A stretch of 64,000 bases of DNA from the sequence record NC_049849.1; one strand, 5' to 3'. The notes under the pieces were generated by a model. That model searched no databases. It was not told the origin of the DNA and saw only the letters and a program-made list of their open reading frames with translations. Positions 1 through 64,000 of this stretch are shown here, in pieces. Numbering within the stretch: the stretch's first letter is position 1; every line of letters starts with the position of its first letter. The translations under genes and the position numbers were made by a program.

Positions 1-137
1 ATGCGTGAGTTCGCGCACATCGGAAACGCGCATGAGGCCATGAACCACATGCACAAGGTCGTCGGCGCAGTTGCCGATATCATCGGTTAAGCAGTACCCA
101 ATCCAACCTCACAACATCAACAAGGACAACATACATC

Positions 138-896
138 ATGGCAAACAAGAACCGCGGTGCTCGTGCTCAGGACTTCAAGCAGGGCCGTACCATGTACCTT
201 GCGTACTTCGGCGAACTGCAAGTCGTTCACATCCTCGGCCGGCCTTACAACCGAGGTGGCGGCTCGATCATGAGCGCAGTCGACGTTATGAAGGTCGACT
301 ACAAAGGCCGCTATGAGAGGGACACTCTGTTCCTCGGTGATCGCGGCGTGCCGGGTTTCGCATACGATCAGCGCCCGAATGAAATCTTTCTGTCGCGTGG
401 GGCGTGCGAGCGCAACCTCGAACGTATCAAGGAGTACCGCGATGAGTTGTGCACTCGAATCTCAAACGACATGCCCCTATCGTGGATGGATTATCCCGAC
501 TACGACGACTGGCATGAGCCGTCGCCCGACGAGCAGGTACGGAATGTCCTGAGCCGCATGGCAAGTGTCGGCACGCGTGAAGGCTACTTGCACGAAGTGC
601 CCGAGCGCCTCTATGAAAACTTCACCATGAGCGATCACAGTACCACGTACGTCTGCCGCAAGCTCGAGTCTGACTGCATCGCCATTGACTACAAGCGCGA
701 CGACGCCACGGGTGACTGCAAAGACGTGCATGAGTTCTACACGTTGCAGAAAGGTATGTGGCGTCGAATTCTCGAAGGCCGTTTCCATGATCGCAAAAGC
801 CCGACGGCCTCGAAAGACTTCTGCAAGTTCCCGGTCGCGCACGAAATCAACGAGCTGCTGAAAGGCCTCGTCACCTACGCAATGGAGAGGAACTAA
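138..896 (+). CDS. hypothetical protein (252 aa)
   Basis: Long ORF at the head of a tightly packed same-strand gene array; no family recognised. Confidence 0.7.
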   Translation: MANKNRGARAQDFKQGRTMYLAYFGELQVVHILGRPYNRGGGSIMSAVDVMKVDYKGRYERDTLFLGDRGVPGFAYDQRPNEIFLSRGACERNLERIKEYRDELCTRISNDMPLSWMDYPDYDDWHEPSPDEQVRNVLSRMASVGTREGYLHEVPERLYENFTMSDHSTTYVCRKLESDCIAIDYKRDDATGDCKDVHEFYTLQKGMWRRILEGRFHDRKSPTASKDFCKFPVAHEINELLKGLVTYAMERN

Positions 897-897
897 C

Positions 898-1257
898 ATG
901 CCGTATCGCAATATGACTTCTCACAACATTGCAGTCGACGCAATCGAGCAGGCGCTGCGGCACTTGATCCAGTCGCAACGCGGATTCACGTTCGACTTCA
1001 AGAACGGCAACGGCTTGCAGATCAAGCGGCAGCTTTCGCACTACGCGCAGTTCAAGCCTGGGTACGAAGTGATTGTGCAGTTCCTCGAACATCGTGCCGA
1101 TGACGGGTGCTACGTCGTGTGCGCAGTCGAGCACTTCTCGTTGGCGAATCAGGAGTCGGCCATCGAGGCGTTCATGACGCGACTGATGGGGCCGAATCCA
1201 CACCGCGCTACCGACCTCGGTCAATCGGTCGAGTCCTTCTTCGTGAGGAAAGAATGA
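898..1257 (+). CDS. hypothetical protein
   Basis: Starts 1 nt after the upstream stop; GGAGAGG SD upstream. Confidence 0.65.
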   Translation: MPYRNMTSHNIAVDAIEQALRHLIQSQRGFTFDFKNGNGLQIKRQLSHYAQFKPGYEVIVQFLEHRADDGCYVVCAVEHFSLANQESAIEAFMTRLMGPNPHRATDLGQSVESFFVRKE

Positions 1258-1535
1258 GCAGTCGGCCCAACTGGAGCGGTGTCCGCGTGCTGGTAACGCC
1301 TACGGAACGCCTGAATCACTACTCCAAGGTCGCGGTAGCATTGCAGGATGCAAGCGACGCCCTTGGTAAGGCAATCGCCATGTGCAGTGATTCGTGCGGC
1401 GATTCTATCCACGGTACGGACTGGGGCACCTACAGAAAGATGGTGACCACCAAACTTCGCGTTGAAGAATTACATCGTAAATACAGGGAGCGCGCAGAGC
1501 GTGCCCTGAAGAAACAACATCAACAAGGAAAGTAA
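1254..1535 (+). CDS. hypothetical protein
   Basis: ATGA overlap with the upstream stop; start trimmed from ORF 1107. Confidence 0.6.
   Translation: MSSRPNWSGVRVLVTPTERLNHYSKVAVALQDASDALGKAIAMCSDSCGDSIHGTDWGTYRKMVTTKLRVEELHRKYRERAERALKKQHQQGK
1475..1483 (+). promoter_or_regulatory. TCGTAAATA motif, intragenic copy ~50 nt upstream of the 1536 gene
   Basis: Exact match to the 9-mer found at five intergenic sites. Confidence 0.35.
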
Positions 1536-2036
1536 ATGAAGCTCCGCATTGGTCAATTCGACGCCAACGAGGCCATCACGCATAACCTGCGCACGCTGGC
1601 AGCGTTTGGTACAACGACTCGCAAAATTCGCAGAGGCTTGCAATTTGCATCGGCGCCGCTCGACCAAGTAGGCACGGTCACGCTTGTACTGCTGGACAAT
1701 CAGCAAGCCACGGAGTATCAGTGGCGCAAGGCTCGCGAGTCGGCCGTCAAGTTCCTCAAGGCTCTCAGCGACGAACTCGGGTCGCTGCTGCAGTGGGTGG
1801 GAATGCCCGCGCCGACTCCTGATTCGCAATGGTATGAACGCGAAGCCGAGGCGCGTGTACGAGTGCAGTTCACGTCGGACAAGCCGCAGCGTCAGCTGGA
1901 GCTGATGGTCACCCCCATGACCACGGACTTCGTAGAGACCGCTACGATGGCTCAGCTGGTAACGTACGTGTACATGACGCTGAACGTTGCGCATGAGTTC
2001 CAGCACTTCCCCCACTACCAGGTACCTCAACAATGA
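1536..2036 (+). CDS. hypothetical protein
   Basis: AAGGA SD; abuts the upstream stop. Confidence 0.65.
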   Translation: MKLRIGQFDANEAITHNLRTLAAFGTTTRKIRRGLQFASAPLDQVGTVTLVLLDNQQATEYQWRKARESAVKFLKALSDELGSLLQWVGMPAPTPDSQWYEREAEARVRVQFTSDKPQRQLELMVTPMTTDFVETATMAQLVTYVYMTLNVAHEFQHFPHYQVPQQ

Positions 2037-2254
2037 CGACTCCCGAAGACGTACTGCATTTCATCGAGTGGCTGAAATCCAAAGGCATGCAAATCGGCGG
2101 CATGGCACCTTCGTTGATTGCAGGAGTTCCGCAGTTCCGCCCGCTGCACAAAGACGACGTGCCGAACGTCGCACATGACTACGCAGCCTTCGTCAATCAC
2201 GGCGACGGCGGCGAATCCGACAACAGCAACAATGACCAGCCGGTCATCCATTAA
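2033..2254 (+). CDS. hypothetical protein
   Basis: ATGA overlap with the upstream gene. Confidence 0.55.
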   Translation: MTTPEDVLHFIEWLKSKGMQIGGMAPSLIAGVPQFRPLHKDDVPNVAHDYAAFVNHGDGGESDNSNNDQPVIH

Positions 2255-2265
2255 GGAGTTCTGAA

Positions 2266-2796
2266 ATGAATATCGTTCGACGCATGGCCCAAGCCGAACT
2301 CGACCTGTTGATGCTCGAGACCCAAAGCATCCAAGCGAGCCAGCATGTGACTTTCCCCGACGCTCTTGCGCAGAGCCTGCAAGCACGATACGGCGTGCAC
2401 TTCATGGTTCCGCCCAACATGATCGACGCGCTGACGTGGCTGCATACCAACTACGTGGAGCTTCCCGATGCCGAAGCCATGGAGCGTCGCCTTGAGTACT
2501 TCAAGGACTTCTTGGTCAACGACCCCGAAGACTACGACGGCAAGATGAAAGCCTTCTCGAAGGTCGCAGTCGGCCAGCACTTCATGCACTCGTTCTCGCA
2601 CAATGGCTTGTGGATGCAGGAACAGCGCAGCTGGAAAGATTGCGAGTTCGCGATCTATCGCAAGCTCGACGACGAGTTGGTGATACGTGCATACGTACAC
2701 AACAGCAACATGCAGCTGTTCGAAGTCCTGCCGTTCCAGTCGCTGCTCGAAGCCATGTCAATGGCGGGCGATTCCAAAGTCGTATTCGTGGACTAA
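2266..2796 (+). CDS. hypothetical protein
   Basis: TAAGGAG SD directly upstream. Confidence 0.7.
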   Translation: MNIVRRMAQAELDLLMLETQSIQASQHVTFPDALAQSLQARYGVHFMVPPNMIDALTWLHTNYVELPDAEAMERRLEYFKDFLVNDPEDYDGKMKAFSKVAVGQHFMHSFSHNGLWMQEQRSWKDCEFAIYRKLDDELVIRAYVHNSNMQLFEVLPFQSLLEAMSMAGDSKVVFVD

Positions 2797-2798
2797 GC

Positions 2799-2972
2799 AT
2801 GTACCTGCAACTCTTCTTTCTTTTCATCATCGTCTACCATGTGTTCCGCATCACTGAGAACTTCCGCCAGTGGTATGACGGCAGTATCGAACTCGGCTAC
2901 GGCTTGTGGTGCATGTTCTGCAATGTCGCTTTCATCGTAACGGCAGCGGTGTTTCTTCTCAAGCGCGTATGA
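2799..2972 (+). CDS. small membrane protein
   Basis: Two hydrophobic segments (MYLQLFFLFIIVYHVF; GYGLWCMFCNVAFIVTAAVFLL); start trimmed from ORF 2610. Confidence 0.55.
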   Translation: MYLQLFFLFIIVYHVFRITENFRQWYDGSIELGYGLWCMFCNVAFIVTAAVFLLKRV

Positions 2973-3370
2973 CGAAGGCGATGCGCGTCCACTTGAAGGC
3001 ACTAGCCAAAGGTACTAAGTGGCTAGAGAACAATCTCGGCGGCGAGTGGGCGTGCATCGGAGCAGCACAGCCCATCCGCACCGGGTACTTGATCTACAAC
3101 CTGGTCAATCACGAAGACCGAAGCGGTCAAGTGATGGCAGACATTCTCGAAAAGAAGTTCGAGATTGTGGCATCCGTAGAGACTAAACGAGGCAAGGTCA
3201 TCTACTTCCGCCATCGCAAGGTCGGGTATCCGATTAGCCTTTTCATTCACAAGCTGTTCATGTCGGTCACGCTCTACAGCGAATTCCATTTCGCCAAGAC
3301 TCTGATCGACGTGCGCGAAAATCCAAGGAGCAAGCTATGGCAGTCAGCTATGTCAACTTCGCAGACATGA
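2969..3370 (+). CDS. hypothetical protein
   Basis: ATGA overlap; start trimmed from ORF 2906. Confidence 0.55.
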   Translation: MTKAMRVHLKALAKGTKWLENNLGGEWACIGAAQPIRTGYLIYNLVNHEDRSGQVMADILEKKFEIVASVETKRGKVIYFRHRKVGYPISLFIHKLFMSVTLYSEFHFAKTLIDVRENPRSKLWQSAMSTSQT

Positions 3371-3690
3371 AGAATCCCGAAACGGGTGCGAGCATGCGCG
3401 AAGAAAATTTCGCACGTCAGCACACGATTCCGCTGGGCGCGTTGGTCGAAATCGCAAGCCTCGACACTGGCGCTGACGAGTACAACGGCTTGCGGCTGCG
3501 TGTGGTATCGCATGACCGCGACTGCGATGGTACTCCGCTGTACACGTTGTCGTTCAGTCTCGACCTCTACCAGCGCGCAAAGGATAACGCCAAGGGCTCG
3601 TCTGGTGTCTACTGCGTCGCGTATCTCGCAGGTCTCGCGCTCAATGGGATGAGCGAAGAACTTCTCACAGTCATCAAGGAACAAGCATGA
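3337..3690 (+). CDS. hypothetical protein
   Basis: AAGGAG SD upstream. Confidence 0.65.
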   Translation: MAVSYVNFADMKNPETGASMREENFARQHTIPLGALVEIASLDTGADEYNGLRLRVVSHDRDCDGTPLYTLSFSLDLYQRAKDNAKGSSGVYCVAYLAGLALNGMSEELLTVIKEQA

Positions 3691-4016
3691 AATCTTTTCT
3701 CGTCGCAGTAATGCTCGCAATGGCGCCCATCGTTGCGCACTCGATTGAGTACGTGAATCAGGGCACCTGGGATGCGACTCCGCGCAGCGAACGTGCAATC
3801 TGCAAGCCGAACAAAGCGGATGGCATGATTGTACTGACCAGTATTTCGCACCCGCAGCATCCGAAGTTCAAGACGGTCTTCGGCACAACTCCAGCGGGTC
3901 CCGTAGTCACTGGCTACTGGAGTACGATTGGTGACACCACGTTCAGCATTACGTGGGATGGCGTCAATCAAGTCAACCTTCACGAAGTGAACTCGTTCAG
4001 GCTCTGCCGGTTCTAA
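3687..4016 (+). CDS. putative secreted/periplasmic protein
   Basis: Signal-peptide-like N-terminus MKSFLVAVMLAMAPIVAHS; ATGA overlap. Confidence 0.6.
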   Translation: MKSFLVAVMLAMAPIVAHSIEYVNQGTWDATPRSERAICKPNKADGMIVLTSISHPQHPKFKTVFGTTPAGPVVTGYWSTIGDTTFSITWDGVNQVNLHEVNSFRLCRF

Positions 4017-4059
4017 ATCAACACTCCAATCACCCAACACCTACAAGGATTAGCATCAA

Positions 4060-5118
4060 ATGAAAAAAGCTCCGAAGACGCCGAGGACTTCCAGCGCTCT
4101 GCGCAAGCAAAAAGAAACCGCCGCCGACTACGCAGCCCGCGATGTGTGGCCGTATCTGGTTCGGCTCACTGGCGCCACTGCACGGATCGAGTGCTACAGC
4201 GATGACTCGATCTTGGAGAAGCTCGAAGCAGGAGTGAAGGGCAAAGAGTTCACAATCGTTGCTGGTCCAAAAGACGCGTTCCATAACGGGTTCAATCTCA
4301 GCAACGTTCTGCAAGTGGTGACTGAAGTTGGAGGGCATCATATTTGGCCGCCGCTGGCCAAGAAACCTGCGACCAAGACTGCACAGGTGACGTTCACCAT
4401 CGAAACCTATAGCTTGGGTACATTCCAGTATCAAGCGGAATGTATTGACCAGTTGCTGGAACTGCTGAGCGACGAAGGGGTGTTTCCAAGCGACTGCTCG
4501 TTGAACAACGATGGTGACGACGTGGACGTTGCTGATATGGACGAAGACGATTTGGCAGTCAGCCTATCTGACGTGAAAGCGATTCGAGCCGCAGGCCTTA
4601 CGGTGTGGGAAAACTCCAAGCCTCAACGAGCAAAGAAAGTTCGGCGTCCGGCGGTGACTTCCGAAGGTGCTTCGGAAATAGAACTCAAGCGTTGGTTCGA
4701 TCTTGGCACTGGCGAGTTCTTCGACTACCGAGACAATCCGCAATACCGAGCGATCTTGAATCTCAAACGTCAGACGTTCAAGTCGCTGGTCTACAACATT
4801 CTGACCGGTAGCCGTTGCAAAGTCGAAACCGAAATCGACGGCTTCCAAATCAAGGTCGGCGAACCCTACGAAGACGTTGACGGTCACCTGGCAGTCGACG
4901 GCCGACTGTTTGCTGCGCACTACGACGTGGCTGGAGTCACTATGTCGTTCGCTCTCGGCCAGGGCGTTGAAGGCAAATCATGGGTCAAGTGCGCAGAAGA
5001 TCAAACCGACAACTCGGGTGAGGCCTCACAGTCCCTTTACTCGAAAGGACGTTCTCTGGAAATCGACATGGAAACTCTGATGGCGGAATTCCTGCCCAAG
5101 ACCAAGGCGTGGTTCTAA
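4060..5118 (+). CDS. hypothetical protein (352 aa)
   Basis: Long ORF with a CA-rich leader and AAGGA SD. Confidence 0.75.
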   Translation: MKKAPKTPRTSSALRKQKETAADYAARDVWPYLVRLTGATARIECYSDDSILEKLEAGVKGKEFTIVAGPKDAFHNGFNLSNVLQVVTEVGGHHIWPPLAKKPATKTAQVTFTIETYSLGTFQYQAECIDQLLELLSDEGVFPSDCSLNNDGDDVDVADMDEDDLAVSLSDVKAIRAAGLTVWENSKPQRAKKVRRPAVTSEGASEIELKRWFDLGTGEFFDYRDNPQYRAILNLKRQTFKSLVYNILTGSRCKVETEIDGFQIKVGEPYEDVDGHLAVDGRLFAAHYDVAGVTMSFALGQGVEGKSWVKCAEDQTDNSGEASQSLYSKGRSLEIDMETLMAEFLPKTKAWF

Positions 5119-5119
5119 C

Positions 5120-5518
5120 ATGGACGAGTCATACGGAGATTGGAACGAAGAAGTAGAGCAGAGTCCGCGTAAGCCTCGGCTTCTCCGCTGGACGTTGATC
5201 GCATTGCTTAGCATAGCGACTGCAGCTGCGGTAGGCTGGCTCTGCTACTACAATTATGACCGCGGAGTCGTTGGCGGGAAATTTCTGCCTGTGGTTCGCG
5301 TTCAGTGGGGTTCGGTTATAGAGACTGGACAGTGCACGAAGTACCGATGCGCGGTTAGCATCAAAGCTGACGACGGGCGCATATTCACGTCGAGTGAAAG
5401 CAGTCCAAGGCTGATTGGTCAGCGCGTGCCTCTTACCGAGTACATTGTGAAGGGCCAGCCTGAACAGGTGTACTTCAGTATGCACCTGCCCCGCTTCGGT
5501 CCTTTCGCACGGGAGTAG
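5120..5518 (+). CDS. membrane-anchored hypothetical protein
   Basis: One TM segment (LLRWTLIALLSIATAAAVGWLCYY). Confidence 0.6.
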   Translation: MDESYGDWNEEVEQSPRKPRLLRWTLIALLSIATAAAVGWLCYYNYDRGVVGGKFLPVVRVQWGSVIETGQCTKYRCAVSIKADDGRIFTSSESSPRLIGQRVPLTEYIVKGQPEQVYFSMHLPRFGPFARE

Positions 5519-5674
5519 ATGATGAGCGGCATTCGTGTCTTGATAGCGCTCATCGTGTTCACCGTGCTGTGCAACATAGGGTTCGCTGTGTGGCTCGTGA
5601 ACTACACGCCGACACCGGAAGACACGGCACCGAAGACTGTACGGTGTCATCCACTCAAGCATTGCGGGAGATAG
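5519..5674 (+). CDS. small membrane protein (51 aa, not in ORF track)
   Basis: Read by hand: MMSGIRVLIALIVFTVLCNIGFAVWLVNY...; exactly fills the gap; GGGAG SD. Confidence 0.5.
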   Translation: MMSGIRVLIALIVFTVLCNIGFAVWLVNYTPTPEDTAPKTVRCHPLKHCGR

Positions 5675-5676
5675 CA

Positions 5677-6273
5677 ATGGCAATATTGGTTCGCGTTTCA
5701 CCGCACTCTGAACGAGTCGGCACATTCTGCCTAATGGGAAAACCAGCGGACGAACCAGTCGTGGTCTACGAAGTACACGCCGGCCGGGTCCTCTGGCTAG
5801 TAGATGATGGGCCCTTCTACATGAAGGCTGGCTACTGGTGCGAAGAGACGAAGACGACTAAGAGCAGGTCGGCGTACAAGGGGTCAACAGTGGACGCCCC
5901 GCCCGAAGTACGAGACCTCGCAGTCGCATATCGTGAGTACCAGAAAAGAAAACGTAAAATAATGGGTGAGCGAAATCGACGGCTGCAAGAGCGCGCAAGA
6001 CGCGCAGTCTATCAGCTCACCAAGTATCAGTTCTTCAACCTTTCACGCTTGACCTACAAGCTAAGCAGAGCCGAATGGTCAATCGTTCACCAACTACTAA
6101 AAACAAAGGTTTTCAAAAGTGAGTTTCGCAAAAAGTCTGCTGAAAAAATTCGTGACTGGCTTGAGTTCCCTCGGCAAGAGTCTCCATTCACCGACCGAGA
6201 GTGGTGGGACCTCGGCCGCGCCGCAATTAATAAAACGCTACGTGCTCGTACCGAGGTACGTCAGGTCGGCTAA
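5677..6273 (+). CDS. hypothetical basic protein
   Basis: GGGAG SD; start trimmed from ORF 5569. Confidence 0.65.
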   Translation: MAILVRVSPHSERVGTFCLMGKPADEPVVVYEVHAGRVLWLVDDGPFYMKAGYWCEETKTTKSRSAYKGSTVDAPPEVRDLAVAYREYQKRKRKIMGERNRRLQERARRAVYQLTKYQFFNLSRLTYKLSRAEWSIVHQLLKTKVFKSEFRKKSAEKIRDWLEFPRQESPFTDREWWDLGRAAINKTLRARTEVRQVG

Positions 6274-6511
6274 CGACGGCCAGTTCCATTACATCGATGC
6301 AACCAAACTCCGCGCCTGCTACAGACTGGCCGCGCATGAAATCGCATCGCTGATGAGCACTGAAGCACGCGTGGCAGTCAGCAAGGCGCAAGAGCGACCG
6401 GTCCTGGTCGACAACGTAGTCTATATCCCGCTGAGTCCTCGGTACCACGGTGACTATGACGAGTACAAACAACAACGCGACAACGAAGTGAGGTTGAAAT
6501 ATGGCTGCTGA
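6242..6511 (+). CDS. hypothetical protein
   Basis: VLVPRYVRSANDGQFHYI N-terminus; start uncertain. Confidence 0.5.
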   Translation: MLVPRYVRSANDGQFHYIDATKLRACYRLAAHEIASLMSTEARVAVSKAQERPVLVDNVVYIPLSPRYHGDYDEYKQQRDNEVRLKYGC

Positions 6512-6833
6512 AGTGAGGTTCCTCAAGTCCAACAATATCTCGACTCAGAAGATGATGCTCGAGATTCACGCACGGCAAGCTGGGTTGATGTTCAACATGC
6601 CGCGACGCGTGCTGGTGGTCACTACCAAGCCGATGGTTGCATCGTGGCAAGAGCGTCTGCAGCAGATGCCGATTGTCACTCGGGTCGTTACGCCCTACAG
6701 CTTCCAAGCTCTGACTGCAGAAGCGATGGCGGACAATCTGATTCTGATCGACATGCTGTACCCCGATCAACTGCAGCGCGTCTTTGAGAAAGTGGCTGCC
6801 GACAACTTCAGCTATGGAGTCTATCAAGCATGA
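6501..6833 (+). CDS. hypothetical protein
   Basis: GAGG SD; overlaps the upstream stop. Confidence 0.55.
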   Translation: MAAEVRFLKSNNISTQKMMLEIHARQAGLMFNMPRRVLVVTTKPMVASWQERLQQMPIVTRVVTPYSFQALTAEAMADNLILIDMLYPDQLQRVFEKVAADNFSYGVYQA

Positions 6834-7126
6834 GTGATGAACTGATGCGCGAGCTCATTGCAGAGCAACGCCGTACCAACAAGCTTCTGCAAGACTTGAT
6901 TCTGGTGCAGACCAAACACTTCGCTACTCACATGGCTGCAGCGGCTTCGAACAATACGATGACTCGCAACGTCTCAGCTATGATTGCCATCATGACCATA
7001 CGTGGTGAAGAGGCAGTGAGTCCGGGTAAGGTCACTGACTACGCACGTCAAGCATTGCAGCTGCAAGTTGCAAACGACAATCTCAACAAAGAACTTATCA
7101 AGGTCTTGGAGAACGCAGTCCAATGA
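6830..7126 (+). CDS. hypothetical protein
   Basis: ATGA overlap; GGAG SD. Confidence 0.6.
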   Translation: MSDELMRELIAEQRRTNKLLQDLILVQTKHFATHMAAAASNNTMTRNVSAMIAIMTIRGEEAVSPGKVTDYARQALQLQVANDNLNKELIKVLENAVQ

Positions 7127-7479
7127 TGATCTACGCGCAGGCATTTCTAGCAGCATTCATGTCTGCCGTACTCCGTGGTGTTCAGAACAAGAACATAGTC
7201 GGCGGGTACAAGATGTTGACGTTCATCACCGGCGCTCTGATGTACACGGTAGACGCAGTCACCGTGGTCGTCATTGCAAAGAACGTCCTTACCAACAACA
7301 ACTACACGATCATCGCTGCGTCTGCTATCGGCGCGGGCTTGGGTTACGTGGCATCCATGTCGGTGCATCGCATCCTTACTGCAAAGAAGGAAGCCGAGCT
7401 CAAGGCTGCGAAGAAAGCGAAGGATCGCAAGCGAGTGATCAAACTTCTGCGCGAGCTGCGCGACACAGGAGAGCTTTAA
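7123..7479 (+). CDS. multi-pass membrane protein
   Basis: Three hydrophobic helices followed by a basic tail. Confidence 0.65.
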   Translation: MMIYAQAFLAAFMSAVLRGVQNKNIVGGYKMLTFITGALMYTVDAVTVVVIAKNVLTNNNYTIIAASAIGAGLGYVASMSVHRILTAKKEAELKAAKKAKDRKRVIKLLRELRDTGEL

Positions 7480-7480
7480 C

Positions 7481-7777
7481 ATGAAACGTAACCTCATCAT
7501 TGTGCACTCGGATAGGGAGACGCGCACCGGCAAGAAAGTGCTGGCAATCGTCGACTGCTTCGAGTACACGAACAATGAGTATAGTATGGCGTCGCGCAAC
7601 ACCTGGGAGCTCTTCGTCAACGACCATGACAGTCTTATTAAGACGGATGCGTGGGTGCGAGCGCGCAACGAAGAAGCTCGTACCGCTGCGGTCGTGTATG
7701 CAAGGCAGCTGGCTGAAGAAAACGGCATGGTCCTTTGGCTGGACGGGGGCGACGATCAACATGAGTACCTGGACTAA
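7481..7777 (+). CDS. hypothetical protein
   Basis: AGGAG SD. Confidence 0.6.
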   Translation: MKRNLIIVHSDRETRTGKKVLAIVDCFEYTNNEYSMASRNTWELFVNDHDSLIKTDAWVRARNEEARTAAVVYARQLAEENGMVLWLDGGDDQHEYLD

Positions 7778-7779
7778 CG

Positions 7780-8007
7780 ATGAGTACATCAATCATTTCT
7801 GATGGTGCAGAGCTGGAATTGTCCGCAGAGAACACCGAAATGTTCCGGCAGTTCCTGTTGGCTATGCACCGCTACGACAAAGCAACAAAAAATACGAAAG
7901 CCGAGGCGCGGTTCGCAGTTGAAGACTGCTTGGGTAACCTGCTCATCAAATGCCAGCGCCTTGAAAACGAAGTGGAGAAGCTGAAGTGCACTCAATCACA
8001 ATCCTGA
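7780..8007 (+). CDS. hypothetical protein
   Basis: Packed ORF with a coiled-coil-like C-terminus. Confidence 0.55.
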   Translation: MSTSIISDGAELELSAENTEMFRQFLLAMHRYDKATKNTKAEARFAVEDCLGNLLIKCQRLENEVEKLKCTQSQS

Positions 8008-8498
8008 TAGGCATCAACGGTTGCGGCAAGACTGCATGGCGCAATCGCTTGATCGAAGAAGAGCGCGGGCATCTGACATTCTCAATTGAGAACTGCGTAC
8101 GCGGGTTCTACTACTCGCACCGCGGCCGTATCGTTGACATGGAAATCATGGATGCGTTTGCCAAAGAGCATCCGAAGTTTCCCGAGTTCATGTGGCGCAA
8201 GTTTGAAGCTGCCTTGGACAAGTTTCAGTCGGTGATCATCGATGGTGACTTCATTACGCCGGAGCAACGTGCCCCGTTCATAGACAAAGCCCGCGCACGA
8301 AATATTCCTGTGTACGCAGTCGTATTCAATACTCCGTTTGATATCGCGTACGAGCGCAATCGCAGACAGCGCAAGCCGTATCGAGTGACCAAGCGTGAGC
8401 TTGAGTACCAAGTGCGTAGGTTGGATATCTCGACGTTGAAGGCCGAAGTCGATGATGTGCATTACGTGGACAACATTCAAGTCAAGGGGTTTGCATGA
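7986..8498 (+). CDS. P-loop kinase (AAA_33 / polynucleotide-kinase-like)
   Basis: N-terminal Walker A LIGINGCGKT; VIIDG strand; R..F; lid YERNRRQRK. Confidence 0.75.
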   Translation: MHSITILIGINGCGKTAWRNRLIEEERGHLTFSIENCVRGFYYSHRGRIVDMEIMDAFAKEHPKFPEFMWRKFEAALDKFQSVIIDGDFITPEQRAPFIDKARARNIPVYAVVFNTPFDIAYERNRRQRKPYRVTKRELEYQVRRLDISTLKAEVDDVHYVDNIQVKGFA

Positions 8499-8707
8499 AT
8501 ACTGGATACATCAATCTGTTCGCCGCGCTGGTCAGCGTGTATTTTATTTGGGTCATTCTCAGCGGCTTGCCGAAGTGGCGGGACAAGTACCCGATGTTGC
8601 CGTGGAAGGACTTAAACTTCTATGCGTGGCTCGGCGTTGTCGTGCTGGTGTTCGACGGCATTGACTTTGCGATGCGCGGACTGGAGAAGCTGCAGTGGTT
8701 AAACTGA
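8495..8707 (+). CDS. small membrane protein
   Basis: Two TM segments; ATGA overlap. Confidence 0.6.
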   Translation: MNTGYINLFAALVSVYFIWVILSGLPKWRDKYPMLPWKDLNFYAWLGVVVLVFDGIDFAMRGLEKLQWLN

Positions 8708-8733
8708 TTCCACCGCCGCTGCCCAAGGTCATT

Positions 8734-8865
8734 ATGGGCAAGGGTCAAGAGTTGGATGCTCAATGGTTCTCGCGCAGCGAAGTGCTGCAAATTCAACGTG
8801 ACGCTATGGAGTCTGCTCGACAGCAGCTGCAACAGCACGACAAGTCAGAGGAAGGCGAATGGTAA
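8734..8865 (+). CDS. small hypothetical protein (43 aa, not in ORF track)
   Basis: Read by hand: MGKGQELDAQWFSRSEV...; fills the gap before 8859. Confidence 0.35.
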   Translation: MGKGQELDAQWFSRSEVLQIQRDAMESARQQLQQHDKSEEGEW

Positions 8866-9056
8866 AGTACAGCCTGAGTTGTGTGGGCAAGCCGCGCATG
8901 GCAGTGAGTGCAGAAGCGTTGCCGTTGGTTGGCAGCTCGATCTTTGTGTTTGGCGACGAGCATATCGTTGATGAAATCGAGTTCTTGATTTACGGAGACC
9001 CCGAAGATCAACCGCTGCGTCAATCCATAGTCGTTCACGCTCACCTGGTTGAGTAA
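8859..9056 (+). CDS. hypothetical protein
   Basis: GAGGAAGG SD. Confidence 0.5.
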   Translation: MVKYSLSCVGKPRMAVSAEALPLVGSSIFVFGDEHIVDEIEFLIYGDPEDQPLRQSIVVHAHLVE

Positions 9057-9057
9057 A

Positions 9058-9066
9058 TCGTAAATA
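9058..9066 (+). promoter_or_regulatory. TCGTAAATA putative phage promoter
   Basis: Exact 9-mer immediately after a stop codon and upstream of the 9113-12202 gene run. Confidence 0.6.
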
Positions 9067-9112
9067 CGAGCAGCAAATGACAACAATGTACAAGCGACAA
9101 CAAAGGAACGCA

Positions 9113-9310
9113 ATGAGCAATTCCAACTGGCCGCGCGCCACGCAACAGAAGCAGTCGGGATTCTTCGATTTGCCGGTGGCACAATTCTGCACTCACCCTG
9201 AACACAACTTCCCCACCCACCTCTATATCCCGCCGGGTCAGGGCTATCGTCATGTGTGCCCGGGCTGCAAGCGTGAAGAAGTCTCATACAATCACGGAGT
9301 ATTTGCGTAA
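9113..9310 (+). CDS. small Cys/His metal-binding protein
   Basis: CTHPEH...HVCPGC motif; AAAGGA SD. Confidence 0.6.
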   Translation: MSNSNWPRATQQKQSGFFDLPVAQFCTHPEHNFPTHLYIPPGQGYRHVCPGCKREEVSYNHGVFA

Positions 9311-10332
9311 TGGCAAAGCTGAACATGGTTCAACGCGAACCTGCAACTCCATCCGCCAAGCGGGTGTTCGCGCATCAAGACCTGCCGCTGGACAAGATGG
9401 TCGTGTCGGTCACCCGGGCTCAGAACATCTTTGCTTGCATCGGGGCCTACATCGACAGCAAGGCCGAGAAGTGGACGAAGGATCACGGCGAATTGGCAGC
9501 GTTCCACGAAAGCCAAGACGACGACCTGAGCAACGACCTCGAGCTCCTGAACAAAATCTGGTACGAGTATCTGCGCATGTCGATCCTGGTCAAGGTCGGC
9601 ATTACGTACGACGACTACTTGCGGGATTACCCCGAGTACTTCGAGAATGCGAATTCTCAGAAAGACCCTCACGTACGAGTCGAGCAGCTGCGTGCCAACT
9701 CGATGCACTCGTGGGTAAGGAATGCCATTAGCGAGGCATCCGAGGCAGCAGACATTCATACTTGGGATCGTGACCGCAGTTACACGCGCCACGACAGCAC
9801 CCCACAAGTGTATCGCCCGCCGTTAAGCGAATATCGCACGGATACGCTCCCGCCGATTCGCGTTTACGGTAGGCCGTACAAGCCCAATGTTGCACATATG
9901 GTTCAGAAGAAGTGGGCTGGGTATGCAGATGACGCCGCGGTCGCAGAGTATGCAGTGCAAGACTTTGCGGTCGGACGTGAGCACGCTACTATGTTCCGCG
10001 ACGTGGAAAACGGTTCGCTGTTCACCAAGTGGGAAGAAGAGTACGAGCAGCACATTCGCCAGTTCAATGCACGCTGGGCTGACCTCCGCAACATATTGCG
10101 CGAAGCGCTGGAGCGCATTGCGTTTGTATCTGGCGAAGCTTCAGTTGCCTTCGAGCAGAAGCAGAAAGAGAAGCAAGAGCAGGAAGCCCGCGCTGCAGCA
10201 GCCGAAGCAGCCCGCAAGATCGCAGAAGAAAATCGGCCCGCGGTCTCTGTGGTGGAACGCGGCGTCATCGGCATTACGCTGTTCCTAGTCGTTGCATACT
10301 TCGGCTATCAATACATCAAGCCGTACATCTAA
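9310..10332 (+). CDS. hypothetical protein with C-terminal membrane anchor
   Basis: 340 aa; coiled coil then TM GVIGITLFLVVAYFGYQY. Confidence 0.7.
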   Translation: MAKLNMVQREPATPSAKRVFAHQDLPLDKMVVSVTRAQNIFACIGAYIDSKAEKWTKDHGELAAFHESQDDDLSNDLELLNKIWYEYLRMSILVKVGITYDDYLRDYPEYFENANSQKDPHVRVEQLRANSMHSWVRNAISEASEAADIHTWDRDRSYTRHDSTPQVYRPPLSEYRTDTLPPIRVYGRPYKPNVAHMVQKKWAGYADDAAVAEYAVQDFAVGREHATMFRDVENGSLFTKWEEEYEQHIRQFNARWADLRNILREALERIAFVSGEASVAFEQKQKEKQEQEARAAAAEAARKIAEENRPAVSVVERGVIGITLFLVVAYFGYQYIKPYI

Positions 10333-10368
10333 CTCGCAGTCAACCGTTCACAACCAACAAGGATTCAA

Positions 10369-11124
10369 ATGAACGATCTTCAGAAGAAAGCTCAGAAGTA
10401 CAAAACGCTTTTCAAGTTTGGTACCCTGGGCGTCATTCTTTTCGTGCTCGCACCCATTCTGTACACTGTGCTGCAAGCCACCGTCGCCGCAATCGCACTC
10501 GCGGTCATCGGCGGTACGACGTGGATGCTCACTCCGTATCTCTCGACCAAGTTCGCGAACATGCGGCTCAAGCTGGTGAAGGAAGCCGCGAAAGAGAACC
10601 CGATCGAAACTGCGCAACTCGAATTGCAGCGGCGTCGAGCAGAGCTGCAAGAGCGCAAAGCTGCCATTGAGAAGTGGGGCGGTTACGTGCAAGGCTACAT
10701 TCTGAAAGCCAAAGAGCAGGTCGACAAGTATCCGCACAAGAAGCAAGAGTACCTTGAGCGCATTCAGGGCATGCAGGCGTTGCATCAGCGTCGTGCTGAA
10801 CAGTGGCGTGAGACCCGCGCAGCCTTGGAAGTGTACGCCGCTCAAGTGCAAGAGAAGATCGACGAGTATGAAATGGCCAAGGAAGAACTCAAGGTCCGCG
10901 GCATGGTCGATGGCATGGACGAAGCCGACTTGTTCGCGCAGATCAAGATGGACGAAGCCATGAAGGAAATGACCAGCACGGTTGGTATGGCATTCTCCAG
11001 CCTCGAGTCCATTACGCATGACATGGACTACGATCATGAGAAGGGCAAGAAGCTGATCGCAAACAGCCCGACTCAGTCTCTGAACAACCTGGAAGTTATC
11101 GACGTTGAGGCAGTCCTGAAATGA
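10369..11124 (+). CDS. membrane-anchored PspA/IM30-like coiled-coil protein
   Basis: Two N-terminal TMs, then ENPIET and a long amphipathic coiled coil; context resembles yjfJ-type loci. Confidence 0.55.
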   Translation: MNDLQKKAQKYKTLFKFGTLGVILFVLAPILYTVLQATVAAIALAVIGGTTWMLTPYLSTKFANMRLKLVKEAAKENPIETAQLELQRRRAELQERKAAIEKWGGYVQGYILKAKEQVDKYPHKKQEYLERIQGMQALHQRRAEQWRETRAALEVYAAQVQEKIDEYEMAKEELKVRGMVDGMDEADLFAQIKMDEAMKEMTSTVGMAFSSLESITHDMDYDHEKGKKLIANSPTQSLNNLEVIDVEAVLK

Positions 11125-11255
11125 AAACCTGGATCATCGGTGCAGTTCTCATCGCCGCAGTCGTAGCACTCGGCTTCTTTGCCGGCAACAACTCTGTGCC
11201 TTCGGGCTCGAAGTCGCAGCCTTCGCAGTCTCAATCCAACAAGTACAAGTTCTAA
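11121..11255 (+). CDS. small membrane protein (44 aa, not in ORF track)
   Basis: Read by hand: MKTWIIGAVLIAAVVALGFFAGNNS...; ATGA overlap. Confidence 0.55.
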   Translation: MKTWIIGAVLIAAVVALGFFAGNNSVPSGSKSQPSQSQSNKYKF

Positions 11256-11281
11256 ACCAACCCCAACAAAAAGGAAATCAA

Positions 11282-12202
11282 ATGCGTATCACTCGTATCG
11301 TTGTCGCATCCCTTCTGTCTCTGGCAGCCTTCGCCGCTCATGCGCAACAGCTCAAGGTCGCTACCGGCGGTCCGCAAGGCACGTACTCGCAGATGTTCAA
11401 GGAAGTCGCACGAGTCTGCCAAGGTCAGATGAATCTGGTCGAGCAGAACACGTCGGGTTCGGTCGAGAACGTTGACCTGCTGGTCTCGAACAAGATCAAC
11501 GCAGCCATCGTGCAATCGGATGTGCTGAAGTTCCGGGCGCGCAACGAAGCGCAAATCTCGCAGCAAGTGCGCACGGTCTTCGGTCTCCACCCCGAAGAAA
11601 TTCACCTGGTGACTCGTGCGGATGGCCGCAAGGTCGGAGGCTACGGTTTCGGCAACTTCAAGTTCGGCGCCGAGCTGGTTGTGCTGCGTGACTTCCGCGA
11701 CATGGAAGGCAAGGTTGCTGGTGCAGTCGGCGGCTCGTATCTGACGGCGCAAGTCCTGGCCAACAACTCGGGTATCAGCTTCAACGTCGAGCAGTTCGGA
11801 TCGAACGATGACATGCTGCGCGCATTGGCTGAAGGCAAGATCGACGTTGCGGTCATGGTCATGGGTGCTCCTGCAAAGGCCATCACCGAAATGGGTCCCG
11901 AGTTCCGTCTGCTCCCGATTGAAGGGAAGCAAGTCGAAGCGTTGAAGGACTACTACGACGTGACGCGCCTGACCTACAACAACCTGAGCGACTCGCAAGG
12001 CGTTGCTGCTCTGTCGGTGCAAGCTCTGTTTGTCTCGCGCAACTACAAGACCGATGCAATGAAGAATGGTCTGAACACTCTGCGTGAATGCGTGTCCACG
12101 AAGCTGGATGAGCTGAAGGAAGAAATGGGTACGCATCCGAAGTGGCAGCAAGTCGAAGCCGGCCAGAATGGGAAGTGGCTGGTCTACAACAACGGTAACT
12201 AA
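11282..12202 (+). CDS. TAXI-family TRAP transporter solute-binding protein
   Basis: Signal peptide; ATGGPQGTY, TSGSVENV, AIVQSDV, LHPEEIHLV motifs typical of TAXI receptors. Confidence 0.85.
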   Translation: MRITRIVVASLLSLAAFAAHAQQLKVATGGPQGTYSQMFKEVARVCQGQMNLVEQNTSGSVENVDLLVSNKINAAIVQSDVLKFRARNEAQISQQVRTVFGLHPEEIHLVTRADGRKVGGYGFGNFKFGAELVVLRDFRDMEGKVAGAVGGSYLTAQVLANNSGISFNVEQFGSNDDMLRALAEGKIDVAVMVMGAPAKAITEMGPEFRLLPIEGKQVEALKDYYDVTRLTYNNLSDSQGVAALSVQALFVSRNYKTDAMKNGLNTLRECVSTKLDELKEEMGTHPKWQQVEAGQNGKWLVYNNGN

Positions 12203-12208
12203 GTAACG

Positions 12209-12245
12209 ATGGGCAGGGGCTGCGGTCTCTGCCCATTTTTCATTT
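12209..12245 (+). terminator. Rho-independent terminator
   Basis: ATGGGCAGGGGC-TGCG-GTCTCTGCCCAT then TTTTCATTT. Confidence 0.8.
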
Positions 12246-12266
12246 GTGGCATTCAAAGGACTAGAC

Positions 12267-13577
12267 ATGCAAGGTCGTAACGTATTCATCATCGGTTGTG
12301 GTTCCATTGGTCAGGGTCTGATCCCGCTGCTGTTCAAGCACTTCTATATGGAGCAGTCGCGAGTGGTCGTCATCACCGCCGATGAACGCGGCAAGGCTCT
12401 TGCTCAGTACTACGGCTGCTCGTTCCTGATCGAACCTCTCGGTCCTCTGAACTTTGAGTACGTGCTGGACAACGTTGGTCACAAGCCGGGCGACATTATG
12501 ATTAACGTCTCGGTCGATGTGTCGAGTATCGACCTCATGAACTACTGCAACGAGCATGGTCTGATGTATACCGATACATGCGTTGAGCCGTGGAGGGGTG
12601 GATATCAACAAGGCATGACCAACGCGGGACTGCGTACGGCGGCGCTGATGAGTCGTAAGATCGAGGACACTCCGACGGCCTTGATTGCACACGGGGCGAA
12701 TCCTGGGCTGGTTACGCACCTTCTGAAAGAAGGCTTGCGCGAACTCAGCTATGAGCGCCGTGTGATCTATGACCACGAAGCCACAGCGTTCAGCGCATTT
12801 GGATTTAAGGCGGTCCATATCGCAGAGCGTGACACGCAAGACAACGACGAAGAACGACCGAGTGGCAAATTCGTAAATACGTGGTCGGTAGACGGGCTTC
12901 TCAGCGAACTGTACCAGCAAGCTGAAATCGGCGTTGGCACTCACGAGCCTTTCAATCACAATATGTTTCCGACTTCGCGTATCAGTGCCAAGCTCCCTAC
13001 GCGCAGCGCAGATACCAAAGTCAAATCGTGGGTGCCTTCGGGTGGCGCACAAGACGCTTACTTGATTACGCATCACGAGTCCATTTCGCTTGCAGCGTTT
13101 CTTGAAGACTCGGACGGCAATCGACCTACGGTGCTGTACGCGTACAATCCGAGTCGGTTGACTCGCGAGTCCATTGAAGAATGGCGCGCTACTGGATTGC
13201 AAGAGCCGAAGCACAAGGAAGTCATGAAGGGCGTTACCCAAGGGTTTGACGAACTTGGCGTCCTGATGATCGGTCCGAGTCACAGCTACTGGTATGGGTC
13301 GAAGCTCTACGCAGAGGATGCGCGCAAGCTCATGCCGCAAGACTCCCTGCATTTGATTGAAGGTTTTAACGCAACGACGTTGCAGGTCACAGCCACCCTC
13401 ATCGGAGGTCTGAAGTGGATGCTGAAATGGCCCAACGAAGGTGTGGTAGAAGCTGAAGATATTGATAGCAGCTTGGTCCTCAAGTATGCTCATCAGTACA
13501 TCGGCGATGTGCGCGGTCACTTTACCGCATGGTCCTTTGGTAATTGTTCTTTCAACAACTTCTTGATTCAAAAATAA
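12267..13577 (+). CDS. hss: homospermidine synthase
   Basis: Rossmann IIGCGSIG; DTCVEPW, HGANPG, HIAERDTQ, FVNTWSVDG, ITHHES, DELGVL, NATTLQV motifs; AAAGGA SD before ATG 12267. Confidence 0.92.
   Translation: MQGRNVFIIGCGSIGQGLIPLLFKHFYMEQSRVVVITADERGKALAQYYGCSFLIEPLGPLNFEYVLDNVGHKPGDIMINVSVDVSSIDLMNYCNEHGLMYTDTCVEPWRGGYQQGMTNAGLRTAALMSRKIEDTPTALIAHGANPGLVTHLLKEGLRELSYERRVIYDHEATAFSAFGFKAVHIAERDTQDNDEERPSGKFVNTWSVDGLLSELYQQAEIGVGTHEPFNHNMFPTSRISAKLPTRSADTKVKSWVPSGGAQDAYLITHHESISLAAFLEDSDGNRPTVLYAYNPSRLTRESIEEWRATGLQEPKHKEVMKGVTQGFDELGVLMIGPSHSYWYGSKLYAEDARKLMPQDSLHLIEGFNATTLQVTATLIGGLKWMLKWPNEGVVEAEDIDSSLVLKYAHQYIGDVRGHFTAWSFGNCSFNNFLIQK
12871..12879 (+). promoter_or_regulatory. TCGTAAATA motif, intragenic copy in hss
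   Basis: Exact 9-mer; may be an internal promoter or chance. Confidence 0.25.
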
Positions 13578-13961
13578 ATGAAACGATCAGCGAAGATCAC
13601 CCTGGTACTTCTCGGCACGATGGCACTTACGGCGTGCGGCGATGGCAACGAGTCTCGTCAGACGACGCGCCAACAGTACAAAAGCATGGCCGACTGCCAA
13701 CGCGAATGGGGCACCGACAGTCGGAATTGCACAACCTCAAGCAGCGGCCACTTCTTTGGCCCGCTTTATTTCTGGAATCACTCGACGGGTACGCCGATGG
13801 TAGTGGGTGCGGGCGGTGAGACTCGCGCAGTTCCTAACGCCTATGCGAATCCGGCCAACAGTGCAGTAGCGCGCAGTTCTGCAATCAGCACTTCGACCAG
13901 CACCGCAATCGTCCGTGGCGGCTTCGGCAGCACCGGCTCTTCGTTCTCCGCAGGCGGCTGA
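13578..13961 (+). CDS. DUF1190-like (YgiB/YjfM-type) lipoprotein
   Basis: Lipobox LTAC; CQREWG..C; Ser/Thr/Gly-rich tail with RGGFG ending AGG; directly upstream of a GSP-synthetase-like gene. Confidence 0.8.
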   Translation: MKRSAKITLVLLGTMALTACGDGNESRQTTRQQYKSMADCQREWGTDSRNCTTSSSGHFFGPLYFWNHSTGTPMVVGAGGETRAVPNAYANPANSAVARSSAISTSTSTAIVRGGFGSTGSSFSAGG

Positions 13962-13964
13962 TAC

Positions 13965-15092
13965 ATGCAACGAGTCAAGGTTCAAGAGCGTGCCGACAAG
14001 GCAGACAAGCTGGAAGCGATCGGGCTTTCGTTCCATGCGTGGGATGACTACTGGAACGAGGGAGTCGCCTACAAGTTTGAGTCGGCAGAAATCGACAAGC
14101 TCGAAGCCGCAGCCAATGAACTGCATGGCATGTGTTTGAACGCAGCGCGCTATGCGATCAATCACAACCGCCTCGGCCAGATGGGAATTCCCGAGCAGTT
14201 CCATGAAGCGATTCGCCAGTCGTTCGACCGCAACGAGTTCTCGCTGTACGGCCGCTTCGACTTCGCGTTCGACGGCGATCAAATCAAGATGCTCGAGTAC
14301 AACGCAGACACTCCGACCTCGCTGTTGGAATCCGCGGTGGCTCAGTGGGACTGGATGGAAGAAGTCAAGCCTGGCACCGATCAGTTCAACAGCCTGCATG
14401 AGCGACTGATCGAGCAGTGGCAGAAGTTCCGCGGTGCGAAGAAAGTCTACTTTGCGTCGTTGCGCGACAACGAAGAAGACTGGGTCTGCGTTCACTACAT
14501 GATGGACACAGCCGCGCAAGCTGGCTTGGAAGTTCAGCACATCTGGCTGGATGATATCGGCTACGATCCGATGAACCAAGTCTTCGTTGACGACCGCAAC
14601 CGACCCATCGAAGCGCTGTTCAAGCTCTACCCGTGGGAATGGTTGATGCGTGAGGACTTCGCGCAGTACTTAACGACGACCAAGACCCAGTTCGTTGAAC
14701 CCATCTGGAAGTCGGTGTTGTCGAACAAGGCGCTGCTGCCGATCTTGTGGGAAGTCTACCGCGATCATCCGCTGCTGTTGCCGTCGTACTTCGAAGCCGA
14801 CAAGCTCAAGTCGTTTGCCAAGAAGCCTTTCTTTTCGCGTGAAGGTGCCAACGTCGAACTGCATGAGAATGGCTTGATGCAGGACTTCGACACCGGACCG
14901 TATGGTGCTGAAGGTTACATCTACCAGCAGCTGATCCAGCTTCCCAAGTTCGACGACGTGTATCCGATCATCGGTGCGTGGATCGTGGGTGAAGAGTCGG
15001 CTGGTATCTGCATCCGCGAAGATCGGCTGCGCATCACCACCAACATGAGCCACTTCATTCCGCACTACTTCACCGACAACGAGGAAGCATGA
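13965..15092 (+). CDS. glutathionylspermidine synthetase-like ATP-grasp ligase (YgiC/YjfC type, no amidase domain)
   Basis: LYGRFDF, MLEYNADTPTSLLES, QFNSLHE, FKLYPWEW, EPIWKSVLSNKALL, KPFFSREGANV motifs. Confidence 0.92.
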   Translation: MQRVKVQERADKADKLEAIGLSFHAWDDYWNEGVAYKFESAEIDKLEAAANELHGMCLNAARYAINHNRLGQMGIPEQFHEAIRQSFDRNEFSLYGRFDFAFDGDQIKMLEYNADTPTSLLESAVAQWDWMEEVKPGTDQFNSLHERLIEQWQKFRGAKKVYFASLRDNEEDWVCVHYMMDTAAQAGLEVQHIWLDDIGYDPMNQVFVDDRNRPIEALFKLYPWEWLMREDFAQYLTTTKTQFVEPIWKSVLSNKALLPILWEVYRDHPLLLPSYFEADKLKSFAKKPFFSREGANVELHENGLMQDFDTGPYGAEGYIYQQLIQLPKFDDVYPIIGAWIVGEESAGICIREDRLRITTNMSHFIPHYFTDNEEA

Positions 15093-15364
15093 GCGCCCTA
15101 CAGACCCTGAACGAACTTCGTGCGCGTGTACATCTGCGCACTCGTGTCCTGCCAAATATCATCGACGCCGCAAAGCGTATGATGACGCTTGGCGCTTCGG
15201 TAGAAGAAGTCAATGAGCTGCTCGACGCTTTCGGCTACGAAGGCATGAAGGTCAAGCTTACCGCAGAGGATCAACGAGACACGTACGCTCTGTCGGCTAC
15301 CTTCATGGGCTACACGGAAGTCAAGCTCTTCGAAGTGGTAACCGTCGATGACGAAGCTGCATAG
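15089..15364 (+). CDS. hypothetical protein
   Basis: ATGA overlap; GAGGAAG SD. Confidence 0.6.
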   Translation: MSALQTLNELRARVHLRTRVLPNIIDAAKRMMTLGASVEEVNELLDAFGYEGMKVKLTAEDQRDTYALSATFMGYTEVKLFEVVTVDDEAA

Positions 15365-15473
15365 ATTTTTCGCCATCATCTTGCTTGGCATCGCTATCGT
15401 TTACATAGCGTACGGTGCAAGCATAACCGCATATCTGTTTTTCAAAATCTACAACCTACTGGAGCAATCCCGC

Positions 15474-15860
15474 ATGGCAAACATCCTGAATACCTTCCTG
15501 TACTTCTTCACGTCGCTGGCTATGCTGGCACTGTTCATGGTCGTTTACGAGAAGGTCACGCCGTATCGTGAATGGGTCGAAATCAAGAACGGCAACACCG
15601 CGGCGGCTATCGCATTCGGCGGCGCGCTGATCGGCTTTGTTCTCCCGCTGTGGTCCGTCATCATGAGCACGCACTCGGTGCTCGAAGTCATCAAGTGGGG
15701 CTTCCTGGTCGGTGCCATTCAAATCGTTTCGTTCCTGGTCATTCATCGTCTGCGCGGCTTCGGCGACTGCGTACGTGAGGGTCGAGTGTCGAGCGCGACG
15801 TTCCTGGCTTTCGCATCCATTGCTATCGGCATCATCAACGCAGCTTCGATCAGCTACTGA
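15474..15860 (+). CDS. DUF350 (YjfL-type) membrane protein
   Basis: Four TMs; VYEKVTPYREWVEIKNGNTAAAIAFGGALIG signature; GGAG SD before ATG 15474. Confidence 0.85.
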   Translation: MANILNTFLYFFTSLAMLALFMVVYEKVTPYREWVEIKNGNTAAAIAFGGALIGFVLPLWSVIMSTHSVLEVIKWGFLVGAIQIVSFLVIHRLRGFGDCVREGRVSSATFLAFASIAIGIINAASISY

Positions 15861-15863
15861 ACC

Positions 15864-16124
15864 ATGCAACTTCCCGACAATCGCTTTACTGCAGAGGAAG
15901 CCCGCGCCAAGATGGCAGAGGCTTTCAAGATCAACCCGCGCAAGGTCATGCTGGAGCTACGCAGAGCATACGGCCTGATTGAGCAGGACATAGCCAAGGG
16001 GTCAGTGGCCTTCTTGATTCGAGGTTCTGCCATGCGTGAAGCCGTAGCAGAGCAACTGCGCAAGGATGGTTACACGGTCTCGCTGTGTGCGAGTTCTGAC
16101 AAGATCATCGTCTACTGGAAGTAA
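15864..16124 (+). CDS. hypothetical protein
   Basis: Last ORF before the terminator. Confidence 0.6.
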   Translation: MQLPDNRFTAEEARAKMAEAFKINPRKVMLELRRAYGLIEQDIAKGSVAFLIRGSAMREAVAEQLRKDGYTVSLCASSDKIIVYWK

Positions 16125-16130
16125 AGCAAT

Positions 16131-16158
16131 GGGTGGGGCCTTCGGGTCTCACCCTTTT
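16131..16158 (+). terminator. Rho-independent terminator
   Basis: GGGTGGGGCC-TTCG-GGTCTCACCC-TTTT (cUUCGg loop). Confidence 0.8.
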
Positions 16159-16187
16159 CGTACATCTATAGAACACTAGATACCAAA

Positions 16188-17969
16188 ATGAGCAAACGTT
16201 ATCAACGTGGTAATCTGTCGCAGGTTCAAACGCAAACGACGGCTCAAGCCGTGCCTGCGCTGCCGACACTACAACATCAAAAGCTGCCCGATAACAAATA
16301 CCACTACTGCACGAACTCCTGGTTCGATCAGCAGTTTCGCAAAGTCTCTAGCAGTACCGACACGCTCAAGGCCATGACGCCTCTGGCGATCCTACGCGAA
16401 GCCGAAGGTATTGAGCCTGTGTCTTCGACTGCACTCCGTATTGCAAAGACAGACTGGTCTGGTCGCGAGCAGTTCATCCTGTCCAGTGGCTGCCGCCTGG
16501 GTAAGAACACGCTTATGCGGGAACTGATGAAAGACTATCAGAGGGATGCGCTGGTAACTCTTGACTCGTGTCCGCCTATCATAACGGGTGAGCTTGGCAC
16601 GCTCGAAGGCGTGACCATCACTCATGGCGTAAAGCAGCTCGCAGAAACCCCAGCTTTTCAAAATGCTGTTAGCCGGCCGATGGTACTGACTATGGACCCA
16701 GGCACTTCGTTGAACGACATTCACGAGTATGGTTTGTACTCGGTGGGCAGCGGCTTGATTGCCACGAATAGCCCGATTCAAGGTGCATCAGTGGACAGCA
16801 CTTCCTACTGGTCTCACATATTCGACGGATTCGACGAAGACCTACAGATTCGACGTGAGGCAGTTCGTCAGCGCGCAGTCAATCAAATTCTCAACGACGA
16901 GCAAGCACGCGGTCGACTGAATCGAGCTACTATCGGATTCGCACAACCGCACATCATGCAGATACCCCGCGAGCGGATGGACGACTACTTTTACAGTATG
17001 CGTGCCTTCAGCCGTGAAGGCAGTCTCCTGAGTGAGTCGCTTCCTGGAGACCCTGTTAAGGATCGCCGCGAACGTCCAAAGAATCCGATCAACGTTGACA
17101 CCTTGAAAGAGGCGATCACCAAGGCGGTAGCTGCGTGGAGTCCCGAGATTCAGAAGTGGATGCTGAGTACCGCGTTCAATTGGGCACGGTCCAATCTCGA
17201 AACTGCGTTCTATCGAAATACGGAGTCCGAAAAGAAGAACGCCCCCGACTGGGTGCAAGCTGCTTGGGATCGGGGCGACAACTTGGTACGCTTCGATGTG
17301 ACTCGTTGGATGCACCCCACTGCATGGAATGAGGTATCGACTCGCAATTTTCAGGACCTCATCAATACGATTTCTGTCAAAGACGATTCGATTTGGCACG
17401 CAGCGGGCAGCATATCAGTTCATTCGCTGCGTACTCAGCTAACTGCTCTCGGTCTGTATTTCCAACAGTGCCGCTCGGAACTTCCCGCTGACCTCACCCA
17501 TATCTCATATGAAGATGCGCGCAAGAAAGCAAAAGAATGGTTCGAGGCCTCGGCGTATCAGAAGGTTCTGAATCGTCGCCTGGAGCAAGAGGTGTGGTTC
17601 TCTGTCTTCAAGAATGGCAAAGCATTCAACGTCGTACCACTGCACACGCGTGAGTCTTTTGAGGATGAGCACGTTGCCAATCGCGTGTGCATCAACAACT
17701 CAGAGTACCGTCAGCGCAGCAACGAAACGGGTGCCATTTATCTGTCGGTGCGTGATGCTGAGACTGGCGAAGGCTGCCTGACTATCGAACTGCGTACAGA
17801 GCATGGCGAGCCCAAGTTCAAGGGCGGAAAAATTCAACGCGAAGTCAGCTATCAGGGCGAAGCTATCTCGCACACCGGCAACATCTATGCTGCGAAGTAC
17901 GAATGCTTGGTGGTGCAAATTGAGAAGCACCTTGGCATTCCCTTGACTCACCTCTACTGCCAGGACTAA
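16188..17969 (+). CDS. large protein with C-terminal PcfJ-like domain
   Basis: 593 aa; C-terminal SYEDARKKAKEW...PLHTRESFEDEHVANRVCI...IYLSVRD...TIEL resembles PcfJ-like domains. Confidence 0.55.
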   Translation: MSKRYQRGNLSQVQTQTTAQAVPALPTLQHQKLPDNKYHYCTNSWFDQQFRKVSSSTDTLKAMTPLAILREAEGIEPVSSTALRIAKTDWSGREQFILSSGCRLGKNTLMRELMKDYQRDALVTLDSCPPIITGELGTLEGVTITHGVKQLAETPAFQNAVSRPMVLTMDPGTSLNDIHEYGLYSVGSGLIATNSPIQGASVDSTSYWSHIFDGFDEDLQIRREAVRQRAVNQILNDEQARGRLNRATIGFAQPHIMQIPRERMDDYFYSMRAFSREGSLLSESLPGDPVKDRRERPKNPINVDTLKEAITKAVAAWSPEIQKWMLSTAFNWARSNLETAFYRNTESEKKNAPDWVQAAWDRGDNLVRFDVTRWMHPTAWNEVSTRNFQDLINTISVKDDSIWHAAGSISVHSLRTQLTALGLYFQQCRSELPADLTHISYEDARKKAKEWFEASAYQKVLNRRLEQEVWFSVFKNGKAFNVVPLHTRESFEDEHVANRVCINNSEYRQRSNETGAIYLSVRDAETGEGCLTIELRTEHGEPKFKGGKIQREVSYQGEAISHTGNIYAAKYECLVVQIEKHLGIPLTHLYCQD

Positions 17970-17971
17970 CA

Positions 17972-18166
17972 ATGAGCAATCTCCGCTATAAGGATATGTC
18001 GGTATCCAAGAGCTCCGCAATGGGACAAGCTATGCTGAACAAGGCCAGCCCCAAGGTGATCGAACAGCATTACCGCGAAGGTAATGCGCAGTTCCATCGA
18101 GACTTTCCTAAAGACGTATGGGAGCGATTGCATGAAAGCAAGGGACTGGTTAGCCGAACTGAATAA
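17972..18166 (+). CDS. hypothetical protein
   Basis: Packed ORF. Confidence 0.5.
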   Translation: MSNLRYKDMSVSKSSAMGQAMLNKASPKVIEQHYREGNAQFHRDFPKDVWERLHESKGLVSRTE

Positions 18167-18353
18167 GCAATGTCAGTTCGGCTCGCGTGAGCAACGTGGT
18201 AAGAAGGTTACGCGTGCCGAGCTGCAGCGCTGGTTAGATCAGAAGGCCGTACTCATCAATGGTGAGACGGTCAAGCAGGATGAGGAGCTAGACTTCCCGA
18301 TCATATCGGTGGTCTTGCATCCTGCATCCAAACATCGCACTACTATCTGGTGA
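18132..18353 (+). CDS. small S4-like RNA-binding protein
   Basis: TRAELQRWLDQKAVLINGETV resembles the S4 helix-turn-strand motif; GGGAG SD. Confidence 0.45.
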   Translation: MKARDWLAELNKQCQFGSREQRGKKVTRAELQRWLDQKAVLINGETVKQDEELDFPIISVVLHPASKHRTTIW

Positions 18354-18784
18354 ATCAAATGATTAGCTTTCAAGACAAGTCTCTGGACGAAATTCTGGAA
18401 CTTGCGCACATCGGTCAGATCGCATTGCGCTTCGTTGATCGCGCAGGTGACCATGATCCGCAGCACGATCCAGCAGAGCGTATCTGCGATGAGTTCAGCA
18501 AGGCCGTAGCGGACTTCACGCACGAGCAACGGCAGGTGCGTATGCGCGAGACGATGGAGCACGGTCAAGTGTGGCGTGTGTCTTTCCGCACGTTCCATCG
18601 TACCGCAGTGATCGAAGTCGATAGGTTCAATGACTTCGGCATCACCTTTCGGTTTTATGATTGGTTTCGTCAGCCGCAACTGCCCGAAGCACTTCAGCAC
18701 GGATCACGAGTGCGCTACAGTTGGGAAGAAGTCGAGTTGCTCGGGCAGCTGACTGGAGAAGAAGGCGAAGACTGGTCGCTCTAA
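18350..18784 (+). CDS. hypothetical protein
   Basis: GTGA overlap. Confidence 0.55.
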   Translation: MNQMISFQDKSLDEILELAHIGQIALRFVDRAGDHDPQHDPAERICDEFSKAVADFTHEQRQVRMRETMEHGQVWRVSFRTFHRTAVIEVDRFNDFGITFRFYDWFRQPQLPEALQHGSRVRYSWEEVELLGQLTGEEGEDWSL

Positions 18785-18785
18785 A

Positions 18786-18794
18786 TCGTAAATA
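18786..18794 (+). promoter_or_regulatory. TCGTAAATA putative phage promoter
   Basis: Exact 9-mer just after a stop codon. Confidence 0.6.
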
Positions 18795-18825
18795 TGCAAT
18801 GCACACAACTTCAACAAGGAACGAA

Positions 18826-19200
18826 ATGAAAACCCTGAAAGACATGATGTACCCCGCAGTCATCTACGCAATTTATGGCATCCTGTTTTACTTCTGGCAA
18901 TTCCAAGGCCGTGAGGCTGCTGGCACCGCACTCATCACTCTGCTGTGGGTGGGTACGTGCATTGGAGTCCTCGGAATCTTCACCATCGGCCGAGTTGAGC
19001 CCGAGAAGTTGAAGCGCACTCCGCTGGCCATGTTTATCGGCATGCTCATCAGCTTGGGGATATTTGGTGTGCTGGTGTGGGCGGGCAACGTGGTTCTCGG
19101 TACCGTGTACATTATCGTCAGCTTCATTCTGATGGCACGCCGTGCTGAAATTATGAAAGAAGCTGGTGCCGCTAAAGCCGTCTGGAAAGAGGTGCAGTAA
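18826..19200 (+). CDS. four-TM membrane protein
   Basis: Four hydrophobic segments; AAGGA SD; start trimmed from ORF 18661. Confidence 0.7.
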   Translation: MKTLKDMMYPAVIYAIYGILFYFWQFQGREAAGTALITLLWVGTCIGVLGIFTIGRVEPEKLKRTPLAMFIGMLISLGIFGVLVWAGNVVLGTVYIIVSFILMARRAEIMKEAGAAKAVWKEVQ

Positions 19201-19757
19201 TGAAACCGTGCGAACTCATCGTGTACAACGGCCATCAGTGGGGCCGCCTCGCAAGTGCTATTCGCTACATTCAGATGCCGGACACCACCGGCGAAGGTCC
19301 TGACATTTGGGAGCGAGTGTTGCCCACTAATCTGATGTTCGAAGCGCACTATGTGCGAATCGTCGGCAACGATAAGCCAATCAAGAACAAGGGCAGCTAT
19401 GTAGAACCTGATTACGTCATGGAGTTGCCGTTGGCAGTTGCTGAGGAAGAAGACCTCGGCGGCTTCACGGGGTTTCGAGCGGTTCGGTTCTTTGCTGAAC
19501 ACGACGACTACTTCTTTGTGCTGGGTGCACCCAAGCTGCAAACGCTGGACCAAAAGACAATCTGGATCGGCGACCGTACACATACGCTGCGGCTTCTGCG
19601 CAAGGTCTACCACGAAGGGGCGCATTACATTGTGCGCTTGGAGCAAGACGACCAAGGCGCTGCGCGCTACACGCTGTTCAATGGTTTGACAGACATTCAA
19701 ACTGCCCGCAGCATATTCAACAATGCAAAGAAGTTGCATCAACCGGAGACTGCATAA
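19200..19757 (+). CDS. hypothetical protein
   Basis: TAATG coupling. Confidence 0.65.
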   Translation: MKPCELIVYNGHQWGRLASAIRYIQMPDTTGEGPDIWERVLPTNLMFEAHYVRIVGNDKPIKNKGSYVEPDYVMELPLAVAEEEDLGGFTGFRAVRFFAEHDDYFFVLGAPKLQTLDQKTIWIGDRTHTLRLLRKVYHEGAHYIVRLEQDDQGAARYTLFNGLTDIQTARSIFNNAKKLHQPETA

Positions 19758-20365
19758 TGCTGGTCCTGTTCAAGCAAGTAAACAAGGATATGCTGGAAGC
19801 TAAGATTGCAACTCGCAGCGAGCAAGAACTCGAACTGAAGCAGTACCACGACGAATACTGCGAGGCTATGTGGCCTGTAGGTGGAGCAATGTCCAAGATC
19901 ACCGTCGCGTATCAGAACGCTTGGTACGAAGACTCGGAGAAGACCAAGCTCGTCAACTTCGATTGGTCCGCCGCCCGTGGCATCTTTTCAATCAAGCACA
20001 CGAACAGTGCGCGTGTCCGCTTCGACCTCGCCAAGAACTGGGAGCCGCAGGACTTCAAGATCGAAGTTCTGGAAGAACTGAACGAAGCGCTGCAATACAG
20101 CGAAGGTGATATCTACGTGACGGTAGAGCAGGCCAAGGCCTTCTACCAAAGCCCGAAGGTCTTTAAGGCAATCCAGCACGCCAAGGAAGTCATTGCGTTG
20201 GCAAAGGAAACCGCACGGCTGATGCAGCTTGACGAATTCAACGCAGTCTTCTTGGAACCTCTGCTGAACATCAAACGGCAACGTACCGAAGAAGAAAAGC
20301 TGCAGACAGCTGGCTTCCTAGCGTCATGGCTGGCATCGAAGACCAACAAGGAGGCAGGCAAATGA
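19757..20365 (+). CDS. hypothetical protein
   Basis: TAATG coupling. Confidence 0.65.
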   Translation: MLVLFKQVNKDMLEAKIATRSEQELELKQYHDEYCEAMWPVGGAMSKITVAYQNAWYEDSEKTKLVNFDWSAARGIFSIKHTNSARVRFDLAKNWEPQDFKIEVLEELNEALQYSEGDIYVTVEQAKAFYQSPKVFKAIQHAKEVIALAKETARLMQLDEFNAVFLEPLLNIKRQRTEEEKLQTAGFLASWLASKTNKEAGK

Positions 20366-20565
20366 GCACTGCAGATTTTCGAGTCGTTCGCAACTACAGT
20401 CAGCGCGAGTTTCAACAGGACGTGAATGATTTGCTCAATGATGGCTATACGCTGCATGGTCCGATGATTACACACCTCGCAGGCTCCAGCATCCTGTACA
20501 TTCAGGCGCTGGTCTACACTCCGCCCAAGACCAAGACGCGGGCCAAAGCCAAGGATGAAGAGTAA
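20362..20565 (+). CDS. DUF1737-like small protein
   Basis: FRVVRNYSQREFQQDVNDLLNDGYTLHGP pattern; AAGGAGG SD. Confidence 0.55.
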   Translation: MSTADFRVVRNYSQREFQQDVNDLLNDGYTLHGPMITHLAGSSILYIQALVYTPPKTKTRAKAKDEE

Positions 20566-20741
20566 TGCTATCAGGCTGCTTGCTTCTCTTGGCCGCATTC
20601 CTGATAATGCAAACGGCTCTCGGTCTTTACACATCAGAACGCGCAGGCGCTATTGCATCCCTGATCGCTTTCCTGCTGTTGATTCTATCACTCGCGCTCG
20701 GCCTGTATGGCGTCGGTCGCATTCTCAAGTGGCTCTGGTAA
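20565..20741 (+). CDS. small two-TM membrane protein (58 aa, not in ORF track)
   Basis: Read by hand: MLSGCLLLLAAFLIMQTALGLY...; TAATG-coupled at both ends. Confidence 0.6.
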   Translation: MLSGCLLLLAAFLIMQTALGLYTSERAGAIASLIAFLLLILSLALGLYGVGRILKWLW

Positions 20742-21100
20742 TGGACAGCCCCGCAAACATTTGGGAGCATGGGATCGTCAGTCCCATCATCATCGAGTAC
20801 GGCGGCGAGCAGTTGATGCGCGACATAGTGCAGCTCATGGCGGAGTATGTCGCGACCTCGGGCAATGCACCTGAAGACTTCTACCTGATACTCGAGAAGC
20901 CCACGAAGCTGCCGGTACTCGGCGTAGAAGAAATGACGAGGACGGGGTGCTATCTAGGCTTGTACGTCAATACGCGGGAGTTCCACGACGGCGTATCCAA
21001 CATGCTCTGCGTTCACAGCATCACTATCGAAATCGACGACTCATCCGATCCAATGCGGATGACCAAGGCATACAACTCCATTCGACCAACTCTACAATAA
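20741..21100 (+). CDS. hypothetical protein
   Basis: TAATG-coupled ATG at 20741 (MDSPANIW...), trimmed from ORF 20555. Confidence 0.6.
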   Translation: MDSPANIWEHGIVSPIIIEYGGEQLMRDIVQLMAEYVATSGNAPEDFYLILEKPTKLPVLGVEEMTRTGCYLGLYVNTREFHDGVSNMLCVHSITIEIDDSSDPMRMTKAYNSIRPTLQ

Positions 21101-21106
21101 AAGATC

Positions 21107-21502
21107 ATGAACTACAAACGCGCATACGAAGAAGCACAGGCCCATCTGGAAACCCTCGCCAAGTTCGGCGGCACTCTCCAGCAGGCACGAGAACTTGCAC
21201 AGGTTGGGCTGACTCGCAGTGAAGACTTCGTGGTAGCAGAAGCGGCGGTGGCCGACACTCCGGCACGGCGTGACCCGGACGATCAGTTCGCTCACTATGT
21301 GGACCTCAAGCGGTCGGAACTGACGCTTGGAGACTTCACGGATGACGAGCTGGCGAACTACGCATTCATGAATTACGACCGTCGGCCTTCGATTGAAGAC
21401 TTGCTGACGGGCTGCGGTTACCCGCCCATCGCAATCATGACCGCAGTGAAGGAACGCATTCGCTGGTTGTCGCGCAAGTTGCTGCAAGCGCAAGGTCAGT
21501 GA
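21107..21502 (+). CDS. hypothetical protein
   Basis: Packed ORF. Confidence 0.6.
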   Translation: MNYKRAYEEAQAHLETLAKFGGTLQQARELAQVGLTRSEDFVVAEAAVADTPARRDPDDQFAHYVDLKRSELTLGDFTDDELANYAFMNYDRRPSIEDLLTGCGYPPIAIMTAVKERIRWLSRKLLQAQGQ

Positions 21503-21750
21503 TGGAAGCCCCAGTTACTGCTGTCATCCTGGGCCTAGGCTTGCTAGGCTACGCCGGGTGGCTTCATCGCACTGGTGACGATAGGTCTGCCGGAGGCGTC
21601 ATGATCGCGGTGTTGGCTGGAGCTGCTTCGTTCCTTACTGGAATCGTGGCGCTCGGATTCTACATACACGTATGGCTTGGACTCGGGCTGACTGCGTTGT
21701 TCATCGTGGGGTATGTATACTGGGCGGTACGCCTGTTCAGAGAACTGTAA
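21499..21750 (+). CDS. three-TM membrane protein
   Basis: Hydrophobic throughout. Confidence 0.6.
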   Translation: MMEAPVTAVILGLGLLGYAGWLHRTGDDRSAGGVMIAVLAGAASFLTGIVALGFYIHVWLGLGLTALFIVGYVYWAVRLFREL

Positions 21751-21950
21751 TGAGATTCCGCAATCCAAACTGGCATAAGTGGTGGGCCTGGCGTCCGGTA
21801 AAGCTGGATGACGGCACTTGGGTGTGGCTCGAGTACGTGCGGCGCCGATGGGACTATCAAGGCAAATCTTGGTCCACGGTTCCAGGTGCCCGCATTTCTT
21901 TTTACACTGGGTGTTATGAATACACCTGGCATGTTGACTACAAAAACTAG
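21750..21950 (+). CDS. small Trp-rich phage protein
   Basis: WHKWWAWRPVKLDDGTWVWLEYVRRR; TAATG coupling. Confidence 0.6.
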   Translation: MRFRNPNWHKWWAWRPVKLDDGTWVWLEYVRRRWDYQGKSWSTVPGARISFYTGCYEYTWHVDYKN

Positions 21951-21957
21951 GACGACT

Positions 21958-22422
21958 ATGACTAACTTTCTGGAAGCACTAGATCGAGACCGTGAGAAGC
22001 GCCGGCTGGCTAGCGAAGCATTCACTGCCAAATATCCGTGGATCAGTCCGAACGTTGAAGGTGACCTCGGCAAGTATCGGCCTGAAGTCTTTGAGCGTCA
22101 TCAGCATTACGCTGTACGCACGGGCGCCGCGCACAAGAGCATGCCTTTCATGATGCCGATTCATTCGCACGGGCTGGAGCGCGTCGATGGCTACGACTGG
22201 GAAATCTTCAGCGCCAGCCACCAAGGCACGATTGATGGCGTAGAATACATTTGGGGTTCCTTCGTGGAAGGCATCGGAGCATTTCACGTTATGGCGCCTA
22301 TGGAGTACGTGCGCGAACTCTCGCAAGCCGAACGCGATACCTGGTCGAAGGTCGTACTCGGCATGTACGGATCGCACACGGGCAAGCACTCGTACAACTT
22401 GAACTCTGGCGTTGAGCCATGA
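21958..22422 (+). CDS. hypothetical protein
   Basis: TAGGA SD; start trimmed from ORF 21808. Confidence 0.6.
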   Translation: MTNFLEALDRDREKRRLASEAFTAKYPWISPNVEGDLGKYRPEVFERHQHYAVRTGAAHKSMPFMMPIHSHGLERVDGYDWEIFSASHQGTIDGVEYIWGSFVEGIGAFHVMAPMEYVRELSQAERDTWSKVVLGMYGSHTGKHSYNLNSGVEP

Positions 22423-22694
22423 AGCTTTTTACGTTCACGCACCCTACCATGACCGAGGATGTTGTGGTGAAGCGTATCAAAGGTAAGAAGGGACAGCCCG
22501 ACCAGGAAGGCTACGAGCTTTACGTATCGTATGCTGTGGTTGGACGCGACGAGGAGCATGCCCGTACGTGGGCCGCTCGCAAGATCGAGTGCCGTCCTGA
22601 CATTGACCCCGGCGGCTTTCTCATGCACGACTGGAAGCTGATTAGAGAACAACAACTCCCATCTACTTGGGACAATTACTGGACTGGAGTATAG
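22419..22694 (+). CDS. hypothetical protein
   Basis: ATGA overlap. Confidence 0.55.
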   Translation: MKLFTFTHPTMTEDVVVKRIKGKKGQPDQEGYELYVSYAVVGRDEEHARTWAARKIECRPDIDPGGFLMHDWKLIREQQLPSTWDNYWTGV

Positions 22695-22695
22695 A

Positions 22696-23316
22696 ATGGA
22701 TATTTCAAAGTGGCGGGTGGAACTCACTCGAGAAGAACATGCGAAGGTGATTGCCGACAAGATCGAAATGTTCGAAGCCGCACATCGCAAGTACTCTGAA
22801 ACGGAGAGTCAGTTCAAGAAAGTTTTTCAAACGCTCGAGTGCCGCATCAGCGCACTGGCTGAGAATTTTGCTGCGCGGTCGCAGATCAGTATCGAATTTG
22901 ACAACGAGTCAGGCAAGCGCATCCGTCTGGAAATGATGATGGATGCCAAACGCTTTCAGCCGGGCCCGAATGATGACCAGTGGTTCTTCAACGAGAACTT
23001 TATCTCGGCGCGAGTGTTCCTGCAGCGGGGCGACATATACTTCTCTCTGTCCAAAGCCATTGGTGGTGAACCTTGGCTCGACAACTACTCGACGTACTAT
23101 GCAGAAATGAAACGTGCGAGTACGTTTCTCGAGCATGCAGCGCGCATTCAGCTACCGGCCGATCAAGTGCAGTGGCTGGCCCTGAGCAACAATGACTTCG
23201 CCAAGCTGTGCGACTCGCAAGCCGCGAAAATGCAAACCGCTATGCTGACCTTGGGAGTCATCAACAATGTCGTTGATTCGATTGAGTCGCTCAACAATCT
23301 GCCGAGTACTCGATAG
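22696..23316 (+). CDS. hypothetical protein
   Basis: GGAG SD. Confidence 0.65.
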   Translation: MDISKWRVELTREEHAKVIADKIEMFEAAHRKYSETESQFKKVFQTLECRISALAENFAARSQISIEFDNESGKRIRLEMMMDAKRFQPGPNDDQWFFNENFISARVFLQRGDIYFSLSKAIGGEPWLDNYSTYYAEMKRASTFLEHAARIQLPADQVQWLALSNNDFAKLCDSQAAKMQTAMLTLGVINNVVDSIESLNNLPSTR

Positions 23317-23506
23317 CGATGCGTGGTTCACGCTCATGGTGTTTATCACGGCGGCGAGCATCTGTATTGCGTACGCCGTAGAGACCAAGCCGTTTCTACT
23401 GTTCGCGGCGATCATGAGTCTGCTGGCGCTGCTCTGGTCCTACTACCTAATCACCACCTCATGGATTGAAGACATAAAAGATGGCAACGAAGAAAAGCAA
23501 GGCTGA
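23267..23506 (+). CDS. small membrane protein (start uncertain)
   Basis: Two TM segments. Confidence 0.4.
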   Translation: MSLIRLSRSTICRVLDSDAWFTLMVFITAASICIAYAVETKPFLLFAAIMSLLALLWSYYLITTSWIEDIKDGNEEKQG

Positions 23507-24101
23507 TAGCCGGTCGGTGCACACCGATGCACTGGCCACTCTCGGTACGATCCACAAGCGCACGGAATTTCGAGACGCGATTCACTTGGCAGTTGAAGCA
23601 GTGGTTGCTGCCAAAGACTTGAAGCCCGGAGCTCACATCGGCTTCAACTCTAAGGGGCTGGCGTCGGATCGCGCACAGAAGAAGCTGGGCATTGTCGATC
23701 CGTTTCTGACGGCTCCGGTGTTGAAGGGTCAGCGTTTCTGGTTGGTGGTGTATCCGCGAGCCATTACGAGTCTGCGGCATGTGTGGAGTCACCCCGACTT
23801 CCCCGAGGCAGAGATTCCGATGGATTCACCGAAGCCTGTTGCAGAGCGGGCCACGCCCGAAGAACTGCAACGTATCCATTCAGTCGATTGGATCAAGCGG
23901 TTTGCGGAGTCGGTGGAGCGTCCATACGAAGCTTTGATGGACGGCGCGAGGGGGTACCTGAAGTACGGTGCCTGGATGAATGGAGGAGCCGAGTTTGAAG
24001 GCACCTTCAAGCAAGAGTTTTGGGACCACTACGAAATCGTCACGGGTGAATCCGTGACAAACCGTAATCGTGGTTCTTTCTTCAACTGCAGCTGCGGCTG
24101 A
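23481..24101 (+). CDS. conserved phage hypothetical protein
   Basis: RDAIHLAV...PGAHIG...GIVDPFL...FWLVVYP..ITSLRHVWSHP pattern, recalled as recurring in phage proteins. Confidence 0.7.
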   Translation: MATKKSKADSRSVHTDALATLGTIHKRTEFRDAIHLAVEAVVAAKDLKPGAHIGFNSKGLASDRAQKKLGIVDPFLTAPVLKGQRFWLVVYPRAITSLRHVWSHPDFPEAEIPMDSPKPVAERATPEELQRIHSVDWIKRFAESVERPYEALMDGARGYLKYGAWMNGGAEFEGTFKQEFWDHYEIVTGESVTNRNRGSFFNCSCG

Positions 24102-24113
24102 TAGGAGTATCTA

Positions 24114-24326
24114 ATGGAAACGCAACTTCAAGCAATCAAGAATATGATTTCTGACTACTTCGGTGACACCTCGCGGCCGGCGCATGAAACGCGTGAGGGT
24201 CTGGAAGACATTGCCAGTCACCTCGACTCGCTGCTCGACGTGCTGCCCAGTGATGATGACGCAGACGACTCGGACTGGGACAACGAAAGCGGTGATGACG
24301 ACGAAGATGTGAGTGACTGGGAATGA
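24114..24326 (+). CDS. small, highly acidic protein
   Basis: TAGGAG SD; D/E-rich C-terminus. Confidence 0.6.
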   Translation: METQLQAIKNMISDYFGDTSRPAHETREGLEDIASHLDSLLDVLPSDDDADDSDWDNESGDDDEDVSDWE

Positions 24327-24619
24327 TTGAGTCACCGGATGACGGAGTAGACGACCTCGACGACGAAGATGGTTGGTTCGGCGATGAGGACGCATGGTGT
24401 GAAGAGTGCGGCGGCGTCATTGGTGAGGACTGCGCGGCTTGGTGTCAGAGCAGGATAGAAGACGCAGAGAACGAGCAGGCAGAAAGCGACGAGCTGGACG
24501 AGATAGACCGGATGTGCGATCCGGCTATGCTTCCGCCCTTCACGAAGGCGGAGATAGACGCCGCTAAAACACGCGCAGAAGAACGCGCCCAATTGATGCG
24601 TGAGATTGATCCTATCTAA
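24323..24619 (+). CDS. small, highly acidic protein with CxxC
   Basis: ATGA overlap; CEECGG motif; D/E-rich. Confidence 0.6.
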   Translation: MIESPDDGVDDLDDEDGWFGDEDAWCEECGGVIGEDCAAWCQSRIEDAENEQAESDELDEIDRMCDPAMLPPFTKAEIDAAKTRAEERAQLMREIDPI

Positions 24620-24645
24620 TAGGGGAAGCGCGCATACGGCGTTCT

Positions 24646-24772
24646 ACGGGGACTACAGCGGTGTTGCATAAAAACAACGCCGGTCTGTAGTCCCTGTTTT
24701 CGTGATATCATATCTACACGGGGAAGTACAGTCCCGACATTCTTGTAATCCGTCGAATAGGAAAATCCGACA
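24646..24772 (+). promoter_or_regulatory. structured regulatory element, copy 1 (long hairpin + TGaTATCAT extended -10 + leader hairpin + SD)
   Basis: GGGACTACAG/CTGTAGTCCC and CGGTGTTG/CAACGCCG stems; near-identical copy at 33220. Confidence 0.75.
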
Positions 24773-25111
24773 ATGAAAAATCCCGCACAAGCTTGGCCGT
24801 TTCCCGTTGGTACAGACGCCAGCGGCAATGGTGTGTATCTCCCGCTGACGTGGCCGGTTCAATCGAAAGAAGAAATTGAACGCGACGCGAAAGAAGACGC
24901 CGTAAAAGAAACCGTACGCGAGTACGTGCGTTTCAATTGGCCGTTCACTGAATCCGATGTGAACTTCCAAGCCGTGGTGCAATTCGTACGCGACGGCAAG
25001 CTGTTGAATGCCGAGGACGCTTTGATGACCGACGCGATTGAACGCGGCATTGAAGACGCATTCGAGGACGCCCGCAACGACTGGAACCAATGCGGCGGCC
25101 TGGTCAACTAA
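24773..25111 (+). CDS. hypothetical protein
   Basis: First gene after regulatory element copy 1; TAGGA SD. Confidence 0.65.
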   Translation: MKNPAQAWPFPVGTDASGNGVYLPLTWPVQSKEEIERDAKEDAVKETVREYVRFNWPFTESDVNFQAVVQFVRDGKLLNAEDALMTDAIERGIEDAFEDARNDWNQCGGLVN

Positions 25112-25142
25112 GCAACAGCAACGCAGCAACCAATAACAATCT

Positions 25143-25412
25143 GTGAGTAGCGCAATGAAGAAACCTGCCAATCCTTTCGCACACATCCCGCCGGTCAAGA
25201 AGTCGATTGATGATCCTTTCAAGAAAGACAACCGCGCAGTACGTGCACCCATCGCGGACAAAGATGATGGCGTGGCACTCAGCGAAATCTTTCTGACGTT
25301 TGCAGCCGAACGGCGGCGCATGGCAAAGGTTGGCGCGATCAGTGACGAGGCCTGCCTCCGCGATATCGAACGCGCAACGCAGATGCTCAACAAGCTCACT
25401 ACTCTTCTGTAA
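25143..25412 (+). CDS. hypothetical protein
   Basis: GTG start within TCTGTG; alternative ATG at 25155. Confidence 0.6.
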   Translation: MSSAMKKPANPFAHIPPVKKSIDDPFKKDNRAVRAPIADKDDGVALSEIFLTFAAERRRMAKVGAISDEACLRDIERATQMLNKLTTLL

Positions 25413-25418
25413 TCCATC

Positions 25419-25445
25419 GGGCCTACGGGCCCTTCTCTCTTTTCT
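25419..25445 (+). terminator. short hairpin with pyrimidine tract (weak terminator or processing site)
   Basis: GGGCC-TACG-GGCCC-TTCTCTCTTTT. Confidence 0.5.
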
Positions 25446-25466
25446 CTGTGGAGCATTTCAAATGTC
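25445..25466 (+). repeat. 22-nt direct repeat TCTGTGGAGCATTTCAAATGTC spanning RBS and start codon
   Basis: Identical copy at 35594-35615. Confidence 0.8.
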
Positions 25467-25896
25467 TATCAAGTCCAACTGCATCGAGCTGCAAACGTTG
25501 ATGAACGCGCAAGCGTATCTGCGCACGGGTGGCGAGCTTACCCAGTCGATGGAAGCGGAACTCACACCCTGCCTTCAAAAGATCGAAGGCGCGGTCGCTA
25601 TGTGGGAACGCATGGAAGGTGTTCACCCGGAAATGTCCGAACTGATCGCTGCTCTGGTCGACAACAAAGTTTGGGTCAGTTCTGCGAAGCCGGACGACGT
25701 TATGGTTATTTCGTTCGCCACGCTGCAGAACGTTGTTGCCAAGTTCGCGCAAGACCGCAACCCCGAGCATCGCGACCTCGGCTTCGACACCAAGATAGGC
25801 GGCGTGCCGTTGTCGGCCAAGAACTCTGTTGGCTACGCGCTGCGTGTCGCTAACAAGCTGATCGACGACGCGTACCAAGGCAACGAGCCGGGCTGA
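25462..25896 (+). CDS. hypothetical protein
   Basis: GGAG SD; start trimmed from ORF 25300. Confidence 0.65.
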   Translation: MSIKSNCIELQTLMNAQAYLRTGGELTQSMEAELTPCLQKIEGAVAMWERMEGVHPEMSELIAALVDNKVWVSSAKPDDVMVISFATLQNVVAKFAQDRNPEHRDLGFDTKIGGVPLSAKNSVGYALRVANKLIDDAYQGNEPG

Positions 25897-25900
25897 TAAT

Positions 25901-25909
25901 TCGTAAATA
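25901..25909 (+). promoter_or_regulatory. TCGTAAATA putative phage promoter
   Basis: Exact 9-mer just after a stop codon. Confidence 0.6.
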
Positions 25910-25977
25910 ACCGACAGGGAGCCAGCGTGCTCCCTACTCGCACATTCAAACGTTGTGCTTTCTGTGGAGCGTGTGCC

Positions 25978-26247
25978 ATGACGCAAATCTCTAGCGAGCT
26001 TGCGAACATCAAGCAGGTGTGGGTGAAGTTCAAAGAGGGCGACACTCTCGTTACCTTCATCGAGTATATCGGCCTTGACTACTACACGGCGGTTCCCTTG
26101 AACAGCGCGCCCACCATCTACGTGCATAAGAGCGGCGACCAGTGGGAAGCTGCGTGCTTTGATGGCCGGGATCAGCGAGCGGTGTCTAGTCTTATGGACA
26201 CTCCCGAAGAAGCGTTCAACCTGTTGGTCAACGAATACTGGAAATAA
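25978..26247 (+). CDS. hypothetical protein
   Basis: TCTGTGGAGC RBS upstream of ATG 25978. Confidence 0.6.
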   Translation: MTQISSELANIKQVWVKFKEGDTLVTFIEYIGLDYYTAVPLNSAPTIYVHKSGDQWEAACFDGRDQRAVSSLMDTPEEAFNLLVNEYWK

Positions 26248-26248
26248 A

Positions 26249-26551
26249 ATGAAGACCAAACGCAAGCTCAAGGTCGTGGTGCCCTGCAAGTTCAAACACC
26301 ACACGTACGAAGTAGAGTACGAGCGCTCGTACTGGAGTGGGAAGTTGCCGCAGTACTCAGCAACGGTGCAAGGCGAGTACGGCCACCTGTATCCTGTCAT
26401 CGTGGTGACCCAGCGCCTGGACGGATTCTTTGTCGGCTACGTTCAGCTTGGCGCAGATAACGGATACGTTACCGTCATCACGAATCCGAAGCTCACGGCT
26501 GCCGAAGCGTACGCGATCCTGGCCCGTGACTACTGGGAAAATCGCTACTGA
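26249..26551 (+). CDS. hypothetical protein
   Basis: Abuts the upstream stop; C-terminus resembles the preceding gene. Confidence 0.6.
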   Translation: MKTKRKLKVVVPCKFKHHTYEVEYERSYWSGKLPQYSATVQGEYGHLYPVIVVTQRLDGFFVGYVQLGADNGYVTVITNPKLTAAEAYAILARDYWENRY

Positions 26552-26585
26552 GCTAGCGCCACAATCAACAATACAAAGGACAAAC

Positions 26586-27059
26586 ATGGCACTCAATCGT
26601 TACCCCGACGACTTCTTTCCGTTCACTGTGACTGCCTCCGAAGGCCAGCAGCCTTGGCGTCGAGTGAAGGGCTTTGAGCAGTGGGTTCAGTCGAACAGAG
26701 AAGTCTTCAAAGAGAAGTACGGCCGTCAGGTATACACCTCGATGGATGGCAGGATCGGATATCACAAAGTCTGGTCGTACTATGAGGCCGACCTCGTTGT
26801 CACCAGCGCGACGACTGCAGTTGTGAAGTTCTATGGGCTGGGGCGTGATTGGGACTTCAGCGGCGACTCAAAGCGCGGCGATCTGCAAGAGCAAATCGAG
26901 ATTACGCTCGACGAGTTCGACTTTACCGAAGTGGTCGAACGTAAAGCCTGGCTGTACTCAGTCGAAGTGCAGCAAGCCCGCGAAGCCGAACGCAAGCGCA
27001 TTGCGCGAGTACGTGAAACCGACGCCATCCTTATCGAATTCTTTGGAAAGCAGCTGTAA
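26586..27059 (+). CDS. hypothetical protein
   Basis: AAAGGA SD after a CA-rich leader. Confidence 0.65.
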   Translation: MALNRYPDDFFPFTVTASEGQQPWRRVKGFEQWVQSNREVFKEKYGRQVYTSMDGRIGYHKVWSYYEADLVVTSATTAVVKFYGLGRDWDFSGDSKRGDLQEQIEITLDEFDFTEVVERKAWLYSVEVQQAREAERKRIARVRETDAILIEFFGKQL

Positions 27060-27223
27060 TGCAAACCCTGATCCGCAACATCAACCAGTTACTCCTCAAC
27101 ATCTTCATCATCGTACTGCTCGCAGTGGTCGTGGTCGCCAGCTTCCACCTGTGGGGATGGATGGGCGTGTTTATCTCCGCACTCGTGATCGCAATTCTGC
27201 TGGCCTTTGGCAGCGGCAAATAA
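27059..27223 (+). CDS. small two-TM membrane protein (54 aa, not in ORF track)
   Basis: Read by hand: MQTLIRNINQLLLNIFIIVLLAVVVVASFHLWGWMGVFISALVIAILLAFGSGK. Confidence 0.6.
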   Translation: MQTLIRNINQLLLNIFIIVLLAVVVVASFHLWGWMGVFISALVIAILLAFGSGK

Positions 27224-27234
27224 GGAATACTGCA

Positions 27235-29151
27235 ATGACTATCAAGTTCTCCGAACTCACCCTCGCTCAAAAGAAGACTCTGTACAAGAAAGCCTGCGAG
27301 TCGTACTACGCGGGCGAGAGCGGTCGTGGTCCCAAGCAGAGTACGGTGATGACCGATGCGCAGTTCGACCGGCTCGAAGACCTCATCAAGGCCGAGCAGC
27401 CGGACTGGGTTGGACTGAAGCGTACCAACACCAATGCCATCGGCAAGAAAGAGAAGGTGAAGCTGCCGCACTTCATGCCGTCGCTGAACAAGGCTTACCC
27501 GGAGCATGTGGAAGCGCGCAGCAAGCACCTGGAGGGCAACTCTGTTGTCATCATGGATAAGCTCGATGGCTCATCGATCTACGCGCAGTACAAGGGCAAC
27601 AAGTGCGTGAAGCTCATCACCCGCGGCGACGGGATCACCGGCAAGGATATCTCATTCTTGATTCCGCATTTGAATCTGCCGAAGATTCAAAACGACGGCG
27701 TGACTGCTTTCCGCATCGAAGCGCTGATGAAGAACTCGGTCTTCGCAAAGAAGTACGCGAAGCTGAAGGACAAGGACGGTGAGCCGCTGTACTCGAATCC
27801 GCGCAATCTGGTCGCTGGCATTCTGAATCGCAAGCTCGACCACAAGACGGACAAGGGCCAACTGCTGGATATCGACCTGGTCGTTCTCGGCGTGTTTGCA
27901 GAGCCGATCAAGTACGGCTTGGAGTGGGCACGCAAGGTCGGCCTGAGCACCGTTCAGTACTCGGTGATCAGCAAGAGCAAGGCGAAGGCAGAGCAGTTGT
28001 CGAAGCTGCTGGAAGCTCGACGCGCAAAGTCGGACTACGCAATGGATGGCTTGGTCGTCATCGGCTCCGAGCAAGTATTCAATTACGAGTCGTCCGACAA
28101 GCCGAAGTGGACGTGGGCATTCAAAGAGAACTTGACGGAAGACACCGCGCCGGATGCGTTGGTCAAGCGTATCATCTGGCAGCAGTCGCATTCGAACCGT
28201 TTGATCCCGAAGGTTGAAATCGAACCTGTAGAGATTGACGGCGTGACTATCAAGTTCGCCACGGTGCACAATGCGAAGTGGATGGTGGATCGTAAGATCG
28301 GCCCGGGTGCTGTAATCAAGATCGTTCGGTCGGGCGACGTGATTCCCAAGATCATCGCGGTGGTCAAGCCTGGCAAGCTGCAACTGCCGGATGTTGATTA
28401 CGTGACGAAGGGCGTGCACTTCGTCGCTACTGAAGCGACCACGGAGTCTTCTGCAAAGAAAATTGAGCGCTTCCTGAAGGCTGTTGGTATCGAAGGATGG
28501 AAGCAGTCTTCGATTGAGAAGCATTTGGAAACGATGGCGACGATTGACGACTACATCATCGTCGCAGGCATGGGCGCCAAGGATGCGGAGCGCGCACTGT
28601 TGGATATCGGAGTCGGCACTGCGGCCGCAAAGAAGTTGGCAGCAGAGTTGCAGAAGCTGAACGGCATATCTGTAATCAAGCTCATGGCCGGCTCGGGCAT
28701 CTTTGATGCAGGTGTGGGTGAGCGTCGTCTGACGGAACTGGCAAAGCACATCAAGGTGTCGAACTGGTTCAAGTACAGCCGCACTGAGTTTCAGCTGCGC
28801 ATCCTGGAAATTCAAGGCTTTGGTGAGGCACTGGCCAAAGAGATTGCCTGGGGCGTCCACAAGTTCCGAGTCTCTTACAACGAGTGGAAGTCCTATATTG
28901 ATATCAAGCTTCTCATCAAGACCGAGAAGAAAGCGAAGCCTACTTCGCTGGACTACCTTGGTGTCAAAGCATGCTGGACTGGCTACCGTGCGCCGGAGCA
29001 GGAAGCAGAAATCATCGCAGGTGGTGGCGAAGTCGTGTCGTTCACGGGCAAGACCACGCACTTGTTCTACAAAGAAGGTGGCAAGACTTCATCCAAGATC
29101 GCAAAGGCCGGTGACCGTGCCATGACCTGGGAACAATTCAAAGGACAATAA
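27235..29151 (+). CDS. ligA: NAD-dependent DNA ligase
   Basis: Ia domain (YY...MTDAQFDRL), MPSLNKA, adenylation motif KLDG, RGDG..GKDI, NPRN..AG, MDGLV, motif V AFK, OB fold (RSGDVIPKI), BRCT-like end; TAAGGA SD before ATG 27235. Confidence 0.92.
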   Translation: MTIKFSELTLAQKKTLYKKACESYYAGESGRGPKQSTVMTDAQFDRLEDLIKAEQPDWVGLKRTNTNAIGKKEKVKLPHFMPSLNKAYPEHVEARSKHLEGNSVVIMDKLDGSSIYAQYKGNKCVKLITRGDGITGKDISFLIPHLNLPKIQNDGVTAFRIEALMKNSVFAKKYAKLKDKDGEPLYSNPRNLVAGILNRKLDHKTDKGQLLDIDLVVLGVFAEPIKYGLEWARKVGLSTVQYSVISKSKAKAEQLSKLLEARRAKSDYAMDGLVVIGSEQVFNYESSDKPKWTWAFKENLTEDTAPDALVKRIIWQQSHSNRLIPKVEIEPVEIDGVTIKFATVHNAKWMVDRKIGPGAVIKIVRSGDVIPKIIAVVKPGKLQLPDVDYVTKGVHFVATEATTESSAKKIERFLKAVGIEGWKQSSIEKHLETMATIDDYIIVAGMGAKDAERALLDIGVGTAAAKKLAAELQKLNGISVIKLMAGSGIFDAGVGERRLTELAKHIKVSNWFKYSRTEFQLRILEIQGFGEALAKEIAWGVHKFRVSYNEWKSYIDIKLLIKTEKKAKPTSLDYLGVKACWTGYRAPEQEAEIIAGGGEVVSFTGKTTHLFYKEGGKTSSKIAKAGDRAMTWEQFKGQ

Positions 29152-29456
29152 TGATTCATGCAATCAACCCGTACGTCGGCGCTGAAAAGCTCGATGTAGA
29201 TTTCCCGCACGTCTCCAAAAGCGTGTGCCTGAAAATCCAGCGCGGCAACTTTACCATTTCGATTGTCGCGGACAACAGCCTCGGCACGATGGACAAGCTG
29301 CGCCGTACCAACCTGCGAGTCTTCTATGCGCAGCCCGACGAATCCGACCGCGCACTGGAAGTTACCGATAAGGTCTTCAACGGCGAAGACAACGTTGAAG
29401 GCACGTTTGACACTCTACAGTCGGCCATGTTTTGGATCGACGCGCAATCGCTGTAA
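29151..29456 (+). CDS. hypothetical protein
   Basis: TAATG coupling. Confidence 0.6.
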   Translation: MIHAINPYVGAEKLDVDFPHVSKSVCLKIQRGNFTISIVADNSLGTMDKLRRTNLRVFYAQPDESDRALEVTDKVFNGEDNVEGTFDTLQSAMFWIDAQSL

Positions 29457-29498
29457 GTCAACTCCATAGACAACTCACAACGCAAACAAGAAACTTCA

Positions 29499-30707
29499 AT
29501 GGCTAAAGTAAAAACTATCAACCCGAGCAAGTACGTACTCATGCCGTCTCAGCTCAAAGCGCCGGACGGCGCAGACCTCTTTCTCGTCAAGGCACTGCGC
29601 GACGGCCTGCATTTCAAGAAAGGCGACGTTGGTGGATACGTCAGCAGCAGCTACAACCTCATCCAGAAAGACGACTCCTGGGTCGGCCCCGGCGCTATGG
29701 TGTACGGTCATGCGATAGTGTCGGGCATTGCGCTGATCGCAGATAATGCTCGGGTCTTTGACCAGGCACGAGTTAACGGATACTCACAAGTCCGCGACTC
29801 CTCTGTGATTTGTGGAGAAGCCCGCGTAAGCGATACGTACGTCAATGGTACGGCTATGATTCGTGACGCATGCCTTCGTACCTGCAAGATATCCTCGAAG
29901 GTCAAGGTGACCGGCGGTTCTATCACTGAGAGCAGTCTTTATGACTCGGTGCAGGTCCACGGCTCGGGTCTGTATATCTCCAACTGCGAGCTGCAAGGAC
30001 ACACCCATGTCAGCGGTAGTCACGACTACGACGTTTACAATCTAACTGTGCGGGACGCGCGGATTGAATCCGCCGACGACTACATGGTGATTACGTCTAT
30101 CGGGTCAGAGCATGGAATACTCTACGCGTTCCGTAATTTGGAAGGCATCCTGATGGTCAATCGCGGATGCTTCGAGGATACCTTGGACCGGTTCCGTGAA
30201 AAGGTTGAGCGCGTTCACGGCAAAGTCAGGAAGCGTGAGAAAGTGGCTGCTGAGTATCGGCTGTTGATCCGACTGATGGAGCTGCGCTTCAGCCACCTGA
30301 AGCATTCAAAAGAGGCTGCGAAGCCGGGTAGGGCTGTTGCTGTCGAGCTGGAACCGAAGGTCGTCAGCCGTGCAGTCGCTCGCAACTTCTTTCTGCGCCA
30401 CCAGCTGTTGAGCAAGGTCTACGTGCAGCACGAAGTCTTGCGCCGCGCGGTGCAACGCGCGCAACGCGATGCGGCCAGTGGGCGCGGTCCGTACAATACT
30501 CTGTACCTGGCGCAACGCGACCTGCGGCAATACCTCGTGACCCATAAGGACGTGTTTGCGAACGACTCAGCAGCGTTTGCTGAGGTGTGGGGTGACTCGA
30601 CAAAGCGTCAGCAGTTGCTGGCGGCGTATGAAGCTCACAAAGAGCTGCGCGCAGCTGCGTCTGCCGATGACGCAGAGGACATCGAAGCAGGCTACGATCA
30701 CGCATAA
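29499..30707 (+). CDS. left-handed beta-helix (hexapeptide repeat) protein
   Basis: KKGDVGGYV...NL..DSWV followed by repeated A.V.G.A.V hexapeptides. Confidence 0.7.
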   Translation: MAKVKTINPSKYVLMPSQLKAPDGADLFLVKALRDGLHFKKGDVGGYVSSSYNLIQKDDSWVGPGAMVYGHAIVSGIALIADNARVFDQARVNGYSQVRDSSVICGEARVSDTYVNGTAMIRDACLRTCKISSKVKVTGGSITESSLYDSVQVHGSGLYISNCELQGHTHVSGSHDYDVYNLTVRDARIESADDYMVITSIGSEHGILYAFRNLEGILMVNRGCFEDTLDRFREKVERVHGKVRKREKVAAEYRLLIRLMELRFSHLKHSKEAAKPGRAVAVELEPKVVSRAVARNFFLRHQLLSKVYVQHEVLRRAVQRAQRDAASGRGPYNTLYLAQRDLRQYLVTHKDVFANDSAAFAEVWGDSTKRQQLLAAYEAHKELRAAASADDAEDIEAGYDHA

Positions 30708-30718
30708 GGAGTTTTGAA

Positions 30719-30943
30719 ATGAGAGAACGCCATTTTTGCTACGGCTGCAAGAAGCACTTGTACGAAGAACTATTTCCGACCGATACTGACTTCAAAGCAC
30801 AAGGTCGTAAATGCACTCGTTGCCGAGACAACATTGCGAACCGTACGCGTAACGCCGGTGCATCGCAAGCCACCCTCAAGCAAACCAAGAAGCGCTACGC
30901 CAGCGGCGAGTCCGACAAATTCTTTTCCAAGGTGAACGAGTAA
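30719..30943 (+). CDS. small zinc-finger protein
   Basis: CYGC...CTRC; TAAGGAG SD. Confidence 0.6.
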   Translation: MRERHFCYGCKKHLYEELFPTDTDFKAQGRKCTRCRDNIANRTRNAGASQATLKQTKKRYASGESDKFFSKVNE

Positions 30944-30944
30944 C

Positions 30945-31310
30945 ATGCAAAACAACATCGAGCAACGCCTGAACACTGACTTGGCCGACATGACTGCAGC
31001 CGAAGCAGTGGAGAAGCTGAAAGAAGAAACGGGGCTGAATATCATTCATGCCGACCAGGCCAATCCCGTGGTCATCGGCGCCGGAACCCTGGGCGTGGAT
31101 GAGTACATGCTGGGCACTGATCGTGACAACATGGTCCGGTCTCTGATGGCACTCGGCGCAGGTCCTGGCATCGTGTCCATGTTGAAGGACGAAGACTTCC
31201 AGGCCAAGGTCCGCGATCCTGAAACGGAAGAGTCCAAGCGTGCGCTGAGCGCTGCAGAAGCAAAGCGTCAACGCAAGGCCGAAAAGCTGAAGCGTCAGTT
31301 CTCCAAGTAA
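30945..31310 (+). CDS. hypothetical protein
   Basis: Packed ORF with a basic C-terminus. Confidence 0.6.
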   Translation: MQNNIEQRLNTDLADMTAAEAVEKLKEETGLNIIHADQANPVVIGAGTLGVDEYMLGTDRDNMVRSLMALGAGPGIVSMLKDEDFQAKVRDPETEESKRALSAAEAKRQRKAEKLKRQFSK

Positions 31311-31337
31311 TCACAACTCCGACAAAAGGATACACGC

Positions 31338-32255
31338 ATGAACTTCGCAAACTTGCCCAGCATGTTCACCAAGCTGCCGGCTTCGGTTAACCTCGACGAA
31401 GGCAACCCCATCGTGTTTGTCGTCAACGACCTTGGCCGCGACATTGACTCGGACGTTCGCGTCCACTCAGTTGGCACTAAGACCATGGCCGCGCTGATGG
31501 AAGCGATCCGCGCTTGGGAAGTCAACAGTGAAGTGCTGGTGATTCATCAGAACCAACTGAAGTGGATTTTGGGCAACCTCCCGCCTGATACGTGGGTCTA
31601 CTTTGGGGAACCGGTGGACAAGCCCACGCTGAAGACGTTGAACAGCACGAAGCGAGCCGCAGCCGAACCCAGTGATCATGTCGTGCTGATGCCGACGCCG
31701 CCGAGCGAAACCATCTATGCGCATTACTCCCGCATCAGTGATGCGTTGAGCGAACGGTACACTCGCGCTCTGGTCATCTGCAATCAAGACATGGTTGACC
31801 GAGCAAAACTCGCGGACCTGTGGACCATCGACAACAGCGAATCCGAAGACGACCGGGTGCTGTATATCACTATCGACCAGTTCAAGCGCGACCTGCTGCA
31901 CGTTGAAGCCACGGTCTTCTTTGACTACTACTGGGCCGATGAATGGAACCGTGTGTGCAAGATCGTCAACATTGCAGCCAAGCAGTGGTTCCAGCCTAAG
32001 CCCGCGCCGGCTGAGCTGCTGTCGTCGGATATCGACGTGTACAAAATGTCCACGGCCGAACGTCAGAAGCTCTTGCTGAAGTTGCAGGACTCCATGCAGC
32101 CTTGGACGTTCTACGACGTGGTGACGTTGGCGGATGAAGCAGACAGCGAGTACAAGAAGCCGGTCAAGATCGAAATGCTGGACACCGGCACGCACTACTC
32201 GGTGGTCGGCCACCATGTTGACCAACAAGGCAGCATCGTGCTGCACGTTGCGTAA
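31338..32255 (+). CDS. hypothetical protein (305 aa)
   Basis: AAAAGGA SD. Confidence 0.7.
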   Translation: MNFANLPSMFTKLPASVNLDEGNPIVFVVNDLGRDIDSDVRVHSVGTKTMAALMEAIRAWEVNSEVLVIHQNQLKWILGNLPPDTWVYFGEPVDKPTLKTLNSTKRAAAEPSDHVVLMPTPPSETIYAHYSRISDALSERYTRALVICNQDMVDRAKLADLWTIDNSESEDDRVLYITIDQFKRDLLHVEATVFFDYYWADEWNRVCKIVNIAAKQWFQPKPAPAELLSSDIDVYKMSTAERQKLLLKLQDSMQPWTFYDVVTLADEADSEYKKPVKIEMLDTGTHYSVVGHHVDQQGSIVLHVA

Positions 32256-32265
32256 GAGTATCTCC

Positions 32266-32682
32266 ATGCAGTTGATACATGGAGTGCGCGGTTCGGTCCC
32301 AAGCATCACTGGATACTGGATCGCCGCGGATGGTACGGTCTACTCACTCAACAAAGGGGCGTACCATTCACGACTTCTGGCAGAAATCGAAGCCAGCGAG
32401 GCAGCCGCTGATGGCGTGGACTTCACGCACGCCTTGATAGACCTCGAAGATTTCGTGGCACGTATGCAGACCGACAAGGGATGGATTCGTGTCAACAGTA
32501 GGTATGACGAGTTCACGGTAACGGTCGACGCCAACGAGGCGAAGTTACCCAAGGCGCAAGTTGAGGCCTTGAACGACCTAATCAACATTCACAACAACCA
32601 AGAGCGGCTCGTGTTCAACGAAAATCGAGCACGTCTTGGCCGCCGATTCATTCAACAACTGAGGGACCAATGCGTAACCTGA
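32266..32682 (+). CDS. hypothetical protein
   Basis: Start trimmed from ORF 32134. Confidence 0.6.
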   Translation: MQLIHGVRGSVPSITGYWIAADGTVYSLNKGAYHSRLLAEIEASEAAADGVDFTHALIDLEDFVARMQTDKGWIRVNSRYDEFTVTVDANEAKLPKAQVEALNDLINIHNNQERLVFNENRARLGRRFIQQLRDQCVT

Positions 32683-33215
32683 GCAAAACCATCGACTGGT
32701 GCATCAATCAAACTCTGCCTGTGGCGCTGATCGACATTGATGGTGTCGTGTGCGACAACCGGCACCGCCTTCACTACTTGGTCGAAGTCGTTGATGGTGT
32801 TCAGCGTGAGAAGGAAGTCACTGACTGGGCGACGTACGAATCGGAATGGCGTAAGGATACGCGAGGTGCGGGCTGCCCGGTCGTCAAGAGCCTGGCTCAT
32901 GTGTACAGCATCGTGTTTCTCACGGCGCGGGAAGAAATGTCTGATGAGGACCAGAAGGAGCTGCTGCACACGCTGGCCGAATGGTGCGGTCTCAATCGTG
33001 CGGCGCTGATTATGCGCGAGCGCAACGTGGCAGGCATTCAGCGCCCGCCGGCGTCTGTATTCAAAGCAGAGGTTGCGGAATACATGCAAAACGAAGGCGT
33101 TGAAATCGGCCTGTTCATTGATGACTCGCAAGATAACGTCATCGCAATGGCCGGCTTGTCGATCCCCAGCATGCGCCTCTACAACCACCTGAACGAAACC
33201 AACCTGCACTACTGA
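32670..33215 (+). CDS. HAD-family phosphatase (T4 PNK 3'-phosphatase-like)
   Basis: LIDIDGVV motif I; FLTAREE motif II; LIMR; FIDD motif IV. Confidence 0.8.
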   Translation: MRNLSKTIDWCINQTLPVALIDIDGVVCDNRHRLHYLVEVVDGVQREKEVTDWATYESEWRKDTRGAGCPVVKSLAHVYSIVFLTAREEMSDEDQKELLHTLAEWCGLNRAALIMRERNVAGIQRPPASVFKAEVAEYMQNEGVEIGLFIDDSQDNVIAMAGLSIPSMRLYNHLNETNLHY

Positions 33216-33219
33216 TTGC

Positions 33220-33334
33220 ACGGGGACTGCAGCGGTGTTGCGTAAAAACAACACCGGTCCGCGGTCACCGTTTTTGTGATATCATATCTATACGAGGCAC
33301 AGTCCGCCTCGGAGTCTGTGAATAGGAAAACGAT
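33220..33334 (+). promoter_or_regulatory. structured regulatory element, copy 2
   Basis: GACTGCAG CGGTGTTG CGTAAAAA CAACACCG GT CCGCGGTC then TGATATCATATCTA, CGAGGC/GCCTCG hairpin and GAATAGGAAAA; matches 24646. Confidence 0.75.
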
Positions 33335-33610
33335 ATGAGCAAGAAGCATCCGATCAACAACGGTCTGCCTGCCGGCCTGCATTTCTCCGATATCAAGATA
33401 GGCGACGAGTTGGTCATCGGTTGGAACGACGCTCCAGAGGAAAAGGTGATCGTGCTGGCGTCGCCCGGCCTACTCCATCCGAAGTCGTACAAAGGTGGTG
33501 TAACTATCCGGGTTATGTCTGACGCTGACAATCATCGAACCCTGCATAGCAGTATCGACGGAGCGCAAGTGATCGAACGTACCGGGCGCAACATCTTCCA
33601 GCTGCTGTAA
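33335..33610 (+). CDS. hypothetical protein, tandem paralogue A
   Basis: MSKK..NNGLP.G.HFS....G...YKG shared with the next gene. Confidence 0.7.
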   Translation: MSKKHPINNGLPAGLHFSDIKIGDELVIGWNDAPEEKVIVLASPGLLHPKSYKGGVTIRVMSDADNHRTLHSSIDGAQVIERTGRNIFQLL

Positions 33611-33623
33611 TCCCATCAAGACC

Positions 33624-33650
33624 CAGCCCTTCGGGGCTGTTTCCTTTTCT
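33624..33650 (+). terminator. cUUCGg hairpin with pyrimidine tract
   Basis: CAGCCC-TTCG-GGGCTG-TTTCCTTTT. Confidence 0.65.
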
Positions 33651-33672
33651 AATTTCTCTGTGAGACAACACC

Positions 33673-34047
33673 ATGAGCAAGAAGCAAACGCTGGTCAACA
33701 ACGGCCTGCCCGAAGGCGTACACTTTTCGGAAGTCGAAGTCGGGTCGGTCATGCGCGTGCTGTTCAAAGATAGCGAACCGCAGCACGTGCTGGTCATCCG
33801 GTCACGCGACGCGAATCGGCGGCCGACGTACAAAGGCTCGGTGTCATTTACAGGCGTGAACGGCGAGGGCGATATCATCACCTTCGACGGTGACCAGGTG
33901 CACGAATGGATCGGCACGCAGCCGCTGGCGCAACTGACGGCGGCAGACATTCTGATGAACGACACGCTGCAAGCTCAGCGTTATCCGCGTGGCACTGTTG
34001 TCCCTGACCAAGACAAGATCGACCCTGCATACGACCCAACGCTGTAA
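33673..34047 (+). CDS. hypothetical protein, tandem paralogue B
   Basis: Paralogue of 33335. Confidence 0.7.
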   Translation: MSKKQTLVNNGLPEGVHFSEVEVGSVMRVLFKDSEPQHVLVIRSRDANRRPTYKGSVSFTGVNGEGDIITFDGDQVHEWIGTQPLAQLTAADILMNDTLQAQRYPRGTVVPDQDKIDPAYDPTL

Positions 34048-34058
34048 CGAGCAAGACC

Positions 34059-34085
34059 CAGGCCTTCGGGCCTGTTCCCATTTCT
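34059..34085 (+). terminator. cUUCGg hairpin with pyrimidine tract
   Basis: CAGGCC-TTCG-GGCCTG-TTCCCATTT; same CAAGACCCAG prefix as 33617. Confidence 0.6.
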
Positions 34086-34101
34086 GCGTTCTAACTTTTC
34101 T

Positions 34102-34515
34102 GTGAGTCAACTAATGGATATCGTTGTTTGCATTCCCACCGCCGTACGTTTCGTCGTTGACGAAGAGCGTCATACCATCGCCGTCGTTAAGCGTGTGAAC
34201 GAGTGGATGACCCAATGGACTGTCCCGAACAACATCAAGGCGTATGTTGGCCCGGCACTCGGCGCGGGATGGATTCCCGAGGCAGCCGTTCGTGCATGGT
34301 CGGTTCGGTTCAATGCTGCGATGACGGCGGCCCTAGGCGCACCGTCTGCGTTCCTCTCGGCTTCGGACTTCGAGTTCACGGTTGCGGTCTCGCACCCTCA
34401 TGTGCATTCGACCGAGCGCCCTGTCGGCCTGGACCCGAACGTTGAAGGTATGATCTGGATCAACGGCGATTATGTGCGCCAGCTTCGTCTTTATGATCGG
34501 ATGGAAAACAACTGA
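34102..34515 (+). CDS. hypothetical protein
   Basis: GTG start within TCTGTG; alternative ATG at 34114. Confidence 0.6.
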   Translation: MSQLMDIVVCIPTAVRFVVDEERHTIAVVKRVNEWMTQWTVPNNIKAYVGPALGAGWIPEAAVRAWSVRFNAAMTAALGAPSAFLSASDFEFTVAVSHPHVHSTERPVGLDPNVEGMIWINGDYVRQLRLYDRMENN

Positions 34516-34997
34516 TGACTTTGCCGGACAAAGGTGATTTGGTTCGTGATCTGCGTGAGCGTGAAGCGCGGGAAGGCATCGTAGGCTTGACGGTTGATCT
34601 GCGGCCCGTCGCAGTTGAGACTACGGTGACCGTTGAATGGATGGACGGCTTTGGTGGTGAAATGTTCACGCTGAGCCAGCTTCGCAAGATCGCTGACCAT
34701 CACTGGGTGATCGACAAACACCCGGATACACAAGACTTCGTGATCTATGTAGGCGAGCTTCGGTTCGGTTACGTGTGGAGCTGGGATCATGAAGACCATA
34801 CCGCTTTCGTCTTTTGCGCAGACGACATACTCACTGCGCAACAAGCCTTCTTAGCGGCTGAAGAAGAATTCGCACAAGTTCCCGAGGACCCAGACCTCGA
34901 AGCGCAGTGGGTGTGCAAGCACCCGAACATGAAAGCGATCCCGTTTGACGATATGACATGGGATCATGAATGGCAACAATGGGTCGTGACGATCTAA
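34515..34997 (+). CDS. hypothetical protein
   Basis: TGATG coupling. Confidence 0.65.
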   Translation: MTLPDKGDLVRDLREREAREGIVGLTVDLRPVAVETTVTVEWMDGFGGEMFTLSQLRKIADHHWVIDKHPDTQDFVIYVGELRFGYVWSWDHEDHTAFVFCADDILTAQQAFLAAEEEFAQVPEDPDLEAQWVCKHPNMKAIPFDDMTWDHEWQQWVVTI

Positions 34998-35007
34998 AGG
35001 ACTATCT

Positions 35008-35355
35008 GTGAAAAGCAAACGTGATATCTCAATTCTGAACAAGCAGATGAACGACGTTGAGAAAGTGCTGCGGCTGCCCAAGCAGTTCAATCACTGGCTC
35101 AAGCAAGAAGGCTTGACTGAAGAGCGCTTCCGCGGTTTTCGTCGCGGTCACAATCACTACTGGAAGGGACGCGGCCGCTACTGGCGCATCAACTGCTTCG
35201 GCGTGTTCGAGTGCTCGGAGCGGTTCGATACGTTCGATCGCTGGGCGAACTCGAATCCCCAGGTCGGCGTCTCTATCGAATGGATGGCCAACCGTGCGCA
35301 ATTCCGCCGCGCGTTCTTGCAGATGCTGCGCGACGTGCGCGCCAAGGGGTTCTGA
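35008..35355 (+). CDS. hypothetical basic protein
   Basis: AAAGGA SD and TCTGTG start. Confidence 0.65.
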   Translation: MKSKRDISILNKQMNDVEKVLRLPKQFNHWLKQEGLTEERFRGFRRGHNHYWKGRGRYWRINCFGVFECSERFDTFDRWANSNPQVGVSIEWMANRAQFRRAFLQMLRDVRAKGF

Positions 35356-35356
35356 C

Positions 35357-35593
35357 GTGCCGCATTCCATTGTCTGCATTCCGGCGCCTCTGTTCCGCGA
35401 AGCACGTACCGAGCTGAAGGTCAAGCAACGCTTCGGACGTGAACTCATCGTCAACGATGACGGCGACCCACTGTGCGCAGGCGAAGCCTTGTTGGTTGAA
35501 GCAACACTCGAAGAAGTCGCAGCACAACATCCCAGCGCGTACTGGTGCATCAACCCGATGTGCGGTCCGTGGTATCCTGTCCCTACCCTCTAA
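35357..35593 (+). CDS. hypothetical protein
   Basis: GTG 1 nt after the upstream stop. Confidence 0.5.
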   Translation: MPHSIVCIPAPLFREARTELKVKQRFGRELIVNDDGDPLCAGEALLVEATLEEVAAQHPSAYWCINPMCGPWYPVPTL

Positions 35594-35615
35594 TCTGTGG
35601 AGCATTTCAAATGTC
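35594..35615 (+). repeat. 22-nt direct repeat (second copy of 25445-25466)
   Basis: TCTGTGGAGCATTTCAAATGTC. Confidence 0.8.
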
Positions 35616-36519
35616 ATCTATTCTGAGTCTGTTGAACGAAGTCGCCAAGCAAGCTGAAGAAACTGCCGAGAAGATCACCAGCACTGTCGAATCGATGAGC
35701 GAGGATATCAAGCACGAGTTCGTCGGCTCGCTCCTCAATCATGACACCGTGGCCGAGTACGAGCAGGAGTGCGGAGGCAAAGGCATTCTTAGCGATATCG
35801 AGTTGCTGATAAAATCCGCAAGCATGAATGCTGGGCGCAACAAGCTGCTGGAAGCCTTGGGCGACACGTCGATGAACTCGGACTTCCTGCAATTCGTCGC
35901 GGTCGCACAGGCGAACGGATTCGAGACGGTGAAGACCTTTACGTTCTGGCCCATCGACCGCGATACCGGTCTGGAAAAGACGGACAACGTTATGCGCCGC
36001 GAAGCGTTCCTGGTTATGGCCGATCCCAAGCGCAAGCTGATCCTGACAGTCGAGACTTACACTGTCTACTACGAAGTAGAGCAGCAGTACAAGGTCGGCG
36101 TGAATACGGCGAATCTGTATTTCGCGTGGAAGTCGAACAACGACAAGGCCTATCCGTTTCATTGCTCGGGCGGCTTCGAGTCTGCAAGCAATCCCGACTG
36201 GCGTAAGCACGCAGAAGAAAAGCAGCCCGACGACTTGGTCTTCTGCGGCTACAAAGATGTGCGCACCGGGCTGGTGTGGTCGATCAAGCACTTGGAGCGC
36301 ACGGGCACGTTTATGGATCATCCGCAAATCAAGCGCCCGGCGTTTGGCGGGTCGGTCTACGGTGTGAACTTCTACACCGACTACTATCATGCACGGCATC
36401 AGCGTGCCGATGGCAGGGGATTCGACTACTCGAAGTCGGATGAAGTATCGGCGATGCGCAAGGAGCGCATTGACACATTGCCGATCTGGTTCTTGAAGAT
36501 GGCTGGCTATTCCGTTTAA
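35611..36519 (+). CDS. hypothetical protein (302 aa)
   Basis: GGAG SD; start trimmed from ORF 35545. Confidence 0.75.
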   Translation: MSSILSLLNEVAKQAEETAEKITSTVESMSEDIKHEFVGSLLNHDTVAEYEQECGGKGILSDIELLIKSASMNAGRNKLLEALGDTSMNSDFLQFVAVAQANGFETVKTFTFWPIDRDTGLEKTDNVMRREAFLVMADPKRKLILTVETYTVYYEVEQQYKVGVNTANLYFAWKSNNDKAYPFHCSGGFESASNPDWRKHAEEKQPDDLVFCGYKDVRTGLVWSIKHLERTGTFMDHPQIKRPAFGGSVYGVNFYTDYYHARHQRADGRGFDYSKSDEVSAMRKERIDTLPIWFLKMAGYSV

Positions 36520-36535
36520 GAAGTGGAGATTTGGT

Positions 36536-36982
36536 ATGAGCAATAGCGTTCAATTCCAAGAAGTACGTAAGGCCGTTCTCGACATTGTTGAGAACGCACT
36601 GGACCTGGACCTGGATCAAGAGGCCGTAGCGGACGGTCTGACCCGCGTCGTGATCGGGCTTGCCAACTACCTGGCAGAGAAAGAAGACAAGCAGCCGATG
36701 ATGATGCGGTTCAGTGTCGATGCAGTGCGTTCGATGTACACCGGGCATTCGAGCTCTGACAAGATTGATGACGAGGAGTTCATCGTTGGCGAACTGTTGC
36801 CCGAAGTAGTCGCCGACCTGTACGGGCTGCGCATCATCGAGAATCCGCACTTCAGCAACGAGTTGTTCCTCATCAACTTCCCGGCCTACATGGTGACGCG
36901 CAAGCGGGTGTGGAGCGCTGAAGGGAAGTGGCTGCGCAAGTTCTCGGACGAGCGTACGGCGCCTGGATTTTTCCAGCCTTGA
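36536..36982 (+). CDS. hypothetical protein
   Basis: GGAG SD. Confidence 0.65.
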   Translation: MSNSVQFQEVRKAVLDIVENALDLDLDQEAVADGLTRVVIGLANYLAEKEDKQPMMMRFSVDAVRSMYTGHSSSDKIDDEEFIVGELLPEVVADLYGLRIIENPHFSNELFLINFPAYMVTRKRVWSAEGKWLRKFSDERTAPGFFQP

Positions 36983-36987
36983 ACGAT

Positions 36988-36996
36988 TCGTAAATA
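36988..36996 (+). promoter_or_regulatory. TCGTAAATA putative phage promoter
   Basis: Exact 9-mer after a stop codon, followed by two TCTGTG motifs. Confidence 0.6.
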
Positions 36997-37022
36997 ATCT
37001 GTGATTCTCTAAGGAGTACTCT

Positions 37023-37634
37023 GTGAGTTACCGACTTAATCAATATGCAAAGCGGTTGCCTGTGCAAAAGCAAGTGATCGACCGCTGGCTTTCTGAGCAT
37101 GCTGATGTTGCTCAATGGTTGGCATCCACCAACTCGGAATTCGCTGTAAGCCTTCGGGCGCAACTTAACAGCCGTGGCTATCTGTCCGACAATCAAATCA
37201 TCGCGGTGCGCAATGCGGTGAATCGTTCTGTTGAGCGTGTCGCTGCTGCACCCCAAGTCGATATGGGTTTGGTTGAGCAAGCGTTCGCGACCGCGAAGAA
37301 CAACGGCATCAAGCAGCCCAAGATGAACCTGGGTGAGGTCAAGCTCAGCGCAGCGCCGGCTTCGGGCAGGAACCCCAACGCGGTGTACGTGAAGTCCGTC
37401 GATAACGTATACCTGGGCAAGATCGTCGGCGGTAAGCTGTTCGCAACGCCGGAGTGCACAGCAGAGCAGCAGCAGTATCTGCAAGAGGTGGTGCGCGATC
37501 CTGTCGCCGCTGCAAAAGCTTTCGGACAACGCACGGGTATCTGCTGCATTTGCAGCCGTACTCTTACCAACGGCGAGTCGATTGAACTGGGCATCGGTCC
37601 AATCTGCGCCGGCAACATGGGATGGGCAATGTAA
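37023..37634 (+). CDS. DUF6011-type zinc-finger protein
   Basis: C-terminal CCICSRTLTNGESIELGIGPIC signature; TAAGGAG SD. Confidence 0.75.
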   Translation: MSYRLNQYAKRLPVQKQVIDRWLSEHADVAQWLASTNSEFAVSLRAQLNSRGYLSDNQIIAVRNAVNRSVERVAAAPQVDMGLVEQAFATAKNNGIKQPKMNLGEVKLSAAPASGRNPNAVYVKSVDNVYLGKIVGGKLFATPECTAEQQQYLQEVVRDPVAAAKAFGQRTGICCICSRTLTNGESIELGIGPICAGNMGWAM

Positions 37635-37873
37635 TGGCACTGATACAACACCGCGACGGCATGGGTCGCGTTACCGGCGGGACCGATGACACCTTCAACT
37701 ACGAAGACATGGACCCCCAAATGCTTGGATACATGCGCGACTACATTGCGCGCAATCTCAGCGTCAGCGTTTCCAATTACGGCTACGGCAACCGCATCGA
37801 CCTGCGCGTTCATGTAGTGCTAGAAAACGTCGTCATCAGTCAAGACGCCCTCGAGTTCACGGTAGGAGAGTAG
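37634..37873 (+). CDS. hypothetical protein
   Basis: TAATG coupling. Confidence 0.55.
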   Translation: MALIQHRDGMGRVTGGTDDTFNYEDMDPQMLGYMRDYIARNLSVSVSNYGYGNRIDLRVHVVLENVVISQDALEFTVGE

Positions 37874-37874
37874 A

Positions 37875-38285
37875 GTGATTTTTCTTAACACCTGCGAGTA
37901 CGATAAGGCGCTGGCATTGGCAACTGCATTGACCGGAGTATCCGGCTGGGAAGAAGTCGGGTCTGGCAACGACGGTACAGCCCACGGCATAGAAATGTAC
38001 ACGGAGCTAGAAGTAGAGTTGTCCAGCTCCGCCGTCGCAGCAATGCTGCTGGAAATCGAAAAGAACTTCAAGTCCGCGTTCTGGAAGCCGACCAAGCATT
38101 TCGAGTTTGCGGATGACGACGCGCCCACGCTCCTGGCGTACAAAGCCATCGGCGCCTGGTCCAAGAACAATGCCAAGCGCGTTGAGATTTCGATCTTCAA
38201 TGACGGCACGCTCGCAACGGTGAATCTGTTTTTCGTGCATGGCTACACGTTCGAGCAAATCAAACGGCTGGACAAAGACGAGTAA
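37875..38285 (+). CDS. hypothetical protein
   Basis: TAGGAG SD; GTG start. Confidence 0.6.
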   Translation: MIFLNTCEYDKALALATALTGVSGWEEVGSGNDGTAHGIEMYTELEVELSSSAVAAMLLEIEKNFKSAFWKPTKHFEFADDDAPTLLAYKAIGAWSKNNAKRVEISIFNDGTLATVNLFFVHGYTFEQIKRLDKDE

Positions 38286-38290
38286 ACGAA

Positions 38291-38821
38291 ATGGACATTA
38301 AAAAATTGCGTGAGAAAGAGCAGCGGCTGGAGCGTCTGACCAATTGGGTAGACGCGTTCACCAGCTACTGCGACAAGGACGCCAACGAGTGGCCGGTCAA
38401 GGCCTGGTTGGATACGTACCAAATGGCTAACGTCGATACGCTGGTCGCTACGCGTGAGCAGTCGCAGGCTGTGGGATTCATGGCATCGGTTGTGCACTCG
38501 CGTGCCACGCAGTGGGGCCTGACTCTTTCGGTCGGCGCGGCAATGACCATCGTGTCGGTGTCGCAGACTCCGGGCATCGCAGTGATGCTGCTCGCAGTCA
38601 TCAAGCACCACGCGGTTTGCAACGTCGGCCAGGACTTCATCACTGCGGAGTTCATCTTCAACGTTATGCCGAACGCACCGACGCCAAACAACCTGGCTAT
38701 AGCGTGGGACGCACAGAAGACGAAGGACGGTAATCTGCTGGATCAGCTTGGGCCAGATGACTTCATCATGACGGCCGAAGAAACGAAGCAGCTGGACGAC
38801 TTGTTTGGGGAATCGCCATGA
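38291..38821 (+). CDS. hypothetical protein with hydrophobic hairpin
   Basis: Central hydrophobic stretch GLTLSVGAAMTIVSV...IAVMLLAVI. Confidence 0.6.
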   Translation: MDIKKLREKEQRLERLTNWVDAFTSYCDKDANEWPVKAWLDTYQMANVDTLVATREQSQAVGFMASVVHSRATQWGLTLSVGAAMTIVSVSQTPGIAVMLLAVIKHHAVCNVGQDFITAEFIFNVMPNAPTPNNLAIAWDAQKTKDGNLLDQLGPDDFIMTAEETKQLDDLFGESP

Positions 38822-39066
38822 TTGAAGAATCAAAGCCAAACAAAATCGGATTCTTTCGTTCGCTAGCTCGTGAACTCGGCTGGTCGCTCCTGAGCTGGAG
38901 CAGCAATATCAAGCCGGACTCGAGCGTCATGGTAATGATGAACGAAGGTCGGGAAGTCTTGCGCATCGTTCTTTCCGGCACGCCTGAAGCGCGGCGGAAG
39001 TTCCGTCATTACTTCTCGCATCAAAACACCAGCCCTATGGAGCAGGCAGATGAAGGCAAAGAATAA
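38818..39066 (+). CDS. hypothetical protein
   Basis: ATGA overlap. Confidence 0.5.
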   Translation: MIEESKPNKIGFFRSLARELGWSLLSWSSNIKPDSSVMVMMNEGREVLRIVLSGTPEARRKFRHYFSHQNTSPMEQADEGKE

Positions 39067-39403
39067 AAAGCAAGACAAAGAGTTCGCGGTTCTCGTTCAG
39101 TGGGGTGGGTACTGGGATGGCGCCATCAACACCGTAGCATACGAAGTCGTGAAGCTCAATCCTAAGACCATCGTGTACCGCGATTCTTTCGACAACAAGA
39201 CGATGGCGCGGGAATCTGTGATTCACAAGTGGTTCACGGACAAAGAAGAACTGCAGCTCTTCGTTCGCAAGAAGGCAGCCGAAATCAAGAAAGAACTGCG
39301 CGAGTGCATCAAGCGCACCGAGCAAGCTTTGCGTGAAGTCAACTCGGGCAAGATGCCCGTGATCGAACAGCAACAAATACACAAAGGCCCTTTCAAGCTA
39401 TGA
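39050..39403 (+). CDS. hypothetical protein
   Basis: GGAG SD. Confidence 0.6.
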   Translation: MKAKNKKQDKEFAVLVQWGGYWDGAINTVAYEVVKLNPKTIVYRDSFDNKTMARESVIHKWFTDKEELQLFVRKKAAEIKKELRECIKRTEQALREVNSGKMPVIEQQQIHKGPFKL

Positions 39404-39813
39404 CCGCAAACAACGAGTTCACTGTCGCTGCCGTTGCTGACGCACCGAAGTACGTGACGAACAAAAATGGTCACCTCATCAATGCCGACGGCAGGCCGTT
39501 GACTCAAGAAGACAAGTGGGCCATCATGGCTACTCTGAAGCCGGAGTATCTGCGTGAGAAGCGTAAGGCTGTGGCGGCAAAGATGGACCCGCAGGAGCTG
39601 GCGCTCATCGGCGTGCGAGCAGACGGCTCTGCGGTCAACCCGCAAGGCAGTGTTTCGATCAACGAGTACGAATCGGACTGGGGCGTTCGCGTTGATGAAT
39701 ACATCAAGTTCGACTTCTACGGGGATGCGTTGACGTACGCCAATCGGTACAACGAATTCTTCGACAACTCCAAGTCGCCTAGCTGGCGCATGTGGGCAGT
39801 TGCAAACAAGTAA
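39400..39813 (+). CDS. hypothetical protein
   Basis: ATGA overlap. Confidence 0.6.
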   Translation: MTANNEFTVAAVADAPKYVTNKNGHLINADGRPLTQEDKWAIMATLKPEYLREKRKAVAAKMDPQELALIGVRADGSAVNPQGSVSINEYESDWGVRVDEYIKFDFYGDALTYANRYNEFFDNSKSPSWRMWAVANK

Positions 39814-39825
39814 CCAAGGAACTCT

Positions 39826-40281
39826 GTGATGACTCCGATTGAAACTCTGAAAAGCGCGCTCGAAATTCTGCGTGACCCCAAGCATCATACCGATGTTTTC
39901 TATGCGGCAGACAAGCATGGTAACGTGACTGACCCTTTCGATCCGTCGGCTTGCAGCTTCTGCATGTTCGGCGCGATGGTTAAGGCCGCCGAGTTCAACT
40001 ACAACGAGACCGATGACCATAGGCCGTCGTGGCGACACCGCGATATCATGGCCAAGATCGTGGAGCGGTTCTCTGAAGAAATTAAGCTGCTGGTCCCGCA
40101 CTTGGACCTGGACTTGATCCGCAGCAGCTCGGAGTTCAAGCTCAAGCAAGAGCTTGGCAAGACTGAAGACCCGGCGGATTTCGCGCCGTTCCACAAGATC
40201 ACGCACTTCAGCGACTACGCGGGCCACTCGGCAGTCGTCGCCGCATTCGAGGCAGCTATCGCGGCTGCCGAAACCAAATAA
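39826..40281 (+). CDS. hypothetical protein
   Basis: AAGGA SD and TCTGTGATG start. Confidence 0.65.
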   Translation: MMTPIETLKSALEILRDPKHHTDVFYAADKHGNVTDPFDPSACSFCMFGAMVKAAEFNYNETDDHRPSWRHRDIMAKIVERFSEEIKLLVPHLDLDLIRSSSEFKLKQELGKTEDPADFAPFHKITHFSDYAGHSAVVAAFEAAIAAAETK

Positions 40282-40305
40282 GCAAACAACGAAAACAAGG
40301 AATCT

Positions 40306-41154
40306 GTGATGAATCACAACGAATTCGCCGGCAAGTACAATCTGCCCAAATGGCCGCAGATGCTGGTGTGGGGTACGCCGGTATCCATCGAGCAAGCGCA
40401 GGATGTGATTTTCCGTACCGATAAGTTCCTGCATCGCCTGTCGGATATCTACGGCGGCAACAACCAGAAGTACAACGAAGCGGTGCACCGCGAACTCGGA
40501 TATGATCGTGTCAAAAAGGCCTTTAAAGGTCTGCAGCAAAAGCACGGTGTCCACAGTAACTGGTCTGTCGACTACGAACTTGAACAGTGGGCCGAAGAGC
40601 TGATCGAAGAAGCTCTCGGCGTAGTCTATACCGTGTACGTCAAAAACGACTGGACCAGCTGCGCGTTCATCTACGGCGGCCATGGTTGGCTGCACCCCGA
40701 TGGCAACATCGGATACTTCGACAACATCGGCAAGTATCCCACGTACGAAGAAGTGTTCAATGACTGGTCGAAGATCGCAGCAGCGTTTCCGTATCTGGAC
40801 CTGAAGGTTACGCTCATGAGCGGCGAGTCTTGCGAACCCAGCAAGCCGGTGTTCACTCTGGTAATGTCGAACGGCCAGCTGGTGACCGCGGCAGAGACGA
40901 TGATGCCAACGCGAGATTCGGTCATCGAGTATCTGGCATGGCAGCGCTCGGATGATCGCTACATGGTAGAGGCAGTGTCGAATCGTTCGAGTGAGAATAA
41001 GCTGCCTTGGTCGTGGGTGCAAGTTCTCGGCAAGAAGCTCCACCCCGTGGTCGATCAAATCATCAGGAACGCAGAAGTCAAACTGCTTCTGATTCTGCAA
41101 GAGCGTGAAGAGCGCGCACAAGCGTTCAGCCAACCCCAACAAAACGAGGAATAA
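40306..41154 (+). CDS. hypothetical protein (282 aa)
   Basis: AAGGA SD and TCTGTGATG start. Confidence 0.75.
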   Translation: MMNHNEFAGKYNLPKWPQMLVWGTPVSIEQAQDVIFRTDKFLHRLSDIYGGNNQKYNEAVHRELGYDRVKKAFKGLQQKHGVHSNWSVDYELEQWAEELIEEALGVVYTVYVKNDWTSCAFIYGGHGWLHPDGNIGYFDNIGKYPTYEEVFNDWSKIAAAFPYLDLKVTLMSGESCEPSKPVFTLVMSNGQLVTAAETMMPTRDSVIEYLAWQRSDDRYMVEAVSNRSSENKLPWSWVQVLGKKLHPVVDQIIRNAEVKLLLILQEREERAQAFSQPQQNEE

Positions 41155-41157
41155 GAA

Positions 41158-41844
41158 ATGGACTATCGCTACCACATGCGCCGTGCCTTCAACAACCACG
41201 GTTGGCTGACGGCACTGAACGAGAAGTATCCGCGCATTCCCGTCGGCTGCTACGCGTGCTGCAAGGTCGTGAAGTATGACAACCTTAAGTGGATCGAAGA
41301 ATCCGACGGCGGCAAAACTGCGTGGTGCCCGCACTGCGATACGGATGCGATCACCGCGACCTCCAATCGTCGCAAGCTGCAAGTCATACGCGACTTCGCA
41401 TTCTCTGGTTTCGTTCGCACTCCGGTGCGTTATGTGCATACGTCGTCGCAGGCATCTTTTGCAGAGTCGGCGCAGCTCAATGGGTATCGTGAAATCACGT
41501 TCGGATATCGCATGGCACGACATGCCGTGCAGGTCAGCCTGGCTATGCTGTATCCCGATGACAAGTGGACGCGTCAGCAAGGACGTGAGTTGGTGTGGGC
41601 ACGTTTCCGTGCCAAGCAGTATCTGGAACTCACCGCGGACGATCTGTTTCCGAAGCTGAGGCAGCGGATCAAACTCGAGCTTGTTGATCCTCAATATCTG
41701 CGTGACACGTTGACGCTGTATGTGCATGCCAATGCCAAGGCGCTGCTCAATCGTATCAAGTACGAGACGCCGATGACTGAAGTGCGCACGTATCCCGTCG
41801 AAGACGACGAAGATGATGCAGTGTACGCAACGGGAGAAGAGTGA
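41158..41844 (+). CDS. two-domain protein with N-terminal zinc finger
   Basis: GCYACC...TAWCPHCDTD; second domain ending D.WTRQQGRELVWARF. Confidence 0.65.
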   Translation: MDYRYHMRRAFNNHGWLTALNEKYPRIPVGCYACCKVVKYDNLKWIEESDGGKTAWCPHCDTDAITATSNRRKLQVIRDFAFSGFVRTPVRYVHTSSQASFAESAQLNGYREITFGYRMARHAVQVSLAMLYPDDKWTRQQGRELVWARFRAKQYLELTADDLFPKLRQRIKLELVDPQYLRDTLTLYVHANAKALLNRIKYETPMTEVRTYPVEDDEDDAVYATGEE

Positions 41845-41845
41845 A

Positions 41846-42049
41846 GTGAGCGTTGCACGAGAGATTGACCAGTACTGGAATGCGTGGACTCGTAGGAATC
41901 GGAGTCGCCTCCAGCCAACATACCGACCGGAGCAGTTTGTGTTCGGGGCGCATCCTGCAGTGCAAGCTGGCTTGCTCACACCGACTGGCGTGGCTTGCGC
42001 AGTAGCAGTGATCCCCGAGCAGGAACTGAACGCTATTGTTCTGCCCTAA
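41846..42049 (+). CDS. hypothetical protein
   Basis: GTG after GGAG SD. Confidence 0.45.
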   Translation: MSVAREIDQYWNAWTRRNRSRLQPTYRPEQFVFGAHPAVQAGLLTPTGVACAVAVIPEQELNAIVLP

Positions 42050-42401
42050 CTGCCAGCACGACGGCAACCACAAAGTGATTGAGACACGCCACCACGAAGG
42101 CTACACCTATCGTAGGCGTGAGTGTCCGCAATGTGAGTGTCGATACAATACGCGAGAAGCGTTCTTTGATGCGGGAATCCCCCAAGGTCCTAGAACGCGT
42201 CCGCGTCCACCGAAACGCAGGAAACCAAAGGTTGAACCGATGAGTGAAATTCTGAGTGGATTGAAGATGCCGGCTGAGCCGCAAGTCAACCAGTCGGTCC
42301 TGGGCGACAAGGATGCCCGCAAGCGTGCGCAGCTTGAGCACAAAGCTCGGGTGCGTGATCTGTTGAACTCGAAGCAAGACAAAGACCTGGAGTGGTTCTG
42401 A
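42036..42401 (+). CDS. NrdR-like zinc-ribbon protein lacking the ATP cone
   Basis: MFCPNC...KVIETR...YRRRECPQCECRYNTRE matches the NrdR N-terminal ribbon; basic, Pro-rich tail. Confidence 0.7.
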   Translation: MFCPNCQHDGNHKVIETRHHEGYTYRRRECPQCECRYNTREAFFDAGIPQGPRTRPRPPKRRKPKVEPMSEILSGLKMPAEPQVNQSVLGDKDARKRAQLEHKARVRDLLNSKQDKDLEWF

Positions 42402-42402
42402 T

Positions 42403-42798
42403 ATGTGGACCTGGGAAGTTATCGCAATCGTTGCAGCGGCGGTCATGCTGATTACGTCGTTCATTCTACTGTCCTACATTCAGGACATTATGGGCGATGC
42501 TAGGCAGGCGTTGAGTGATGCACTGGAGCACGAAAGGGCGGCCAATGCTCACAACGAGTCGGCGTTGCGACACATGAACCAAGCGCAAACGGGTTTTAAA
42601 GAGATACAGAAGATAGCAGGGGTCGTGGCGCAGGACCTTTACATGTCGAAGCGCCAACGTAAGAAGGCTCAGCTGTTGCTGGACGAAGCCCGCCAAGTGT
42701 TTGCCGACTCCCAGTTGATGCGGCAGGCTGTGTTCAAGACACTAGGCACCGAGCCTGACGTCGAAGCTGAGACGCCGGAGACTGAAACCTATGTCTAA
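42403..42798 (+). CDS. membrane-anchored coiled-coil protein
   Basis: N-terminal TM then helical region. Confidence 0.6.
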   Translation: MWTWEVIAIVAAAVMLITSFILLSYIQDIMGDARQALSDALEHERAANAHNESALRHMNQAQTGFKEIQKIAGVVAQDLYMSKRQRKKAQLLLDEARQVFADSQLMRQAVFKTLGTEPDVEAETPETETYV

Positions 42799-43036
42799 GG
42801 TCTTGATAGCAGCGGCAGTGGTTCTGAGCCTGACCGGCTGCGACCAACTGACTGAACCGAAGCCTCGGCCACAAGCAATGACTGAGGACGGCAAGATCAT
42901 TACGCTCGGTACGTACTACGGCGAAATGTGTCTCGACGGATTCGTGGCGCTCACCAGCACGCATCAAAGCTGGTGGAAGTTGGACAAAGAAACGCGTCAG
43001 CCCATCAAGTGCGCACCCATTGGAGAAAAGCAGTGA
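42791..43036 (+). CDS. small lipoprotein
   Basis: Lipobox LTGC. Confidence 0.65.
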   Translation: MSKVLIAAAVVLSLTGCDQLTEPKPRPQAMTEDGKIITLGTYYGEMCLDGFVALTSTHQSWWKLDKETRQPIKCAPIGEKQ

Positions 43037-43347
43037 GCAAGCTCATCAAGATTTCCGAGCACAAAGCATTCAAGGTCCAGCCGGTACTCATCAAAGGTGA
43101 GAAGCTGATTAGCGTCCGGCAGATGTACACGACCAAGAACGATCCCGAGTGGAAGCATGGCAAAGCCGGGATCACCACGACGTACGAAGAACTGCGCAAG
43201 GTGTTCAAGCGCGCCAAGGCTTTGCACGAAGACGAAGCTACTGAGTACGAAGATATCTTCGGGGAACTGGCGAAGCCTTCCGACAAGGAAAGCAAGAAGG
43301 CTAAGCCAGCCAAGAGTACGACCAAAAAGAAAAAGGTGAAGACGTGA
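43033..43347 (+). CDS. PC4/YdbC-like ssDNA-binding protein
   Basis: KGEKLISVRQMYTTKNDPEWKHGKAGITT resembles the PC4 fold; Lys-rich tail; GGAG SD. Confidence 0.55.
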   Translation: MSKLIKISEHKAFKVQPVLIKGEKLISVRQMYTTKNDPEWKHGKAGITTTYEELRKVFKRAKALHEDEATEYEDIFGELAKPSDKESKKAKPAKSTTKKKKVKT

Positions 43348-43550
43348 ACGACGAACTGTGCAATATGTTTGAAGCTGACTATATGGAAGCTCAGGACGAA
43401 ATCGGCAATCAAGCCGACCAGTCGTACTGGGACCATATGTTCCGCCGATCTGATGACGACGGCCAATATGAGGACTATGCAATTCAATGGTCCTATCTTC
43501 TGTGGCTCAAGGGTTACAACCGCAGTCCTGAACTGCCTGACCTGGAGTAA
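43344..43550 (+). CDS. small acidic protein
   Basis: GTGA overlap. Confidence 0.5.
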   Translation: MNDELCNMFEADYMEAQDEIGNQADQSYWDHMFRRSDDDGQYEDYAIQWSYLLWLKGYNRSPELPDLE

Positions 43551-43556
43551 ACCAAA

Positions 43557-43862
43557 ATGATCGCACGTATCAAGTACCAAGGCAAAGAAGCCTACTTCTC
43601 CTTCGTTGGTGGATTCATTCCGAACTGGATTCGCCACAAGGCTCAATCAATCACGGTCGTGGCCTTTGGCAGCAACTTCCCTAACGGAGTGCCGCTGCTC
43701 GGCCAGATGATCTACGATACGGTCGACACCAAGGCCGGTCGTATCAGGACCCTGGTTGGTTTGAAGCAAGAGTTTGAAGGCTTTTACATGATGCGTCAAG
43801 GCGATGGCGTACCGCTAGACCTTCTTCCAGAGGGAGCCCGGCGTAGCCTGGTTGTAATTTAA
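43557..43862 (+). CDS. hypothetical protein
   Basis: GGAG SD. Confidence 0.55.
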   Translation: MIARIKYQGKEAYFSFVGGFIPNWIRHKAQSITVVAFGSNFPNGVPLLGQMIYDTVDTKAGRIRTLVGLKQEFEGFYMMRQGDGVPLDLLPEGARRSLVVI

Positions 43863-43864
43863 TA
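43856..43864 (+). promoter_or_regulatory. AATTTAATA putative late promoter
   Basis: Matches the AATTTnATA found upstream of three structural genes. Confidence 0.4.
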
Positions 43865-43887
43865 CATAGGCTAACTAGGAGGCCCTC

Positions 43888-45513
43888 ATGCGAATTACTG
43901 CAGCACAATTGGCGTCGCTTCTCGACGTTCTCTACACCCTCGTCATCGTCTACCAGGAAGTAGGCGAGTCCAAAGCTACTGGTCAGAATGCACACCGGCT
44001 GAAGCAACTCAAGCCAACCGCCAAACAGTGGACGGCTGAGTTGCCCAGTCTCGAGCATGCAGTCGATGCAGAACTCACTGGCAAGGATACGGTCTCGACC
44101 CTGGTGAATCTTGGGTTCGAAATCAAAGACGTGTTCGAGCAGCTGAAGCTCAACGAAGGATTCAGTTCGGCTGAGCTTCAAGCGCTGAAGGCCGCCGGTG
44201 CATATCTGCGCACGGACTCGGAACCTGCGCTGAAGACTCTGATGAAGCTGGCTGGCCTTACGGGTTCGCCCTGGGTCAGTCAGCGATTCAGACCGCAGGT
44301 TGGTAAGCAGTCTGACACGCAAGGCCGGCTTGAGAAGTTGGTGAACAAGATGGTCGGCCGCAAGGGTACAGCGTTGACGATGGAAGAAGCTGTACTGGCG
44401 AAGGCCACGTACCCCGAGGAGTATGCGGAGTACTTGTCCCTTCGCCGGGCGTTCAATCAGGTATGGAAAGATGCTTTGGTTGATTACGTGCGAGCATCCG
44501 GGCAGAAGCTCGTGCCGTTTAAGGATGCAAAGGCATATCTCGATTCCAACAACATCGAGTATGCTCTGACCGATGGCTTTGATGGTCTGATGGATGACCA
44601 GGGCCGCTTCTATACGCGCAAGGGCGATCTGATCGAAGGTGTTCCGGCTGCGGTGAACTTTCCGCAAGTGGTGATGAATCCGGACTATCCGAAAACGCCC
44701 TGGGTGTTCCAAGCCATTCGACCGAACGGTGAACGTGGCGCATATTTCTATACGGCCGATTTCAAGAAGAGTCAGGCCAAGAAGAAGTTTGAAAAGGTCG
44801 ACGGCTTGAACGCAAAGATGCCGAGCATTCGTGGCAAGTGGATGAAGAGCGTGAAGGCGTTTGACCAAACGAATCCGGTCTGCCTGGCGTCTACTATTCT
44901 TGAACTGCTGTATGAGTTCTCGGCTCGCGTTGGCACTCCCAACAATCCGACGTATGGCATTGGCACGCTTTTGGTCAAACACTTGAAGGTGCAGCCTAAC
45001 GGTGACGTGCTGATTGCGTACAAGGGCAAAGACTCTGTGCCCCACAAGCACTTGGTGAAAGTTTCCGATCCCGACCAGAAGTTCATTGCCCGCAATCTCC
45101 GCGAGCTGATCGATGGCAAGGAACCGACCGAGCGCGTGTTTGCTATTGGCCGCAAGCCCGTTGGTCCTGCATACGCCAATCAGTTGTTCAAGCAGCTGTC
45201 TGGCATGCCGGAGATTACGGTGCACAAGATTCGTACGTATCGCGGAACCAAGCTGTTCAATGAGCTGGTTGAGCAAGAGCTGCCGAAGCTACAGTCGAAG
45301 AAAAACCTTGATGAGAAAACGGCTCTTGCAGTCTTCACCAAGATTGCAGAGAAGGTTGGCAAGCTGTTGAATCACGTTCGCCGTGGCGCTACTGGCACCA
45401 AGGTAACGGGCATGACTGCAATCGCAAACTACATCGACCCCTCGTCGTCGGTCGCATATTTCCGTCAGTTGGGCTTCCGCCCACCCAAGGTGCTCGAAAA
45501 GTTCGACGTTTGA
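43888..45513 (+). CDS. DNA topoisomerase IB with long N-terminal extension
   Basis: Catalytic pentad pattern: SARVG (R), YKGKD (K), HKIRTY (R), LLNH (H), ANYIDP (Y); TYGIGTL; N-domain VPAAVNF..V..NP; TAGGAGG SD. Confidence 0.85.
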   Translation: MRITAAQLASLLDVLYTLVIVYQEVGESKATGQNAHRLKQLKPTAKQWTAELPSLEHAVDAELTGKDTVSTLVNLGFEIKDVFEQLKLNEGFSSAELQALKAAGAYLRTDSEPALKTLMKLAGLTGSPWVSQRFRPQVGKQSDTQGRLEKLVNKMVGRKGTALTMEEAVLAKATYPEEYAEYLSLRRAFNQVWKDALVDYVRASGQKLVPFKDAKAYLDSNNIEYALTDGFDGLMDDQGRFYTRKGDLIEGVPAAVNFPQVVMNPDYPKTPWVFQAIRPNGERGAYFYTADFKKSQAKKKFEKVDGLNAKMPSIRGKWMKSVKAFDQTNPVCLASTILELLYEFSARVGTPNNPTYGIGTLLVKHLKVQPNGDVLIAYKGKDSVPHKHLVKVSDPDQKFIARNLRELIDGKEPTERVFAIGRKPVGPAYANQLFKQLSGMPEITVHKIRTYRGTKLFNELVEQELPKLQSKKNLDEKTALAVFTKIAEKVGKLLNHVRRGATGTKVTGMTAIANYIDPSSSVAYFRQLGFRPPKVLEKFDV

Positions 45514-45517
45514 AATA

Positions 45518-45526
45518 TCGTAAATA
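45518..45526 (+). promoter_or_regulatory. TCGTAAATA putative phage promoter
   Basis: Exact 9-mer just after the topoisomerase stop codon. Confidence 0.55.
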
Positions 45527-45535
45527 GAGGATGGA

Positions 45536-45781
45536 ATGGCAGCGTTGAAAGATAAGCAGTGCGTGATATGCGGTGAGGTAGGCGGCCTTAAAAATATTGT
45601 AGAGCATGCCAAGACACGTAAGGGTGTCGAGTACATGCGATACGGTACGGTCTGCAAGTACTGTGACGCTGACTACACCACCAGCGACCAGTGGACCGCA
45701 TCCATGAAAAATTTGAGAGAAGCACATGACGAAATCGAAAGACGCTACCAAAACCCCGAGCAAGCCGAGCTTCCGATTTAG
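45536..45781 (+). CDS. small zinc-ribbon protein
   Basis: CVIC...CKYC; GAGG SD. Confidence 0.6.
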   Translation: MAALKDKQCVICGEVGGLKNIVEHAKTRKGVEYMRYGTVCKYCDADYTTSDQWTASMKNLREAHDEIERRYQNPEQAELPI

Positions 45782-45941
45782 CGATCAGAAGTTTTCGCTG
45801 AAAGAACTGGAAGACATGGTCGAGCAGAGCCGCGACTGTGGTGACGGGCTTGACGCAATGATGGGCGACGAAGGTTTCGGCTGCGAAATCGTCGCTCAGC
45901 TCATCGCACACATCAAGAAACTCAACAAGGAAAAGAAGTAA
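45726..45941 (+). CDS. hypothetical protein
   Basis: Overlaps the upstream gene; start uncertain. Confidence 0.45.
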   Translation: MTKSKDATKTPSKPSFRFSDQKFSLKELEDMVEQSRDCGDGLDAMMGDEGFGCEIVAQLIAHIKKLNKEKK

Positions 45942-46180
45942 TGTCGTACTTTGAAGAAACCGTTCGACTGTTGGACAAAGCTTGGCGTGAGCCGGTGCCT
46001 GTACGTGCCAACATCTGCGCGGCGCTACTTCCTCGAGTCATCAATGCGTACCAAAAGGTAGCGGCACGCAATATGCACGAAGAAGCAGCAACGCTGTCGA
46101 GCTGGATCGAAGATATCGGGGCCCTGCTGTACGTGAATGCGCAGCTTAAGCTGGAAGGCGTGGCCGCCAAAGCAGAGTAA
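45941..46180 (+). CDS. hypothetical protein
   Basis: TAATG coupling. Confidence 0.55.
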   Translation: MSYFEETVRLLDKAWREPVPVRANICAALLPRVINAYQKVAARNMHEEAATLSSWIEDIGALLYVNAQLKLEGVAAKAE

Positions 46181-46183
46181 ACC

Positions 46184-46220
46184 AAAGGGTGGGCCACTAG
46201 CGGGTACCACCCTTTATTTT
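46184..46220 (+). terminator. Rho-independent terminator
   Basis: AAAGGGTGG...CCACCCTTT followed by ATTTTT. Confidence 0.7.
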
Positions 46221-46239
46221 TGTCTATGGAGCGTGTGAC

Positions 46240-47052
46240 GTGCCAACTTCGTATTTGAAGACATTGAGCGAGAAAGGCAAGGGCTCAGTGCCTGAGCTGG
46301 AGAAGCAGTGGGAGAAAGCTAAGGCAGACGCCAAGGCGCAAGGCCAGGCGGATAACTGGGCGTATGTCACGGGTATCTTTAAGCGGCGTATCGGCGCGTC
46401 TGCGTTCAGCGATAACTGGATGGACAACGAAGACCGCCTGGCCGCTGTCGATCCTGTAAATCAGTTTGCGACTGAGACGGTCGCGGATGTGAACGCAGAA
46501 CATCGACTGAACGCCGCAGCCTTTCTGAGGTCGTTGCCCGATCAAGCGAACCGCGGAGCATGCCGTACGGCGTTGTTCTCATATCTGTATGGTCGGAACA
46601 CTCCGCAAGAAGTGGAGTTGGCTCTTATGCGCCGCCAGGTCTATGCCGGGCGTGAGAGTGGCAAGGGTGCGGGCATTTTCTTCTACTGCCCAGGTACGGA
46701 CCGATTCCTCATGGTCAAGCGTTCGGCCTACGGCGATGAAGCCGAGTCCTGGGCCACGCTGGGCGGTGGAGTAGACGAAGGCGAGGAGCACGAAGAAGCG
46801 GCGTTGCGTGAAGCTCTGGAAGAAGGGCGGTTCATAGGCGAGGTCGAGCTGATTCCTATGTACACGTCTTATCAGGAAGACTTCAAGTACTACAACTTCC
46901 TTGGCATTGTCGAAGAAGAGTTCACGCCAGTCTTGAACGAAGAGCACACGGATTATGGTTGGTTCTATGCAGACGACTTCCCGCAGCCGATTCTCGAGCC
47001 ATTCCAAGATGCACTGAACGAATCCCCGATCAAACAACACTTCGGATTTTGA
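46240..47052 (+). CDS. Nudix hydrolase with N-terminal extra domains
   Basis: Nudix box GGGVDEGEEHEEAALREALEEG; LNEEHTDYGWF. Confidence 0.85.
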   Translation: MPTSYLKTLSEKGKGSVPELEKQWEKAKADAKAQGQADNWAYVTGIFKRRIGASAFSDNWMDNEDRLAAVDPVNQFATETVADVNAEHRLNAAAFLRSLPDQANRGACRTALFSYLYGRNTPQEVELALMRRQVYAGRESGKGAGIFFYCPGTDRFLMVKRSAYGDEAESWATLGGGVDEGEEHEEAALREALEEGRFIGEVELIPMYTSYQEDFKYYNFLGIVEEEFTPVLNEEHTDYGWFYADDFPQPILEPFQDALNESPIKQHFGF

Positions 47053-47053
47053 A

Positions 47054-47536
47054 ATGACCTGCCCGATGGTTACCGTTTATAGCAAAGATGGGTGCACGCT
47101 GCACTCATTCAAGATGGGTCAGAGCGATACGTGGACCAAGCTGAACGCAGTGCTTGCCCTGCACTACGACCAGCCGTTCAGTGTGCGCGTTACGGTCCCA
47201 GCTCGCAAGCACGCGACTGCAGGCACGTGGGAACATAACCCCGACGACGAGTTCCCTATCTCTGTAGAACGTCCGGCATTGAAGTCGTGGTATCAGGAAA
47301 CGATTGTCGAAGTGCACGAAGTCATGTTGAACATCGGCACGTTTGAGGAGCGCGGCCATTACCTGGCTGGATATCTTGATGGTCGCATCGCCAAAGGCAG
47401 GGCGAGTTCGCCCATGGTCGCACATATGAAGTCCGATGTGTCGAAGCTGCGCAAGATCATGGCCGAAGTTGACGACGCCAAAGAAACGCTCGGGCACGCG
47501 CTGAACAAGCTCAAAGACTTTCTGGAGCGCAAGTAA
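47054..47536 (+). CDS. hypothetical protein
   Basis: Abuts the upstream stop. Confidence 0.6.
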   Translation: MTCPMVTVYSKDGCTLHSFKMGQSDTWTKLNAVLALHYDQPFSVRVTVPARKHATAGTWEHNPDDEFPISVERPALKSWYQETIVEVHEVMLNIGTFEERGHYLAGYLDGRIAKGRASSPMVAHMKSDVSKLRKIMAEVDDAKETLGHALNKLKDFLERK

Positions 47537-47643
47537 TGGATTGGCTAATTTTCATTGAGACGTTTGGCAAGTGGGTAGTGTGCCCAGTAGCGGTTGCCTG
47601 GGTGCTGGTAACCATGGTTAAGAACTGCTAAGGGAGTTACAAA

Positions 47644-47985
47644 GTGTTCAAGCCGGGTGATCTTGCAATCATCACTCGCGGTCCAGGCATCGGGCAGATT
47701 GTACAGTTGAAGTATTGCCCTCTTGGATGCAGCCACAACGTTGAGGTGGCAGAGACGGGTGATAACATCAACGCAGTGAAGCTGGAAGGTCAGACCTGGC
47801 AGGTTCACACAAAACATGGCACGCCGTGGGTCGTAGAGGCTCAAGGCATGCCGGTATTATGGGTTAGCGGCGGCGGTGTCCCGCGAGCCTTTCATCTATT
47901 CATCAAGGGTGAGACGCAATTGCGCAAACTCGAAGATGATCCAACACCGGCCGAAGTGCTGGAAACTGAACTGGAGTGTGTATGA
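47644..47985 (+). CDS. hypothetical protein
   Basis: AAGGGAG SD; MFKPGDLAII start. Confidence 0.6.
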   Translation: MFKPGDLAIITRGPGIGQIVQLKYCPLGCSHNVEVAETGDNINAVKLEGQTWQVHTKHGTPWVVEAQGMPVLWVSGGGVPRAFHLFIKGETQLRKLEDDPTPAEVLETELECV

Positions 47986-48482
47986 AGAATGATCCTGTAG
48001 AAGCAGTCGAGTGCGAAGAAGCTGAACCGCTGCGGCCTGAACCTGAATCCGAGCCCGCGCAGAGCGAAGAGTTCTACGACATGGGCAAGCCCCAGCCCGT
48101 GCCGGCTGAGCCTGTGACGACTGGCAACGACTTCGAACCGGAAGATGCTGAGCTTCTGCCGCCGGCTGCTGAAGACACGTACACGGACGAAGAAGAAACC
48201 AGTGCGTCGTATGTTCCGGTCTCCTGGTATCGCGTGATCGCGGTGACTGGCATGGTGGATCGACTGGTCAAGGATGATCCGGTCGAACGTACCAAGACGT
48301 TCACTACTGAACCCGCTACGATTTCGATTGTGGTGCAAACGATTGGCAACATCGTGGCCGACTTCCAAAGCGTCAAGACCCACCTCGGTGCTGCGTGGTC
48401 GAATGTGCGCCTGCTGTCCTACACGGAGCTGCCGACCACGGTCACTCTTGAGCAACTCAAAGACCTCGGGTTCAATCAATAA
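47982..48482 (+). CDS. acidic hypothetical protein
   Basis: ATGA overlap; E/P-rich N-terminus. Confidence 0.65.
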   Translation: MKNDPVEAVECEEAEPLRPEPESEPAQSEEFYDMGKPQPVPAEPVTTGNDFEPEDAELLPPAAEDTYTDEEETSASYVPVSWYRVIAVTGMVDRLVKDDPVERTKTFTTEPATISIVVQTIGNIVADFQSVKTHLGAAWSNVRLLSYTELPTTVTLEQLKDLGFNQ

Positions 48483-48802
48483 TGCGTACGTCATACGTCA
48501 AAGGCCTGAGAGAGCGCTTGCACGTTTCCGCAGCCAAGCATGGCAGGATTGCGGATCACACGGTACGAGCTTCCTATCTTGATGCAGCACAGTGGATTGA
48601 TATGCCCGGTATGAGCTGCGTCCGTTCTGGTTCGTCTGTCTTGTGGCGACGGCCAGGGCTGAGCATCAAGGTCATGCCTGAATCGAAGTCGATCTATGTA
48701 GATCGCGGAACTGGTATCAAGATCAAGTCTGAGATTGTGAAGTACGAGGGTATCAACGGCTTGCAGCAAACCCTGCTGCAGCTTGCACAACCCCAGCACT
48801 AG
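48482..48802 (+). CDS. hypothetical protein
   Basis: TAATG coupling. Confidence 0.55.
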   Translation: MRTSYVKGLRERLHVSAAKHGRIADHTVRASYLDAAQWIDMPGMSCVRSGSSVLWRRPGLSIKVMPESKSIYVDRGTGIKIKSEIVKYEGINGLQQTLLQLAQPQH

Positions 48803-48823
48803 CACTAGCAAAAGGAAAACAAA

Positions 48824-49429
48824 GTGAGCACTATCAAACTCCTTAGAGGCGGTCGCATTGAAGCGTACACGCCCGACCGTGAGAATGGTTGGCAGCATCG
48901 TCAGTATCACGGTACCGCTATCATTTCGTTCCTGCAGTACCGTATCGATTACTGCCGTTGGACTCTGCGTGACTTTCTGTTCGCGCTGAACACCGGACCG
49001 GGTCGTACCGTCTTCAAGTACGAAGGTATCGAAGACTACATGAAGCTGCTTGACGTTGACCCCGTCGAGTCCGGTGCTCGCTTTGTTGACCTTCAACGTT
49101 TCTACGAAGAAACGGATTACACGCAGCTGGGCATGGGTGGTAAGGAACATGACATTTCTTACTGCGCTAGCCTGGTTGGTGAGAAGCAGCAAGAGGATTA
49201 CTACGACGGCGACTACTTGATGGTGCCGATTGGTAAGCGCCGTAGCTGGAGTGCATCATACACTCCTCTGGCCGAGTTCATTGATCTGCCGCTGGTGATT
49301 CGACCTGAGCTTCCGTTTCACGGACACAAGCCGCAAGAAGACAAGCGCACGTTCCATCGCAACTTTGACGTGTTCGAAGTCTACCGTTGCATCTTTGACG
49401 ACATTGGATTTACTTGGAGAGACGAATGA
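48824..49429 (+). CDS. hypothetical protein
   Basis: AAAAGGA SD; GTG start. Confidence 0.65.
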   Translation: MSTIKLLRGGRIEAYTPDRENGWQHRQYHGTAIISFLQYRIDYCRWTLRDFLFALNTGPGRTVFKYEGIEDYMKLLDVDPVESGARFVDLQRFYEETDYTQLGMGGKEHDISYCASLVGEKQQEDYYDGDYLMVPIGKRRSWSASYTPLAEFIDLPLVIRPELPFHGHKPQEDKRTFHRNFDVFEVYRCIFDDIGFTWRDE

Positions 49430-49959
49430 CTGTTAACGCAGCCGGCATGATTGATACGCCGGGCTATCTGGACAGTGAATACAAGATGAAGTTGAGGCCC
49501 AAGTGGCCGCTGGCTAAGCAGGCCCTGTATGATCGCCTGTATTTGGATATCGCTTGGCGCTTCTCCAAGATGAGCTATGCAATGCGTTTGAAGGTTGGGG
49601 TGTGCTTGGTCAAAGATGGACTGGTCGCTCCTGGCTGGAATGGCATGCCGGCCGGAGCGGACAATCAGTGTGAGCATTTGGTTGGCACCGAGTGGGTGAC
49701 GAACCCCGAAGTCAGCCATGCTGAAGAAAATGCGCTCGACAAGATCACGCGGTCTACGCTGTCATCGGTCGGCGCCGAACTCTACATGACGCATAGCCCG
49801 TGCGGTCATTGTGCAAAGCAAGTTGCCAACTCCGGTGTCGTGCGCGTTCTCTACGATGAGTCGTACCGTTCGGATGATGGCATCATCTATCTGCGTAATC
49901 GCGGAGTGCTGGTCCAGTCGTGGGCCGAGCTGTATGGCGCAGCGCGTCAACCGCAATGA
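49426..49959 (+). CDS. dCMP deaminase
   Basis: KVGVCLV, GWNGMP, HAEENA and SPCGHC zinc motifs. Confidence 0.9.
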   Translation: MTVNAAGMIDTPGYLDSEYKMKLRPKWPLAKQALYDRLYLDIAWRFSKMSYAMRLKVGVCLVKDGLVAPGWNGMPAGADNQCEHLVGTEWVTNPEVSHAEENALDKITRSTLSSVGAELYMTHSPCGHCAKQVANSGVVRVLYDESYRSDDGIIYLRNRGVLVQSWAELYGAARQPQ

Positions 49960-49982
49960 AGTGAATTTGCAGCTACCCAGGT

Positions 49983-50030
49983 AAAAGAAAAGCCCCTAGA
50001 GACGAAAATTCTCTAGGGGCTTTTTTTGCT
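49983..50030. terminator. bidirectional Rho-independent terminator at the strand switch
   Basis: AAAAGCCCCTAGAG...CTCTAGGGGCTTTT flanked by an A-tract and a T-tract between convergent genes. Confidence 0.9.
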
Positions 50031-50043
50031 TTGTGCCTAGTAC

Positions 50044-50805
50044 TTAGGCGTCGCTACCTTCAGCAATGAAGTCAACGATTTCATCAGCGTACTCGGGAGC
50101 GTATGCGAATGCGCGCTTCCAGTAGTCAGCTTCGCTGGCCTTGGTCGAGGCTTTGACCGGGAACGATGCCATGATCTTGTGGTGAACTTCACGCGGAATT
50201 TCGACAGGGTAGAAACCTGCAACCATGCGATTCGGCACCACCACTTCAGTCTTGGTCGTATGGCTCACCACCTTGCACTTGTCAGGAGCAGTGCGGATGA
50301 TGAAGCCGTAATCCATGTCACCCGAGGGAGTCACGAAAGCGGCGACCTCGCCACGACGGCCTTGGCCGATAGTCAGCTGATTGACCTTCGGCGTATAACC
50401 ACGGCCAAACTCGGCGGAAGCTTCGACTCGATTGTCGATCAACTCCGACAGGTTCTCATTGCCATGACGCGCAAGGTACGAACCACCCGAGCCACTCTTC
50501 ACTTCCCACAGCGACTCATCGGCTTTGTCCATAACAATGTTGGCAGCCGAACTCAGCAGGCGGTACTTGGCAGTCAGCTCTTGCTTCTCGATCACGCGCA
50601 CTTCACGATTGGCGCGGACGAAGCCGGCATACACGCCCTGCTTGACCTTGCGGAAAGAATTCTCAACAGGAGCACCAAGGTACTGCAGCTGTTCGCAGAT
50701 GGATGCGTGAATTTGCGACTTGGTCGGATTGCCCGTGGTGGTGACGATGACCTTAGCCAGGGTCGGGGTTTCCATAACGCGGTCAGTGATGTTTACGGTA
50801 TACAT
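50044..50805 (-). CDS. putative virion-associated protein
   Basis: End of the - strand structural block; GGAG SD. Confidence 0.65.
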   Translation of the reverse strand: MYTVNITDRVMETPTLAKVIVTTTGNPTKSQIHASICEQLQYLGAPVENSFRKVKQGVYAGFVRANREVRVIEKQELTAKYRLLSSAANIVMDKADESLWEVKSGSGGSYLARHGNENLSELIDNRVEASAEFGRGYTPKVNQLTIGQGRRGEVAAFVTPSGDMDYGFIIRTAPDKCKVVSHTTKTEVVVPNRMVAGFYPVEIPREVHHKIMASFPVKASTKASEADYWKRAFAYAPEYADEIVDFIAEGSDA

Positions 50806-50890
50806 TTTTGAATCTCCGATTGTGAACCTCTAATGGGTAGCGGATTGAGAGCCCTATTTACAGGGCTTGGAATGAAAATGCGTTATGCGA

Positions 50891-51343
50891 TTACGCTTGG
50901 ATGAGCGACGGAATCATGTGCTCAACCAATGCTCGCAAACGAGGTGCTTTCGCAAGCGCTTTACTCTGGCTTTGGCGGGAGTCAGCAAACTTTCTGACCA
51001 GCTCTTTCTTCGCAGATGCCGCATCCTTGAACTTGTTTGTGTCGATTTGGCCCACTACGATGAGGTTCTTGGAGGTGCCCGGTACTTTACCCTCGACCGT
51101 AATACGGAGTTGTCCGTACTTCGACATAGCGATTTCGCCACGAACTGGATATGCGTCCATAGAATCTTCGCTAATCGTCTTAGAGAACGAAACGATCTGA
51201 ACCGGTCCTTGCTCCTGGTCTTTGCCTTTGCCTAGATACTTGGTAAACACGGCGTAGCATTTACCGGCGACTTCCATGTCCATAGAGTTGGCCACGACCT
51301 TGGCAGCGTTGAGGCGCGCTTGAGCTTGAATACGCATAGCCAT
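50891..51343 (-). CDS. putative virion-associated protein
   Basis: Directly downstream of the tail tube gene; AAAGGA SD. Confidence 0.65.
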   Translation of the reverse strand: MAMRIQAQARLNAAKVVANSMDMEVAGKCYAVFTKYLGKGKDQEQGPVQIVSFSKTISEDSMDAYPVRGEIAMSKYGQLRITVEGKVPGTSKNLIVVGQIDTNKFKDAASAKKELVRKFADSRQSQSKALAKAPRLRALVEHMIPSLIQA

Positions 51344-51346
51344 CCT

Positions 51347-51856
51347 TTATTGAACGAGGAACCAGTCGGTGTATTTGAACGAGACCGAGATTTCAACCGG
51401 ACCAGAAGTCGAGCCGTCAAGGCTAGTCTCTTGCAGGTTTTCGGGCCAGATGTAGTTGATCTGCCACGTCTTGATCGGCTGCGGAATATCGTCGTACGTC
51501 ACCAGCAGGCACGGCACTGCATAGGTATTGAAGTACGAACCAGAGTTCTGTCTCCAAGACCGTGCAAGCTCAATCCAGTTGGTGAAGATATCACGAGTGC
51601 CCCAGTCGGCCGTTTCGTGCAGCGTAACGTTCAGAGTTTGAGTGAACATACGGCGGCCAGCATACGGAACCACCACGCCATGCAGCGCGACTTCCAAGGG
51701 CTCCAACTGCGTACCGGGCATGTCGGTAGTCTTCACGCGGTAGGTCAGACTGCGAGTGTCTGCCATGCCGGGGATCGACGGAAAGAACAAATCGAAGTTC
51801 CAGGCCTGTGCGGGATCGCCAAGACTCAGAACATCTTCAAGTGATGTACGTGCCAT
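51347..51856 (-). CDS. tail tube protein (T4 gp19-like)
   Basis: WNFDLFFP...RVKTTDMPG..LEPLEV..HG..VPYAGRRMFTQTLNVT...W...IWP...ISVSFKY pattern. Confidence 0.8.
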   Translation of the reverse strand: MARTSLEDVLSLGDPAQAWNFDLFFPSIPGMADTRSLTYRVKTTDMPGTQLEPLEVALHGVVVPYAGRRMFTQTLNVTLHETADWGTRDIFTNWIELARSWRQNSGSYFNTYAVPCLLVTYDDIPQPIKTWQINYIWPENLQETSLDGSTSGPVEISVSFKYTDWFLVQ

Positions 51857-51867
51857 GTAATTCTCCT

Positions 51868-53043
51868 TTAGTACCGGCTATCCATTGCGGTGACAGAGTT
51901 GCCACTGTAGCTGACATATAGGCCGAGCTTCTTACTGATGAGCATGTTGCCAGCGGCTGGGTGAAAGCCTTGGTCACGCAAAATTCCAACCACCGAGTCC
52001 TTGGGTGCGGTGAAGACTGCGGCACTGACTTGACCCTTGATGCTGAATTCCATTTGCAAGCCTTGCACCGAAGGCACCATCGTTGAAATAGACAAGCAGG
52101 GCTCGCCATCAATCAAGTTGCGGAATGCAAACAGCAGGTCGCGGAATTTGGGGAGCACTTCGCCCAGCAGGATCACCGTAGTGCCCCAGCCGTTCGAGTT
52201 CTCTTTGACCAGGATAGGCATGCGTTCGCCAATCGCCAGAAAGCGTGCGCGTCGCATCTTCGAGTCAATTTCCCAAGCTGCGGGCTTGAAAGGCTTGAAC
52301 CCAAGGCCGATGAAGTCGGAGAGCACGTCCTCGATATCCGAGTTACTGCGGAGTGTCAGGTCGATGCTGTTCAGCGAGTAATCGTTGATCGACGTTACCA
52401 GCTTCTTCATCAACTCTTCAGCGGCGCGCTTAACGTCGCTTTTGTTGGTAAAGGTTCTGGCTTCCATCGTAGATGCCCGCATCTTCATCTTTGTCTTCTT
52501 TGCTACTTTCTGCATGGTCTGCCCTTTACCCAGCATGATGATGCGTGTTTCGTCCTTCTTCATGACTTTCGGATCAACAGATTCGCCCAAGTACGTGAGG
52601 TCGCCATTCATTGCATGGTGGACGATGAACTGCGGATACTTCTGACCAAGCTTGGCCCATAGTCCGCTGGCGCCTTGGCTTTGAGTCTCACCCGCCATAA
52701 ACACCATACCCTTTTCCAAGAAGTAGGCGTAGATGGAATAGGCGAGACCCTTGCCTTGCTCAGTCTTCGCAATCAAAACGTGCGGAGTCCACACGTCTTT
52801 GTTCATCGTCTTCTCAAGCTCGAATCGTGCAACCACTTGCTTGGCACCGTCGATCACGGCATACGCATAGCCGAAGCGCGTTTCGCTGAACAAGGCCAGA
52901 GTGTATCCTGGCCGAAGTTCGACTGGCTTCTTCAGCTTCACCTCGCCCCTGGCAATGTCCTCAGTCATGCCGTTCAGCGTTGACTTTAGATTCTTGTCAG
53001 TGACTCGGTGGTTAGTGCGCAAGGCTTCAAGGTTGGGGGTCAT
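51868..53043 (-). CDS. GNAT-domain protein in the tail gene cluster
   Basis: IAKTEQGKGLAYSIY (acetyl-CoA motif A) and GETQSQGASGLWAKL; start trimmed to 53043 to avoid a 110-nt overlap. Confidence 0.6.
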   Translation of the reverse strand: MTPNLEALRTNHRVTDKNLKSTLNGMTEDIARGEVKLKKPVELRPGYTLALFSETRFGYAYAVIDGAKQVVARFELEKTMNKDVWTPHVLIAKTEQGKGLAYSIYAYFLEKGMVFMAGETQSQGASGLWAKLGQKYPQFIVHHAMNGDLTYLGESVDPKVMKKDETRIIMLGKGQTMQKVAKKTKMKMRASTMEARTFTNKSDVKRAAEELMKKLVTSINDYSLNSIDLTLRSNSDIEDVLSDFIGLGFKPFKPAAWEIDSKMRRARFLAIGERMPILVKENSNGWGTTVILLGEVLPKFRDLLFAFRNLIDGEPCLSISTMVPSVQGLQMEFSIKGQVSAAVFTAPKDSVVGILRDQGFHPAAGNMLISKKLGLYVSYSGNSVTAMDSRY

Positions 53044-53674
53044 TTTCGCCCCCACCAGAAGCTGGACCAGGAACCAAAGGCTCTTCGAGTTCTTCCGGCT
53101 CTTCTGGATCAGGAGTGACCGGAGTAGGTTCTGCAATCACGGACTGCACCAGGACCGTGCAAGTCATCAAGCGTTCCGACTGATAGTTGAATGCTTGGAT
53201 GCCAATCTCATACAGCGCCGAAAGGCCGCCGACGATCATGGTTTGCGATGCCAGTGTTTGCGAGTACACATCCAGCGCGTTGTCTTTCCAGTCCTCAATC
53301 GCCAGTCGCGTATAGCGCGTGAGAAAAGGATTTCCTTCGATAGCCTTCACCACGGTTTCTACACGATAGAACTCAGAGGGGTCCAGACCCTTGCAATCAG
53401 CACTGACGGCAACCCGCCAAGGGAGGCCATCGCTGCCAGTGTTAGAAATGATGTTGATCCCTTCCGCCATTGGAAGCGCGCCGTCCGTAGCATACAGCAC
53501 GACGCCAAGCTCCAAGCTGCCATCGGTCACCACAGTCCAGCCCGTTGCCGGAGCACCTGGAACCAAAGCACCAATAACAGGAGCAGCGCCGAAGCGCTTA
53601 ACGAAGTACGGCTGTATTCGGGGATCGGCAGGGAAAACCAGGTCGCCTTGTTTTACCGGGGCTGCCATATGCAC
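53027..53674 (-). CDS. putative virion protein, paralogue of the 53676 gene
   Basis: PAD.R...YFV, DG..ELGV and TV..A.EG shared. Confidence 0.65.
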   Translation of the reverse strand: MHMAAPVKQGDLVFPADPRIQPYFVKRFGAAPVIGALVPGAPATGWTVVTDGSLELGVVLYATDGALPMAEGINIISNTGSDGLPWRVAVSADCKGLDPSEFYRVETVVKAIEGNPFLTRYTRLAIEDWKDNALDVYSQTLASQTMIVGGLSALYEIGIQAFNYQSERLMTCTVLVQSVIAEPTPVTPDPEEPEELEEPLVPGPASGGGENDPQP

Positions 53675-53675
53675 C

Positions 53676-54578
53676 TCACTGAGCGTTGATGATGATGGAC
53701 GCAGTCATCAGTTGGCCGGTGAACCGATCTTCCGATGTGAGCCCCAGGACATAACGACCACGCCGGGTGCCGAAGTCGAGCTTGAAGATTGCAGACTGTT
53801 TGTCTTCTGGGTCAATGAAGTAATTGCCCAAGCGGTACTGTTCCGTCGCCGGAACCCATTCAATCGTACTGCCACGGCTCGGGTGTTCAATCTCTTCACC
53901 TTCAAAGGCGTTGATGACAGTGGTGATGATCTTGGACTGATTGACCGGATTATCATGCCGTGCATACGCAGACAGGATCACGTACCAGCCTTCACCATTC
54001 GTACCAAAGCGGTCGATGGTCACTTCATTGGCCGCATTCGATTCGAGGACCGTAGTGTCGTCATTCGTGTAGCGAACGGCAACGCCGAGTTCGACCAGAC
54101 CATCACGGCACACAGTGAAACCACCTTCATAGTCAGGCGGAGTGATCGTGGCGTTTTGAGTCGGCACAAAGTACGAAGGGAAACGCGAGTCAGCAGGAAT
54201 GTGCTCGTTGGTTTCGGGAACCGGATTTACTGGACCTGCAGCGAAGGCTGATGCAGTTGGTGCATCCTGTACGCTTGCGCCATCGGCGGCGGGATCGTCG
54301 CTGGACACTGAATCATCAGATTGTTGAAGGTCACCTTCAAGGCTAGCGCCGAGAGCGTTGACTTCGCCAGATACGTCAGCAGCAGAGTTGTCGTCATCAC
54401 TGGTTCCTTCGACTACAGGATCAGGTTCTTGGGATTGGTCGGGCTGAGTCACTTCTTGCTCAGCAGCTTGTTGTTCACCAGAGTTGTCCGTCGGCGTTTG
54501 TTGGCCCTCAGTATTCTCAGGGGCAGCAGACTCGGGCGGAGTTTGCTCGAGGTTTTGATCTTCTACTTGGTCGGTCAT
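53676..54578 (-). CDS. putative virion protein with acidic low-complexity N-terminus
   Basis: AAAGGGAG SD; paralogous C-terminal domain. Confidence 0.7.
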   Translation of the reverse strand: MTDQVEDQNLEQTPPESAAPENTEGQQTPTDNSGEQQAAEQEVTQPDQSQEPDPVVEGTSDDDNSAADVSGEVNALGASLEGDLQQSDDSVSSDDPAADGASVQDAPTASAFAAGPVNPVPETNEHIPADSRFPSYFVPTQNATITPPDYEGGFTVCRDGLVELGVAVRYTNDDTTVLESNAANEVTIDRFGTNGEGWYVILSAYARHDNPVNQSKIITTVINAFEGEEIEHPSRGSTIEWVPATEQYRLGNYFIDPEDKQSAIFKLDFGTRRGRYVLGLTSEDRFTGQLMTASIIINAQ

Positions 54579-54597
54579 TTAGTACTCCCTTTATTCC

Positions 54598-54607
54598 ATA
54601 TGAAATT
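54598..54607 (-). promoter_or_regulatory. AATTTCATAT putative late promoter
   Basis: Identical 10-mer at 61745-61754; 19 nt upstream of the start codon. Confidence 0.5.
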
Positions 54608-54646
54608 AGCAGCCCGGATAGATTAGTACCCAGGCTGCTAGTTCGA

Positions 54647-56605
54647 TTACCCCTGACCGTACAGGTTACGCAGAGTCTCGGTAAAGGAGACGCCGACCTT
54701 CGAGATAACAAAGTCGATCTGCAGTTCATGCACAGGCAAGACCGGAACAATGATCACCGTGGCACGCAGGATGCCAGAGTTCACATAGGCTGCCGGGTTG
54801 TTCGAGTCATCGCAAATCACAGTGAAGCTCGAAATGCCGCGAGCAATGCGCACGGTTTCGAGATACTCACTGAACGTGCCTTGCAGCTGGCGACGCGTAA
54901 ACTCGTCGTTCGGCTGTTGCAGGATATAGAGACCAAACTTGTACAGAGAGGTCTTCATCACGTTGACGATACGACGGACTGACAACCAGGACAGTGCCGA
55001 CTTCTTGGCTTGCAGCGTCTGTTGCTCCCACAACGAGATACCCTGACCGATGAAGTTTCGAGTGTAGTTAACCTGAGCGTTAAACATCAGGTTCATTTCA
55101 CCTTCTTCATAGATGTAGCGGGTCTTCAATACAGGAACGATACCACGGTTCAGACCGGCGATAGAGAACGACGCATTGGCGACGCGATCAGTACGCGCGC
55201 ACAGTGCAGCAGCCCAGCCAGAGAACGGGATATACAGTTGCTTGCCATTGATGTTGTCGGCTTCCAGAACATCAGGATTGAACAACGAGGACCAAGACGA
55301 GTTGAGGTTCAACTCGATGTTGCGATAGTTCACTGCATCCTGGGCACGCTGCTTTGCGCTCGGCACGTCGAGGAGTGCAACTGCATCCTGACGCTTCTGA
55401 GCGATAGCATCCATGGTCATCTGAACGTTCGGGTTCGCAACGCCGCCGTTAATCAGAAGGTTGACCGTAATGGTTTCACGATTGCCAAAGGACTCCCAAG
55501 CACGTGCGATATCAAACGGCGTCGGTGCCGCACCAGACCAGCCGTTGTCCATTTCCACGATACCAGTCGACTGAACGATAGGCGTAACCGGCAGGGCAGG
55601 GACGTTGGTCGTAACTTGGATATACTGCGAGTACGGATTGATGCGCTCGGTCAGCTCGGTCGCCACGCCGTCACCGTCAACGCCTTCATCCAGCGTGCAA
55701 GGGAAAGTCTCACGCGGAGTGAACGGCGAGAACGTGTAGTCGTACACGTTGACCAGAAAGATCGGGCTCGGAGGCGGAACCTGCGCCGGATCAGTAATCG
55801 GCTTCTTCGTCGTGTCGGGAACCAGACCACCGGTGTCCGCCATTTCGTAAGTGCCTTGACCAATCTCAGCCAGCAAGCCAACATCGGCTGCCGTTTGCGA
55901 ACGACCATAGACTCGATACGCGATAGCGCCTGCGACCGGGTCCCACTTGATGGTGTTGACGTTGGTGATGCCGCCGCCTGCTGCGATCACAAGAGTGACC
56001 ACCGGGGATGCCAGAGTCTCACCCGTGCTCGACACAGCCGACACCTGATAGGCATACGTACCGACAGGTAGCTGACCGCCAGTGGTAGCCGTGGTGCCAG
56101 AAGCATTGGCCGGAGTTTTGACTTCCGTGGTTTCGATTTCAATGCCGATGGGCGAATCGCCGTCCACGTTTGCGTAACCACCGGGGCCCTTGTTCGGATA
56201 GAACATGGCGATGGGCACCGCATTGGTCGGCACCATGTTGGGCCAGGGCGGAACTTCAGGATTGGTCACGTCGACCAGGCCAGGAGCCAGATTGGTAACG
56301 CCACCATCGTTGTACAGCATGACGTTTGCGTACTTGGCACCTGCACCAACAACGCGACGACCCCACAATGCGTTGCCTTCCTTGAAGAAGTCCAGAGCGC
56401 AGTACACCGAGAAAGAAATCTTAGCGTTGGGATTGCCGAACTCGGTCAGCACCGACTGCCCCGTGGGGTAGAAGTGCATGCCAGTACGACCACGATCAGA
56501 AACGAAGACCGCGCCAGCCACACTCGAGCTAGCGCTGGTGATCACTTCCGACATATCGAATTCTTGGATGTAAACATCCGAGTGTCTGTTTTGCAAGATA
56601 CTCAT
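54647..56605 (-). CDS. contractile tail sheath protein
   Basis: DVYIQEFDMS N-terminus; C-terminal GLNRG..., LWEQQTLQ...SALS.LSVRR, FSEYLETV..ARGI..FTVICDDSNN typical of gp18-like sheaths. Confidence 0.92.
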   Translation of the reverse strand: MSILQNRHSDVYIQEFDMSEVITSASSSVAGAVFVSDRGRTGMHFYPTGQSVLTEFGNPNAKISFSVYCALDFFKEGNALWGRRVVGAGAKYANVMLYNDGGVTNLAPGLVDVTNPEVPPWPNMVPTNAVPIAMFYPNKGPGGYANVDGDSPIGIEIETTEVKTPANASGTTATTGGQLPVGTYAYQVSAVSSTGETLASPVVTLVIAAGGGITNVNTIKWDPVAGAIAYRVYGRSQTAADVGLLAEIGQGTYEMADTGGLVPDTTKKPITDPAQVPPPSPIFLVNVYDYTFSPFTPRETFPCTLDEGVDGDGVATELTERINPYSQYIQVTTNVPALPVTPIVQSTGIVEMDNGWSGAAPTPFDIARAWESFGNRETITVNLLINGGVANPNVQMTMDAIAQKRQDAVALLDVPSAKQRAQDAVNYRNIELNLNSSWSSLFNPDVLEADNINGKQLYIPFSGWAAALCARTDRVANASFSIAGLNRGIVPVLKTRYIYEEGEMNLMFNAQVNYTRNFIGQGISLWEQQTLQAKKSALSWLSVRRIVNVMKTSLYKFGLYILQQPNDEFTRRQLQGTFSEYLETVRIARGISSFTVICDDSNNPAAYVNSGILRATVIIVPVLPVHELQIDFVISKVGVSFTETLRNLYGQG

Positions 56606-56875
56606 TTATGCCTCCTCGTCTTCGTCGTCCAAACTTTCAGCCGGTTGGTCATCGACTTCCCATCCATGCTTGTGCGGTTGGTTCTCAAACACAACCAGCA
56701 CGCCTGCGTTCATGACATTCCAGTTGTTGTCCACCGTGGTACCGGGTTCAACGTTCACGCGGGAAAGTTCTTGAATAAAGACCGAAGTCTTCTCGCCACT
56801 TGGCGTTCTCAATACAGGGTTCTGCGCCACACGCGTGGTGTTCGCAATCACCGTGACTACTCGCTTCTTTGCCAT
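56606..56875 (-). CDS. hypothetical protein
   Basis: GGAG SD; packed between neck and sheath genes. Confidence 0.6.
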   Translation of the reverse strand: MAKKRVVTVIANTTRVAQNPVLRTPSGEKTSVFIQELSRVNVEPGTTVDNNWNVMNAGVLVVFENQPHKHGWEVDDQPAESLDDEDEEA

Positions 56876-57520
56876 TTAAGACTCCGGAAAAGGAATTGTA
56901 ACTGCGCTGTGTCCTAAGACTTCCTCAATGTTTACTTCTTTGACTATGCCGGTTTCACCCAGGACTGGTTCACTGATGAACCCACGCAGCGTGAATGTAG
57001 ATGTACATTCGTACTCGGCAGTGCTTTCGGTCTTGTTTTCCATGGTGGGTGTCGGAACACTTTCACTCATTTCCAGACCTACACGCAAATTCAGGTCTCC
57101 GTATTTCACAGAGAACTTTAGGCCACCTTGCCGTCTAACGAATAGCCAGCGCCGTTGGAACTCCAAGACTGAACGTTGATTAGTCCCCATCATTTGATTG
57201 GTAACGTACGCAACTTCAAACTCGAACAGCGCAGGCATCAGCCGCACACGATAGAACTGATTACCATCACTCTGTATCACAACTGGCACGCCTGAACGTG
57301 CGAGCGTTTGAGTGTGGAACGACTGAGCATCGTGTCCAATGCTAGTCAAGCTCAAATACGCATACGGATACACGACCGATTTACCGGCAAGCAGCTTCTC
57401 GATAGTACGGATGCGATCTACTGAGTTACCGTACGCCACCATGCACTGAAAGCGTTTGGCGAAGTACTGAGCAACTCCTTCGAGCATATACTCTTCAAGC
57501 GGTTGCAGGGCTAATGACAT
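56876..57520 (-). CDS. putative tail terminator/neck protein
   Basis: Size and position upstream of the sheath; beta-rich YPY..L / F.FEV.Y pattern like gp15-type connectors (inference). Confidence 0.5.
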   Translation of the reverse strand: MSLALQPLEEYMLEGVAQYFAKRFQCMVAYGNSVDRIRTIEKLLAGKSVVYPYAYLSLTSIGHDAQSFHTQTLARSGVPVVIQSDGNQFYRVRLMPALFEFEVAYVTNQMMGTNQRSVLEFQRRWLFVRRQGGLKFSVKYGDLNLRVGLEMSESVPTPTMENKTESTAEYECTSTFTLRGFISEPVLGETGIVKEVNIEEVLGHSAVTIPFPES

Positions 57521-57538
57521 ATTCAACGTCCACAAATG

Positions 57539-57599
57539 AGAAAAGGCCCAAGCAGTAGCCAGTTATAGCTACCAACTTGGGCCACTAGGCTACTGCTTA
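57539..57599 (-). terminator. terminator with overlapping alternative antiterminator stem
   Basis: GGCCCAAG/CTTGGGCC + UUUU, versus the 11-bp AAGCAGTAGCC/GGCTACTGCTT stem. Confidence 0.6.
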
Positions 57600-58148
57600 C
57601 TTTTGCTTTTCAGCGAAGCTGGCCAGCAGCTTGGCGAAGCTAGGAGCCGAAGCCTTAACGGTCTTCTTGGCAGCGACCTTCTTGCCAGCAGCGCGACGGG
57701 CAGTCACGGGGGCGGGAGCATCGTCCTCATCCTCGTCATCTTCCGGTTCGTCGTCTTCGTCTTCTTCAGCCGGCTCGTCGTCTTCGGTGTCGTCTTCGTT
57801 GTCGAAGGCAGCTTCGATATCTTCGAGGTCTTCGGCGGCGCCTTCGTCTTCCATGTCGCCTTCAAGCTCTTCGTCTTCGACTTCGAGTTCGGCTTCAGCC
57901 TTCAGACGCTTGCTGGCCTTGATAGCCTTGGCCTTAGCAGCTTTGACTGCCTTGGCACGCAGGGCCTTGGCTTCCGGAGTGTGCTCGAACGCAGCGCGGA
58001 GATTCTTTTCCAGCGTCATGATCGTAGCTTCCACATCCGATTCAGCCATCGCCGCAGCGAAGCACTTGGCCGATTCCTTGTGGTTGCCGTTTTGGTAATG
58101 GGCGGCTGCAAGCAGCATGCCGTCCAGTGCGCGGAGGTGTCGTTTCAT
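57597..58148 (-). CDS. putative head-associated protein with acidic tract and Lys/Ala tail
   Basis: AAGGA SD before ATG 58148; directly downstream of the MCP gene. Confidence 0.65.
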   Translation of the reverse strand: MKRHLRALDGMLLAAAHYQNGNHKESAKCFAAAMAESDVEATIMTLEKNLRAAFEHTPEAKALRAKAVKAAKAKAIKASKRLKAEAELEVEDEELEGDMEDEGAAEDLEDIEAAFDNEDDTEDDEPAEEDEDDEPEDDEDEDDAPAPVTARRAAGKKVAAKKTVKASAPSFAKLLASFAEKQK

Positions 58149-58171
58149 CTTTGATCCTTGGTTGGCCATTG

Positions 58172-58199
58172 AACAAGGGGTAGCCTATCAGACTACCCC
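58172..58199 (-). terminator. hairpin after the major capsid gene (partial terminator)
   Basis: GGGGTAG...CTACCCC followed by TTGTT on the - strand. Confidence 0.55.
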
Positions 58200-58208
58200 G
58201 TGCGCATC

Positions 58209-59294
58209 TTAGTTGCGGATGCCCTTGGCAACAGCACGCGGGTTGGCCAGGGTCATAGCGAACGACTCCCAGATCACCCAGCCGCGGCCCGGAGTCTTTT
58301 CGACTTCGATACCGACCGGTGCGGATTGCAGGCCGCCGCGATCCGAGTAAGCACCCAGGTTCAGAGGATCGGCGAAGACAAAGAATTCGCCTTGGTTCAG
58401 AACCTTATGCTCCGGGTGACGATAAGCATCGGTCACCAGGGTAGCGCCCCACAGGACACCCAGCTCGCCGGTCAACAGAAGCTCGTGACGAGCAACCGGG
58501 TCGATGGCGTTTTGCATTTCGGTGTTGCCGATAATGTCTTGCAGCAAGTCCGAAGCCATCAGGACATACGGAGTCTTCAGGCCCCAACGGTTGACCTTCG
58601 TCAGCACACGAGCAAACGTGTACGGAGTCAGCTGACCGGAGATAACCGACAGTTCGTTTTCCAGGTTCACGACAGCGTTCGAAGCCATGTACAGCAGACG
58701 GTCTTCAGCAACCATCAGGGCTTCTTGACCTTCGACGAACTTCTCTTCCAGCACGTCGTTGTTCGACTGGTTGATTTCGTTTTCCGGCACGAAGGGACGG
58801 GCAACGATTTGGAATTCCGGCGGAGTGAACCAACGGTCCAGAGCGATTTGCGCGTCGATTTGCGTGGGCGACGTGGAGTACACGGCGGTCACGTTCTTCG
58901 AAGCCATCTTGAAACGCGGGATCGAACCCTGGTCGACAGTGTTCTTCGTCAGGAACTTGCGCAGGAAGCCTTGACGGTTCGCGGTGATGTACAGAGCTTC
59001 AGCCATCTTTTCGCCGAGGACGCGATAGCTGCGCGAATCGTTGAAGGCGGCGGTCAGAAGTTCACGGTTGCGATTCTTGAAATCGACTGCGGCGGTCAGG
59101 GTGGTGTCAGCAACGACACGGCCTTCGGCAGCAGCTTGCATGAACTTCGCGTTTTGGCGCCACAGGTCAGCCTTCGAGCTGGCGTTCATTTCGCCATTCG
59201 CGCCGACCATACGCGCTGCACCCTTCTCGGTGCGGAATTCGGAAGCAGCCTGCACAGGAGTGCGAGCGGCCTTAACGGGAATGCTTTTAGCCAT
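58209..59294 (-). CDS. major capsid protein (HK97 fold)
   Basis: 361 aa; E-loop/P-domain pattern GFLRKFL..NTV..GSIPRF...FQIVARP....EI...DVL...EDRLL; AAGGAG SD; follows protease, scaffold and decoration genes. Confidence 0.85.
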   Translation of the reverse strand: MAKSIPVKAARTPVQAASEFRTEKGAARMVGANGEMNASSKADLWRQNAKFMQAAAEGRVVADTTLTAAVDFKNRNRELLTAAFNDSRSYRVLGEKMAEALYITANRQGFLRKFLTKNTVDQGSIPRFKMASKNVTAVYSTSPTQIDAQIALDRWFTPPEFQIVARPFVPENEINQSNNDVLEEKFVEGQEALMVAEDRLLYMASNAVVNLENELSVISGQLTPYTFARVLTKVNRWGLKTPYVLMASDLLQDIIGNTEMQNAIDPVARHELLLTGELGVLWGATLVTDAYRHPEHKVLNQGEFFVFADPLNLGAYSDRGGLQSAPVGIEVEKTPGRGWVIWESFAMTLANPRAVAKGIRN

Positions 59295-59326
59295 TTAAAT
59301 TCTCCTTGGTTTTCTGAAGCGGCTGA

Positions 59327-60007
59327 TTACTTGAATTCAATGCCGAGGAACGGAATGTCCGTGGTGGGCAGATCGACAACCCAACCGTCGATGACTGCGC
59401 CAGTGCCCTTGTCAGCAGTGATGTAACCGCCAGCGGCCGTTTCGATAACCTTGGCTTCGGCCCAGTTTGCACCGGTATCGACAAACGAGGTATAGATCGT
59501 GCCACGCGTGACCAGACCGATTTGGCCCAGCTGATCGCCAGAGTAGCCACCGGGTTGCACGTCGCCGTACGTACCACGTTGCTCCAGGCCGGTCAGCACA
59601 AACTTGTAGGTGATGGTGACGAAATCGCCAGCCGTCAGACCCGAGACGCGATTGCCAACGACAGTCACGGTGCCAGTCACGGGGACCGGAGCGCCGGTGG
59701 TGTTGTCGAAGATGAACACGTCGGCCGGCGACTTGGGAGCGCGAGCCAGAACCAGGACGCCGGTTTGCGGCACTTGGTACGATTCGACGGTGTTGGCTTC
59801 GTCTTCACGGAAGGGATAGGCCGACGTTTGGACCATCGTGAAACCGACGAACACTTCGTCAGCCAGAACGCCAGTCGAAGGAGCTACGCCCTCTGCGGTA
59901 GCGCCGAGCATGCGCACAGCGGCTTGGCCTTGTGCAGTGAAAACAGCACCGGGGGCGATGATTGCCTCATGGGACAGAGTCGCTCTCGTTTTAGGAAAGT
60001 AAATCAT
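59327..60007 (-). CDS. putative capsid decoration/cement protein
   Basis: Beta-rich, Gly/Ala/Val-rich, immediately upstream of MCP; CAGGAG SD (position-based inference). Confidence 0.5.
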   Translation of the reverse strand: MIYFPKTRATLSHEAIIAPGAVFTAQGQAAVRMLGATAEGVAPSTGVLADEVFVGFTMVQTSAYPFREDEANTVESYQVPQTGVLVLARAPKSPADVFIFDNTTGAPVPVTGTVTVVGNRVSGLTAGDFVTITYKFVLTGLEQRGTYGDVQPGGYSGDQLGQIGLVTRGTIYTSFVDTGANWAEAKVIETAAGGYITADKGTGAVIDGWVVDLPTTDIPFLGIEFK

Positions 60008-60052
60008 ATGTTTCTCCTGATTGAGGTAGAGGCAGATTGTTGTCCTCTGACT

Positions 60053-60062
60053 CTATAAAATT
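60053..60062 (-). promoter_or_regulatory. AATTTTATAG putative late promoter
   Basis: AATTTnATA motif in the gap upstream of the decoration-MCP genes. Confidence 0.45.
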
Positions 60063-60076
60063 TAGAACTGTGATTC

Positions 60077-61705
60077 TCAGAAACTGAGGGGTGCGTCACC
60101 CGCCAGGATAGCGTGGGCTTCCAGGCTGGTAGCGTTGGCACGACCATAGCCACCGGACACGCGGGCATTACCCGGACGTGCAAGGCTAGCGGTGATCGAA
60201 GCCGGGAGGAACTGCTCTACTTCATCAAAGTCTTCAGCCTCGCCTTCAAAGCCGTCAGCGTCGGCTTGCATGTCGGGCACGTCTTCACCGAATTCTTCAT
60301 CTTCCACTTCCGACTCAACGAAGTCGCCTTCGTCGTCGATCAGATCAAGAGCCGCAGCGAATTGAGTACGCGTCGTTTCAGGCATAGCAGCCAGCTTGGA
60401 AGCCAGGGTAACGATGGACTTGGCGTAGCTGATGCCATGCGTAGCGAACGCAGAGTTCACGACACGGTTGGCATTACGGATACCGCACTGTTGCAGATTC
60501 GCAATCAGGCTGGCAGCCAGTTCATTCGTTTGGTCCTTGAAATAGCGACGGTTGATACCGACCGAAGCGATAGCCAGGCATTGTTCCATGGCCTTGTCCT
60601 TGGCACCGGCAACCTGACGCACAGCAGCCGTGGTCTTTTGGACTCGGGCTTCAACGCGACGATTGATGGCATCGGACTTAGCGATGTTGATGGTGGACAG
60701 TGCAAAGCCCATCGACTTCAGACCAGCACGAATGCCCGCACGCTGCATGGCGACCGTGGTCACGTCTTGGAAGTTGTCGGACAGATACACGTCAGCGCAA
60801 CGAGCCTTCACAGCTTGCTTCTTGCCCAGGGTTGCGATCACTCGATTGGCCTTCAGGACCAAGAGACGCGAACCAACCGAGGCAAACACGCACGACTCAA
60901 CTTCGGTGTCGTCCATGCCGTCCAGGTCCATAACGCTGAAGTTGCCTTCAGCTTCATCAACCGGAGCGTCGATCGTGATTTCCTCGCCTTCTTCTTCAAC
61001 GTCAGCAGACAGGTCACCCTGACCAACTGCGTCGCCTACCGGCAGGTCGATTTCTTCTTCAGCGTCCCAGTCGCCATCGGTGTCACCCATGTCGAACTCG
61101 TCGTCTTCGGCTTCGGGCTCAGCGTCGTCTTCAAAGTCTTCAGCGGCTGCGCTGAGGAATTCGTCGATGTTTTCTTGAGCGTCGATTTCGCCGGCGTCGG
61201 GGATGTTGGGATCGCCAGGAACGGGTTGGACTTCGCCAGCGCCATATGCAATACCTGCGTCTTCGCTTTCGTCCATGTCGGCAGCGTTCTCGTCTTCGTC
61301 ACCGAGATTGGCTTCGACCAGCGGACCAGCAACGGCGCCAGGCGAGTTCAGTGCGATTTCGGGTTCGGCATCTTCCAGGTAACCTTCAGCCGGGTTAATG
61401 TCGTTGTCGATGGTCGAAACGTTGTGGGACTCATTGGGCAACGTGTCGTCAACTGCCGACATGATGTTCCAGCGAGGCTTGGGTTTGTTCTTACCCGGTT
61501 CGGTCTTGGTGTAGGTCGAGCCCGGTTCTTGTTTGTCGTCGTACTTCAGGTCGCCCGGGGTGAAAGCATTGTCGATACCGTACTCTGGCTTTTCTTGCGC
61601 TTCCAGAGGACCGTTGTCGTAGTGCAAGCTCGTCGAGTCATTCGCTGCGGCGACCTTGAACTTCTTCTGCTTTGCTACTCCGGCGATTACTCGCGTCTTA
61701 GCCAT
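60077..61705 (-). CDS. putative scaffold/prohead core protein
   Basis: 542 aa, extremely acidic centre, between protease and MCP; TAGGAG SD. Confidence 0.6.
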   Translation of the reverse strand: MAKTRVIAGVAKQKKFKVAAANDSTSLHYDNGPLEAQEKPEYGIDNAFTPGDLKYDDKQEPGSTYTKTEPGKNKPKPRWNIMSAVDDTLPNESHNVSTIDNDINPAEGYLEDAEPEIALNSPGAVAGPLVEANLGDEDENAADMDESEDAGIAYGAGEVQPVPGDPNIPDAGEIDAQENIDEFLSAAAEDFEDDAEPEAEDDEFDMGDTDGDWDAEEEIDLPVGDAVGQGDLSADVEEEGEEITIDAPVDEAEGNFSVMDLDGMDDTEVESCVFASVGSRLLVLKANRVIATLGKKQAVKARCADVYLSDNFQDVTTVAMQRAGIRAGLKSMGFALSTINIAKSDAINRRVEARVQKTTAAVRQVAGAKDKAMEQCLAIASVGINRRYFKDQTNELAASLIANLQQCGIRNANRVVNSAFATHGISYAKSIVTLASKLAAMPETTRTQFAAALDLIDDEGDFVESEVEDEEFGEDVPDMQADADGFEGEAEDFDEVEQFLPASITASLARPGNARVSGGYGRANATSLEAHAILAGDAPLSF

Positions 61706-61744
61706 GTATTTCTCCTAGCTAGTCAAAATGGACGTCTAGTCCTG

Positions 61745-61754
61745 ATATGAAATT
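61745..61754 (-). promoter_or_regulatory. AATTTCATAT putative late promoter
   Basis: Identical to 54598-54607. Confidence 0.5.
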
Positions 61755-61766
61755 GTGGACTGTGAA

Positions 61767-62522
61767 CTAATATGGACTCTTGTACTGGTCGATTCCATTA
61801 TGGATCGTGTCAGACAGAGCTACAGGCCACGCCGGTTCGGCAACCACTGAGAACTCGCAACCAATGATATCGTGCGCATTGAGGAATGCCAGGTGCTGAT
61901 CGCCGTTGTAATCGCGCACCACATTCCATTGCATCTGCGCGTTGGGGTCCAAGTGTTGGCAGCACTGATGCTTGTCAAACACTGCACCGCAATAGCTGCA
62001 AGTGAAGCCGCCTGCGTCCGCACCCATCGAGTAGGTGTTGATTCGCTTATCGGCAACGTCCTGCACCACATCGGTGTACTTGGTCTTGTCGAGTGCAACC
62101 AATGCCATGACTTTCCACAGCTTGCCGCCACCGTAGCCGTTGATCTTGTGCAGCGACGTATCGAGCACCGCGCCGAGAGCTTTGGTGCAGTCTTTGTTGT
62201 CATGCTCCAAGTGCATCGGTACGCCAGCCCAGCTCTTGTACACCATGCGTGAGACAGGCGGAGGTTGGAACTTGGTCAGCTCGGCCAGAGGAAAGCCGAT
62301 GCCGTTGCGGTTCGGAATGTCAGACGGGCACAGCGGAGTCGTGACGAAGATGTAGTCTTCAAGCCTCGGACTAATGTGGTACGTCTTGGCTGCAAAGGGA
62401 AGCCACACGCGGGCATCCAGTTCGAATGCACCGTACGCTTCCTTCAGACCATCACGCCCTTCTGCCGTATCTCCGTCGAACGTCATCAATGGCTGTTCGG
62501 TGTACGAAGTGATTCGTGTCAT
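61767..62522 (-). CDS. prohead (capsid maturation) protease
   Basis: PNRNG..F, PMHLEH (His), TYSMG (Ser), CSYC..CQH zinc insert, EFSVVAEPA. Confidence 0.75.
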   Translation of the reverse strand: MTRITSYTEQPLMTFDGDTAEGRDGLKEAYGAFELDARVWLPFAAKTYHISPRLEDYIFVTTPLCPSDIPNRNGIGFPLAELTKFQPPPVSRMVYKSWAGVPMHLEHDNKDCTKALGAVLDTSLHKINGYGGGKLWKVMALVALDKTKYTDVVQDVADKRINTYSMGADAGGFTCSYCGAVFDKHQCCQHLDPNAQMQWNVVRDYNGDQHLAFLNAHDIIGCEFSVVAEPAWPVALSDTIHNGIDQYKSPY

Positions 62523-62527
62523 GCTTG

Positions 62528-62917
62528 TTACCTCGAGTAGAAATACACTTCACCGTCGGCGGTAAGCTCTACACGTACTGCAGTAAAGAGCGGGGCTTCG
62601 CAGGTTTCAATGGTGCCAACGGCTGGCGTTTGATCGTTGCCCCACAGCACCTTGGCTTGCACGTCCGCGTCGGGATTGCAAGCAAATGCGGGATGCTGGA
62701 GGGTATACTTTAAATTGCATGCTGCGGCGGCCATGACGCAGAACGCATCATGCGCCCCGACGGTCACTGCAACTTGACCAACGTCTACGTAAATGACTTC
62801 GCCGGCTTTGCCGCCAACTGCAGTCCACGAGCCGACGATGGGATAGCCCTCAGCGCCAAGACCCGCAGCGCCACGGCCTTTGAAGTTAGGACTGTTAGGT
62901 CCAATGATGTATGCCAT
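62528..62917 (-). CDS. putative virion protein
   Basis: TAAGGAG SD; in the head gene block. Confidence 0.6.
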   Translation of the reverse strand: MAYIIGPNSPNFKGRGAAGLGAEGYPIVGSWTAVGGKAGEVIYVDVGQVAVTVGAHDAFCVMAAAACNLKYTLQHPAFACNPDADVQAKVLWGNDQTPAVGTIETCEAPLFTAVRVELTADGEVYFYSR

Positions 62918-62926
62918 GTCGGCTCC

Positions 62927-63427
62927 TTAGTTAATCGTGTCTGCGTAGACCTTGGGCTGAAACTCAATCACGACGTGGTTGTCTGCGAGATACGCATTCA
63001 TTTGATCCACGAGTCCCGGCACTTCGTCATGGAACTTGCCGAGAGTGATGTGAGCGTTGTAGTCAGGATGCCCATGCTTGAATCCCTGACTCACAAGGTG
63101 TTCATGTATTGCTTGAATCTCGGGACTGTAGACTCGGAGTACCAAAATCTGGCGCTGTTTGTGATCGGTCCAACATTCAACGCCAGTAGCCAATCCCGTG
63201 ATCGTACGATCTTCGGGCATTGTTGCTTCTTGTGGAAGCGGCCCAGTGTGATACATCAGAGTACAATGCAGGGAAGTGGTGTTGTCGTACTTGAGGTCAG
63301 GATTACGAAACCTACGCTTAAGATCAGACAACGCCAAGTAGCCAGCCTCACTCGGATCGGCCCATGCGTAAAAGCCATCGTCAACCGTGCGCAGTACAGA
63401 GTACAAGACCTTTGCTGCTACGCGCAT
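62927..63427 (-). CDS. acb1: 2H phosphoesterase, T4 57B/Acb1-like (candidate anti-CBASS nuclease)
   Basis: Two HxT motifs (LHCTLMY, NAHITLG); GFYAWA, VECW, ILVL and FKHGHPDY correspond to T4 57B GLYVAA, LEVW, TLVL and ATHDFDDY as recalled; GGAG SD before ATG 63427. Confidence 0.75.
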   Translation of the reverse strand: MRVAAKVLYSVLRTVDDGFYAWADPSEAGYLALSDLKRRFRNPDLKYDNTTSLHCTLMYHTGPLPQEATMPEDRTITGLATGVECWTDHKQRQILVLRVYSPEIQAIHEHLVSQGFKHGHPDYNAHITLGKFHDEVPGLVDQMNAYLADNHVVIEFQPKVYADTIN

Positions 63428-63443
63428 ACTGTTCTCCAATAGT

Positions 63444-63469
63444 GGGTGAGCCACCGAAGCAGCTCACCC
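63444..63469 (-). other. intergenic cUUCGg hairpin (mRNA stabiliser or weak terminator)
   Basis: GGGTGAGCTGC-TTCG-GTGGCTCACCC on the - strand; no U-tract. Confidence 0.55.
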
Positions 63470-63476
63470 GCGTGCC

Positions 63477-63986
63477 TTAGATTTCCAGAGCGCCCGCATC
63501 ACGAACTTGATTGACCTTCAAGCGCTTAACTTCGCGCTGCAGTTCTTCCAGGTTCGTAATCACCACACCGGCTTGCTGAATCTTCTTCATCATAGCCAGC
63601 AGCTTTTCCTTCGTCAGTGCGTAGTAGCACATCGTAGGATCAGACTTGTACCAGGTGACGCCAGGCGCTCTGACCTTGATGGCCTTGAGCGTACCGACTT
63701 GACCACGAATCGGCAGAGCCAGATACACCTCGCCGTTTTCCAGAATCGGATAGGGCTTGATGACCTTGGTGTCAGTCGACGGCTTGTGCTCCATGCGGTA
63801 GAAGTTGCGCAGCTGATTGCGATTAGCCAACTTGAAGGTCAACGAGCTTCTGCCCATCTTACCTTCCTTCATCAGATTGTAGATGCCCAACAGTGCTTGC
63901 ATTTCGTTGGTCATCAGCGGATCAGGAACAAAGCCAGCCTCGTTCCATTTCGTAATCTGCTTCTTCAGTCGCAGCGGCGTTTCCAT
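63477..63986 (-). CDS. hypothetical basic protein (may extend beyond the window)
   Basis: 169-aa ORF near the window edge. Confidence 0.6.
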   Translation of the reverse strand: METPLRLKKQITKWNEAGFVPDPLMTNEMQALLGIYNLMKEGKMGRSSLTFKLANRNQLRNFYRMEHKPSTDTKVIKPYPILENGEVYLALPIRGQVGTLKAIKVRAPGVTWYKSDPTMCYYALTKEKLLAMMKKIQQAGVVITNLEELQREVKRLKVNQVRDAGALEI

Positions 63987-64000
63987 GTGGGCGTAGAAGT

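Follow-up and report, generated by a model that had tools for sequence, protein, structure and literature searches.

A TCTGTGR motif at gene starts in two gene arrays of Achromobacter phage Motura, a possible RNA-level operator

The giant Achromobacter phage Motura has a genome of 221,431 bp, and in one part of it a single hexamer, TCTGTG, recurs at the translation starts of genes with little else in common. The question raised by this locus is what, if anything, reads the hexamer. The window analysed here is a stretch of 64,000 nucleotides (record NC_049849.1), in which the array region occupies 25.0–40.4 kb, corresponding to genome 87.0–102.4 kb; coordinates are those of the window unless the genome is named. 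An earlier note on this DNA had listed twelve TCTGTG sites, and all twelve are present where it placed them. On sequence evidence, the motif looks like an address label for a factor that would control the messages of two early operons after transcription.

Motif sites and neighbouring elements

The sites and the elements around them are as follows.

Array 1 and outlying start region
24646..24723, + strand: terminator-hairpin and extended −10 promoter cassette, heading array 1, with TGATATCAT at 24703–24711; its leader reads TCCGTCG where the paralogous cassette has TCTGTG
25140..25146, + strand: TCTGTGA, 15 nt before ATG 25155; GTG in frame, no upstream Shine-Dalgarno sequence
25419..25432, + strand: terminator-like element (GC hairpin, then pyrimidine tract) immediately 5′ of the 25445 site
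25445..25466, + strand: TCTGTGGAG start region, copy 1 of a 22-nt identical repeat; ATG 25462
25902..25909, + strand: CGTAAATA promoter-like motif of a conserved class, whose predicted leader holds the 25961 site
25961..25967, + strand: TCTGTGG(AG), 17 nt before ATG 25978
46223..46243, + strand: start region outside the arrays, homologous to the 25961 region; TCTATG (one mismatch), with the following GGAGCGTGTG identical

Array 2
33220..33297, + strand: second terminator-hairpin and extended −10 cassette, heading array 2, with TGATATCAT at 33277–33285
33315..33321, + strand: TCTGTGA 20 nt before ATG 33335; part of the cassette leader, where a 5′ stem-loop precedes it
33624..33639, + strand: GC hairpin with TTCG loop and pyrimidine tract, upstream of the 33657 site
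33657..33663, + strand: TCTGTGA(G), 16 nt before ATG 33673
34059..34074, + strand: paralogous GC hairpin, in a module 83% identical to 33617–33657
34099..34105, + strand: TCTGTGA(G), 15 nt before ATG 34114; GTG in frame
35005..35011, + strand: TCTGTGA, its GTG being the start codon (35008); AAAGGA 6 nt upstream of GTG
35594..35615, + strand: start region, copy 2 of the 22-nt repeat; ATG 35611, with the TAA stop of the upstream gene abutting the motif
36989..36996, + strand: CGTAAATA promoter-like motif, lying 1 nt ahead of the tandem TCTGTG pair
36998..37004, + strand: TCTGTGA, with a tandem partner 22 nt further on
37020..37026, + strand: TCTGTGA, its GTG being the start codon (37023); AAGGAG 6 nt upstream of GTG
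39823..39829, + strand: TCTGTG-ATG, the motif forming the whole spacer between AAGGAA and ATG 39829
40303..40309, + strand: TCTGTG-ATG, the motif forming the whole spacer between AAGGAA and ATG 40309

Enrichment at gene starts

The genome holds 50 copies of TCTGTG, 13 of which lie at most 25 nt upstream of a start on the sense strand: the twelve listed earlier and one at genome 34160, outside the window. The window itself contains 21 copies (18 on the + strand) against 44 expected from dinucleotide shuffling, and the nine absent from the earlier list are all inside genes. Genes, those for the terminase and tail fibre among them, carry 20 copies in the sense direction (27.6 ± 4.8 expected) and 14 in the antisense direction (21.2 ± 4.3 expected), a scarcity attributable to codon usage rather than to avoidance.

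Between −30 and +6 of the start codon, the hexamer is found at 11 of the 31 starts in genome 87.0–102.4 kb and at 1 of 304 elsewhere (Fisher p = 7.6e-12), the exception being genome 34160; the confinement to the arrays claimed in the earlier note is borne out genome-wide. Where the intergenic gap ahead of the start is 10 nt or longer, the counts are 11/17 in the arrays and 1/122 elsewhere, and overlapping or coupled starts within the two array units are without the motif. Shuffled start windows, the check that had been proposed, contain the hexamer in 1.6 cases, with a maximum of 6, against 12 observed. Once hexamers related to Shine-Dalgarno sequences, starts and stops are set aside, TCTGTG is the top gene-start hexamer. 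The genes downstream of the sites are mostly ORFans and not paralogues, the genes surrounding the hairpin-promoter cassettes match no families, and two of the four early operons make no use of the motif apart from one leader site. In the closest relatives (ligase 33–42% identical) the motif is lacking at gene starts.

Anatomy of the motif

The aligned sites define the sequence W-N-TCTGTG-R, which is sharply bounded, with 1.83 bits at each of the six core positions, about 0 bits in the flanks, and edges formed by R at +7 and W at −2. One-mismatch variants of TCTGTG occur at background frequency and are not enriched at starts; together with the sharp bounds, this fits specific recognition better than the gradual decay of a copied sequence. 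All 13 start-proximal sites are on the sense strand, and CACAGA is absent from every phage intergenic region. Every site falls 3–25 nt upstream of its start, within the interval from −25 to +3, and covers part of the Shine-Dalgarno sequence, of the spacer or of the start codon itself. This position is kept in long intergenic regions too (43–131 nt), for which arithmetic from the region lengths gives a probability of ~1e-3 under uniform placement.

Three layouts of the start region are seen, with the motif preceding the Shine-Dalgarno sequence, forming the spacer between it and the ATG, or containing a GTG start. No RNA fold is consistent across the sites, at which the motif has mean unpaired probabilities from 0.20 to 0.65. 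According to the earlier note, the motif supplies the GTG start codon of six genes; the GTG is indeed in frame in all six, but it is needed as the start only at 35008 and 37023. Elsewhere an in-frame ATG follows one to four codons downstream (25155, 34114, 39829 and 40309). ATGs 39829 and 40309 are better spaced than the GTG from the upstream AAGGAA, and the genes at 25155 and 34114 have no Shine-Dalgarno sequence ahead of the GTG.

A candidate operator on RNA

The explanation that we favour, tentatively, is that the motif is an RNA-level operator within the ribosome-binding region, read by a putative Motura-specific repressor or nuclease. The motif, its statistics, its strand and its placement relative to starts and promoters are direct observations, as is the absence of RegA and RegB homologues; we infer recognition on RNA, the existence of a factor acting in trans, and the direction of its effect. 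UCUGUGR would act in cis as a mark on the mRNA, inside the stretch needed by the 30S ribosomal subunit. The marked cistrons would be those of the two early operons that need a translation start of their own, the coupled genes between them being left unmarked. A Motura-specific factor may recognise the single-stranded heptamer and thereby block or destroy the initiation site, so that the whole marked gene set would be switched off together, much as early messages are shut off by T4 RegA and RegB; a binder on the motif would occlude initiation in all three layouts. Such a factor would most likely be a protein, with a translational repressor somewhat likelier than a sequence-specific endoribonuclease. 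The 20 sense copies inside genes argue against a nuclease that cuts every UCUGUG, as middle and late genes should then avoid the motif.

The earlier note had proposed an RNA-level mark read by a RegA-like repressor or a RegB-like endoribonuclease. Strand, start position, sharp bounds and location in transcribed leaders favour the first part of that proposal, but neither family is encoded: RegB (PF10715) has no match at E ≤ 1 in a six-frame search of the Motura genome, and RegA (PF01818) has none at E ≤ 1 in that genome. The two terms consequently describe a possible mode of action and not a family. No homologues of CsrA, PemK/MazF, S1 or S21 were found in Motura. A previously unknown family of sequence-specific RNA-binding repressors or nucleases that reads UCUGUGR is possible, though we hold it doubtful. 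If the RNA-operator reading is true, a protein or RNA of infected cells should bind an UCUGUGAG oligonucleotide.

Promoter cassettes and copied start regions

The duplicated hairpin element that the earlier note saw ahead of each array is real (24646–24723 and 33220–33297). It belongs to a cassette consisting of a long hairpin and then TGATA(T/A)(C/A)AT, of which the genome has four copies (genome 34124, 55771, 86703 and 95277), all in ORFan-rich regions. TCTGTG is present in the leaders of two of the four, the others reading TCTGAA and TCCGTCG, and 11 of the 13 sites are outside cassettes, most of them intercistronic and far from any. Overall, the sites lie in leaders or between cistrons, downstream of recognisable promoters, and are distinct from the two other promoter-like motifs of the phage, CGTAAATA and AATTTCATA, both of which show promoter-like spacing to starts.

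The main alternative, which we judge unlikely, invokes copying: TCTGTG may be the core common to a family of ribosome-binding modules that has spread locally, with no reader and preserved through gene conversion or recent copying. Short recombining modules (terminator hairpins, promoter cassettes and ribosome-binding sites) would then make up the early regions of Motura, which in this would resemble the PeSL cassettes of T4-like phages. The 22-nt identity between 25445–25466 and 35594–35615, ahead of two unrelated genes as previously described, fits this account, as do the related start-region pairs 33617–33657 with 34052–34092 (83% identity) and 39802–39835 with 40282–40315 (74% identity), the same placement of the motif in the paralogous genes 33335 and 33673, and its occurrence in homologous leaders of two cassettes. 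Start regions of 16–18 nt are common to other unrelated Motura gene pairs, among them genome 34492 and 34825; confinement to 15 kb is the outcome expected of local copying, and the relatives are without the motif. Since the sites at 33657/34099, 39823/40303 and 25445/35594 and those in cassette leaders are related by duplication or copying, the independent origins number ~6–8 rather than 13.

Even against 6–8 independent groups, however, the expectation in start windows is well below one. Conservation ends exactly at the hexamer plus R, with flanks unrelated across site groups, and the three layouts relative to the Shine-Dalgarno sequence and start are unexplained by one ancestral module. In homologous copies outside the arrays it is the hexamer that has changed and the flanks that have stayed, as expected if constraint falls only on members of the gene set. 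The cassette-shuffling relic offered as an option in the earlier note is supported in part, by the several related site pairs and the start regions common to unrelated genes elsewhere.

Transcription, translation enhancement and small RNAs

A signal at the level of transcription, be it a promoter or initiator of a fourth class, a site of polymerase pausing or the operator of a DNA-binding repressor, appears improbable. The orientation of the motif is fixed relative to transcription, and one site begins 1 nt after CGTAAATA and is repeated 22 bp downstream, at roughly two helical turns. As a −10 element, however, it would make transcripts begin 2–4 nt ahead of the ATG at six sites and within the coding frame at four, so that 10 of the 13 sites would yield leaderless or truncated mRNAs that have lost the Shine-Dalgarno sequence. 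The transcription units are already explained by three other promoter-like classes, and neither a phage RNA polymerase nor a Pfam-detectable sigma factor was found: the multisubunit RNA polymerase beta subunit (PF00562) and sigma region 2 have no match in Motura, nor does the single-subunit RNA polymerase (PF00940), a weak result given that its control matched nowhere either. The G enrichment at −10/−11 required by the consensus pause is absent. A candidate DNA-binding repressor is an NrdR-type zinc-ribbon protein, Motura-only and encoded just downstream of array 2 (42036–42401), and NrdR boxes end in TGTGT. Against it, neither a palindrome nor a second half-site goes with the motif, canonical NrdR boxes are absent, and a DNA operator has no need to hug start codons.

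Very improbable, in our view, is a translation enhancer or standby element acting on the ribosome, by rRNA pairing or through ribosomal protein S1, that would offset weak GAG-type Shine-Dalgarno sequences. GAG directly after the motif is the sole Shine-Dalgarno sequence at three sites, and several sites come after long unstructured pyrimidine tracts. The position is nevertheless variable, four sites having the motif as spacer or holding the start codon 3′ of a good AAGGA(G/A), and a general enhancer should not be limited to two operons.

Less probable still are target sites for a small RNA with the seed UCACAGA, encoded by phage or host and pairing at initiation regions. Conservation of a heptamer alone, at −25 to +3 of unrelated mRNAs, is typical of bacterial seed targets, and R at +7 would pair with U either way. 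Seed targets usually tolerate wobble or end mismatches, however, and all 13 sites are exact. Unlike in bacterial small-RNA target sets, the phage yielded no gene for a complementary RNA: CACAGA is missing from tRNAs as well as intergenic regions, and an Rfam search of 22–44 kb gave no matches.

The most improbable reading takes the arrays as integron-like cassette platforms, with TCTGTGR as the crossover core site for promoterless ORFan cassettes behind an early promoter, inserted by a phage-encoded enzyme with the fold of tyrosine recombinases or topoisomerase IB; if true, a lytic jumbo phage would possess a system for capturing genes at specific sites. Integron arrays carry a core site, GTTRRRY, at cassette boundaries behind one promoter, and in Motura a promoter is likewise followed by promoterless ORFan units, each preceded near its start codon by the same 7-nt sequence. 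The gene for a topoisomerase IB, a member of the tyrosine-recombinase catalytic superfamily, lies 3.6 kb downstream of the final site. Unlike in integrons, no integron integrase is evident in Motura, and the hairpins have the short GC stems and TTCG loops that typify RNA terminators; nor are attC-like imperfect palindromes carrying an inverse core evident at the sites, partial CACAGA-type inverse repeats occurring only at 33315 and 25961.

Comparison with known systems

PeSL are promoter-terminator cassettes of T4-like phages (PMC2839356, PMC4122927). The four Motura cassettes, each a hairpin with an early sigma-70-type promoter in an ORFan-rich region, resemble them, as does the reuse of smaller hairpin and ribosome-binding modules before unrelated genes; unlike in PeSL, TCTGTG is not part of the hairpin-promoter unit.

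The RNA-operator reading invites comparison with RegA and RegB. Degenerate and rich in A+U, RegA sites take in the AUG, whereas the Motura motif is an exact G/U-rich heptamer at a variable distance from the start. In many early and middle mRNAs of T4 and RB69, RegA has an unstructured operator, overlapping the start codon or immediately 5′ of it, in competition with the 30S subunit (PMC3014915). The Motura motif, at −25 to +3 and without a consistent fold, is similar in these respects.

RegB targets GGAG in the Shine-Dalgarno sequence, in an A-rich 3′ context such as GGAGRAYARAA, and its cleavage is stimulated by ribosomal protein S1. The Motura motif differs in being UCUGUGR, with GGAG adjoining it at only 3 of the 13 sites, and in having no A-rich 3′ consensus. 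In T4, RegB and RegA act on the initiation regions of early mRNAs, and RegB cooperates with T4 polynucleotide kinase (PMC3014915). Motura likewise has a short motif in the intergenic initiation regions of units with early-type promoter cassettes, tolerates copies of it inside genes, and carries a polynucleotide-kinase-type gene directly upstream of array 2.

Motif distribution and statistics

The window corresponds to bases 62001–126000 of the Achromobacter phage Motura genome (MN094788; 221,431 bp). Motura is a jumbo myovirus in the genus Moturavirus, with distant relatives in Ralstonia phage RSL1, Burkholderia phage BCSR5 and the PaBG/Lu11 group (PMC7412058). The hexamer TCTGTG is a real, highly non-random and lineage-specific label at the translation-initiation regions of two early operons of ORFan genes (arrays 1 and 2, 25.0–40.4 kb; positions are those of the window unless marked as genome positions). 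Every gene in this region lies on the + strand. Gene starts were taken from our own codon-usage gene caller, which matches the GenBank annotation in the region except for a few start choices.

All twelve sites listed in an earlier note (25140, 25445, 25961, 33315, 33657, 34099, 35005, 35594, 36998, 37020, 39823 and 40303) are present. Of the 50 genome copies of TCTGTG, 40 are on the + strand and 10 are on the − strand; 13 of the 50, the twelve together with genome 34160, lie 3–25 nt upstream of a sense-strand start. The confinement to the arrays that the note described is borne out: the hexamer occurs between −30 and +6 at 11 of 31 starts in genome 87.0–102.4 kb and at 1 of 304 elsewhere (Fisher p = 7.6e-12). 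Among starts preceded by 10 nt or more of intergenic sequence, the proportions are 11/17 in the arrays and 1/122 elsewhere; no overlapping or abutting gene in the arrays carries it, and the other two early units have ordinary AAGGA-type sites. TCTGTG is the most enriched start hexamer among those unexplained by Shine–Dalgarno sequences, start codons or stop codons, and the hexamer ranking and start-enrichment tests reject chance or composition as its source.

The hexamer is rare otherwise, as the note had it, for the trivial reason of codon usage. Synonymous-codon shuffles of the genes gave 27.6 ± 4.8 expected sense copies (20 observed) and 21.2 ± 4.3 antisense copies (14 observed); genome-wide avoidance of TCTGTG is rejected, codon usage accounting for the deficit. 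The apparent in-gene strand asymmetry (10 copies on the − strand, 25 expected) is not used as evidence because it lies within the spread of all hexamers under the same null (standard deviation of z, 2.4), where it ranks 404th lowest of 3963.

Other hexamers are nearly absent from the whole genome (GACGTC, 3 copies with 61 expected; GATGTC, 2; GACATC, 2) or absent altogether (GGATCC, AGATCT and GAGATC), while GATC (942) and GATATC (114) show no depletion, which suggests that Motura avoids several restriction sites (RGATCY and GACRTC). The phage carries 7-deazaguanine DNA-modification genes (PMC7824862).

Anatomy of the motif

With the start regions aligned on TCTGTG, the six hexamer positions carry maximal information and the rest almost none, with the exception of position +7, a purine in all sites (10 A, 3 G), and position −2, always A or T. 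One-mismatch variants are not enriched at gene starts, and these background-level variants and the uninformative flanks rule out a degenerate longer motif. No common secondary structure involves the motif and no Rfam family was found in 22–44 kb; a shared RNA structure is rejected as its basis on both counts. The sites fall into three layouts.

Layouts of the motif at translation starts
Layout 1 (six sites): motif running into the Shine–Dalgarno position (TCTGTG-GAG or TCTGTG-AG), then 7–8 nt and ATG
Layout 2 (three sites, including both promoter-cassette leaders): motif farther upstream of an AGGA-type Shine–Dalgarno sequence
Layout 3a (35008, 37023): motif downstream of AAGGA(G/A), containing the GTG start
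Layout 3b (39829, 40309): motif downstream of AAGGA(G/A), as the spacer before ATG

The motif was earlier proposed to supply the GTG start codon of six genes; the GTG is in frame in all six but is required as the start in only two. All three layouts fall inside the 30S footprint, and even in intergenic regions of 43–131 nt the motif stays within the last 25 nt before the start (chance under uniform placement, ~1e-3). On the basis of its constant orientation, start-proximal confinement, three layouts and sharp edges, we favour the reading that UCUGUGR is a signal on the mRNA, and a factor bound to it would compete with the ribosome, or cut, at the ribosome-binding site of the marked genes.

Promoter-like classes and transcription units

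No phage RNA polymerase was found in the Motura genome in searches for beta-subunit and single-subunit polymerase homologues, the latter a weak negative because its control matched nowhere, and a search for sigma region 2 found no Pfam-detectable sigma factor, so Motura should depend on the host RNA polymerase. The annotation of genome 24291–25253 as 'DNA-directed RNA polymerase subunit alpha' is unsupported here, with no Pfam match at E ≤ 0.01.

Each array is headed by a 78-nt repeat, the hairpin-promoter cassette, composed of a long terminator hairpin, the near-perfect extended −10 element TGATATCAT and a short leader with a 5′ stem-loop. Two further promoter-like classes are present. The first, (A)ATCGTAAATA, has 37 genome copies, 35 of them on the + strand, and most are either 16–160 nt ahead of a gene start or within the 3′ end of the gene upstream; in distant relatives it occurs 6–7 times per 21.8 kb, on the gene strand without exception. 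It looks like a conserved promoter of this phage group and resembles the T4 late TATAAATA. The second, AATTTCATA, has 10 copies genome-wide, precedes structural genes or operons and is likely to be a late promoter class.

Promoter-like elements
Genome 34124, 55771, 86703, 95277: hairpin-promoter cassettes, four in the genome
1476, 9059, 12872, 18787, 25902, 36989, 45519: (A)ATCGTAAATA in the window
54607, 61754 (−): AATTTCATA in the window

TCTGTG is distinct from all three classes and lies downstream of them, in leaders or between cistrons. Site 33315 is at about +27 in a cassette leader, site 25961 follows the start of a CGTAAATA by 52 nt, and the intercistronic sites often come after a small GC hairpin that has a TTCG loop and is accompanied by a pyrimidine tract.

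Elsewhere in the genome, pairs of unrelated genes, meaning those with no detectable protein similarity, have ribosome-binding/start sequences identical over 16–18 nt (genome 34492/34825, 143585/143836, 56996/59513 and 62138/63536, the last at 138 and 1536 in the window). The hairpin AGCCCTTCGGGGCT is likewise common to the 55.8-kb and 95.3-kb units. These repeats suggest that the early regions reuse both start-region and hairpin modules.

Marked genes and neighbouring proteins

The marked genes encode small ORFans, for which Pfam recognizes only DUF6011 and DUF6197 and which match a few PHROGs of unknown function. A 302-aa array protein matched only itself in a word search of 5.8 billion proteins, and the first array 1 gene had no usable match in a protein atlas. 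Paralogy among the marked genes, which comprises a single pair (33335 and 33673) plus a weak link, is rejected as the cause of the motif. Three frames in or near the arrays have features of their own.

37023–37634 (+): DUF6011 protein
39223–41979 (−): 918-aa stop-free frame, opposite five + strand genes and the intergenic sequence that goes with them
42036–42401 (+): 121-aa protein in which an NrdR-type zinc ribbon (PF22811, E = 7e-9) precedes a basic, proline-rich linker

The match of the DUF6011 protein to phrog_4046 begins only at profile position 97 of 301, so the protein lacks the N-terminal third of that family; the motif-bearing start at 37023 may mark a truncation or fusion point. The 918-aa frame is most likely a shadow frame, given its codon-usage score of −0.12 per codon (+0.18 to +0.32 for the sense genes) and the lack of a PHROG match. 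The zinc-ribbon protein, which has no ATP-cone, is encoded downstream of the last motif site at a distance of about 1.7 kb, and tblastn of phage records finds it in Motura only. Its proximity and nucleic-acid-binding fold, the only ties to the motif, make it a lead as a candidate reader. Canonical NrdR boxes are absent from Motura, and the protein might act on host nrd operators.

Relatives and metagenomes

Megablast against 50,697 phage records returned Motura alone, as did exact-protein look-ups, and IMG/VR contained neither a copy of the 20-nt start region nor a relative of the 302-aa ORFan. The motif is absent from starts at loci with relatives of the ligase (33–42% identity), and more distant relatives have neither arrays nor motif. 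A host-directed scan with homospermidine synthase found nothing. The matching sequencing runs, none of them of RNA, were one DNA run, of Motura itself, and one 2023 soil metagenome of low coverage, with short contigs 88–100% identical to 34529–39199 and mosaic divergence (0 differences in 295 nt, 26 in 407 nt, 7 in 60 nt). Judged by these contigs, a close Motura relative exists in soil. Its fragments span the tandem sites 36998 and 37020, both unchanged, at a divergence too small to be informative. Because the near relative is too similar and the distant ones lack the feature, the mechanism, reader and direction of effect of the motif are ones that we infer.

Alternative explanations

The main rival to an mRNA signal is a copied ribosome-binding module with the hexamer as its core, close to the cassette-shuffling relic proposed earlier. 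A 22-nt start region is identical ahead of unrelated genes, two more site pairs are related, the cassette leaders are paralogous and other unrelated genes in the genome have 16–18 nt start regions in common; the motif is also regionally confined and absent from relatives. However, its conservation is sharply bounded across unrelated contexts, and homologous copies have diverged in the hexamer itself while keeping their flanks: the homologous start at 46223, outside the arrays, reads TCTATG followed by an identical GGAGCGTGTG, and the other two cassette leaders read TCTGAA and TCCGTCG. The relic idea is partly supported, and copying of modules may act together with retention of the hexamer where needed.

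Pairing of a small RNA with the motif suits the geometry of the sites, but the phage shows no gene for a complementary RNA; the sole copy that appeared non-genic and start-distant with our caller, at genome 138468, is inside an annotated gene, and an antisense small RNA there is rejected. A transcription-level signal fits poorly. The tandem pair 36998/37020 directly after a CGTAAATA is the one suggestive arrangement, but as a −10 element the motif would give leaderless or truncated mRNAs at 10 of the 13 sites, and it has no palindromic partner. A consensus polymerase pause is rejected by the lack of G at −10/−11 of the motif, and CRP, LexA or NrdR-type palindromes by the lack of second half-sites. 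A translation enhancer pairing with rRNA is unlikely given the variable position of the motif.

Comparison with T4 post-transcriptional regulation

The favoured mRNA signal resembles in its proposed action the operators of T4 RegA, on or just 5′ of AUG, and the GGAG targets of RegB in early Shine–Dalgarno sequences, cut with assistance from S1 and polynucleotide kinase (PMC3014915). The Motura motif is different, and the genome contains no homologues of RegA or RegB, nor of S21, S1, CsrA or PemK (CsrA alone gave one match, below threshold at E = 0.02 and in an antisense frame that is non-coding). A RegA-like or RegB-like reader, as first suggested, therefore agrees with the anatomy in mode of action and fails as a family assignment. 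A repressor is slightly preferred to a nuclease, since 20 in-gene sense copies persist, late genes included; the preference is weak, as RegB shows that context can protect target sites.

To our knowledge, T4, with RegA and RegB, is the only case in which the shut-off of early genes after transcription is well understood. Motura, a jumbo phage of a different lineage, has a clean, exact label on a defined early ORFan subset. Should a phage factor read this label, it would mark out a small and directly testable gene set, indicate co-regulated members among some 30 unknown early genes and make UCUGUGAG a bait for a new sequence-specific RNA-binding protein or RNase; should it instead be a module of recombination, modular shuffling, a concept from T4, would apply to ribosome-binding sites as well, and in a phage group that is unrelated. 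By analogy, the label most likely works as the post-transcriptional regulons of T4 do, without belonging to them.

Follow-up and report, generated by a model that had tools for sequence, protein, structure and literature searches.

A predicted type IB topoisomerase with a helical N-terminal module and a recombinase-type histidine in Achromobacter phage Motura and other jumbo phages

Among the short type IB topoisomerases (TopIBs) are those of the poxviruses (vaccinia/variola; 2h7f, 1a41), in which a small N-terminal domain and a catalytic domain form a clamp, the catalytic residues are R, K, R, H, and Y, and no coiled-coil linker lies between the His and the Tyr; all of these features recur in the phage protein analyzed here. 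Poxvirus TopIB is encapsidated, and the vaccinia enzyme can resolve Holliday junctions in vitro. The bacterial TopIBs of Deinococcus radiodurans (2f4q/3m4a) and Pseudomonas aeruginosa (PAT) share with the phage protein the short form and a prokaryotic context, and they carry Asn where the phage protein has its second His (Dra N280, PAT N283) (PMC2666729). A Lys residue (vaccinia K220) is also counted within the TopIB pentad (Jain et al. 2009, PMC2666729), and the histidine known as His-II is reported to be peculiar to tyrosine recombinases, with TopIBs lacking it. Among phages, Iyer et al. 2021 (PMC7824862) named Motura as having a phage-specific topoisomerase I, listed its jumbo-phage orthologs with it, and placed TopIB among the DNA-topology functions of jumbo phages; a biochemical study of any TopIB of this phage clade was not found in the searchable literature.

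The window analyzed here, a stretch of 64,000 nucleotides, comes from the 221-kb genome of Achromobacter phage Motura, a jumbo myovirus (NC_049849.1). The open reading frame assigned to a TopIB by an earlier sequence-only reading is intact, running without interruption from an ATG to a TGA codon exactly as claimed, behind a Shine-Dalgarno sequence (Table 1). The TopIB of Motura is already known, and the ortholog in phiRSL1 carries the GenBank label "topoisomerase IB"; because the enzyme is published and annotated in Motura and its relatives, the finding of a TopIB as such adds nothing new. What is new here is that residues 1 to 207 form a helical module that has no known fold and is fused only to TopIB, and that a histidine, H446, is invariant in the clade.

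Table 1. Coordinates of the TopIB gene, its predicted domains and residues, and neighboring features (positions in the window)
Feature	Position	Strand	Basis or remark
PC4-like ssDNA-binding protein gene	42928..43347	+	Same operon-like block
Shine-Dalgarno TAGGAGG	43876..43882	+	5 nt ahead of TopIB ATG
TopIB gene	43888..45513	+	541 aa; GenBank QDH83578.1, label "topoisomerase"
N1, residues 1-133, helical bundle	43888..44286	+	pI 4.9-9.9 across family
N2, residues 134-207, basic helical hairpin	44287..44508	+	Median pI 9.6
Small beta-rich N-terminal domain, residues 208-290	44509..44757	+	Variola superposition, conservation
TopIB catalytic domain, residues 291-541 (PF01028)	44758..45510	+	Pfam, fold search, profile alignment
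R347, Arg-I (equivalent: vaccinia R130)	44926..44928	+	Conservation, profile alignment
K381, in GKD motif (equivalent: vaccinia K167)	45028..45030	+	Conservation, profile alignment
H446, three residues ahead of Arg-II (VHKxR)	45223..45225	+	Profile alignment; Lys in canonical TopIBs (vaccinia K220), His-II in tyrosine recombinases
R449, Arg-II (equivalent: vaccinia R223)	45232..45234	+	Conservation, profile alignment
H496, in LNH(V)R (equivalent: vaccinia H265)	45373..45375	+	Conservation, profile alignment
Y515, predicted nucleophile, NYIDP motif as in archaeal/eukaryotic TopIB	45430..45432	+	Conservation, profile alignment
NUDIX-domain gene	46240..47052	+	Most recurrent neighbor; mislabelled "A/G-specific adenine glycosylase"
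Strong hairpin, 15 pairs	49988..50024	-	At convergence with minus-strand tail genes

Judged by its sequence and its predicted structure, the gene is a genuine and intact type IB topoisomerase. The Pfam family PF01028 (Topoisom_I) matched residues 290 to 500 with 78.2 bits (E value, 7.6e-22; curated cutoff, 23.7 bits) and also matched all 38 long variants and every listed homolog; no match to PF00589 (Phage_integrase) or to a protelomerase was found in the protein with Pfam. A match to a Med15 KIX domain (E value, 0.003 to 0.006) scored below the cutoff and was treated as noise. The putative catalytic residues R347, K381, R449, H496, and Y515 were invariant in 44 protein homologs and also in 46 viral loci, and the family profile placed them residue by residue on the archaeal (6z01), Deinococcus (2f4q), and variola (2h7f) TopIBs. 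Their spacings are 34/68/47/19, with a 10-residue beta-hairpin insertion; since there is no linker domain between the His and the Tyr, the layout is the short, poxvirus/bacterial-like one, and both this layout and the complete R-K-R-H-Y set are as the sequence-only reading had described them.

The sequence relation to the poxvirus enzymes is weak (profile E value, 1.5e-10), the H-to-Y spacing is 19 residues rather than 9, and the motif at the tyrosine is NYIDP rather than SKRAY. For Deinococcus TopIB the profile E value was 5e-17, and the phage protein retains His496 where the bacterial enzymes have Asn. The best scores were obtained with the long-form archaeal and eukaryotic TopIBs (Caldiarchaeum 6z01 and human Topo I 1k4s; E value, 1.1e-17), which share the LNH(K/V)R and NYIDP motifs and, in the case of 6z01, a similar total length (539 amino acids); however, the phage protein lacks their linker domain.

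The question of whether the fold is that of a TopIB, on which the earlier identification had been made to depend, was addressed with an AF2 model of the Motura protein (pLDDT, 92.1; pTM, 0.82). Against five TopIB representatives the model gave VIA Z scores of 20.0 to 22.8 (human TopI, 22.8; archaeal, 21.5; variola, 20.1; Deinococcus, 20.0), and the top 21 Foldseek matches were all TopIBs. The tyrosine recombinases Cre, lambda Int, and XerD/H and the protelomerases TelK and TelA share the superfold of the catalytic domain, but they have other N-terminal domains and scored much lower, at about 8 to 12 for the recombinases (at most 12.3) and at 8.0 and 7.2 for TelK and TelA, respectively. Sequence, conservation, and predicted fold thus bear out the identification.

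One active-site position sets the phage proteins apart. Three residues ahead of Arg-II a Lys is expected in a TopIB, and Lys is found there in the reference TopIBs of the profile alignment, be they poxviral, bacterial, or archaeal/eukaryotic, whereas Motura has H446, which is invariant in 47/47 loci and present in 140 of the 163 members of a wider set. At the sequence level, the resulting hexad R-K-H-R-H-Y, His-II included, is that of the tyrosine recombinases. An invariant residue held to be exclusive to recombinases, together with the resolution of Holliday junctions by vaccinia TopIB in vitro, can be taken to suggest a site-specific strand transferase on a TopIB scaffold, whether a recombinase, a resolvase of concatemers or Holliday junctions, or a telomere resolvase, with the helical module mediating synapsis. 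We consider such an activity very unlikely, because the fold lies much nearer to the TopIBs than to the recombinases, TelK, or TelA, the protein has the N-terminal clamp domain of a TopIB, its NYIDP and GKD motifs resemble those of TopIBs, and the acidic residue of recombinase box I is missing (the sequence is RVGT, with Thr and not Glu/Asp three residues after Arg-I). Nor is a recombination site or hairpin telomere evident in Motura. A direct overlap of 81 bp was seen at the ends of the genome, where neither inverted repeats of the hairpin type nor terminal palindromes were found. The resolvase role raised by the sequence-only reading, like that of a telomere resolvase, is therefore disfavored, although H446 leaves it a slight chance.

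The residue equivalent to H446 has been reported to contact the +1 phosphate and not to belong to the core of the chemistry; hence, we take H446 as the sign of a variant that still belongs to the TopIB family. Even Cre has been reported to function without His-II, so that an enzyme may have this residue and yet catalyze the same type of reaction. Nevertheless, H446 departs from canonical TopIB active sites, and this substitution could reflect altered chemistry or regulation.

The second distinctive feature is the N-terminal region, which the sequence-only reading had described as an extra domain of about 250 residues. The helical extension is there, but its length is closer to 205 residues, since residues 208 to 290 are the ordinary N-terminal domain of a TopIB: the variola 2h7f chain (8..312) superposes on residues 208..541 of the model with a Z score of 20.1, and G230, F231, G233, M263, N264, and Y288 are conserved within this domain. 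In the model, residues 1 to 207 are entirely helical (11 helices; pLDDT, >90). The first part, N1, varies in charge across the family and is missing in homologs of about 400 amino acids, and we regard it as specific to phage TopIBs and without a known fold. The second part, N2, contains a long helix (176 to 204) and a conserved stripe of K172, Y182, R186, R187, W193, K194, Y200, and R202. Poxvirus TopIBs lack these approximately 205 helical residues, and when they are compared with bacterial TopIBs the module is likewise confined to the phage proteins.

No known fold could be assigned to the module. The Foldseek search proposed for this part of the protein returned a best E value of 0.53, the best Z score with the module alone was 6.3, no TopIB was matched, and neither structure nor sequence led to relatives of known function. 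A language-model lead (score, 0.75 to 0.78) to the eukaryotic Topoisom_I_N cap (PF02919) was rejected, as there was no PF02919 match and no TopIB match for the module alone; in keeping with this, the structural alignment with the archaeal and eukaryotic enzymes does not extend upstream of residue 216. The PaBG ortholog carries the same module (TM, 0.74). Among 144 representative matches, it is fused to TopIB in 133, the remaining 11 resembling fragments. Some relatives have C-terminal extensions of 116 to 192 amino acids; these were considered as fused NUDIX domains, an idea dropped for want of any Pfam match.

The gene lies in a same-strand block from 37.0 to 46.2 kb in which intergenic gaps do not exceed 27 nt; the gap to the upstream open reading frame is 25 nt (43863-43887). 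TopIB is co-directional with genes of DNA and nucleotide metabolism, which encode NrdR-like, PC4-like ssDNA-binding, NUDIX, and dCMP-deaminase proteins and with which it is probably cotranscribed, and the hairpin downstream (Table 1) likely marks the end of the block. The earlier suggestion of a late-like promoter was not upheld: a sigma-70 scan found no promoter in the 25-nt gap, and the AT-rich upstream piece TTTAATACATAGG had 6 matches where 4.9 were expected and did not recur above chance. A "promoter" feature beneath the Lu11 ortholog proved to be a mis-ranged 170-kb annotation. The MRITAA N terminus is literally present, but the special meaning attached to it did not hold. No other MRxxAA start in the Motura genome is preceded by a real ribosome-binding site, and the conserved T-A-S sits in helix 1, with up to 37 further residues ahead of it in homologs; a shared leader or packaging tag was accordingly rejected, there being no genome enrichment and the residues lying within a conserved helix.

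These observations bear on the proposal that the enzyme is carried in the capsid and enters the cell with the DNA, working either on the injected genome or during packaging. Encapsidation of the poxvirus enzyme is a precedent, jumbo phages do package enzymes, and the PaBG ortholog, gp84, adjoins the virion genes gp80, gp81, and gp83. However, the structural genes of Motura are on the strand opposite to the TopIB block, and the TopIB genes of Motura, phiRSL1, and Lu11 alike are found among those of DNA and nucleotide metabolism; the 14 proteins identified in PaBG virions do not include gp84, although that method was of low sensitivity and covered only Coomassie-visible bands. The gene has no promoter of its own in the scans, no leader is shared within the Motura genome, and the N terminus is a conserved structural helix preceded by a variable length of sequence. 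Unlike in the poxviruses, encapsidation is thus without support in Motura, and we rate it as highly improbable.

The neighbors also invite a reading in which the enzyme serves not bulk topology but a conflict with the host over nucleotide signals or DNA damage, for example, by acting on phage DNA that is nicked, modified, or interspersed with ribonucleotides or by working beside antidefense enzymes. In 22 of 46 loci the gene downstream of TopIB, on the same strand, is a NUDIX gene, NAD-salvage genes lie upstream of TopIB in phiRSL1, and in rare relatives an Acb1 (P0183) or Tad6 (P0222) domain is fused ahead of the module and TopIB. On the other hand, these fusions occur in only 3 of 144 clusters and could be read-throughs of gene calling, NUDIX enzymes commonly also sanitize the nucleotide pool, gene linkage alone is weak evidence, and nothing within TopIB itself points to such a conflict; there is, in our estimation, very little chance that it explains the gene.

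We consider it likely that the Motura protein is a catalytically competent TopIB of a phage-specific clade that acts beside a type IIA enzyme as a swivel needing no energy while the 221-kb genome is replicated and transcribed. The gene context fits this reading, as the order TopIB, NUDIX, dCMP deaminase is common to Motura and phiRSL1 and the PaBG and Lu11 orthologs adjoin thymidylate kinase and repair genes. The sequence-only reading had contrasted TopIB with the type II enzymes of T4-like phages, a framing that is incomplete here: Motura encodes both type IIA topoisomerase subunits, approximately 57 kb upstream, in addition to TopIB, which is therefore an addition and not a replacement. The following steps are drawn from established TopIB chemistry. 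Duplex DNA would be held in a clamp formed by the beta and catalytic domains, and Y515 would attack one strand to leave a nick with a 3'-phosphotyrosine, the transition state being stabilized by R347, K381, R449, and H496. The free duplex would then swivel, so that positive and negative supercoils would be relaxed without ATP, before the strand is resealed. The basic helix at 176 to 204 would most likely add a DNA-contact surface, and the variable bundle at 1 to 133 would most likely add a docking surface.

The Motura TopIB is an ordinary member of a jumbo-phage clade of at least 291 sequence clusters. Its orthologs (phiRSL1 ORF108, PaBG gp84, Lu11 gp197, NCTB, and BCSR5; phrog_23460) have the same architecture and pentad at 28 to 48% identity, with no essential difference; a single-protein scan, which reached close relatives only, found none in bacteria or archaea. 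For topoisomerase specialists, the points of interest are the role of the approximately 205-residue, TopIB-exclusive helical module, whether the invariant recombinase-type His alters the chemistry, and why an ATP-free swivel is kept beside a type IIA enzyme. It is conceivable, if rather doubtful, that the clade is a mechanistic and evolutionary intermediate between TopIBs and tyrosine recombinases, having the fold and clamp of the former but an invariant His-II like that of the latter, with the module perhaps bringing two DNAs together in synapsis or docking a partner. The enzyme might then carry out strand transfer in a regulated or site-selective manner instead of simple relaxation. Forterre and Gadelle 2009 (PMC2647321) postulated that bacterial TopIBs came from a viral TopIB group "not yet discovered," and under this reading the phage clade could be that group. 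The clade is, in any case, relevant to the old question of the origin of the short TopIBs of bacteria and poxviruses.

The product of 43888-45513 is a type IB topoisomerase (TopIB), a conclusion based on Pfam, conservation, residue mapping and fold. The window matches Achromobacter phage Motura (MN094788/NC_049849), a jumbo myovirus of 221,431 bp in the genus Moturavirus, at 100% identity. The ORF listing of the window (record position minus 62,000 gives window position) places a single open frame at exactly 43888..45513 (+), which encodes 541 aa and ends in TGA. Residues 290-500 match Pfam Topoisom_I (PF01028) at 78.2 bits (E 7.6e-22; cutoff, 23.7 bits), and the full-length protein matches phrog_23460 of PHROGs, labelled "unknown function" (E 1.6e-131). 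R347, K381, R449, H496 and Y515 are among the invariant columns of an alignment of 44 homologs (33-62% identity), and R-K-R-H-Y stands at the catalytic columns in 46 of 46 complete ORFs from IMG/VR contigs. Alignment of the family profile to solved TopIBs matched the catalytic residues of the archaeal enzyme (6z01; E 1.1e-17), the R137/K174/R239 region of the Deinococcus enzyme (2f4q; E 5e-17) and R130/K167/R223 of variola TopIB (2h7f; E 1.5e-10); in single-sequence alignments with 6z01, LNHVR lies opposite LNHKR and NYIDP opposite NYIDP.

The AlphaFold2 model of the full protein, built on the 44-sequence alignment, was confident (mean pLDDT, 92.1; pTM, 0.82), and all 21 Foldseek matches at E <= 0.001 were TopIBs. 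VIA, a structure search independent of Foldseek, gave Z scores of 22.8 for human Topo I, 21.5 for archaeal TopIB, 20.1 for variola TopIB, 20.0 for both Deinococcus and Leishmania TopIBs, and 12.3 or less for tyrosine recombinases. The sequence-only reading had proposed a TopIB with its R-K-R-H-Y set in the poxviral and bacterial layout, and both points were borne out: the spacings, R-34-K-68-R-47-H-19-Y, indicate that the linker domain between His and Tyr is absent. Motura TopIB has this short layout in common with poxviral and bacterial TopIBs but differs from it in a small beta-hairpin insert (residues 497-506). A resolvase role, also suggested earlier, and a telomere resolvase role are disfavoured, since the protelomerases TelK and TelA scored low (Z 8.0 and 7.2) and no terminal palindromes were found at the Motura genome ends. 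The record ends carry an 81-bp exact direct overlap (genome 1-81 versus 221343-221423, 8 nt from the right end), which fits a circular or permuted assembly that was left untrimmed and does not fit defined termini.

The presence of TopIB in Motura is already known, because database labels of the orthologs and Iyer et al. 2021 (PMC7824862) identify it. The Motura product (QDH83578.1) is deposited as "topoisomerase" and phiRSL1 ORF108 as "topoisomerase IB," and the label "topoisomerase I" is found in phages PaBG, Lu11 and HRDY3, Xanthomonas PhiXhv phages and Rhizobium RHph phages. The Motura gene is a real, intact, ordinary member of this published jumbo-phage clade, on which no biochemical work turned up in our literature search. 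Two features go beyond the literature found: a TopIB-exclusive helical module without a known fold, and an invariant recombinase-type His-II in the clade.

The histidine is H446. Three residues before Arg-II (R449), profile alignment places Lys in the archaeal, bacterial and poxviral references and His in the phage family, within the motif VHKxR. His occupies position 446 in all 47 viral sequences; among 163 motif-bearing proteins, the position is His in 140 and Lys in 15. Jain et al. 2009 (PMC2666729) count vaccinia K220 in the catalytic set and point out that His is usual at the equivalent site of tyrosine recombinases. According to Gibb et al. 2010 (PMC2943603), His-II (Cre H289) is a residue that only tyrosine recombinases possess and that TopIBs lack. 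Because H446 holds the His-II position, the active site of the clade reads R-K-H-R-H-Y at the sequence level. Tyrosine recombinases have a box-I acidic residue, whereas Motura TopIB lacks one and has RVGT there.

An extra N-terminal domain of ~250 aa had been proposed. Its presence and helical nature hold, but its length falls to ~205 aa: the VIA superposition of variola TopIB begins at residue 8 of that enzyme and at residue 208 of the model, so that residues 208-290 are the ordinary small N-terminal clamp domain, which is beta-rich with conserved G230, F231, G233, M263, N264 and Y288. The true extension, residues 1-207, is modelled as all helical, with 11 helices. Its bundle is absent in ~400-aa homologs; the long helix of its basic hairpin spans residues 176-204, and conserved residues in the hairpin are K172, Y182, R186, R187, W193, K194, Y200 and R202.

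Folded alone from 46 sequences (pLDDT, 93.3), the module had no credible match among solved structures (best Z, 6.3; helical background, up to 13), and the proposed Foldseek check recovered no known fold (best E, 0.53). Designed helical bundles were the sole PDB matches to its sequence profile, and viral predicted structures yielded only the module itself, PaBG topoisomerase (TM 0.74) and one probable further phage protein. Equation with the eukaryotic Topoisom_I_N cap (language-model score, 0.75-0.78) was rejected for want of Pfam or structural support. Against 1.84 billion representative proteins, the module profile matched 291 clusters (E <= 0.001). The module appears to be exclusive to TopIB, since 133 of the 144 new matches listed also carry the catalytic domain and the other 11 (114-342 aa) resemble truncated contigs, ending at or shortly past the module.

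Some relatives carry further domains. Acb1 (anti-CBASS) precedes the module and TopIB in the metagenomic relative P0183 (704 aa; residues 9-134, E 6e-7), as does Tad6 (Thoeris inhibitor) in P0222 (784 aa; residues 42-202, E 3e-35). A second Tad6-bearing relative was counted; such anti-defence fusions are rare and, as single ORFs, putative. Many relatives (viral loci L040, L041, L044, L045 and L048; metagenomic P0095-P0228, about 25 clusters) continue past the TopIB domain for another 88-282 aa, in which Pfam recognises nothing; in P0129 (1002 aa), this C-terminal extension contains a DUF5661 domain. In one viral relative, excluded from the alignments, the stretch matching the TopIB N-terminus is interrupted after a few codons by an in-frame stop (L039:5980-6012); a frameshift, a sequencing error or an alternative start site could account for it.

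The gene lies within a tightly packed co-directional block (gaps of 27 nt or less, 37.0-46.2 kb), which probably closes with a strong hairpin at about 50.0 kb, where it meets the converging minus-strand tail genes.

Features of the TopIB protein and its gene neighbourhood
Feature	Position	Strand	Basis or property
NrdR-like zinc-ribbon protein	42036-42401	+	PF22811, E 7e-9, residues 1-41
PC4-like ssDNA-binding protein	42928-43347	+	PF02229, E 7e-6; Lys-rich C-terminal tail
Shine-Dalgarno TAGGAGG	5 nt before TopIB start	+	sequence
Bundle of TopIB module	residues 1-133		pI 4.9-9.9 across family, charge variable
Basic hairpin of TopIB module	residues 134-207		median pI 9.6
NUDIX protein	46240-47052	+	PF00293, E 2.4e-15, residues 143-253
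dCMP deaminase	49414	+ (co-directional block)	downstream of NUDIX, as in phiRSL1

The NrdR-like product, deposited as "hypothetical protein," has a basic tail after its zinc ribbon and might act as a phage-encoded regulator of genes for nucleotide reductase or nucleotide metabolism. As annotated, the PC4-like gene begins 109 nt before the upstream ORF ends, which suggests that its real start may be further downstream. The NUDIX protein has a 140-aa N-terminal extension; its deposited label, "A/G-specific adenine glycosylase," is a mislabel. A same-strand downstream NUDIX gene is the commonest TopIB neighbour (22 of 46 viral loci), and phiRSL1 has the Motura order of TopIB (ORF108), NUDIX (ORF109) and dCMP deaminase (ORF113). 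The PaBG and Lu11 orthologs adjoin thymidylate kinase and repair genes. In the Lu11 record (JQ768459), a "putative middle/late promoter" feature spans 107991-280538, an evident annotation range error.

Other proposals about expression and packaging fared less well. Nothing promoter-like was found in the 25-nt gap before TopIB, where a late-like promoter had been suggested; the host-type promoter cassette closest to the gene is at 33220, ~10.6 kb upstream. MRITAA is not a shared leader: no MRxxAA start common to several Motura proteins was found in the genome, and the conserved T-A-S is part of helix 1, upstream of which relatives have as many as 37 residues. Nor is virion packaging supported, given the lack of a shared leader and the absence of PaBG gp84 from 14 identified virion proteins; the gel and MALDI analysis behind that set was of low sensitivity, although it did detect the gp84 neighbours gp80, gp81 and gp83.

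Motura also encodes a type IIA topoisomerase in two adjacent genes (genome ~46.5-50.5 kb; GyrB/ParE-like, 676 aa, and GyrA/ParC-like, 542 aa); the earlier contrast with T4-like phages, which use type II enzymes, is therefore incomplete for Motura, since both are encoded. We consider it probable that TopIB, in addition to this enzyme, provides replication and transcription with a swivel that needs no ATP; its expression timing is judged from gene position only. Forterre and Gadelle (2009, PMC2647321) listed poxviruses and mimivirus as the only viral TopIB holders and postulated that bacterial TopIBs came from a viral group yet to be discovered. The phage-family profile scores about equally to archaeal (E 1.1e-17) and bacterial (E 5e-17) TopIBs, and the jumbo-phage clade is a candidate for that postulated viral source.

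Follow-up and report, generated by a model that had tools for sequence, protein, structure and literature searches.

Motura, a jumbo phage of Achromobacter, most likely carries an anti-CBASS enzyme at the front of its head gene block. We favor, with a probability of roughly 0.75, a reading of Motura gp183 as an Acb1-family 2H phosphodiesterase, independent of metal and equipped with an N-terminal lid, that removes CBASS signals and is expressed with the head genes. What the analysis shows is membership in this family, the fold, a complete set of catalytic residues, and conservation of both the lid segment and the surrounding gene order. It adds one more Acb1 to a family already tagged by Pfam, and the database copy of gp183 already bears the corresponding model (PF23474) as a precomputed match.

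The gene and its start codon

The window analyzed is a stretch of 64,000 nucleotides of the Motura genome (record NC_049849.1). The gp183 open reading frame (ORF) is intact at positions 62927-63427 on the minus strand and encodes 166 amino acids from an ATG, with the stop codon included in these coordinates. Features of the locus, in the direction of its transcription, are as follows.

63477..64000, minus strand: 3′ end of an SNF2-type helicase gene (gp182, 1528 amino acids) that runs off the window; record annotation, PHROG DNA helicase, Pfam SNF2-rel_dom in the relatives' copies
63444..63469, minus strand: stem-loop past the helicase stop codon and ahead of the acb1 ribosome-binding site; fold energy
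63433..63437, minus strand: ribosome-binding site GGAGA, 5 nt upstream of the acb1 ATG; sequence
62927..63427, minus strand: acb1-type gene (Motura gp183, annotated 'RNA ligase'); ORF, Pfam, PDB, AlphaFold, Foldseek
63383..63427, minus strand: codons 1-15, predicted N-terminal lid segment including the MRVAA start; subfamily conservation, equivalent to PDE-9 residues 1-15
63260..63268, minus strand: first catalytic HxT motif, H54-C-T56; sequence, alignment to the first catalytic His in PDE-9 and FBB1 Acb1
63044..63052, minus strand: second catalytic HxT motif, H126-I-T128; sequence, H126 invariant in alignments
62528..62917, minus strand: 129-amino-acid gene; ORF, starts 9 nt past the acb1 stop codon and lies directly upstream of the protease gene
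61767..62522, minus strand: prohead (head maturation) protease; phrog_18299, E 2.9e-74, and RefSeq
60077..61705, minus strand: acidic 542-amino-acid protein in the scaffold position, annotated 'ATPase'; ORF, phrog_20988, position conserved
59327..60007, minus strand: 226-amino-acid virion structural protein; phrog_16710, E 3.1e-34
58209..59294, minus strand: major capsid protein; phrog_2522, E 3.2e-87, and RefSeq

Both GenBank and RefSeq begin the gene at a GTG (63454) that lies inside the hairpin, 27 nt too far upstream. The ATG at 63427 chosen in the first-pass annotation is the right start, because GGAGA sits 5 nt upstream of it; moreover, the relatives all begin with M-[RK]-[VI]. Both databases also name the protein 'RNA ligase', the name carried by PHROG 755.

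The stem-loop that precedes the ribosome-binding site has a predicted energy of -29.4 kcal/mol (z -3.07), and there is no second such hairpin in the window. Hairpins of unrelated sequence occupy the same junction in two uncultured relatives, L004 (z -4.03) and L014 (z -7.26, followed by a U-run). The Motura hairpin leaves almost no promoter space before the start codon. A scan of positions 57000-64000 for promoters and terminators gave counts not above those of shuffled sequence, with sigma-70-like sites no more frequent than in the shuffled controls, and yielded no convincing acb1 promoter. Base composition was considered as a sign of recent acquisition and set aside: the gene shows only a slight dip in GC content (0.51-0.535 versus about 0.55-0.57), which is uninformative on this point because the 3′ end of the helicase gene has the same dip.

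Family membership and fold

The Pfam Acb1 model scores gp183 at 47.4 bits (E 2.1e-12), where the gathering cutoff is 27. The alignment pairs residues 18-130 with positions 2-109 of the 144-position model, and all 24 members of the subfamily alignment match this model as well. When compared with proteins of solved structure by using HMMER, gp183 aligns from residue 1 to 147 with residues 1-147 of 2H PDE-9 from Burkholderia phage BCSR5 (PDB 9Q2G/9Q2Y; E 1.7e-25) and over residues 18-130 with the Acb1 of Erwinia phage FBB1 (7T26; E 2.5e-4). A profile of the subfamily strengthens both matches, reaching E 3.4e-61 for PDE-9 (1-166 to 1-164) and E 8.3e-14 for FBB1 Acb1, while BLASTP gives 33% identity between gp183 and PDE-9 over 160 amino acids (E 1e-31). 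A word-indexed protein search with gp183 recovered only the protein itself and one relative of 62% identity; an exhaustive HMMER search recovered 341 matches at E <= 0.001.

Structure modeling points to the same family. The AlphaFold model of gp183 has a pLDDT of 95.5 and a pTM of 0.89, with lower values in the putative lid (pLDDT 78 for residues 1-10), where a helix is predicted at residues 9-15. Its best Foldseek match is 9q2y_A (TM 0.87/0.90, rmsd 1.7, E 3.4e-14), followed by FBB1 Acb1 (7T27; TM 0.64/0.75). The five best PDB matches are all Acb1-type structures (9Q2Y, 9Q2G, 7T27, 7T26; TM 0.63-0.90), after which come Usb1, LigT and CPDase at TM values of about 0.5. Models for the LigT/ThpR enzymes fall below their cutoffs on gp183, with 20.1 versus 65.7 bits for TIGR02258, 15.6 versus 23.3 for LigT_PEase (PF02834) and 17.2 versus 27 for 2_5_RNA_ligase2 (PF13563). 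Together, the Pfam, PDB and fold evidence and the failure of the LigT/ThpR models support the assignment of gp183 as an Acb1-family 2H phosphoesterase and, at the level of the family, an anti-CBASS role. The first-pass annotation had proposed an Acb1-family gene among the late head genes, and the profile and structure searches against Acb1 agree with it, as do the catalytic tetrad and the placement of the gene.

BFVD reports a second Motura protein with a 2H fold. This is QDH83479.1, which is encoded outside the window, and a scan of the window with HMMs and motifs found no second 2H-fold protein there. Two candidates of 182 amino acids each were considered for this protein before QDH83479.1 was located, and both were wrong.

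Catalytic and ligand-contact residues

Two HxT motifs had been noted from the sequence, and both are confirmed: in alignments with Acb1-type enzymes of solved structure, H54-C-T56 and H126-I-T128 fall on the catalytic His-x-Thr pairs, and the tetrad is intact. In PDE-9, the catalytic histidines are H50 and H123 (Doherty et al., bioRxiv 10.1101/2025.08.21.671373). Among the 24 subfamily members, at least 90% carry H54 and all carry T56, and H126 is invariant both in this alignment and in one of 101 sequences. The conserved residues of the subfamily also include Y9 in the lid, Y20, W86 and T128.

In Acb1, four aromatic residues (Y12, W74, F107 and W147) stack on the nucleobases, and a glutamate (E141) contacts adenine (Hobbs et al. 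2022). The mapping of these contacts onto gp183 is made by sequence alignment only and is approximate, because the published numbering and that of the PDB chain differ by an indel; on this mapping, Y20 aligns with the first stacking aromatic and is invariant in the subfamily. W86, present in at least 90% of members, falls near the second aromatic position with an offset of three residues in the HMMER alignment. The third position is occupied by His120 in gp183 and by the corresponding histidine in PDE-9, and by Phe in most subfamily members. The C-terminal ∼35 residues of T4-type Acb1, which carry the adenine-contacting Glu and the lid Trp, are without a sequence counterpart in gp183, and neither of these two residues has an aligned partner in the Pfam or subfamily-profile alignments.

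The N-terminal lid

The first ∼15 residues of gp183 follow a pattern conserved among the 24 subfamily members, M-x-[IV]-x-A-[KR]-[IV]-L-Y, in which Y9 is retained by at least 90%. This N-terminal extension is common to about 22 cluster representatives. Crystal structures of PDE-9 show its residues 1-15 shutting over the active site as an N-terminal lid, which is required for activity on the less preferred substrate (Doherty et al.). The homologous 15 residues of gp183 are the candidate for a mobile lid in this protein, where a match to the C-terminal lid is absent.

These observations bear on the suggestion, made in the first-pass annotation, that the MRVAA start may mark the protein for packaging. 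MRVAA gives no support for a packaging tag, because it is part of the conserved N-terminal segment that serves as the catalytic lid in PDE-9; judged by this homology, it is a piece of the enzyme's lid. There is also no LxE-type site (L/I-x-E) in the first 20 residues of gp183, although this is the cut motif of the T4 prohead protease and may not be that of the Motura-type protease. Relatives of the Motura protease with solved structures, from which a cleavage motif might be deduced, were sought and none was found.

Gene order and its conservation

As described in the first-pass annotation, gp183 stands directly in front of the head genes. The order of Acb1, the ∼129-amino-acid protein, protease, scaffold, 226-amino-acid protein and capsid is kept in four uncultured lineages (L004, L012/L013, L014/L015 and L017), whose Acb1 proteins are 39-63% identical to that of Motura. 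The 129-amino-acid gene is retained in all relatives with 28-64% identity and has no Pfam or PHROG match.

Linkage of Acb1 with the protease is not universal, because the homologues in phages BCSR5 and BcepSauron stand elsewhere, at the end of the tail/baseplate gene block and away from the head genes. In the cultured relatives BCSR5, phiRSL1 and BcepSauron, the slot that holds acb1 in Motura is occupied by an unrelated acidic, low-complexity protein rich in Pro, Ala and Glu. The possibility that this slot protein is a diverged Acb1 was rejected, since it has no Pfam match and gives no meaningful alignment.

Proposed role and timing

We infer what the enzyme acts on, when it is expressed and how it benefits the phage as follows. 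By analogy with its relatives, gp183 would bind cyclic di- and trinucleotide signals such as 3′3′-cGAMP in a U-shaped 2H pocket, over which its first ∼15 residues would shut. H54, T56, H126 and T128 are then predicted to open the ring via a 2′,3′-cyclic phosphate intermediate, and loss of the cyclic signal would leave the CBASS effector un-switched. CBASS types II and III are present in Achromobacter isolates.

Cotranscription of acb1 with the prohead protease, scaffold and capsid genes is most likely, because the gap to the next gene is 9 nt and the hairpin separates the helicase gene from this block. If so, production of gp183 would coincide with the point in infection at which the T4 prohead protease activates the CBASS cyclase; a 2026 preprint describes the activity of this protease as a trigger of CBASS late in T4 infection. 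Acb1 may be co-expressed with the protease that sets off CBASS, an arrangement of 'trigger plus antidote'.

This arrangement is a weaker version of another explanation for the gene order, in which gp183 is itself a component of the head: produced together with the head proteins, it would be built in during assembly, delivered with the DNA and active from the first minute of the next infection. Packaging would add a delivery route and leave the enzyme chemistry unchanged, and an incoming phage would arrive already armed against cyclic-oligonucleotide signaling. The position of gp183 directly before the head morphogenesis genes, with the linkage kept in four further lineages, is consistent with this idea, as is the finding that the same slot in cultured relatives encodes an acidic low-complexity protein of similar length that could be internal to the head. 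A further observation comes from the Pectobacterium jumbo phage CBB, where CBB_118 was detected in CsCl-purified particles by seven unique peptides covering 60.4% of the protein; it is the sole family member that we found with direct evidence of virion association. However, CBB_118 is distant from gp183 (∼27% identity over 101 residues) and is sited among NAD-salvage genes, and soluble proteins can contaminate virion preparations (ClpP appears in the same CBB table with one peptide). No virion proteome of Motura or a close relative lists gp183. We found no link between the 14 proteins of the PaBG virion study and the PaBG Acb1 homologue, and the Matilda preprint holds no virion data on the Matilda Acb1. 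The N-terminus, moreover, is a conserved catalytic lid and not a removable tag, and bears no LxE-type site. Late co-expression with the CBASS trigger accounts for the gene order by itself, and we consider packaging of gp183 unlikely.

Alternative substrates

The main target of gp183 could also be a signal outside CBASS, for example cyclic tri-adenylate from type III CRISPR systems or the product of another cyclic-nucleotide system of Achromobacter. Enzymes of structural group 3, which comprises T4 Acb1, PDE-8 and PDE-9, are active on housekeeping cyclic nucleotides and those of type III CRISPR as well (Doherty et al.). The core of the enzyme determines specificity, which can change from one close relative to the next, and the core of the Motura protein is only 33% identical to PDE-9. 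Substrate range is reported to differ even inside one structural group, and some viral 2H groups cleave 0 of 18 messengers tested (Doherty et al.). Yet the two nearest characterized enzymes both degrade 3′3′-cGAMP efficiently, CBASS types II and III are those reported in Achromobacter, and no feature of the locus indicates another system, all of which makes a predominantly non-CBASS target quite improbable.

Very improbable is a role as a LigT/ThpR-type 2′,3′-cyclic phosphodiesterase that heals RNA ends and, with a phage kinase and ligase, repairs RNAs cut by the host, a role in keeping with the sub-threshold LigT/ThpR matches, the 'RNA ligase' name of PHROG 755 and the databases, the PNK-like kinase and weak HAD_PNKP-like phosphatase encoded elsewhere in the window, and the proposal that 2H enzymes act in jumbo-phage RNA repair (Iyer et al. 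2021), but opposed by scores far under the model cutoffs, by TM values of ∼0.5 to LigT and CPDases versus 0.87-0.90 to PDE-9, by the location of the PNK-like genes 30-55 kb off on the opposite strand in the early region, by the absence of an annotated bona fide RNA ligase from the Motura genome outside record positions 100-116 kb, and by the head genes that neighbor gp183.

Implications

Reading gp183 as an anti-CBASS enzyme of the Acb1 family corrects a misleading 'RNA ligase' name, along with a start codon placed 27 nt too far upstream. It also brings an enzyme from a cultured Achromobacter phage into the N-terminal-lid group of Acb1 proteins, which was defined only recently. Of greater use is the context: a clade of RSL1-like jumbo phages keeps the anti-CBASS gene first in the head block and two genes ahead of the prohead protease. 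If this linkage reflects timed co-expression or packaging, it would show how counter-defense genes are wired into the late program. Phages are under consideration for Achromobacter, a cystic-fibrosis pathogen, and knowledge of counter-defense gene content is useful for describing the compatibility of phage and host.

Comparison with known 2H enzymes

LigT/ThpR proteins (TIGR02258; PF02834; E. coli LigT, PDB 5LDM) share the 2H fold and HxT/S chemistry with gp183, but they lack the N-terminal lid, are cellular RNA-end enzymes rather than degraders of signals, and superimpose with TM values of about 0.5. CBB_118, from the Rak2-like phage CBB, belongs to the Acb1 family (58 bits) and, like gp183, is encoded by a jumbo myovirus. 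However, this 148-amino-acid protein is without the N-terminal lid extension, shares ∼27% identity with residues 29-129, and is encoded next to NAD-salvage and Sir2-like genes, not head genes as in Motura.

The mechanism and catalytic tetrad of Acb1 have been described (Hobbs et al. 2022), and the T4 and FBB1 enzymes are known to cleave CBASS cyclic di- and trinucleotides. With T4 Acb1 (57B) and FBB1 Acb1 (7T26/7T27), gp183 has in common the Pfam family, the 2H fold, the HxT/HxT tetrad and the aromatic residue (Y20) at the start of the first strand. The lids are arranged in reverse: T4-type Acb1 has a C-terminal lid (residues 145-152) and is without the 17-residue N-terminal extension found in gp183, and the C-terminal thirds of the two do not align in sequence. 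The first-pass annotation had seen colinearity with T4 gp57B over the whole length. This does not hold, since the T4-type match covers the core residues 18-130 and full colinearity exists with PDE-9 instead. For the T4 type, we compared gp183 with the Pfam model and with genes annotated as 57B in two Tevenvirinae, phage 133 and KVP40; the 57B protein of Acinetobacter phage 133 is 32% identical to gp183 over just 77 residues (53-129). The T4-proper 57B genes were probably not reached directly, because Escherichia records are nearly absent from the tblastn matches, with a single Escherichia phage record at E <= 0.001 and no Escherichia among the genera listed by name at E <= 0.01. Tevenvirinae 57B adjoins genes 57A, 1, 3, 2 and 4, whereas the Motura gene is near the head protease.

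The closest characterized counterpart is PDE-9 of BCSR5 (QRE00328.1), which has been crystallized with its lid closed (9Q2G) and open (9Q2Y) and which degrades 3′3′-cGAMP and other CBASS messengers while sparing 2′3′-c-di-AMP (Doherty et al.). BCSR5 and Motura are both RSL1-like jumbo myoviruses of Burkholderiales hosts, and their proteases and capsid proteins are 57% and 60% identical, respectively. In contrast, PDE-9 and gp183 share just 33% identity, and the BCSR5 homologue is located at the end of the tail/baseplate block, 58 kb from the head protease, whereas gp183 is encoded by the first gene of the head block. Nevertheless, the two proteins are nearly equal in length (165 and 166 amino acids), are colinear from residue 1, and have the same lid segment and both HxT motifs. 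Ahead of the second motif, both read H-G-H-P, in place of the H-S-F-P of most subfamily members. By these sequence features, gp183 belongs to the N-terminal-lid, PDE-9-type subgroup of Acb1 enzymes.

Several comparisons point consistently to gp183, a protein of Achromobacter jumbo phage Motura, as a member of the Acb1 family. The protein already carries this Pfam tag and scores 47.4 bits against the Pfam Acb1 model PF23474 (gathering cutoff 27), while none of the LigT-type Pfam models reaches threshold and NCBIfam TIGR02258 (ThpR/LigT) gives 20.1 bits, below its cutoff of 65.7. The top matches among solved structures, 9Q2G and 9Q2Y (E 1.7e-25, residues 1-147 on both sides), are both of 2H PDE-9 from Burkholderia phage BCSR5 (QRE00328.1; Doherty et al., bioRxiv 10.1101/2025.08.21.671373), which shares 33% identity with gp183 over 160 residues (BLASTP, E 1e-31). 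An AlphaFold2 model built with 101 homologues (pLDDT 95.5, pTM 0.89) ranks 9q2y_A first in a Foldseek search of the PDB (TM 0.87/0.90, rmsd 1.7 Å), followed by 9Q2G (0.80) and then FBB1 Acb1 7T27 (0.64/0.75), with Usb1, LigT and plant CPDase at ~0.5 behind the Acb1-type structures. Named matches near the top of a viral structure library search read ‘Anti-CBASS protein Acb1’, and an exhaustive HMMER search yielded 341 cluster representatives (E <= 0.001). The HMM and fold comparisons agree with the Acb1-like enzyme proposed in the first-pass annotation.

Catalytic motifs

The two HxT motifs claimed in that annotation are indeed present, and each aligns with a catalytic motif of solved Acb1-type enzymes:

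63260-63268, minus strand, first HxT motif, H54-C-T56
63044-63052, minus strand, second HxT motif, H126-I-T128

All 101 aligned homologues have H126, and at least 90% of them have H54; the same figure applies to T56 and to T128. In one member of the N-lid subfamily alignment (P0015) Tyr replaces the first catalytic His, and this may be an inactive variant.

The colinearity with T4 gp57B that had been proposed for the whole length holds for the core region but not for the full protein, where T4-type models stop at the core. The Pfam model covers gp183 residues 18-130 (model positions 2-109 of 144), the FBB1 Acb1 alignment spans the same residues, 57B of Acinetobacter phage 133 (Tevenvirinae) aligns only with residues 53-129, and KVP40 57B shows 26% identity over residues 18-152. 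Only one Escherichia phage record was matched by tblastn at E <= 0.001, and Escherichia is absent from the genera named among tblastn matches at E <= 0.01.

Motura encodes a second, very divergent 2H-fold paralogue outside the window (QDH83479.1, 182 aa, MN094788 51885-52433, L021:1885-2433, plus strand). It corresponds to the BFVD hit A0A514CSM4 (TM 0.62-0.68) and matches the Acb1-like alignment (hhalign probability 95.3%, E 2.3e-8), and a Pfam search gave no match. Because its catalytic His residues are replaced in both motifs, by Arg in the first and Tyr in the second, the protein is unlikely to be an enzyme but could bind nucleotides, and B2ZXM6 of phiRSL1 may be its counterpart.

The N-terminal segment

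Approximately 22 of the 341 representatives match gp183 from residues 1-4 through ~165. Across 24 aligned proteins, PDE-9 included, the segment M-x-[IV]-x-A-[KR]-[IV]-L-Y is kept, with Y9 in at least 90%, and the MRVAA start therefore forms the first part of the active-site lid and belongs to the enzyme. The earlier suggestion that MRVAA marks the protein for packaging finds no support, since this terminus is a conserved lid and no LxE-type site, which the prohead protease of T4 recognises (PMC12991175), occurs within its first 20 residues.

Gene start and neighbourhood

Motura is a jumbo myovirus of 221,431 bp (MN094788 / NC_049849); the window is 100% identical to it across the 7 kb compared, and position 1 of the window is record position 62001. 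Both records name the gp183 product ‘RNA ligase’, and GenBank and RefSeq start it at a GTG (63454, 175 aa) 27 nt upstream of the ATG. The latter is likely the better start because a ribosome-binding site lies 5 nt upstream of it, the GTG falls within a stable hairpin, and all relatives start with M-[RK]-[VI] at the corresponding residue. The nine residues that the GTG would add (63428-63454, minus strand) are absent from all relatives, and the first-pass choice of the ATG was correct on these grounds. The features of the region are as follows:

63444-63469, minus strand, hairpin between the helicase stop codon and the acb1 ribosome-binding site (-29.4 kcal/mol, z -3.07)
63433-63437, minus strand, ribosome-binding site GGAGA
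62927-63427, minus strand, gp183 (acb1), ATG at 63427 to TAA at 62927-62929, 166 aa
62528-62917, minus strand, conserved 129-aa gene, ATG 9 nt past the acb1 stop codon
61767-62522, minus strand, prohead protease
60077-61705, minus strand, acidic 542-aa protein in the scaffold position (annotated ‘ATPase’, which looks wrong)
59327-60007, minus strand, 226-aa virion protein
58209-59294, minus strand, major capsid protein

Thus acb1 sits between the 3′ end of an SNF2-type helicase gene (1528 aa) and the head genes with which it had been placed; protease, scaffold-position protein and capsid follow on the same strand within a long late-gene block, with the tail sheath gene farther downstream.

The same junction carries hairpins of unrelated sequence in two uncultured relatives (L004:9961-9983, z -4.03; L014:5928-5975, z -7.26), and among the three lineages only L014 has a U-run after the hairpin, resembling a standard intrinsic terminator. 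Because the place of the hairpin is conserved while its sequence is not, it may mark a transcript boundary or serve as an RNA-processing or stabilising element. With a boundary or processing site ahead of it, acb1 would be co-transcribed with the head genes downstream, which we only infer because a promoter scan of 57000-64000 gave no convincing acb1 promoter.

Linkage across relatives

Four metagenomic lineages of Motura-like phages share the gene order Acb1, ~129 aa, protease, scaffold, ~226 aa, capsid, and their Acb1 identity to Motura is 62-63% (L004) or 39% (L012/L013, L014/L015 and L017). A helicase gene lies upstream in all except L012/L013, which have other genes there and keep the head block, showing that Acb1 is linked to the head block and not to the helicase. 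The L017 prohead protease gene (L017:6915-8825) encodes 636 aa versus the usual ~250, and its Hint, intein-splicing and LAGLIDADG domains show that it contains an intein.

The closest cultured relatives are BCSR5, BcepSauron/BcepSaruman and phiRSL1 (protease identity 54-57%). In the loci examined from BCSR5, BcepSauron and phiRSL1, the acb1 slot is occupied by an unrelated acidic, Pro/Ala/Glu-rich, low-complexity protein of 174-189 aa:

L009:5689-6258, BCSR5
L010:5930-6454, phiRSL1, ORF130
L011:5875-6402, BcepSauron, gp087

None of the three has a family match, and they are possibly head-internal or scaffold-like components. Lineages therefore differ in what precedes the 129-aa gene and protease. 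In BCSR5 and in BcepSauron the Acb1 homologue is far from the head slot, ending a tail/baseplate gene block, and tblastn of phiRSL1 gave no Acb1 match. Two database names look wrong: the BcepSauron homologue (BcepSauron_269, L002:7989-8501) is called ‘prohead protease’ in MK552141, and the BCSR5 head protease (QRE00269, L009:6680-7672) ‘endolysin’.

Capsid and Acb1 divergence run in parallel, with identities of 93% and 62% in L004, 63-70% and 39% in L012, L014 and L017, and 60-61% and 33-35% in BCSR5 and BcepSauron. This pattern fits an old, relocated acb1 better than repeated recent capture, and by these identities acb1 evolves faster than the core head genes. Fast evolution is usual for counter-defence genes.

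Function and relation to known enzymes

By homology, gp183 most likely works as a cyclic-nucleotide-degrading enzyme. Its 2H pocket is predicted to bind cyclic di- and trinucleotide signals, the N-terminal lid would then close over the pocket, and the HxT/HxT tetrad would open the ring via a 2′,3′-cyclic phosphate intermediate, as described for Acb1 (Hobbs et al. 2022). Cleavage of the signal would deprive the CBASS effector of its activator; CBASS types II and III are found in clinical Achromobacter isolates. Its head-block position implies that gp183 may be made as head assembly begins. The T4 prohead protease gp21 cuts a CD-NTase loop so that CBASS becomes active late in infection, and CBASS escape mutations fall in capsid and scaffold genes (2026 preprint, PMC12991175). 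Judging from gene order, a signal-degrading enzyme made alongside this trigger would be well timed.

It is possible that the main target is another signal, for example one of type III CRISPR, given that specificity differs within the structural group shared by PDE-9 and T4 Acb1 (bioRxiv 10.1101/2025.08.21.671373). Packaging of gp183 into the virion is conceivable, as Acb1-family protein CBB_118 of phage CBB (58 bits) was found in CsCl-purified particles (7 unique peptides, 60.4% coverage), but CBB_118 is only distantly related and its gene neighbourhood differs. Its neighbours (CBB_118 itself at L007:3989-4435) include NAMPT and NMN adenylyltransferase/ADP-ribose pyrophosphatase genes of NAD salvage and a Sir2-like gene, and look like a counter-defence cluster. 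The ‘RNA ligase’ name and the PNK-like genes in other parts of the genome weakly suggest a role in RNA repair, but all LigT/ThpR membership tests were negative and gp183 is not linked to those genes. The early region, which is distant from gp183, holds two genes annotated ‘polynucleotide kinase’ (7986-8498 and 32670-33215, plus strand); one has an AAA_33 kinase domain (51 bits), and the other matches the phosphatase-like HAD_PNKP model weakly, at 25 bits against a cutoff of 27.6.

The Acb1 family and its N-terminal-lid subgroup, with the structure and activity of the latter, are already published, and in a related jumbo phage of Burkholderia the homologue is already labelled an anti-CBASS gene by DefenseFinder. 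New here are corrections to the start codon and the product name of gp183, the finding that one clade of uncultured Motura-like phages keeps acb1 fixed as first gene of the head-morphogenesis block, and the placement of gp183 in the N-terminal-lid subgroup with PDE-9. This enzyme degrades 3′3′-cGAMP and other CBASS messengers, and 2′3′-c-di-AMP is a poor substrate, so that Panoptes is not triggered; without residues 1-15 its activity is lower, mainly on the less preferred substrate (bioRxiv 10.1101/2025.08.21.671373). Those residues form the N-terminal lid of the PDE-9 active site, whereas T4 and FBB1 Acb1 have a C-terminal lid.
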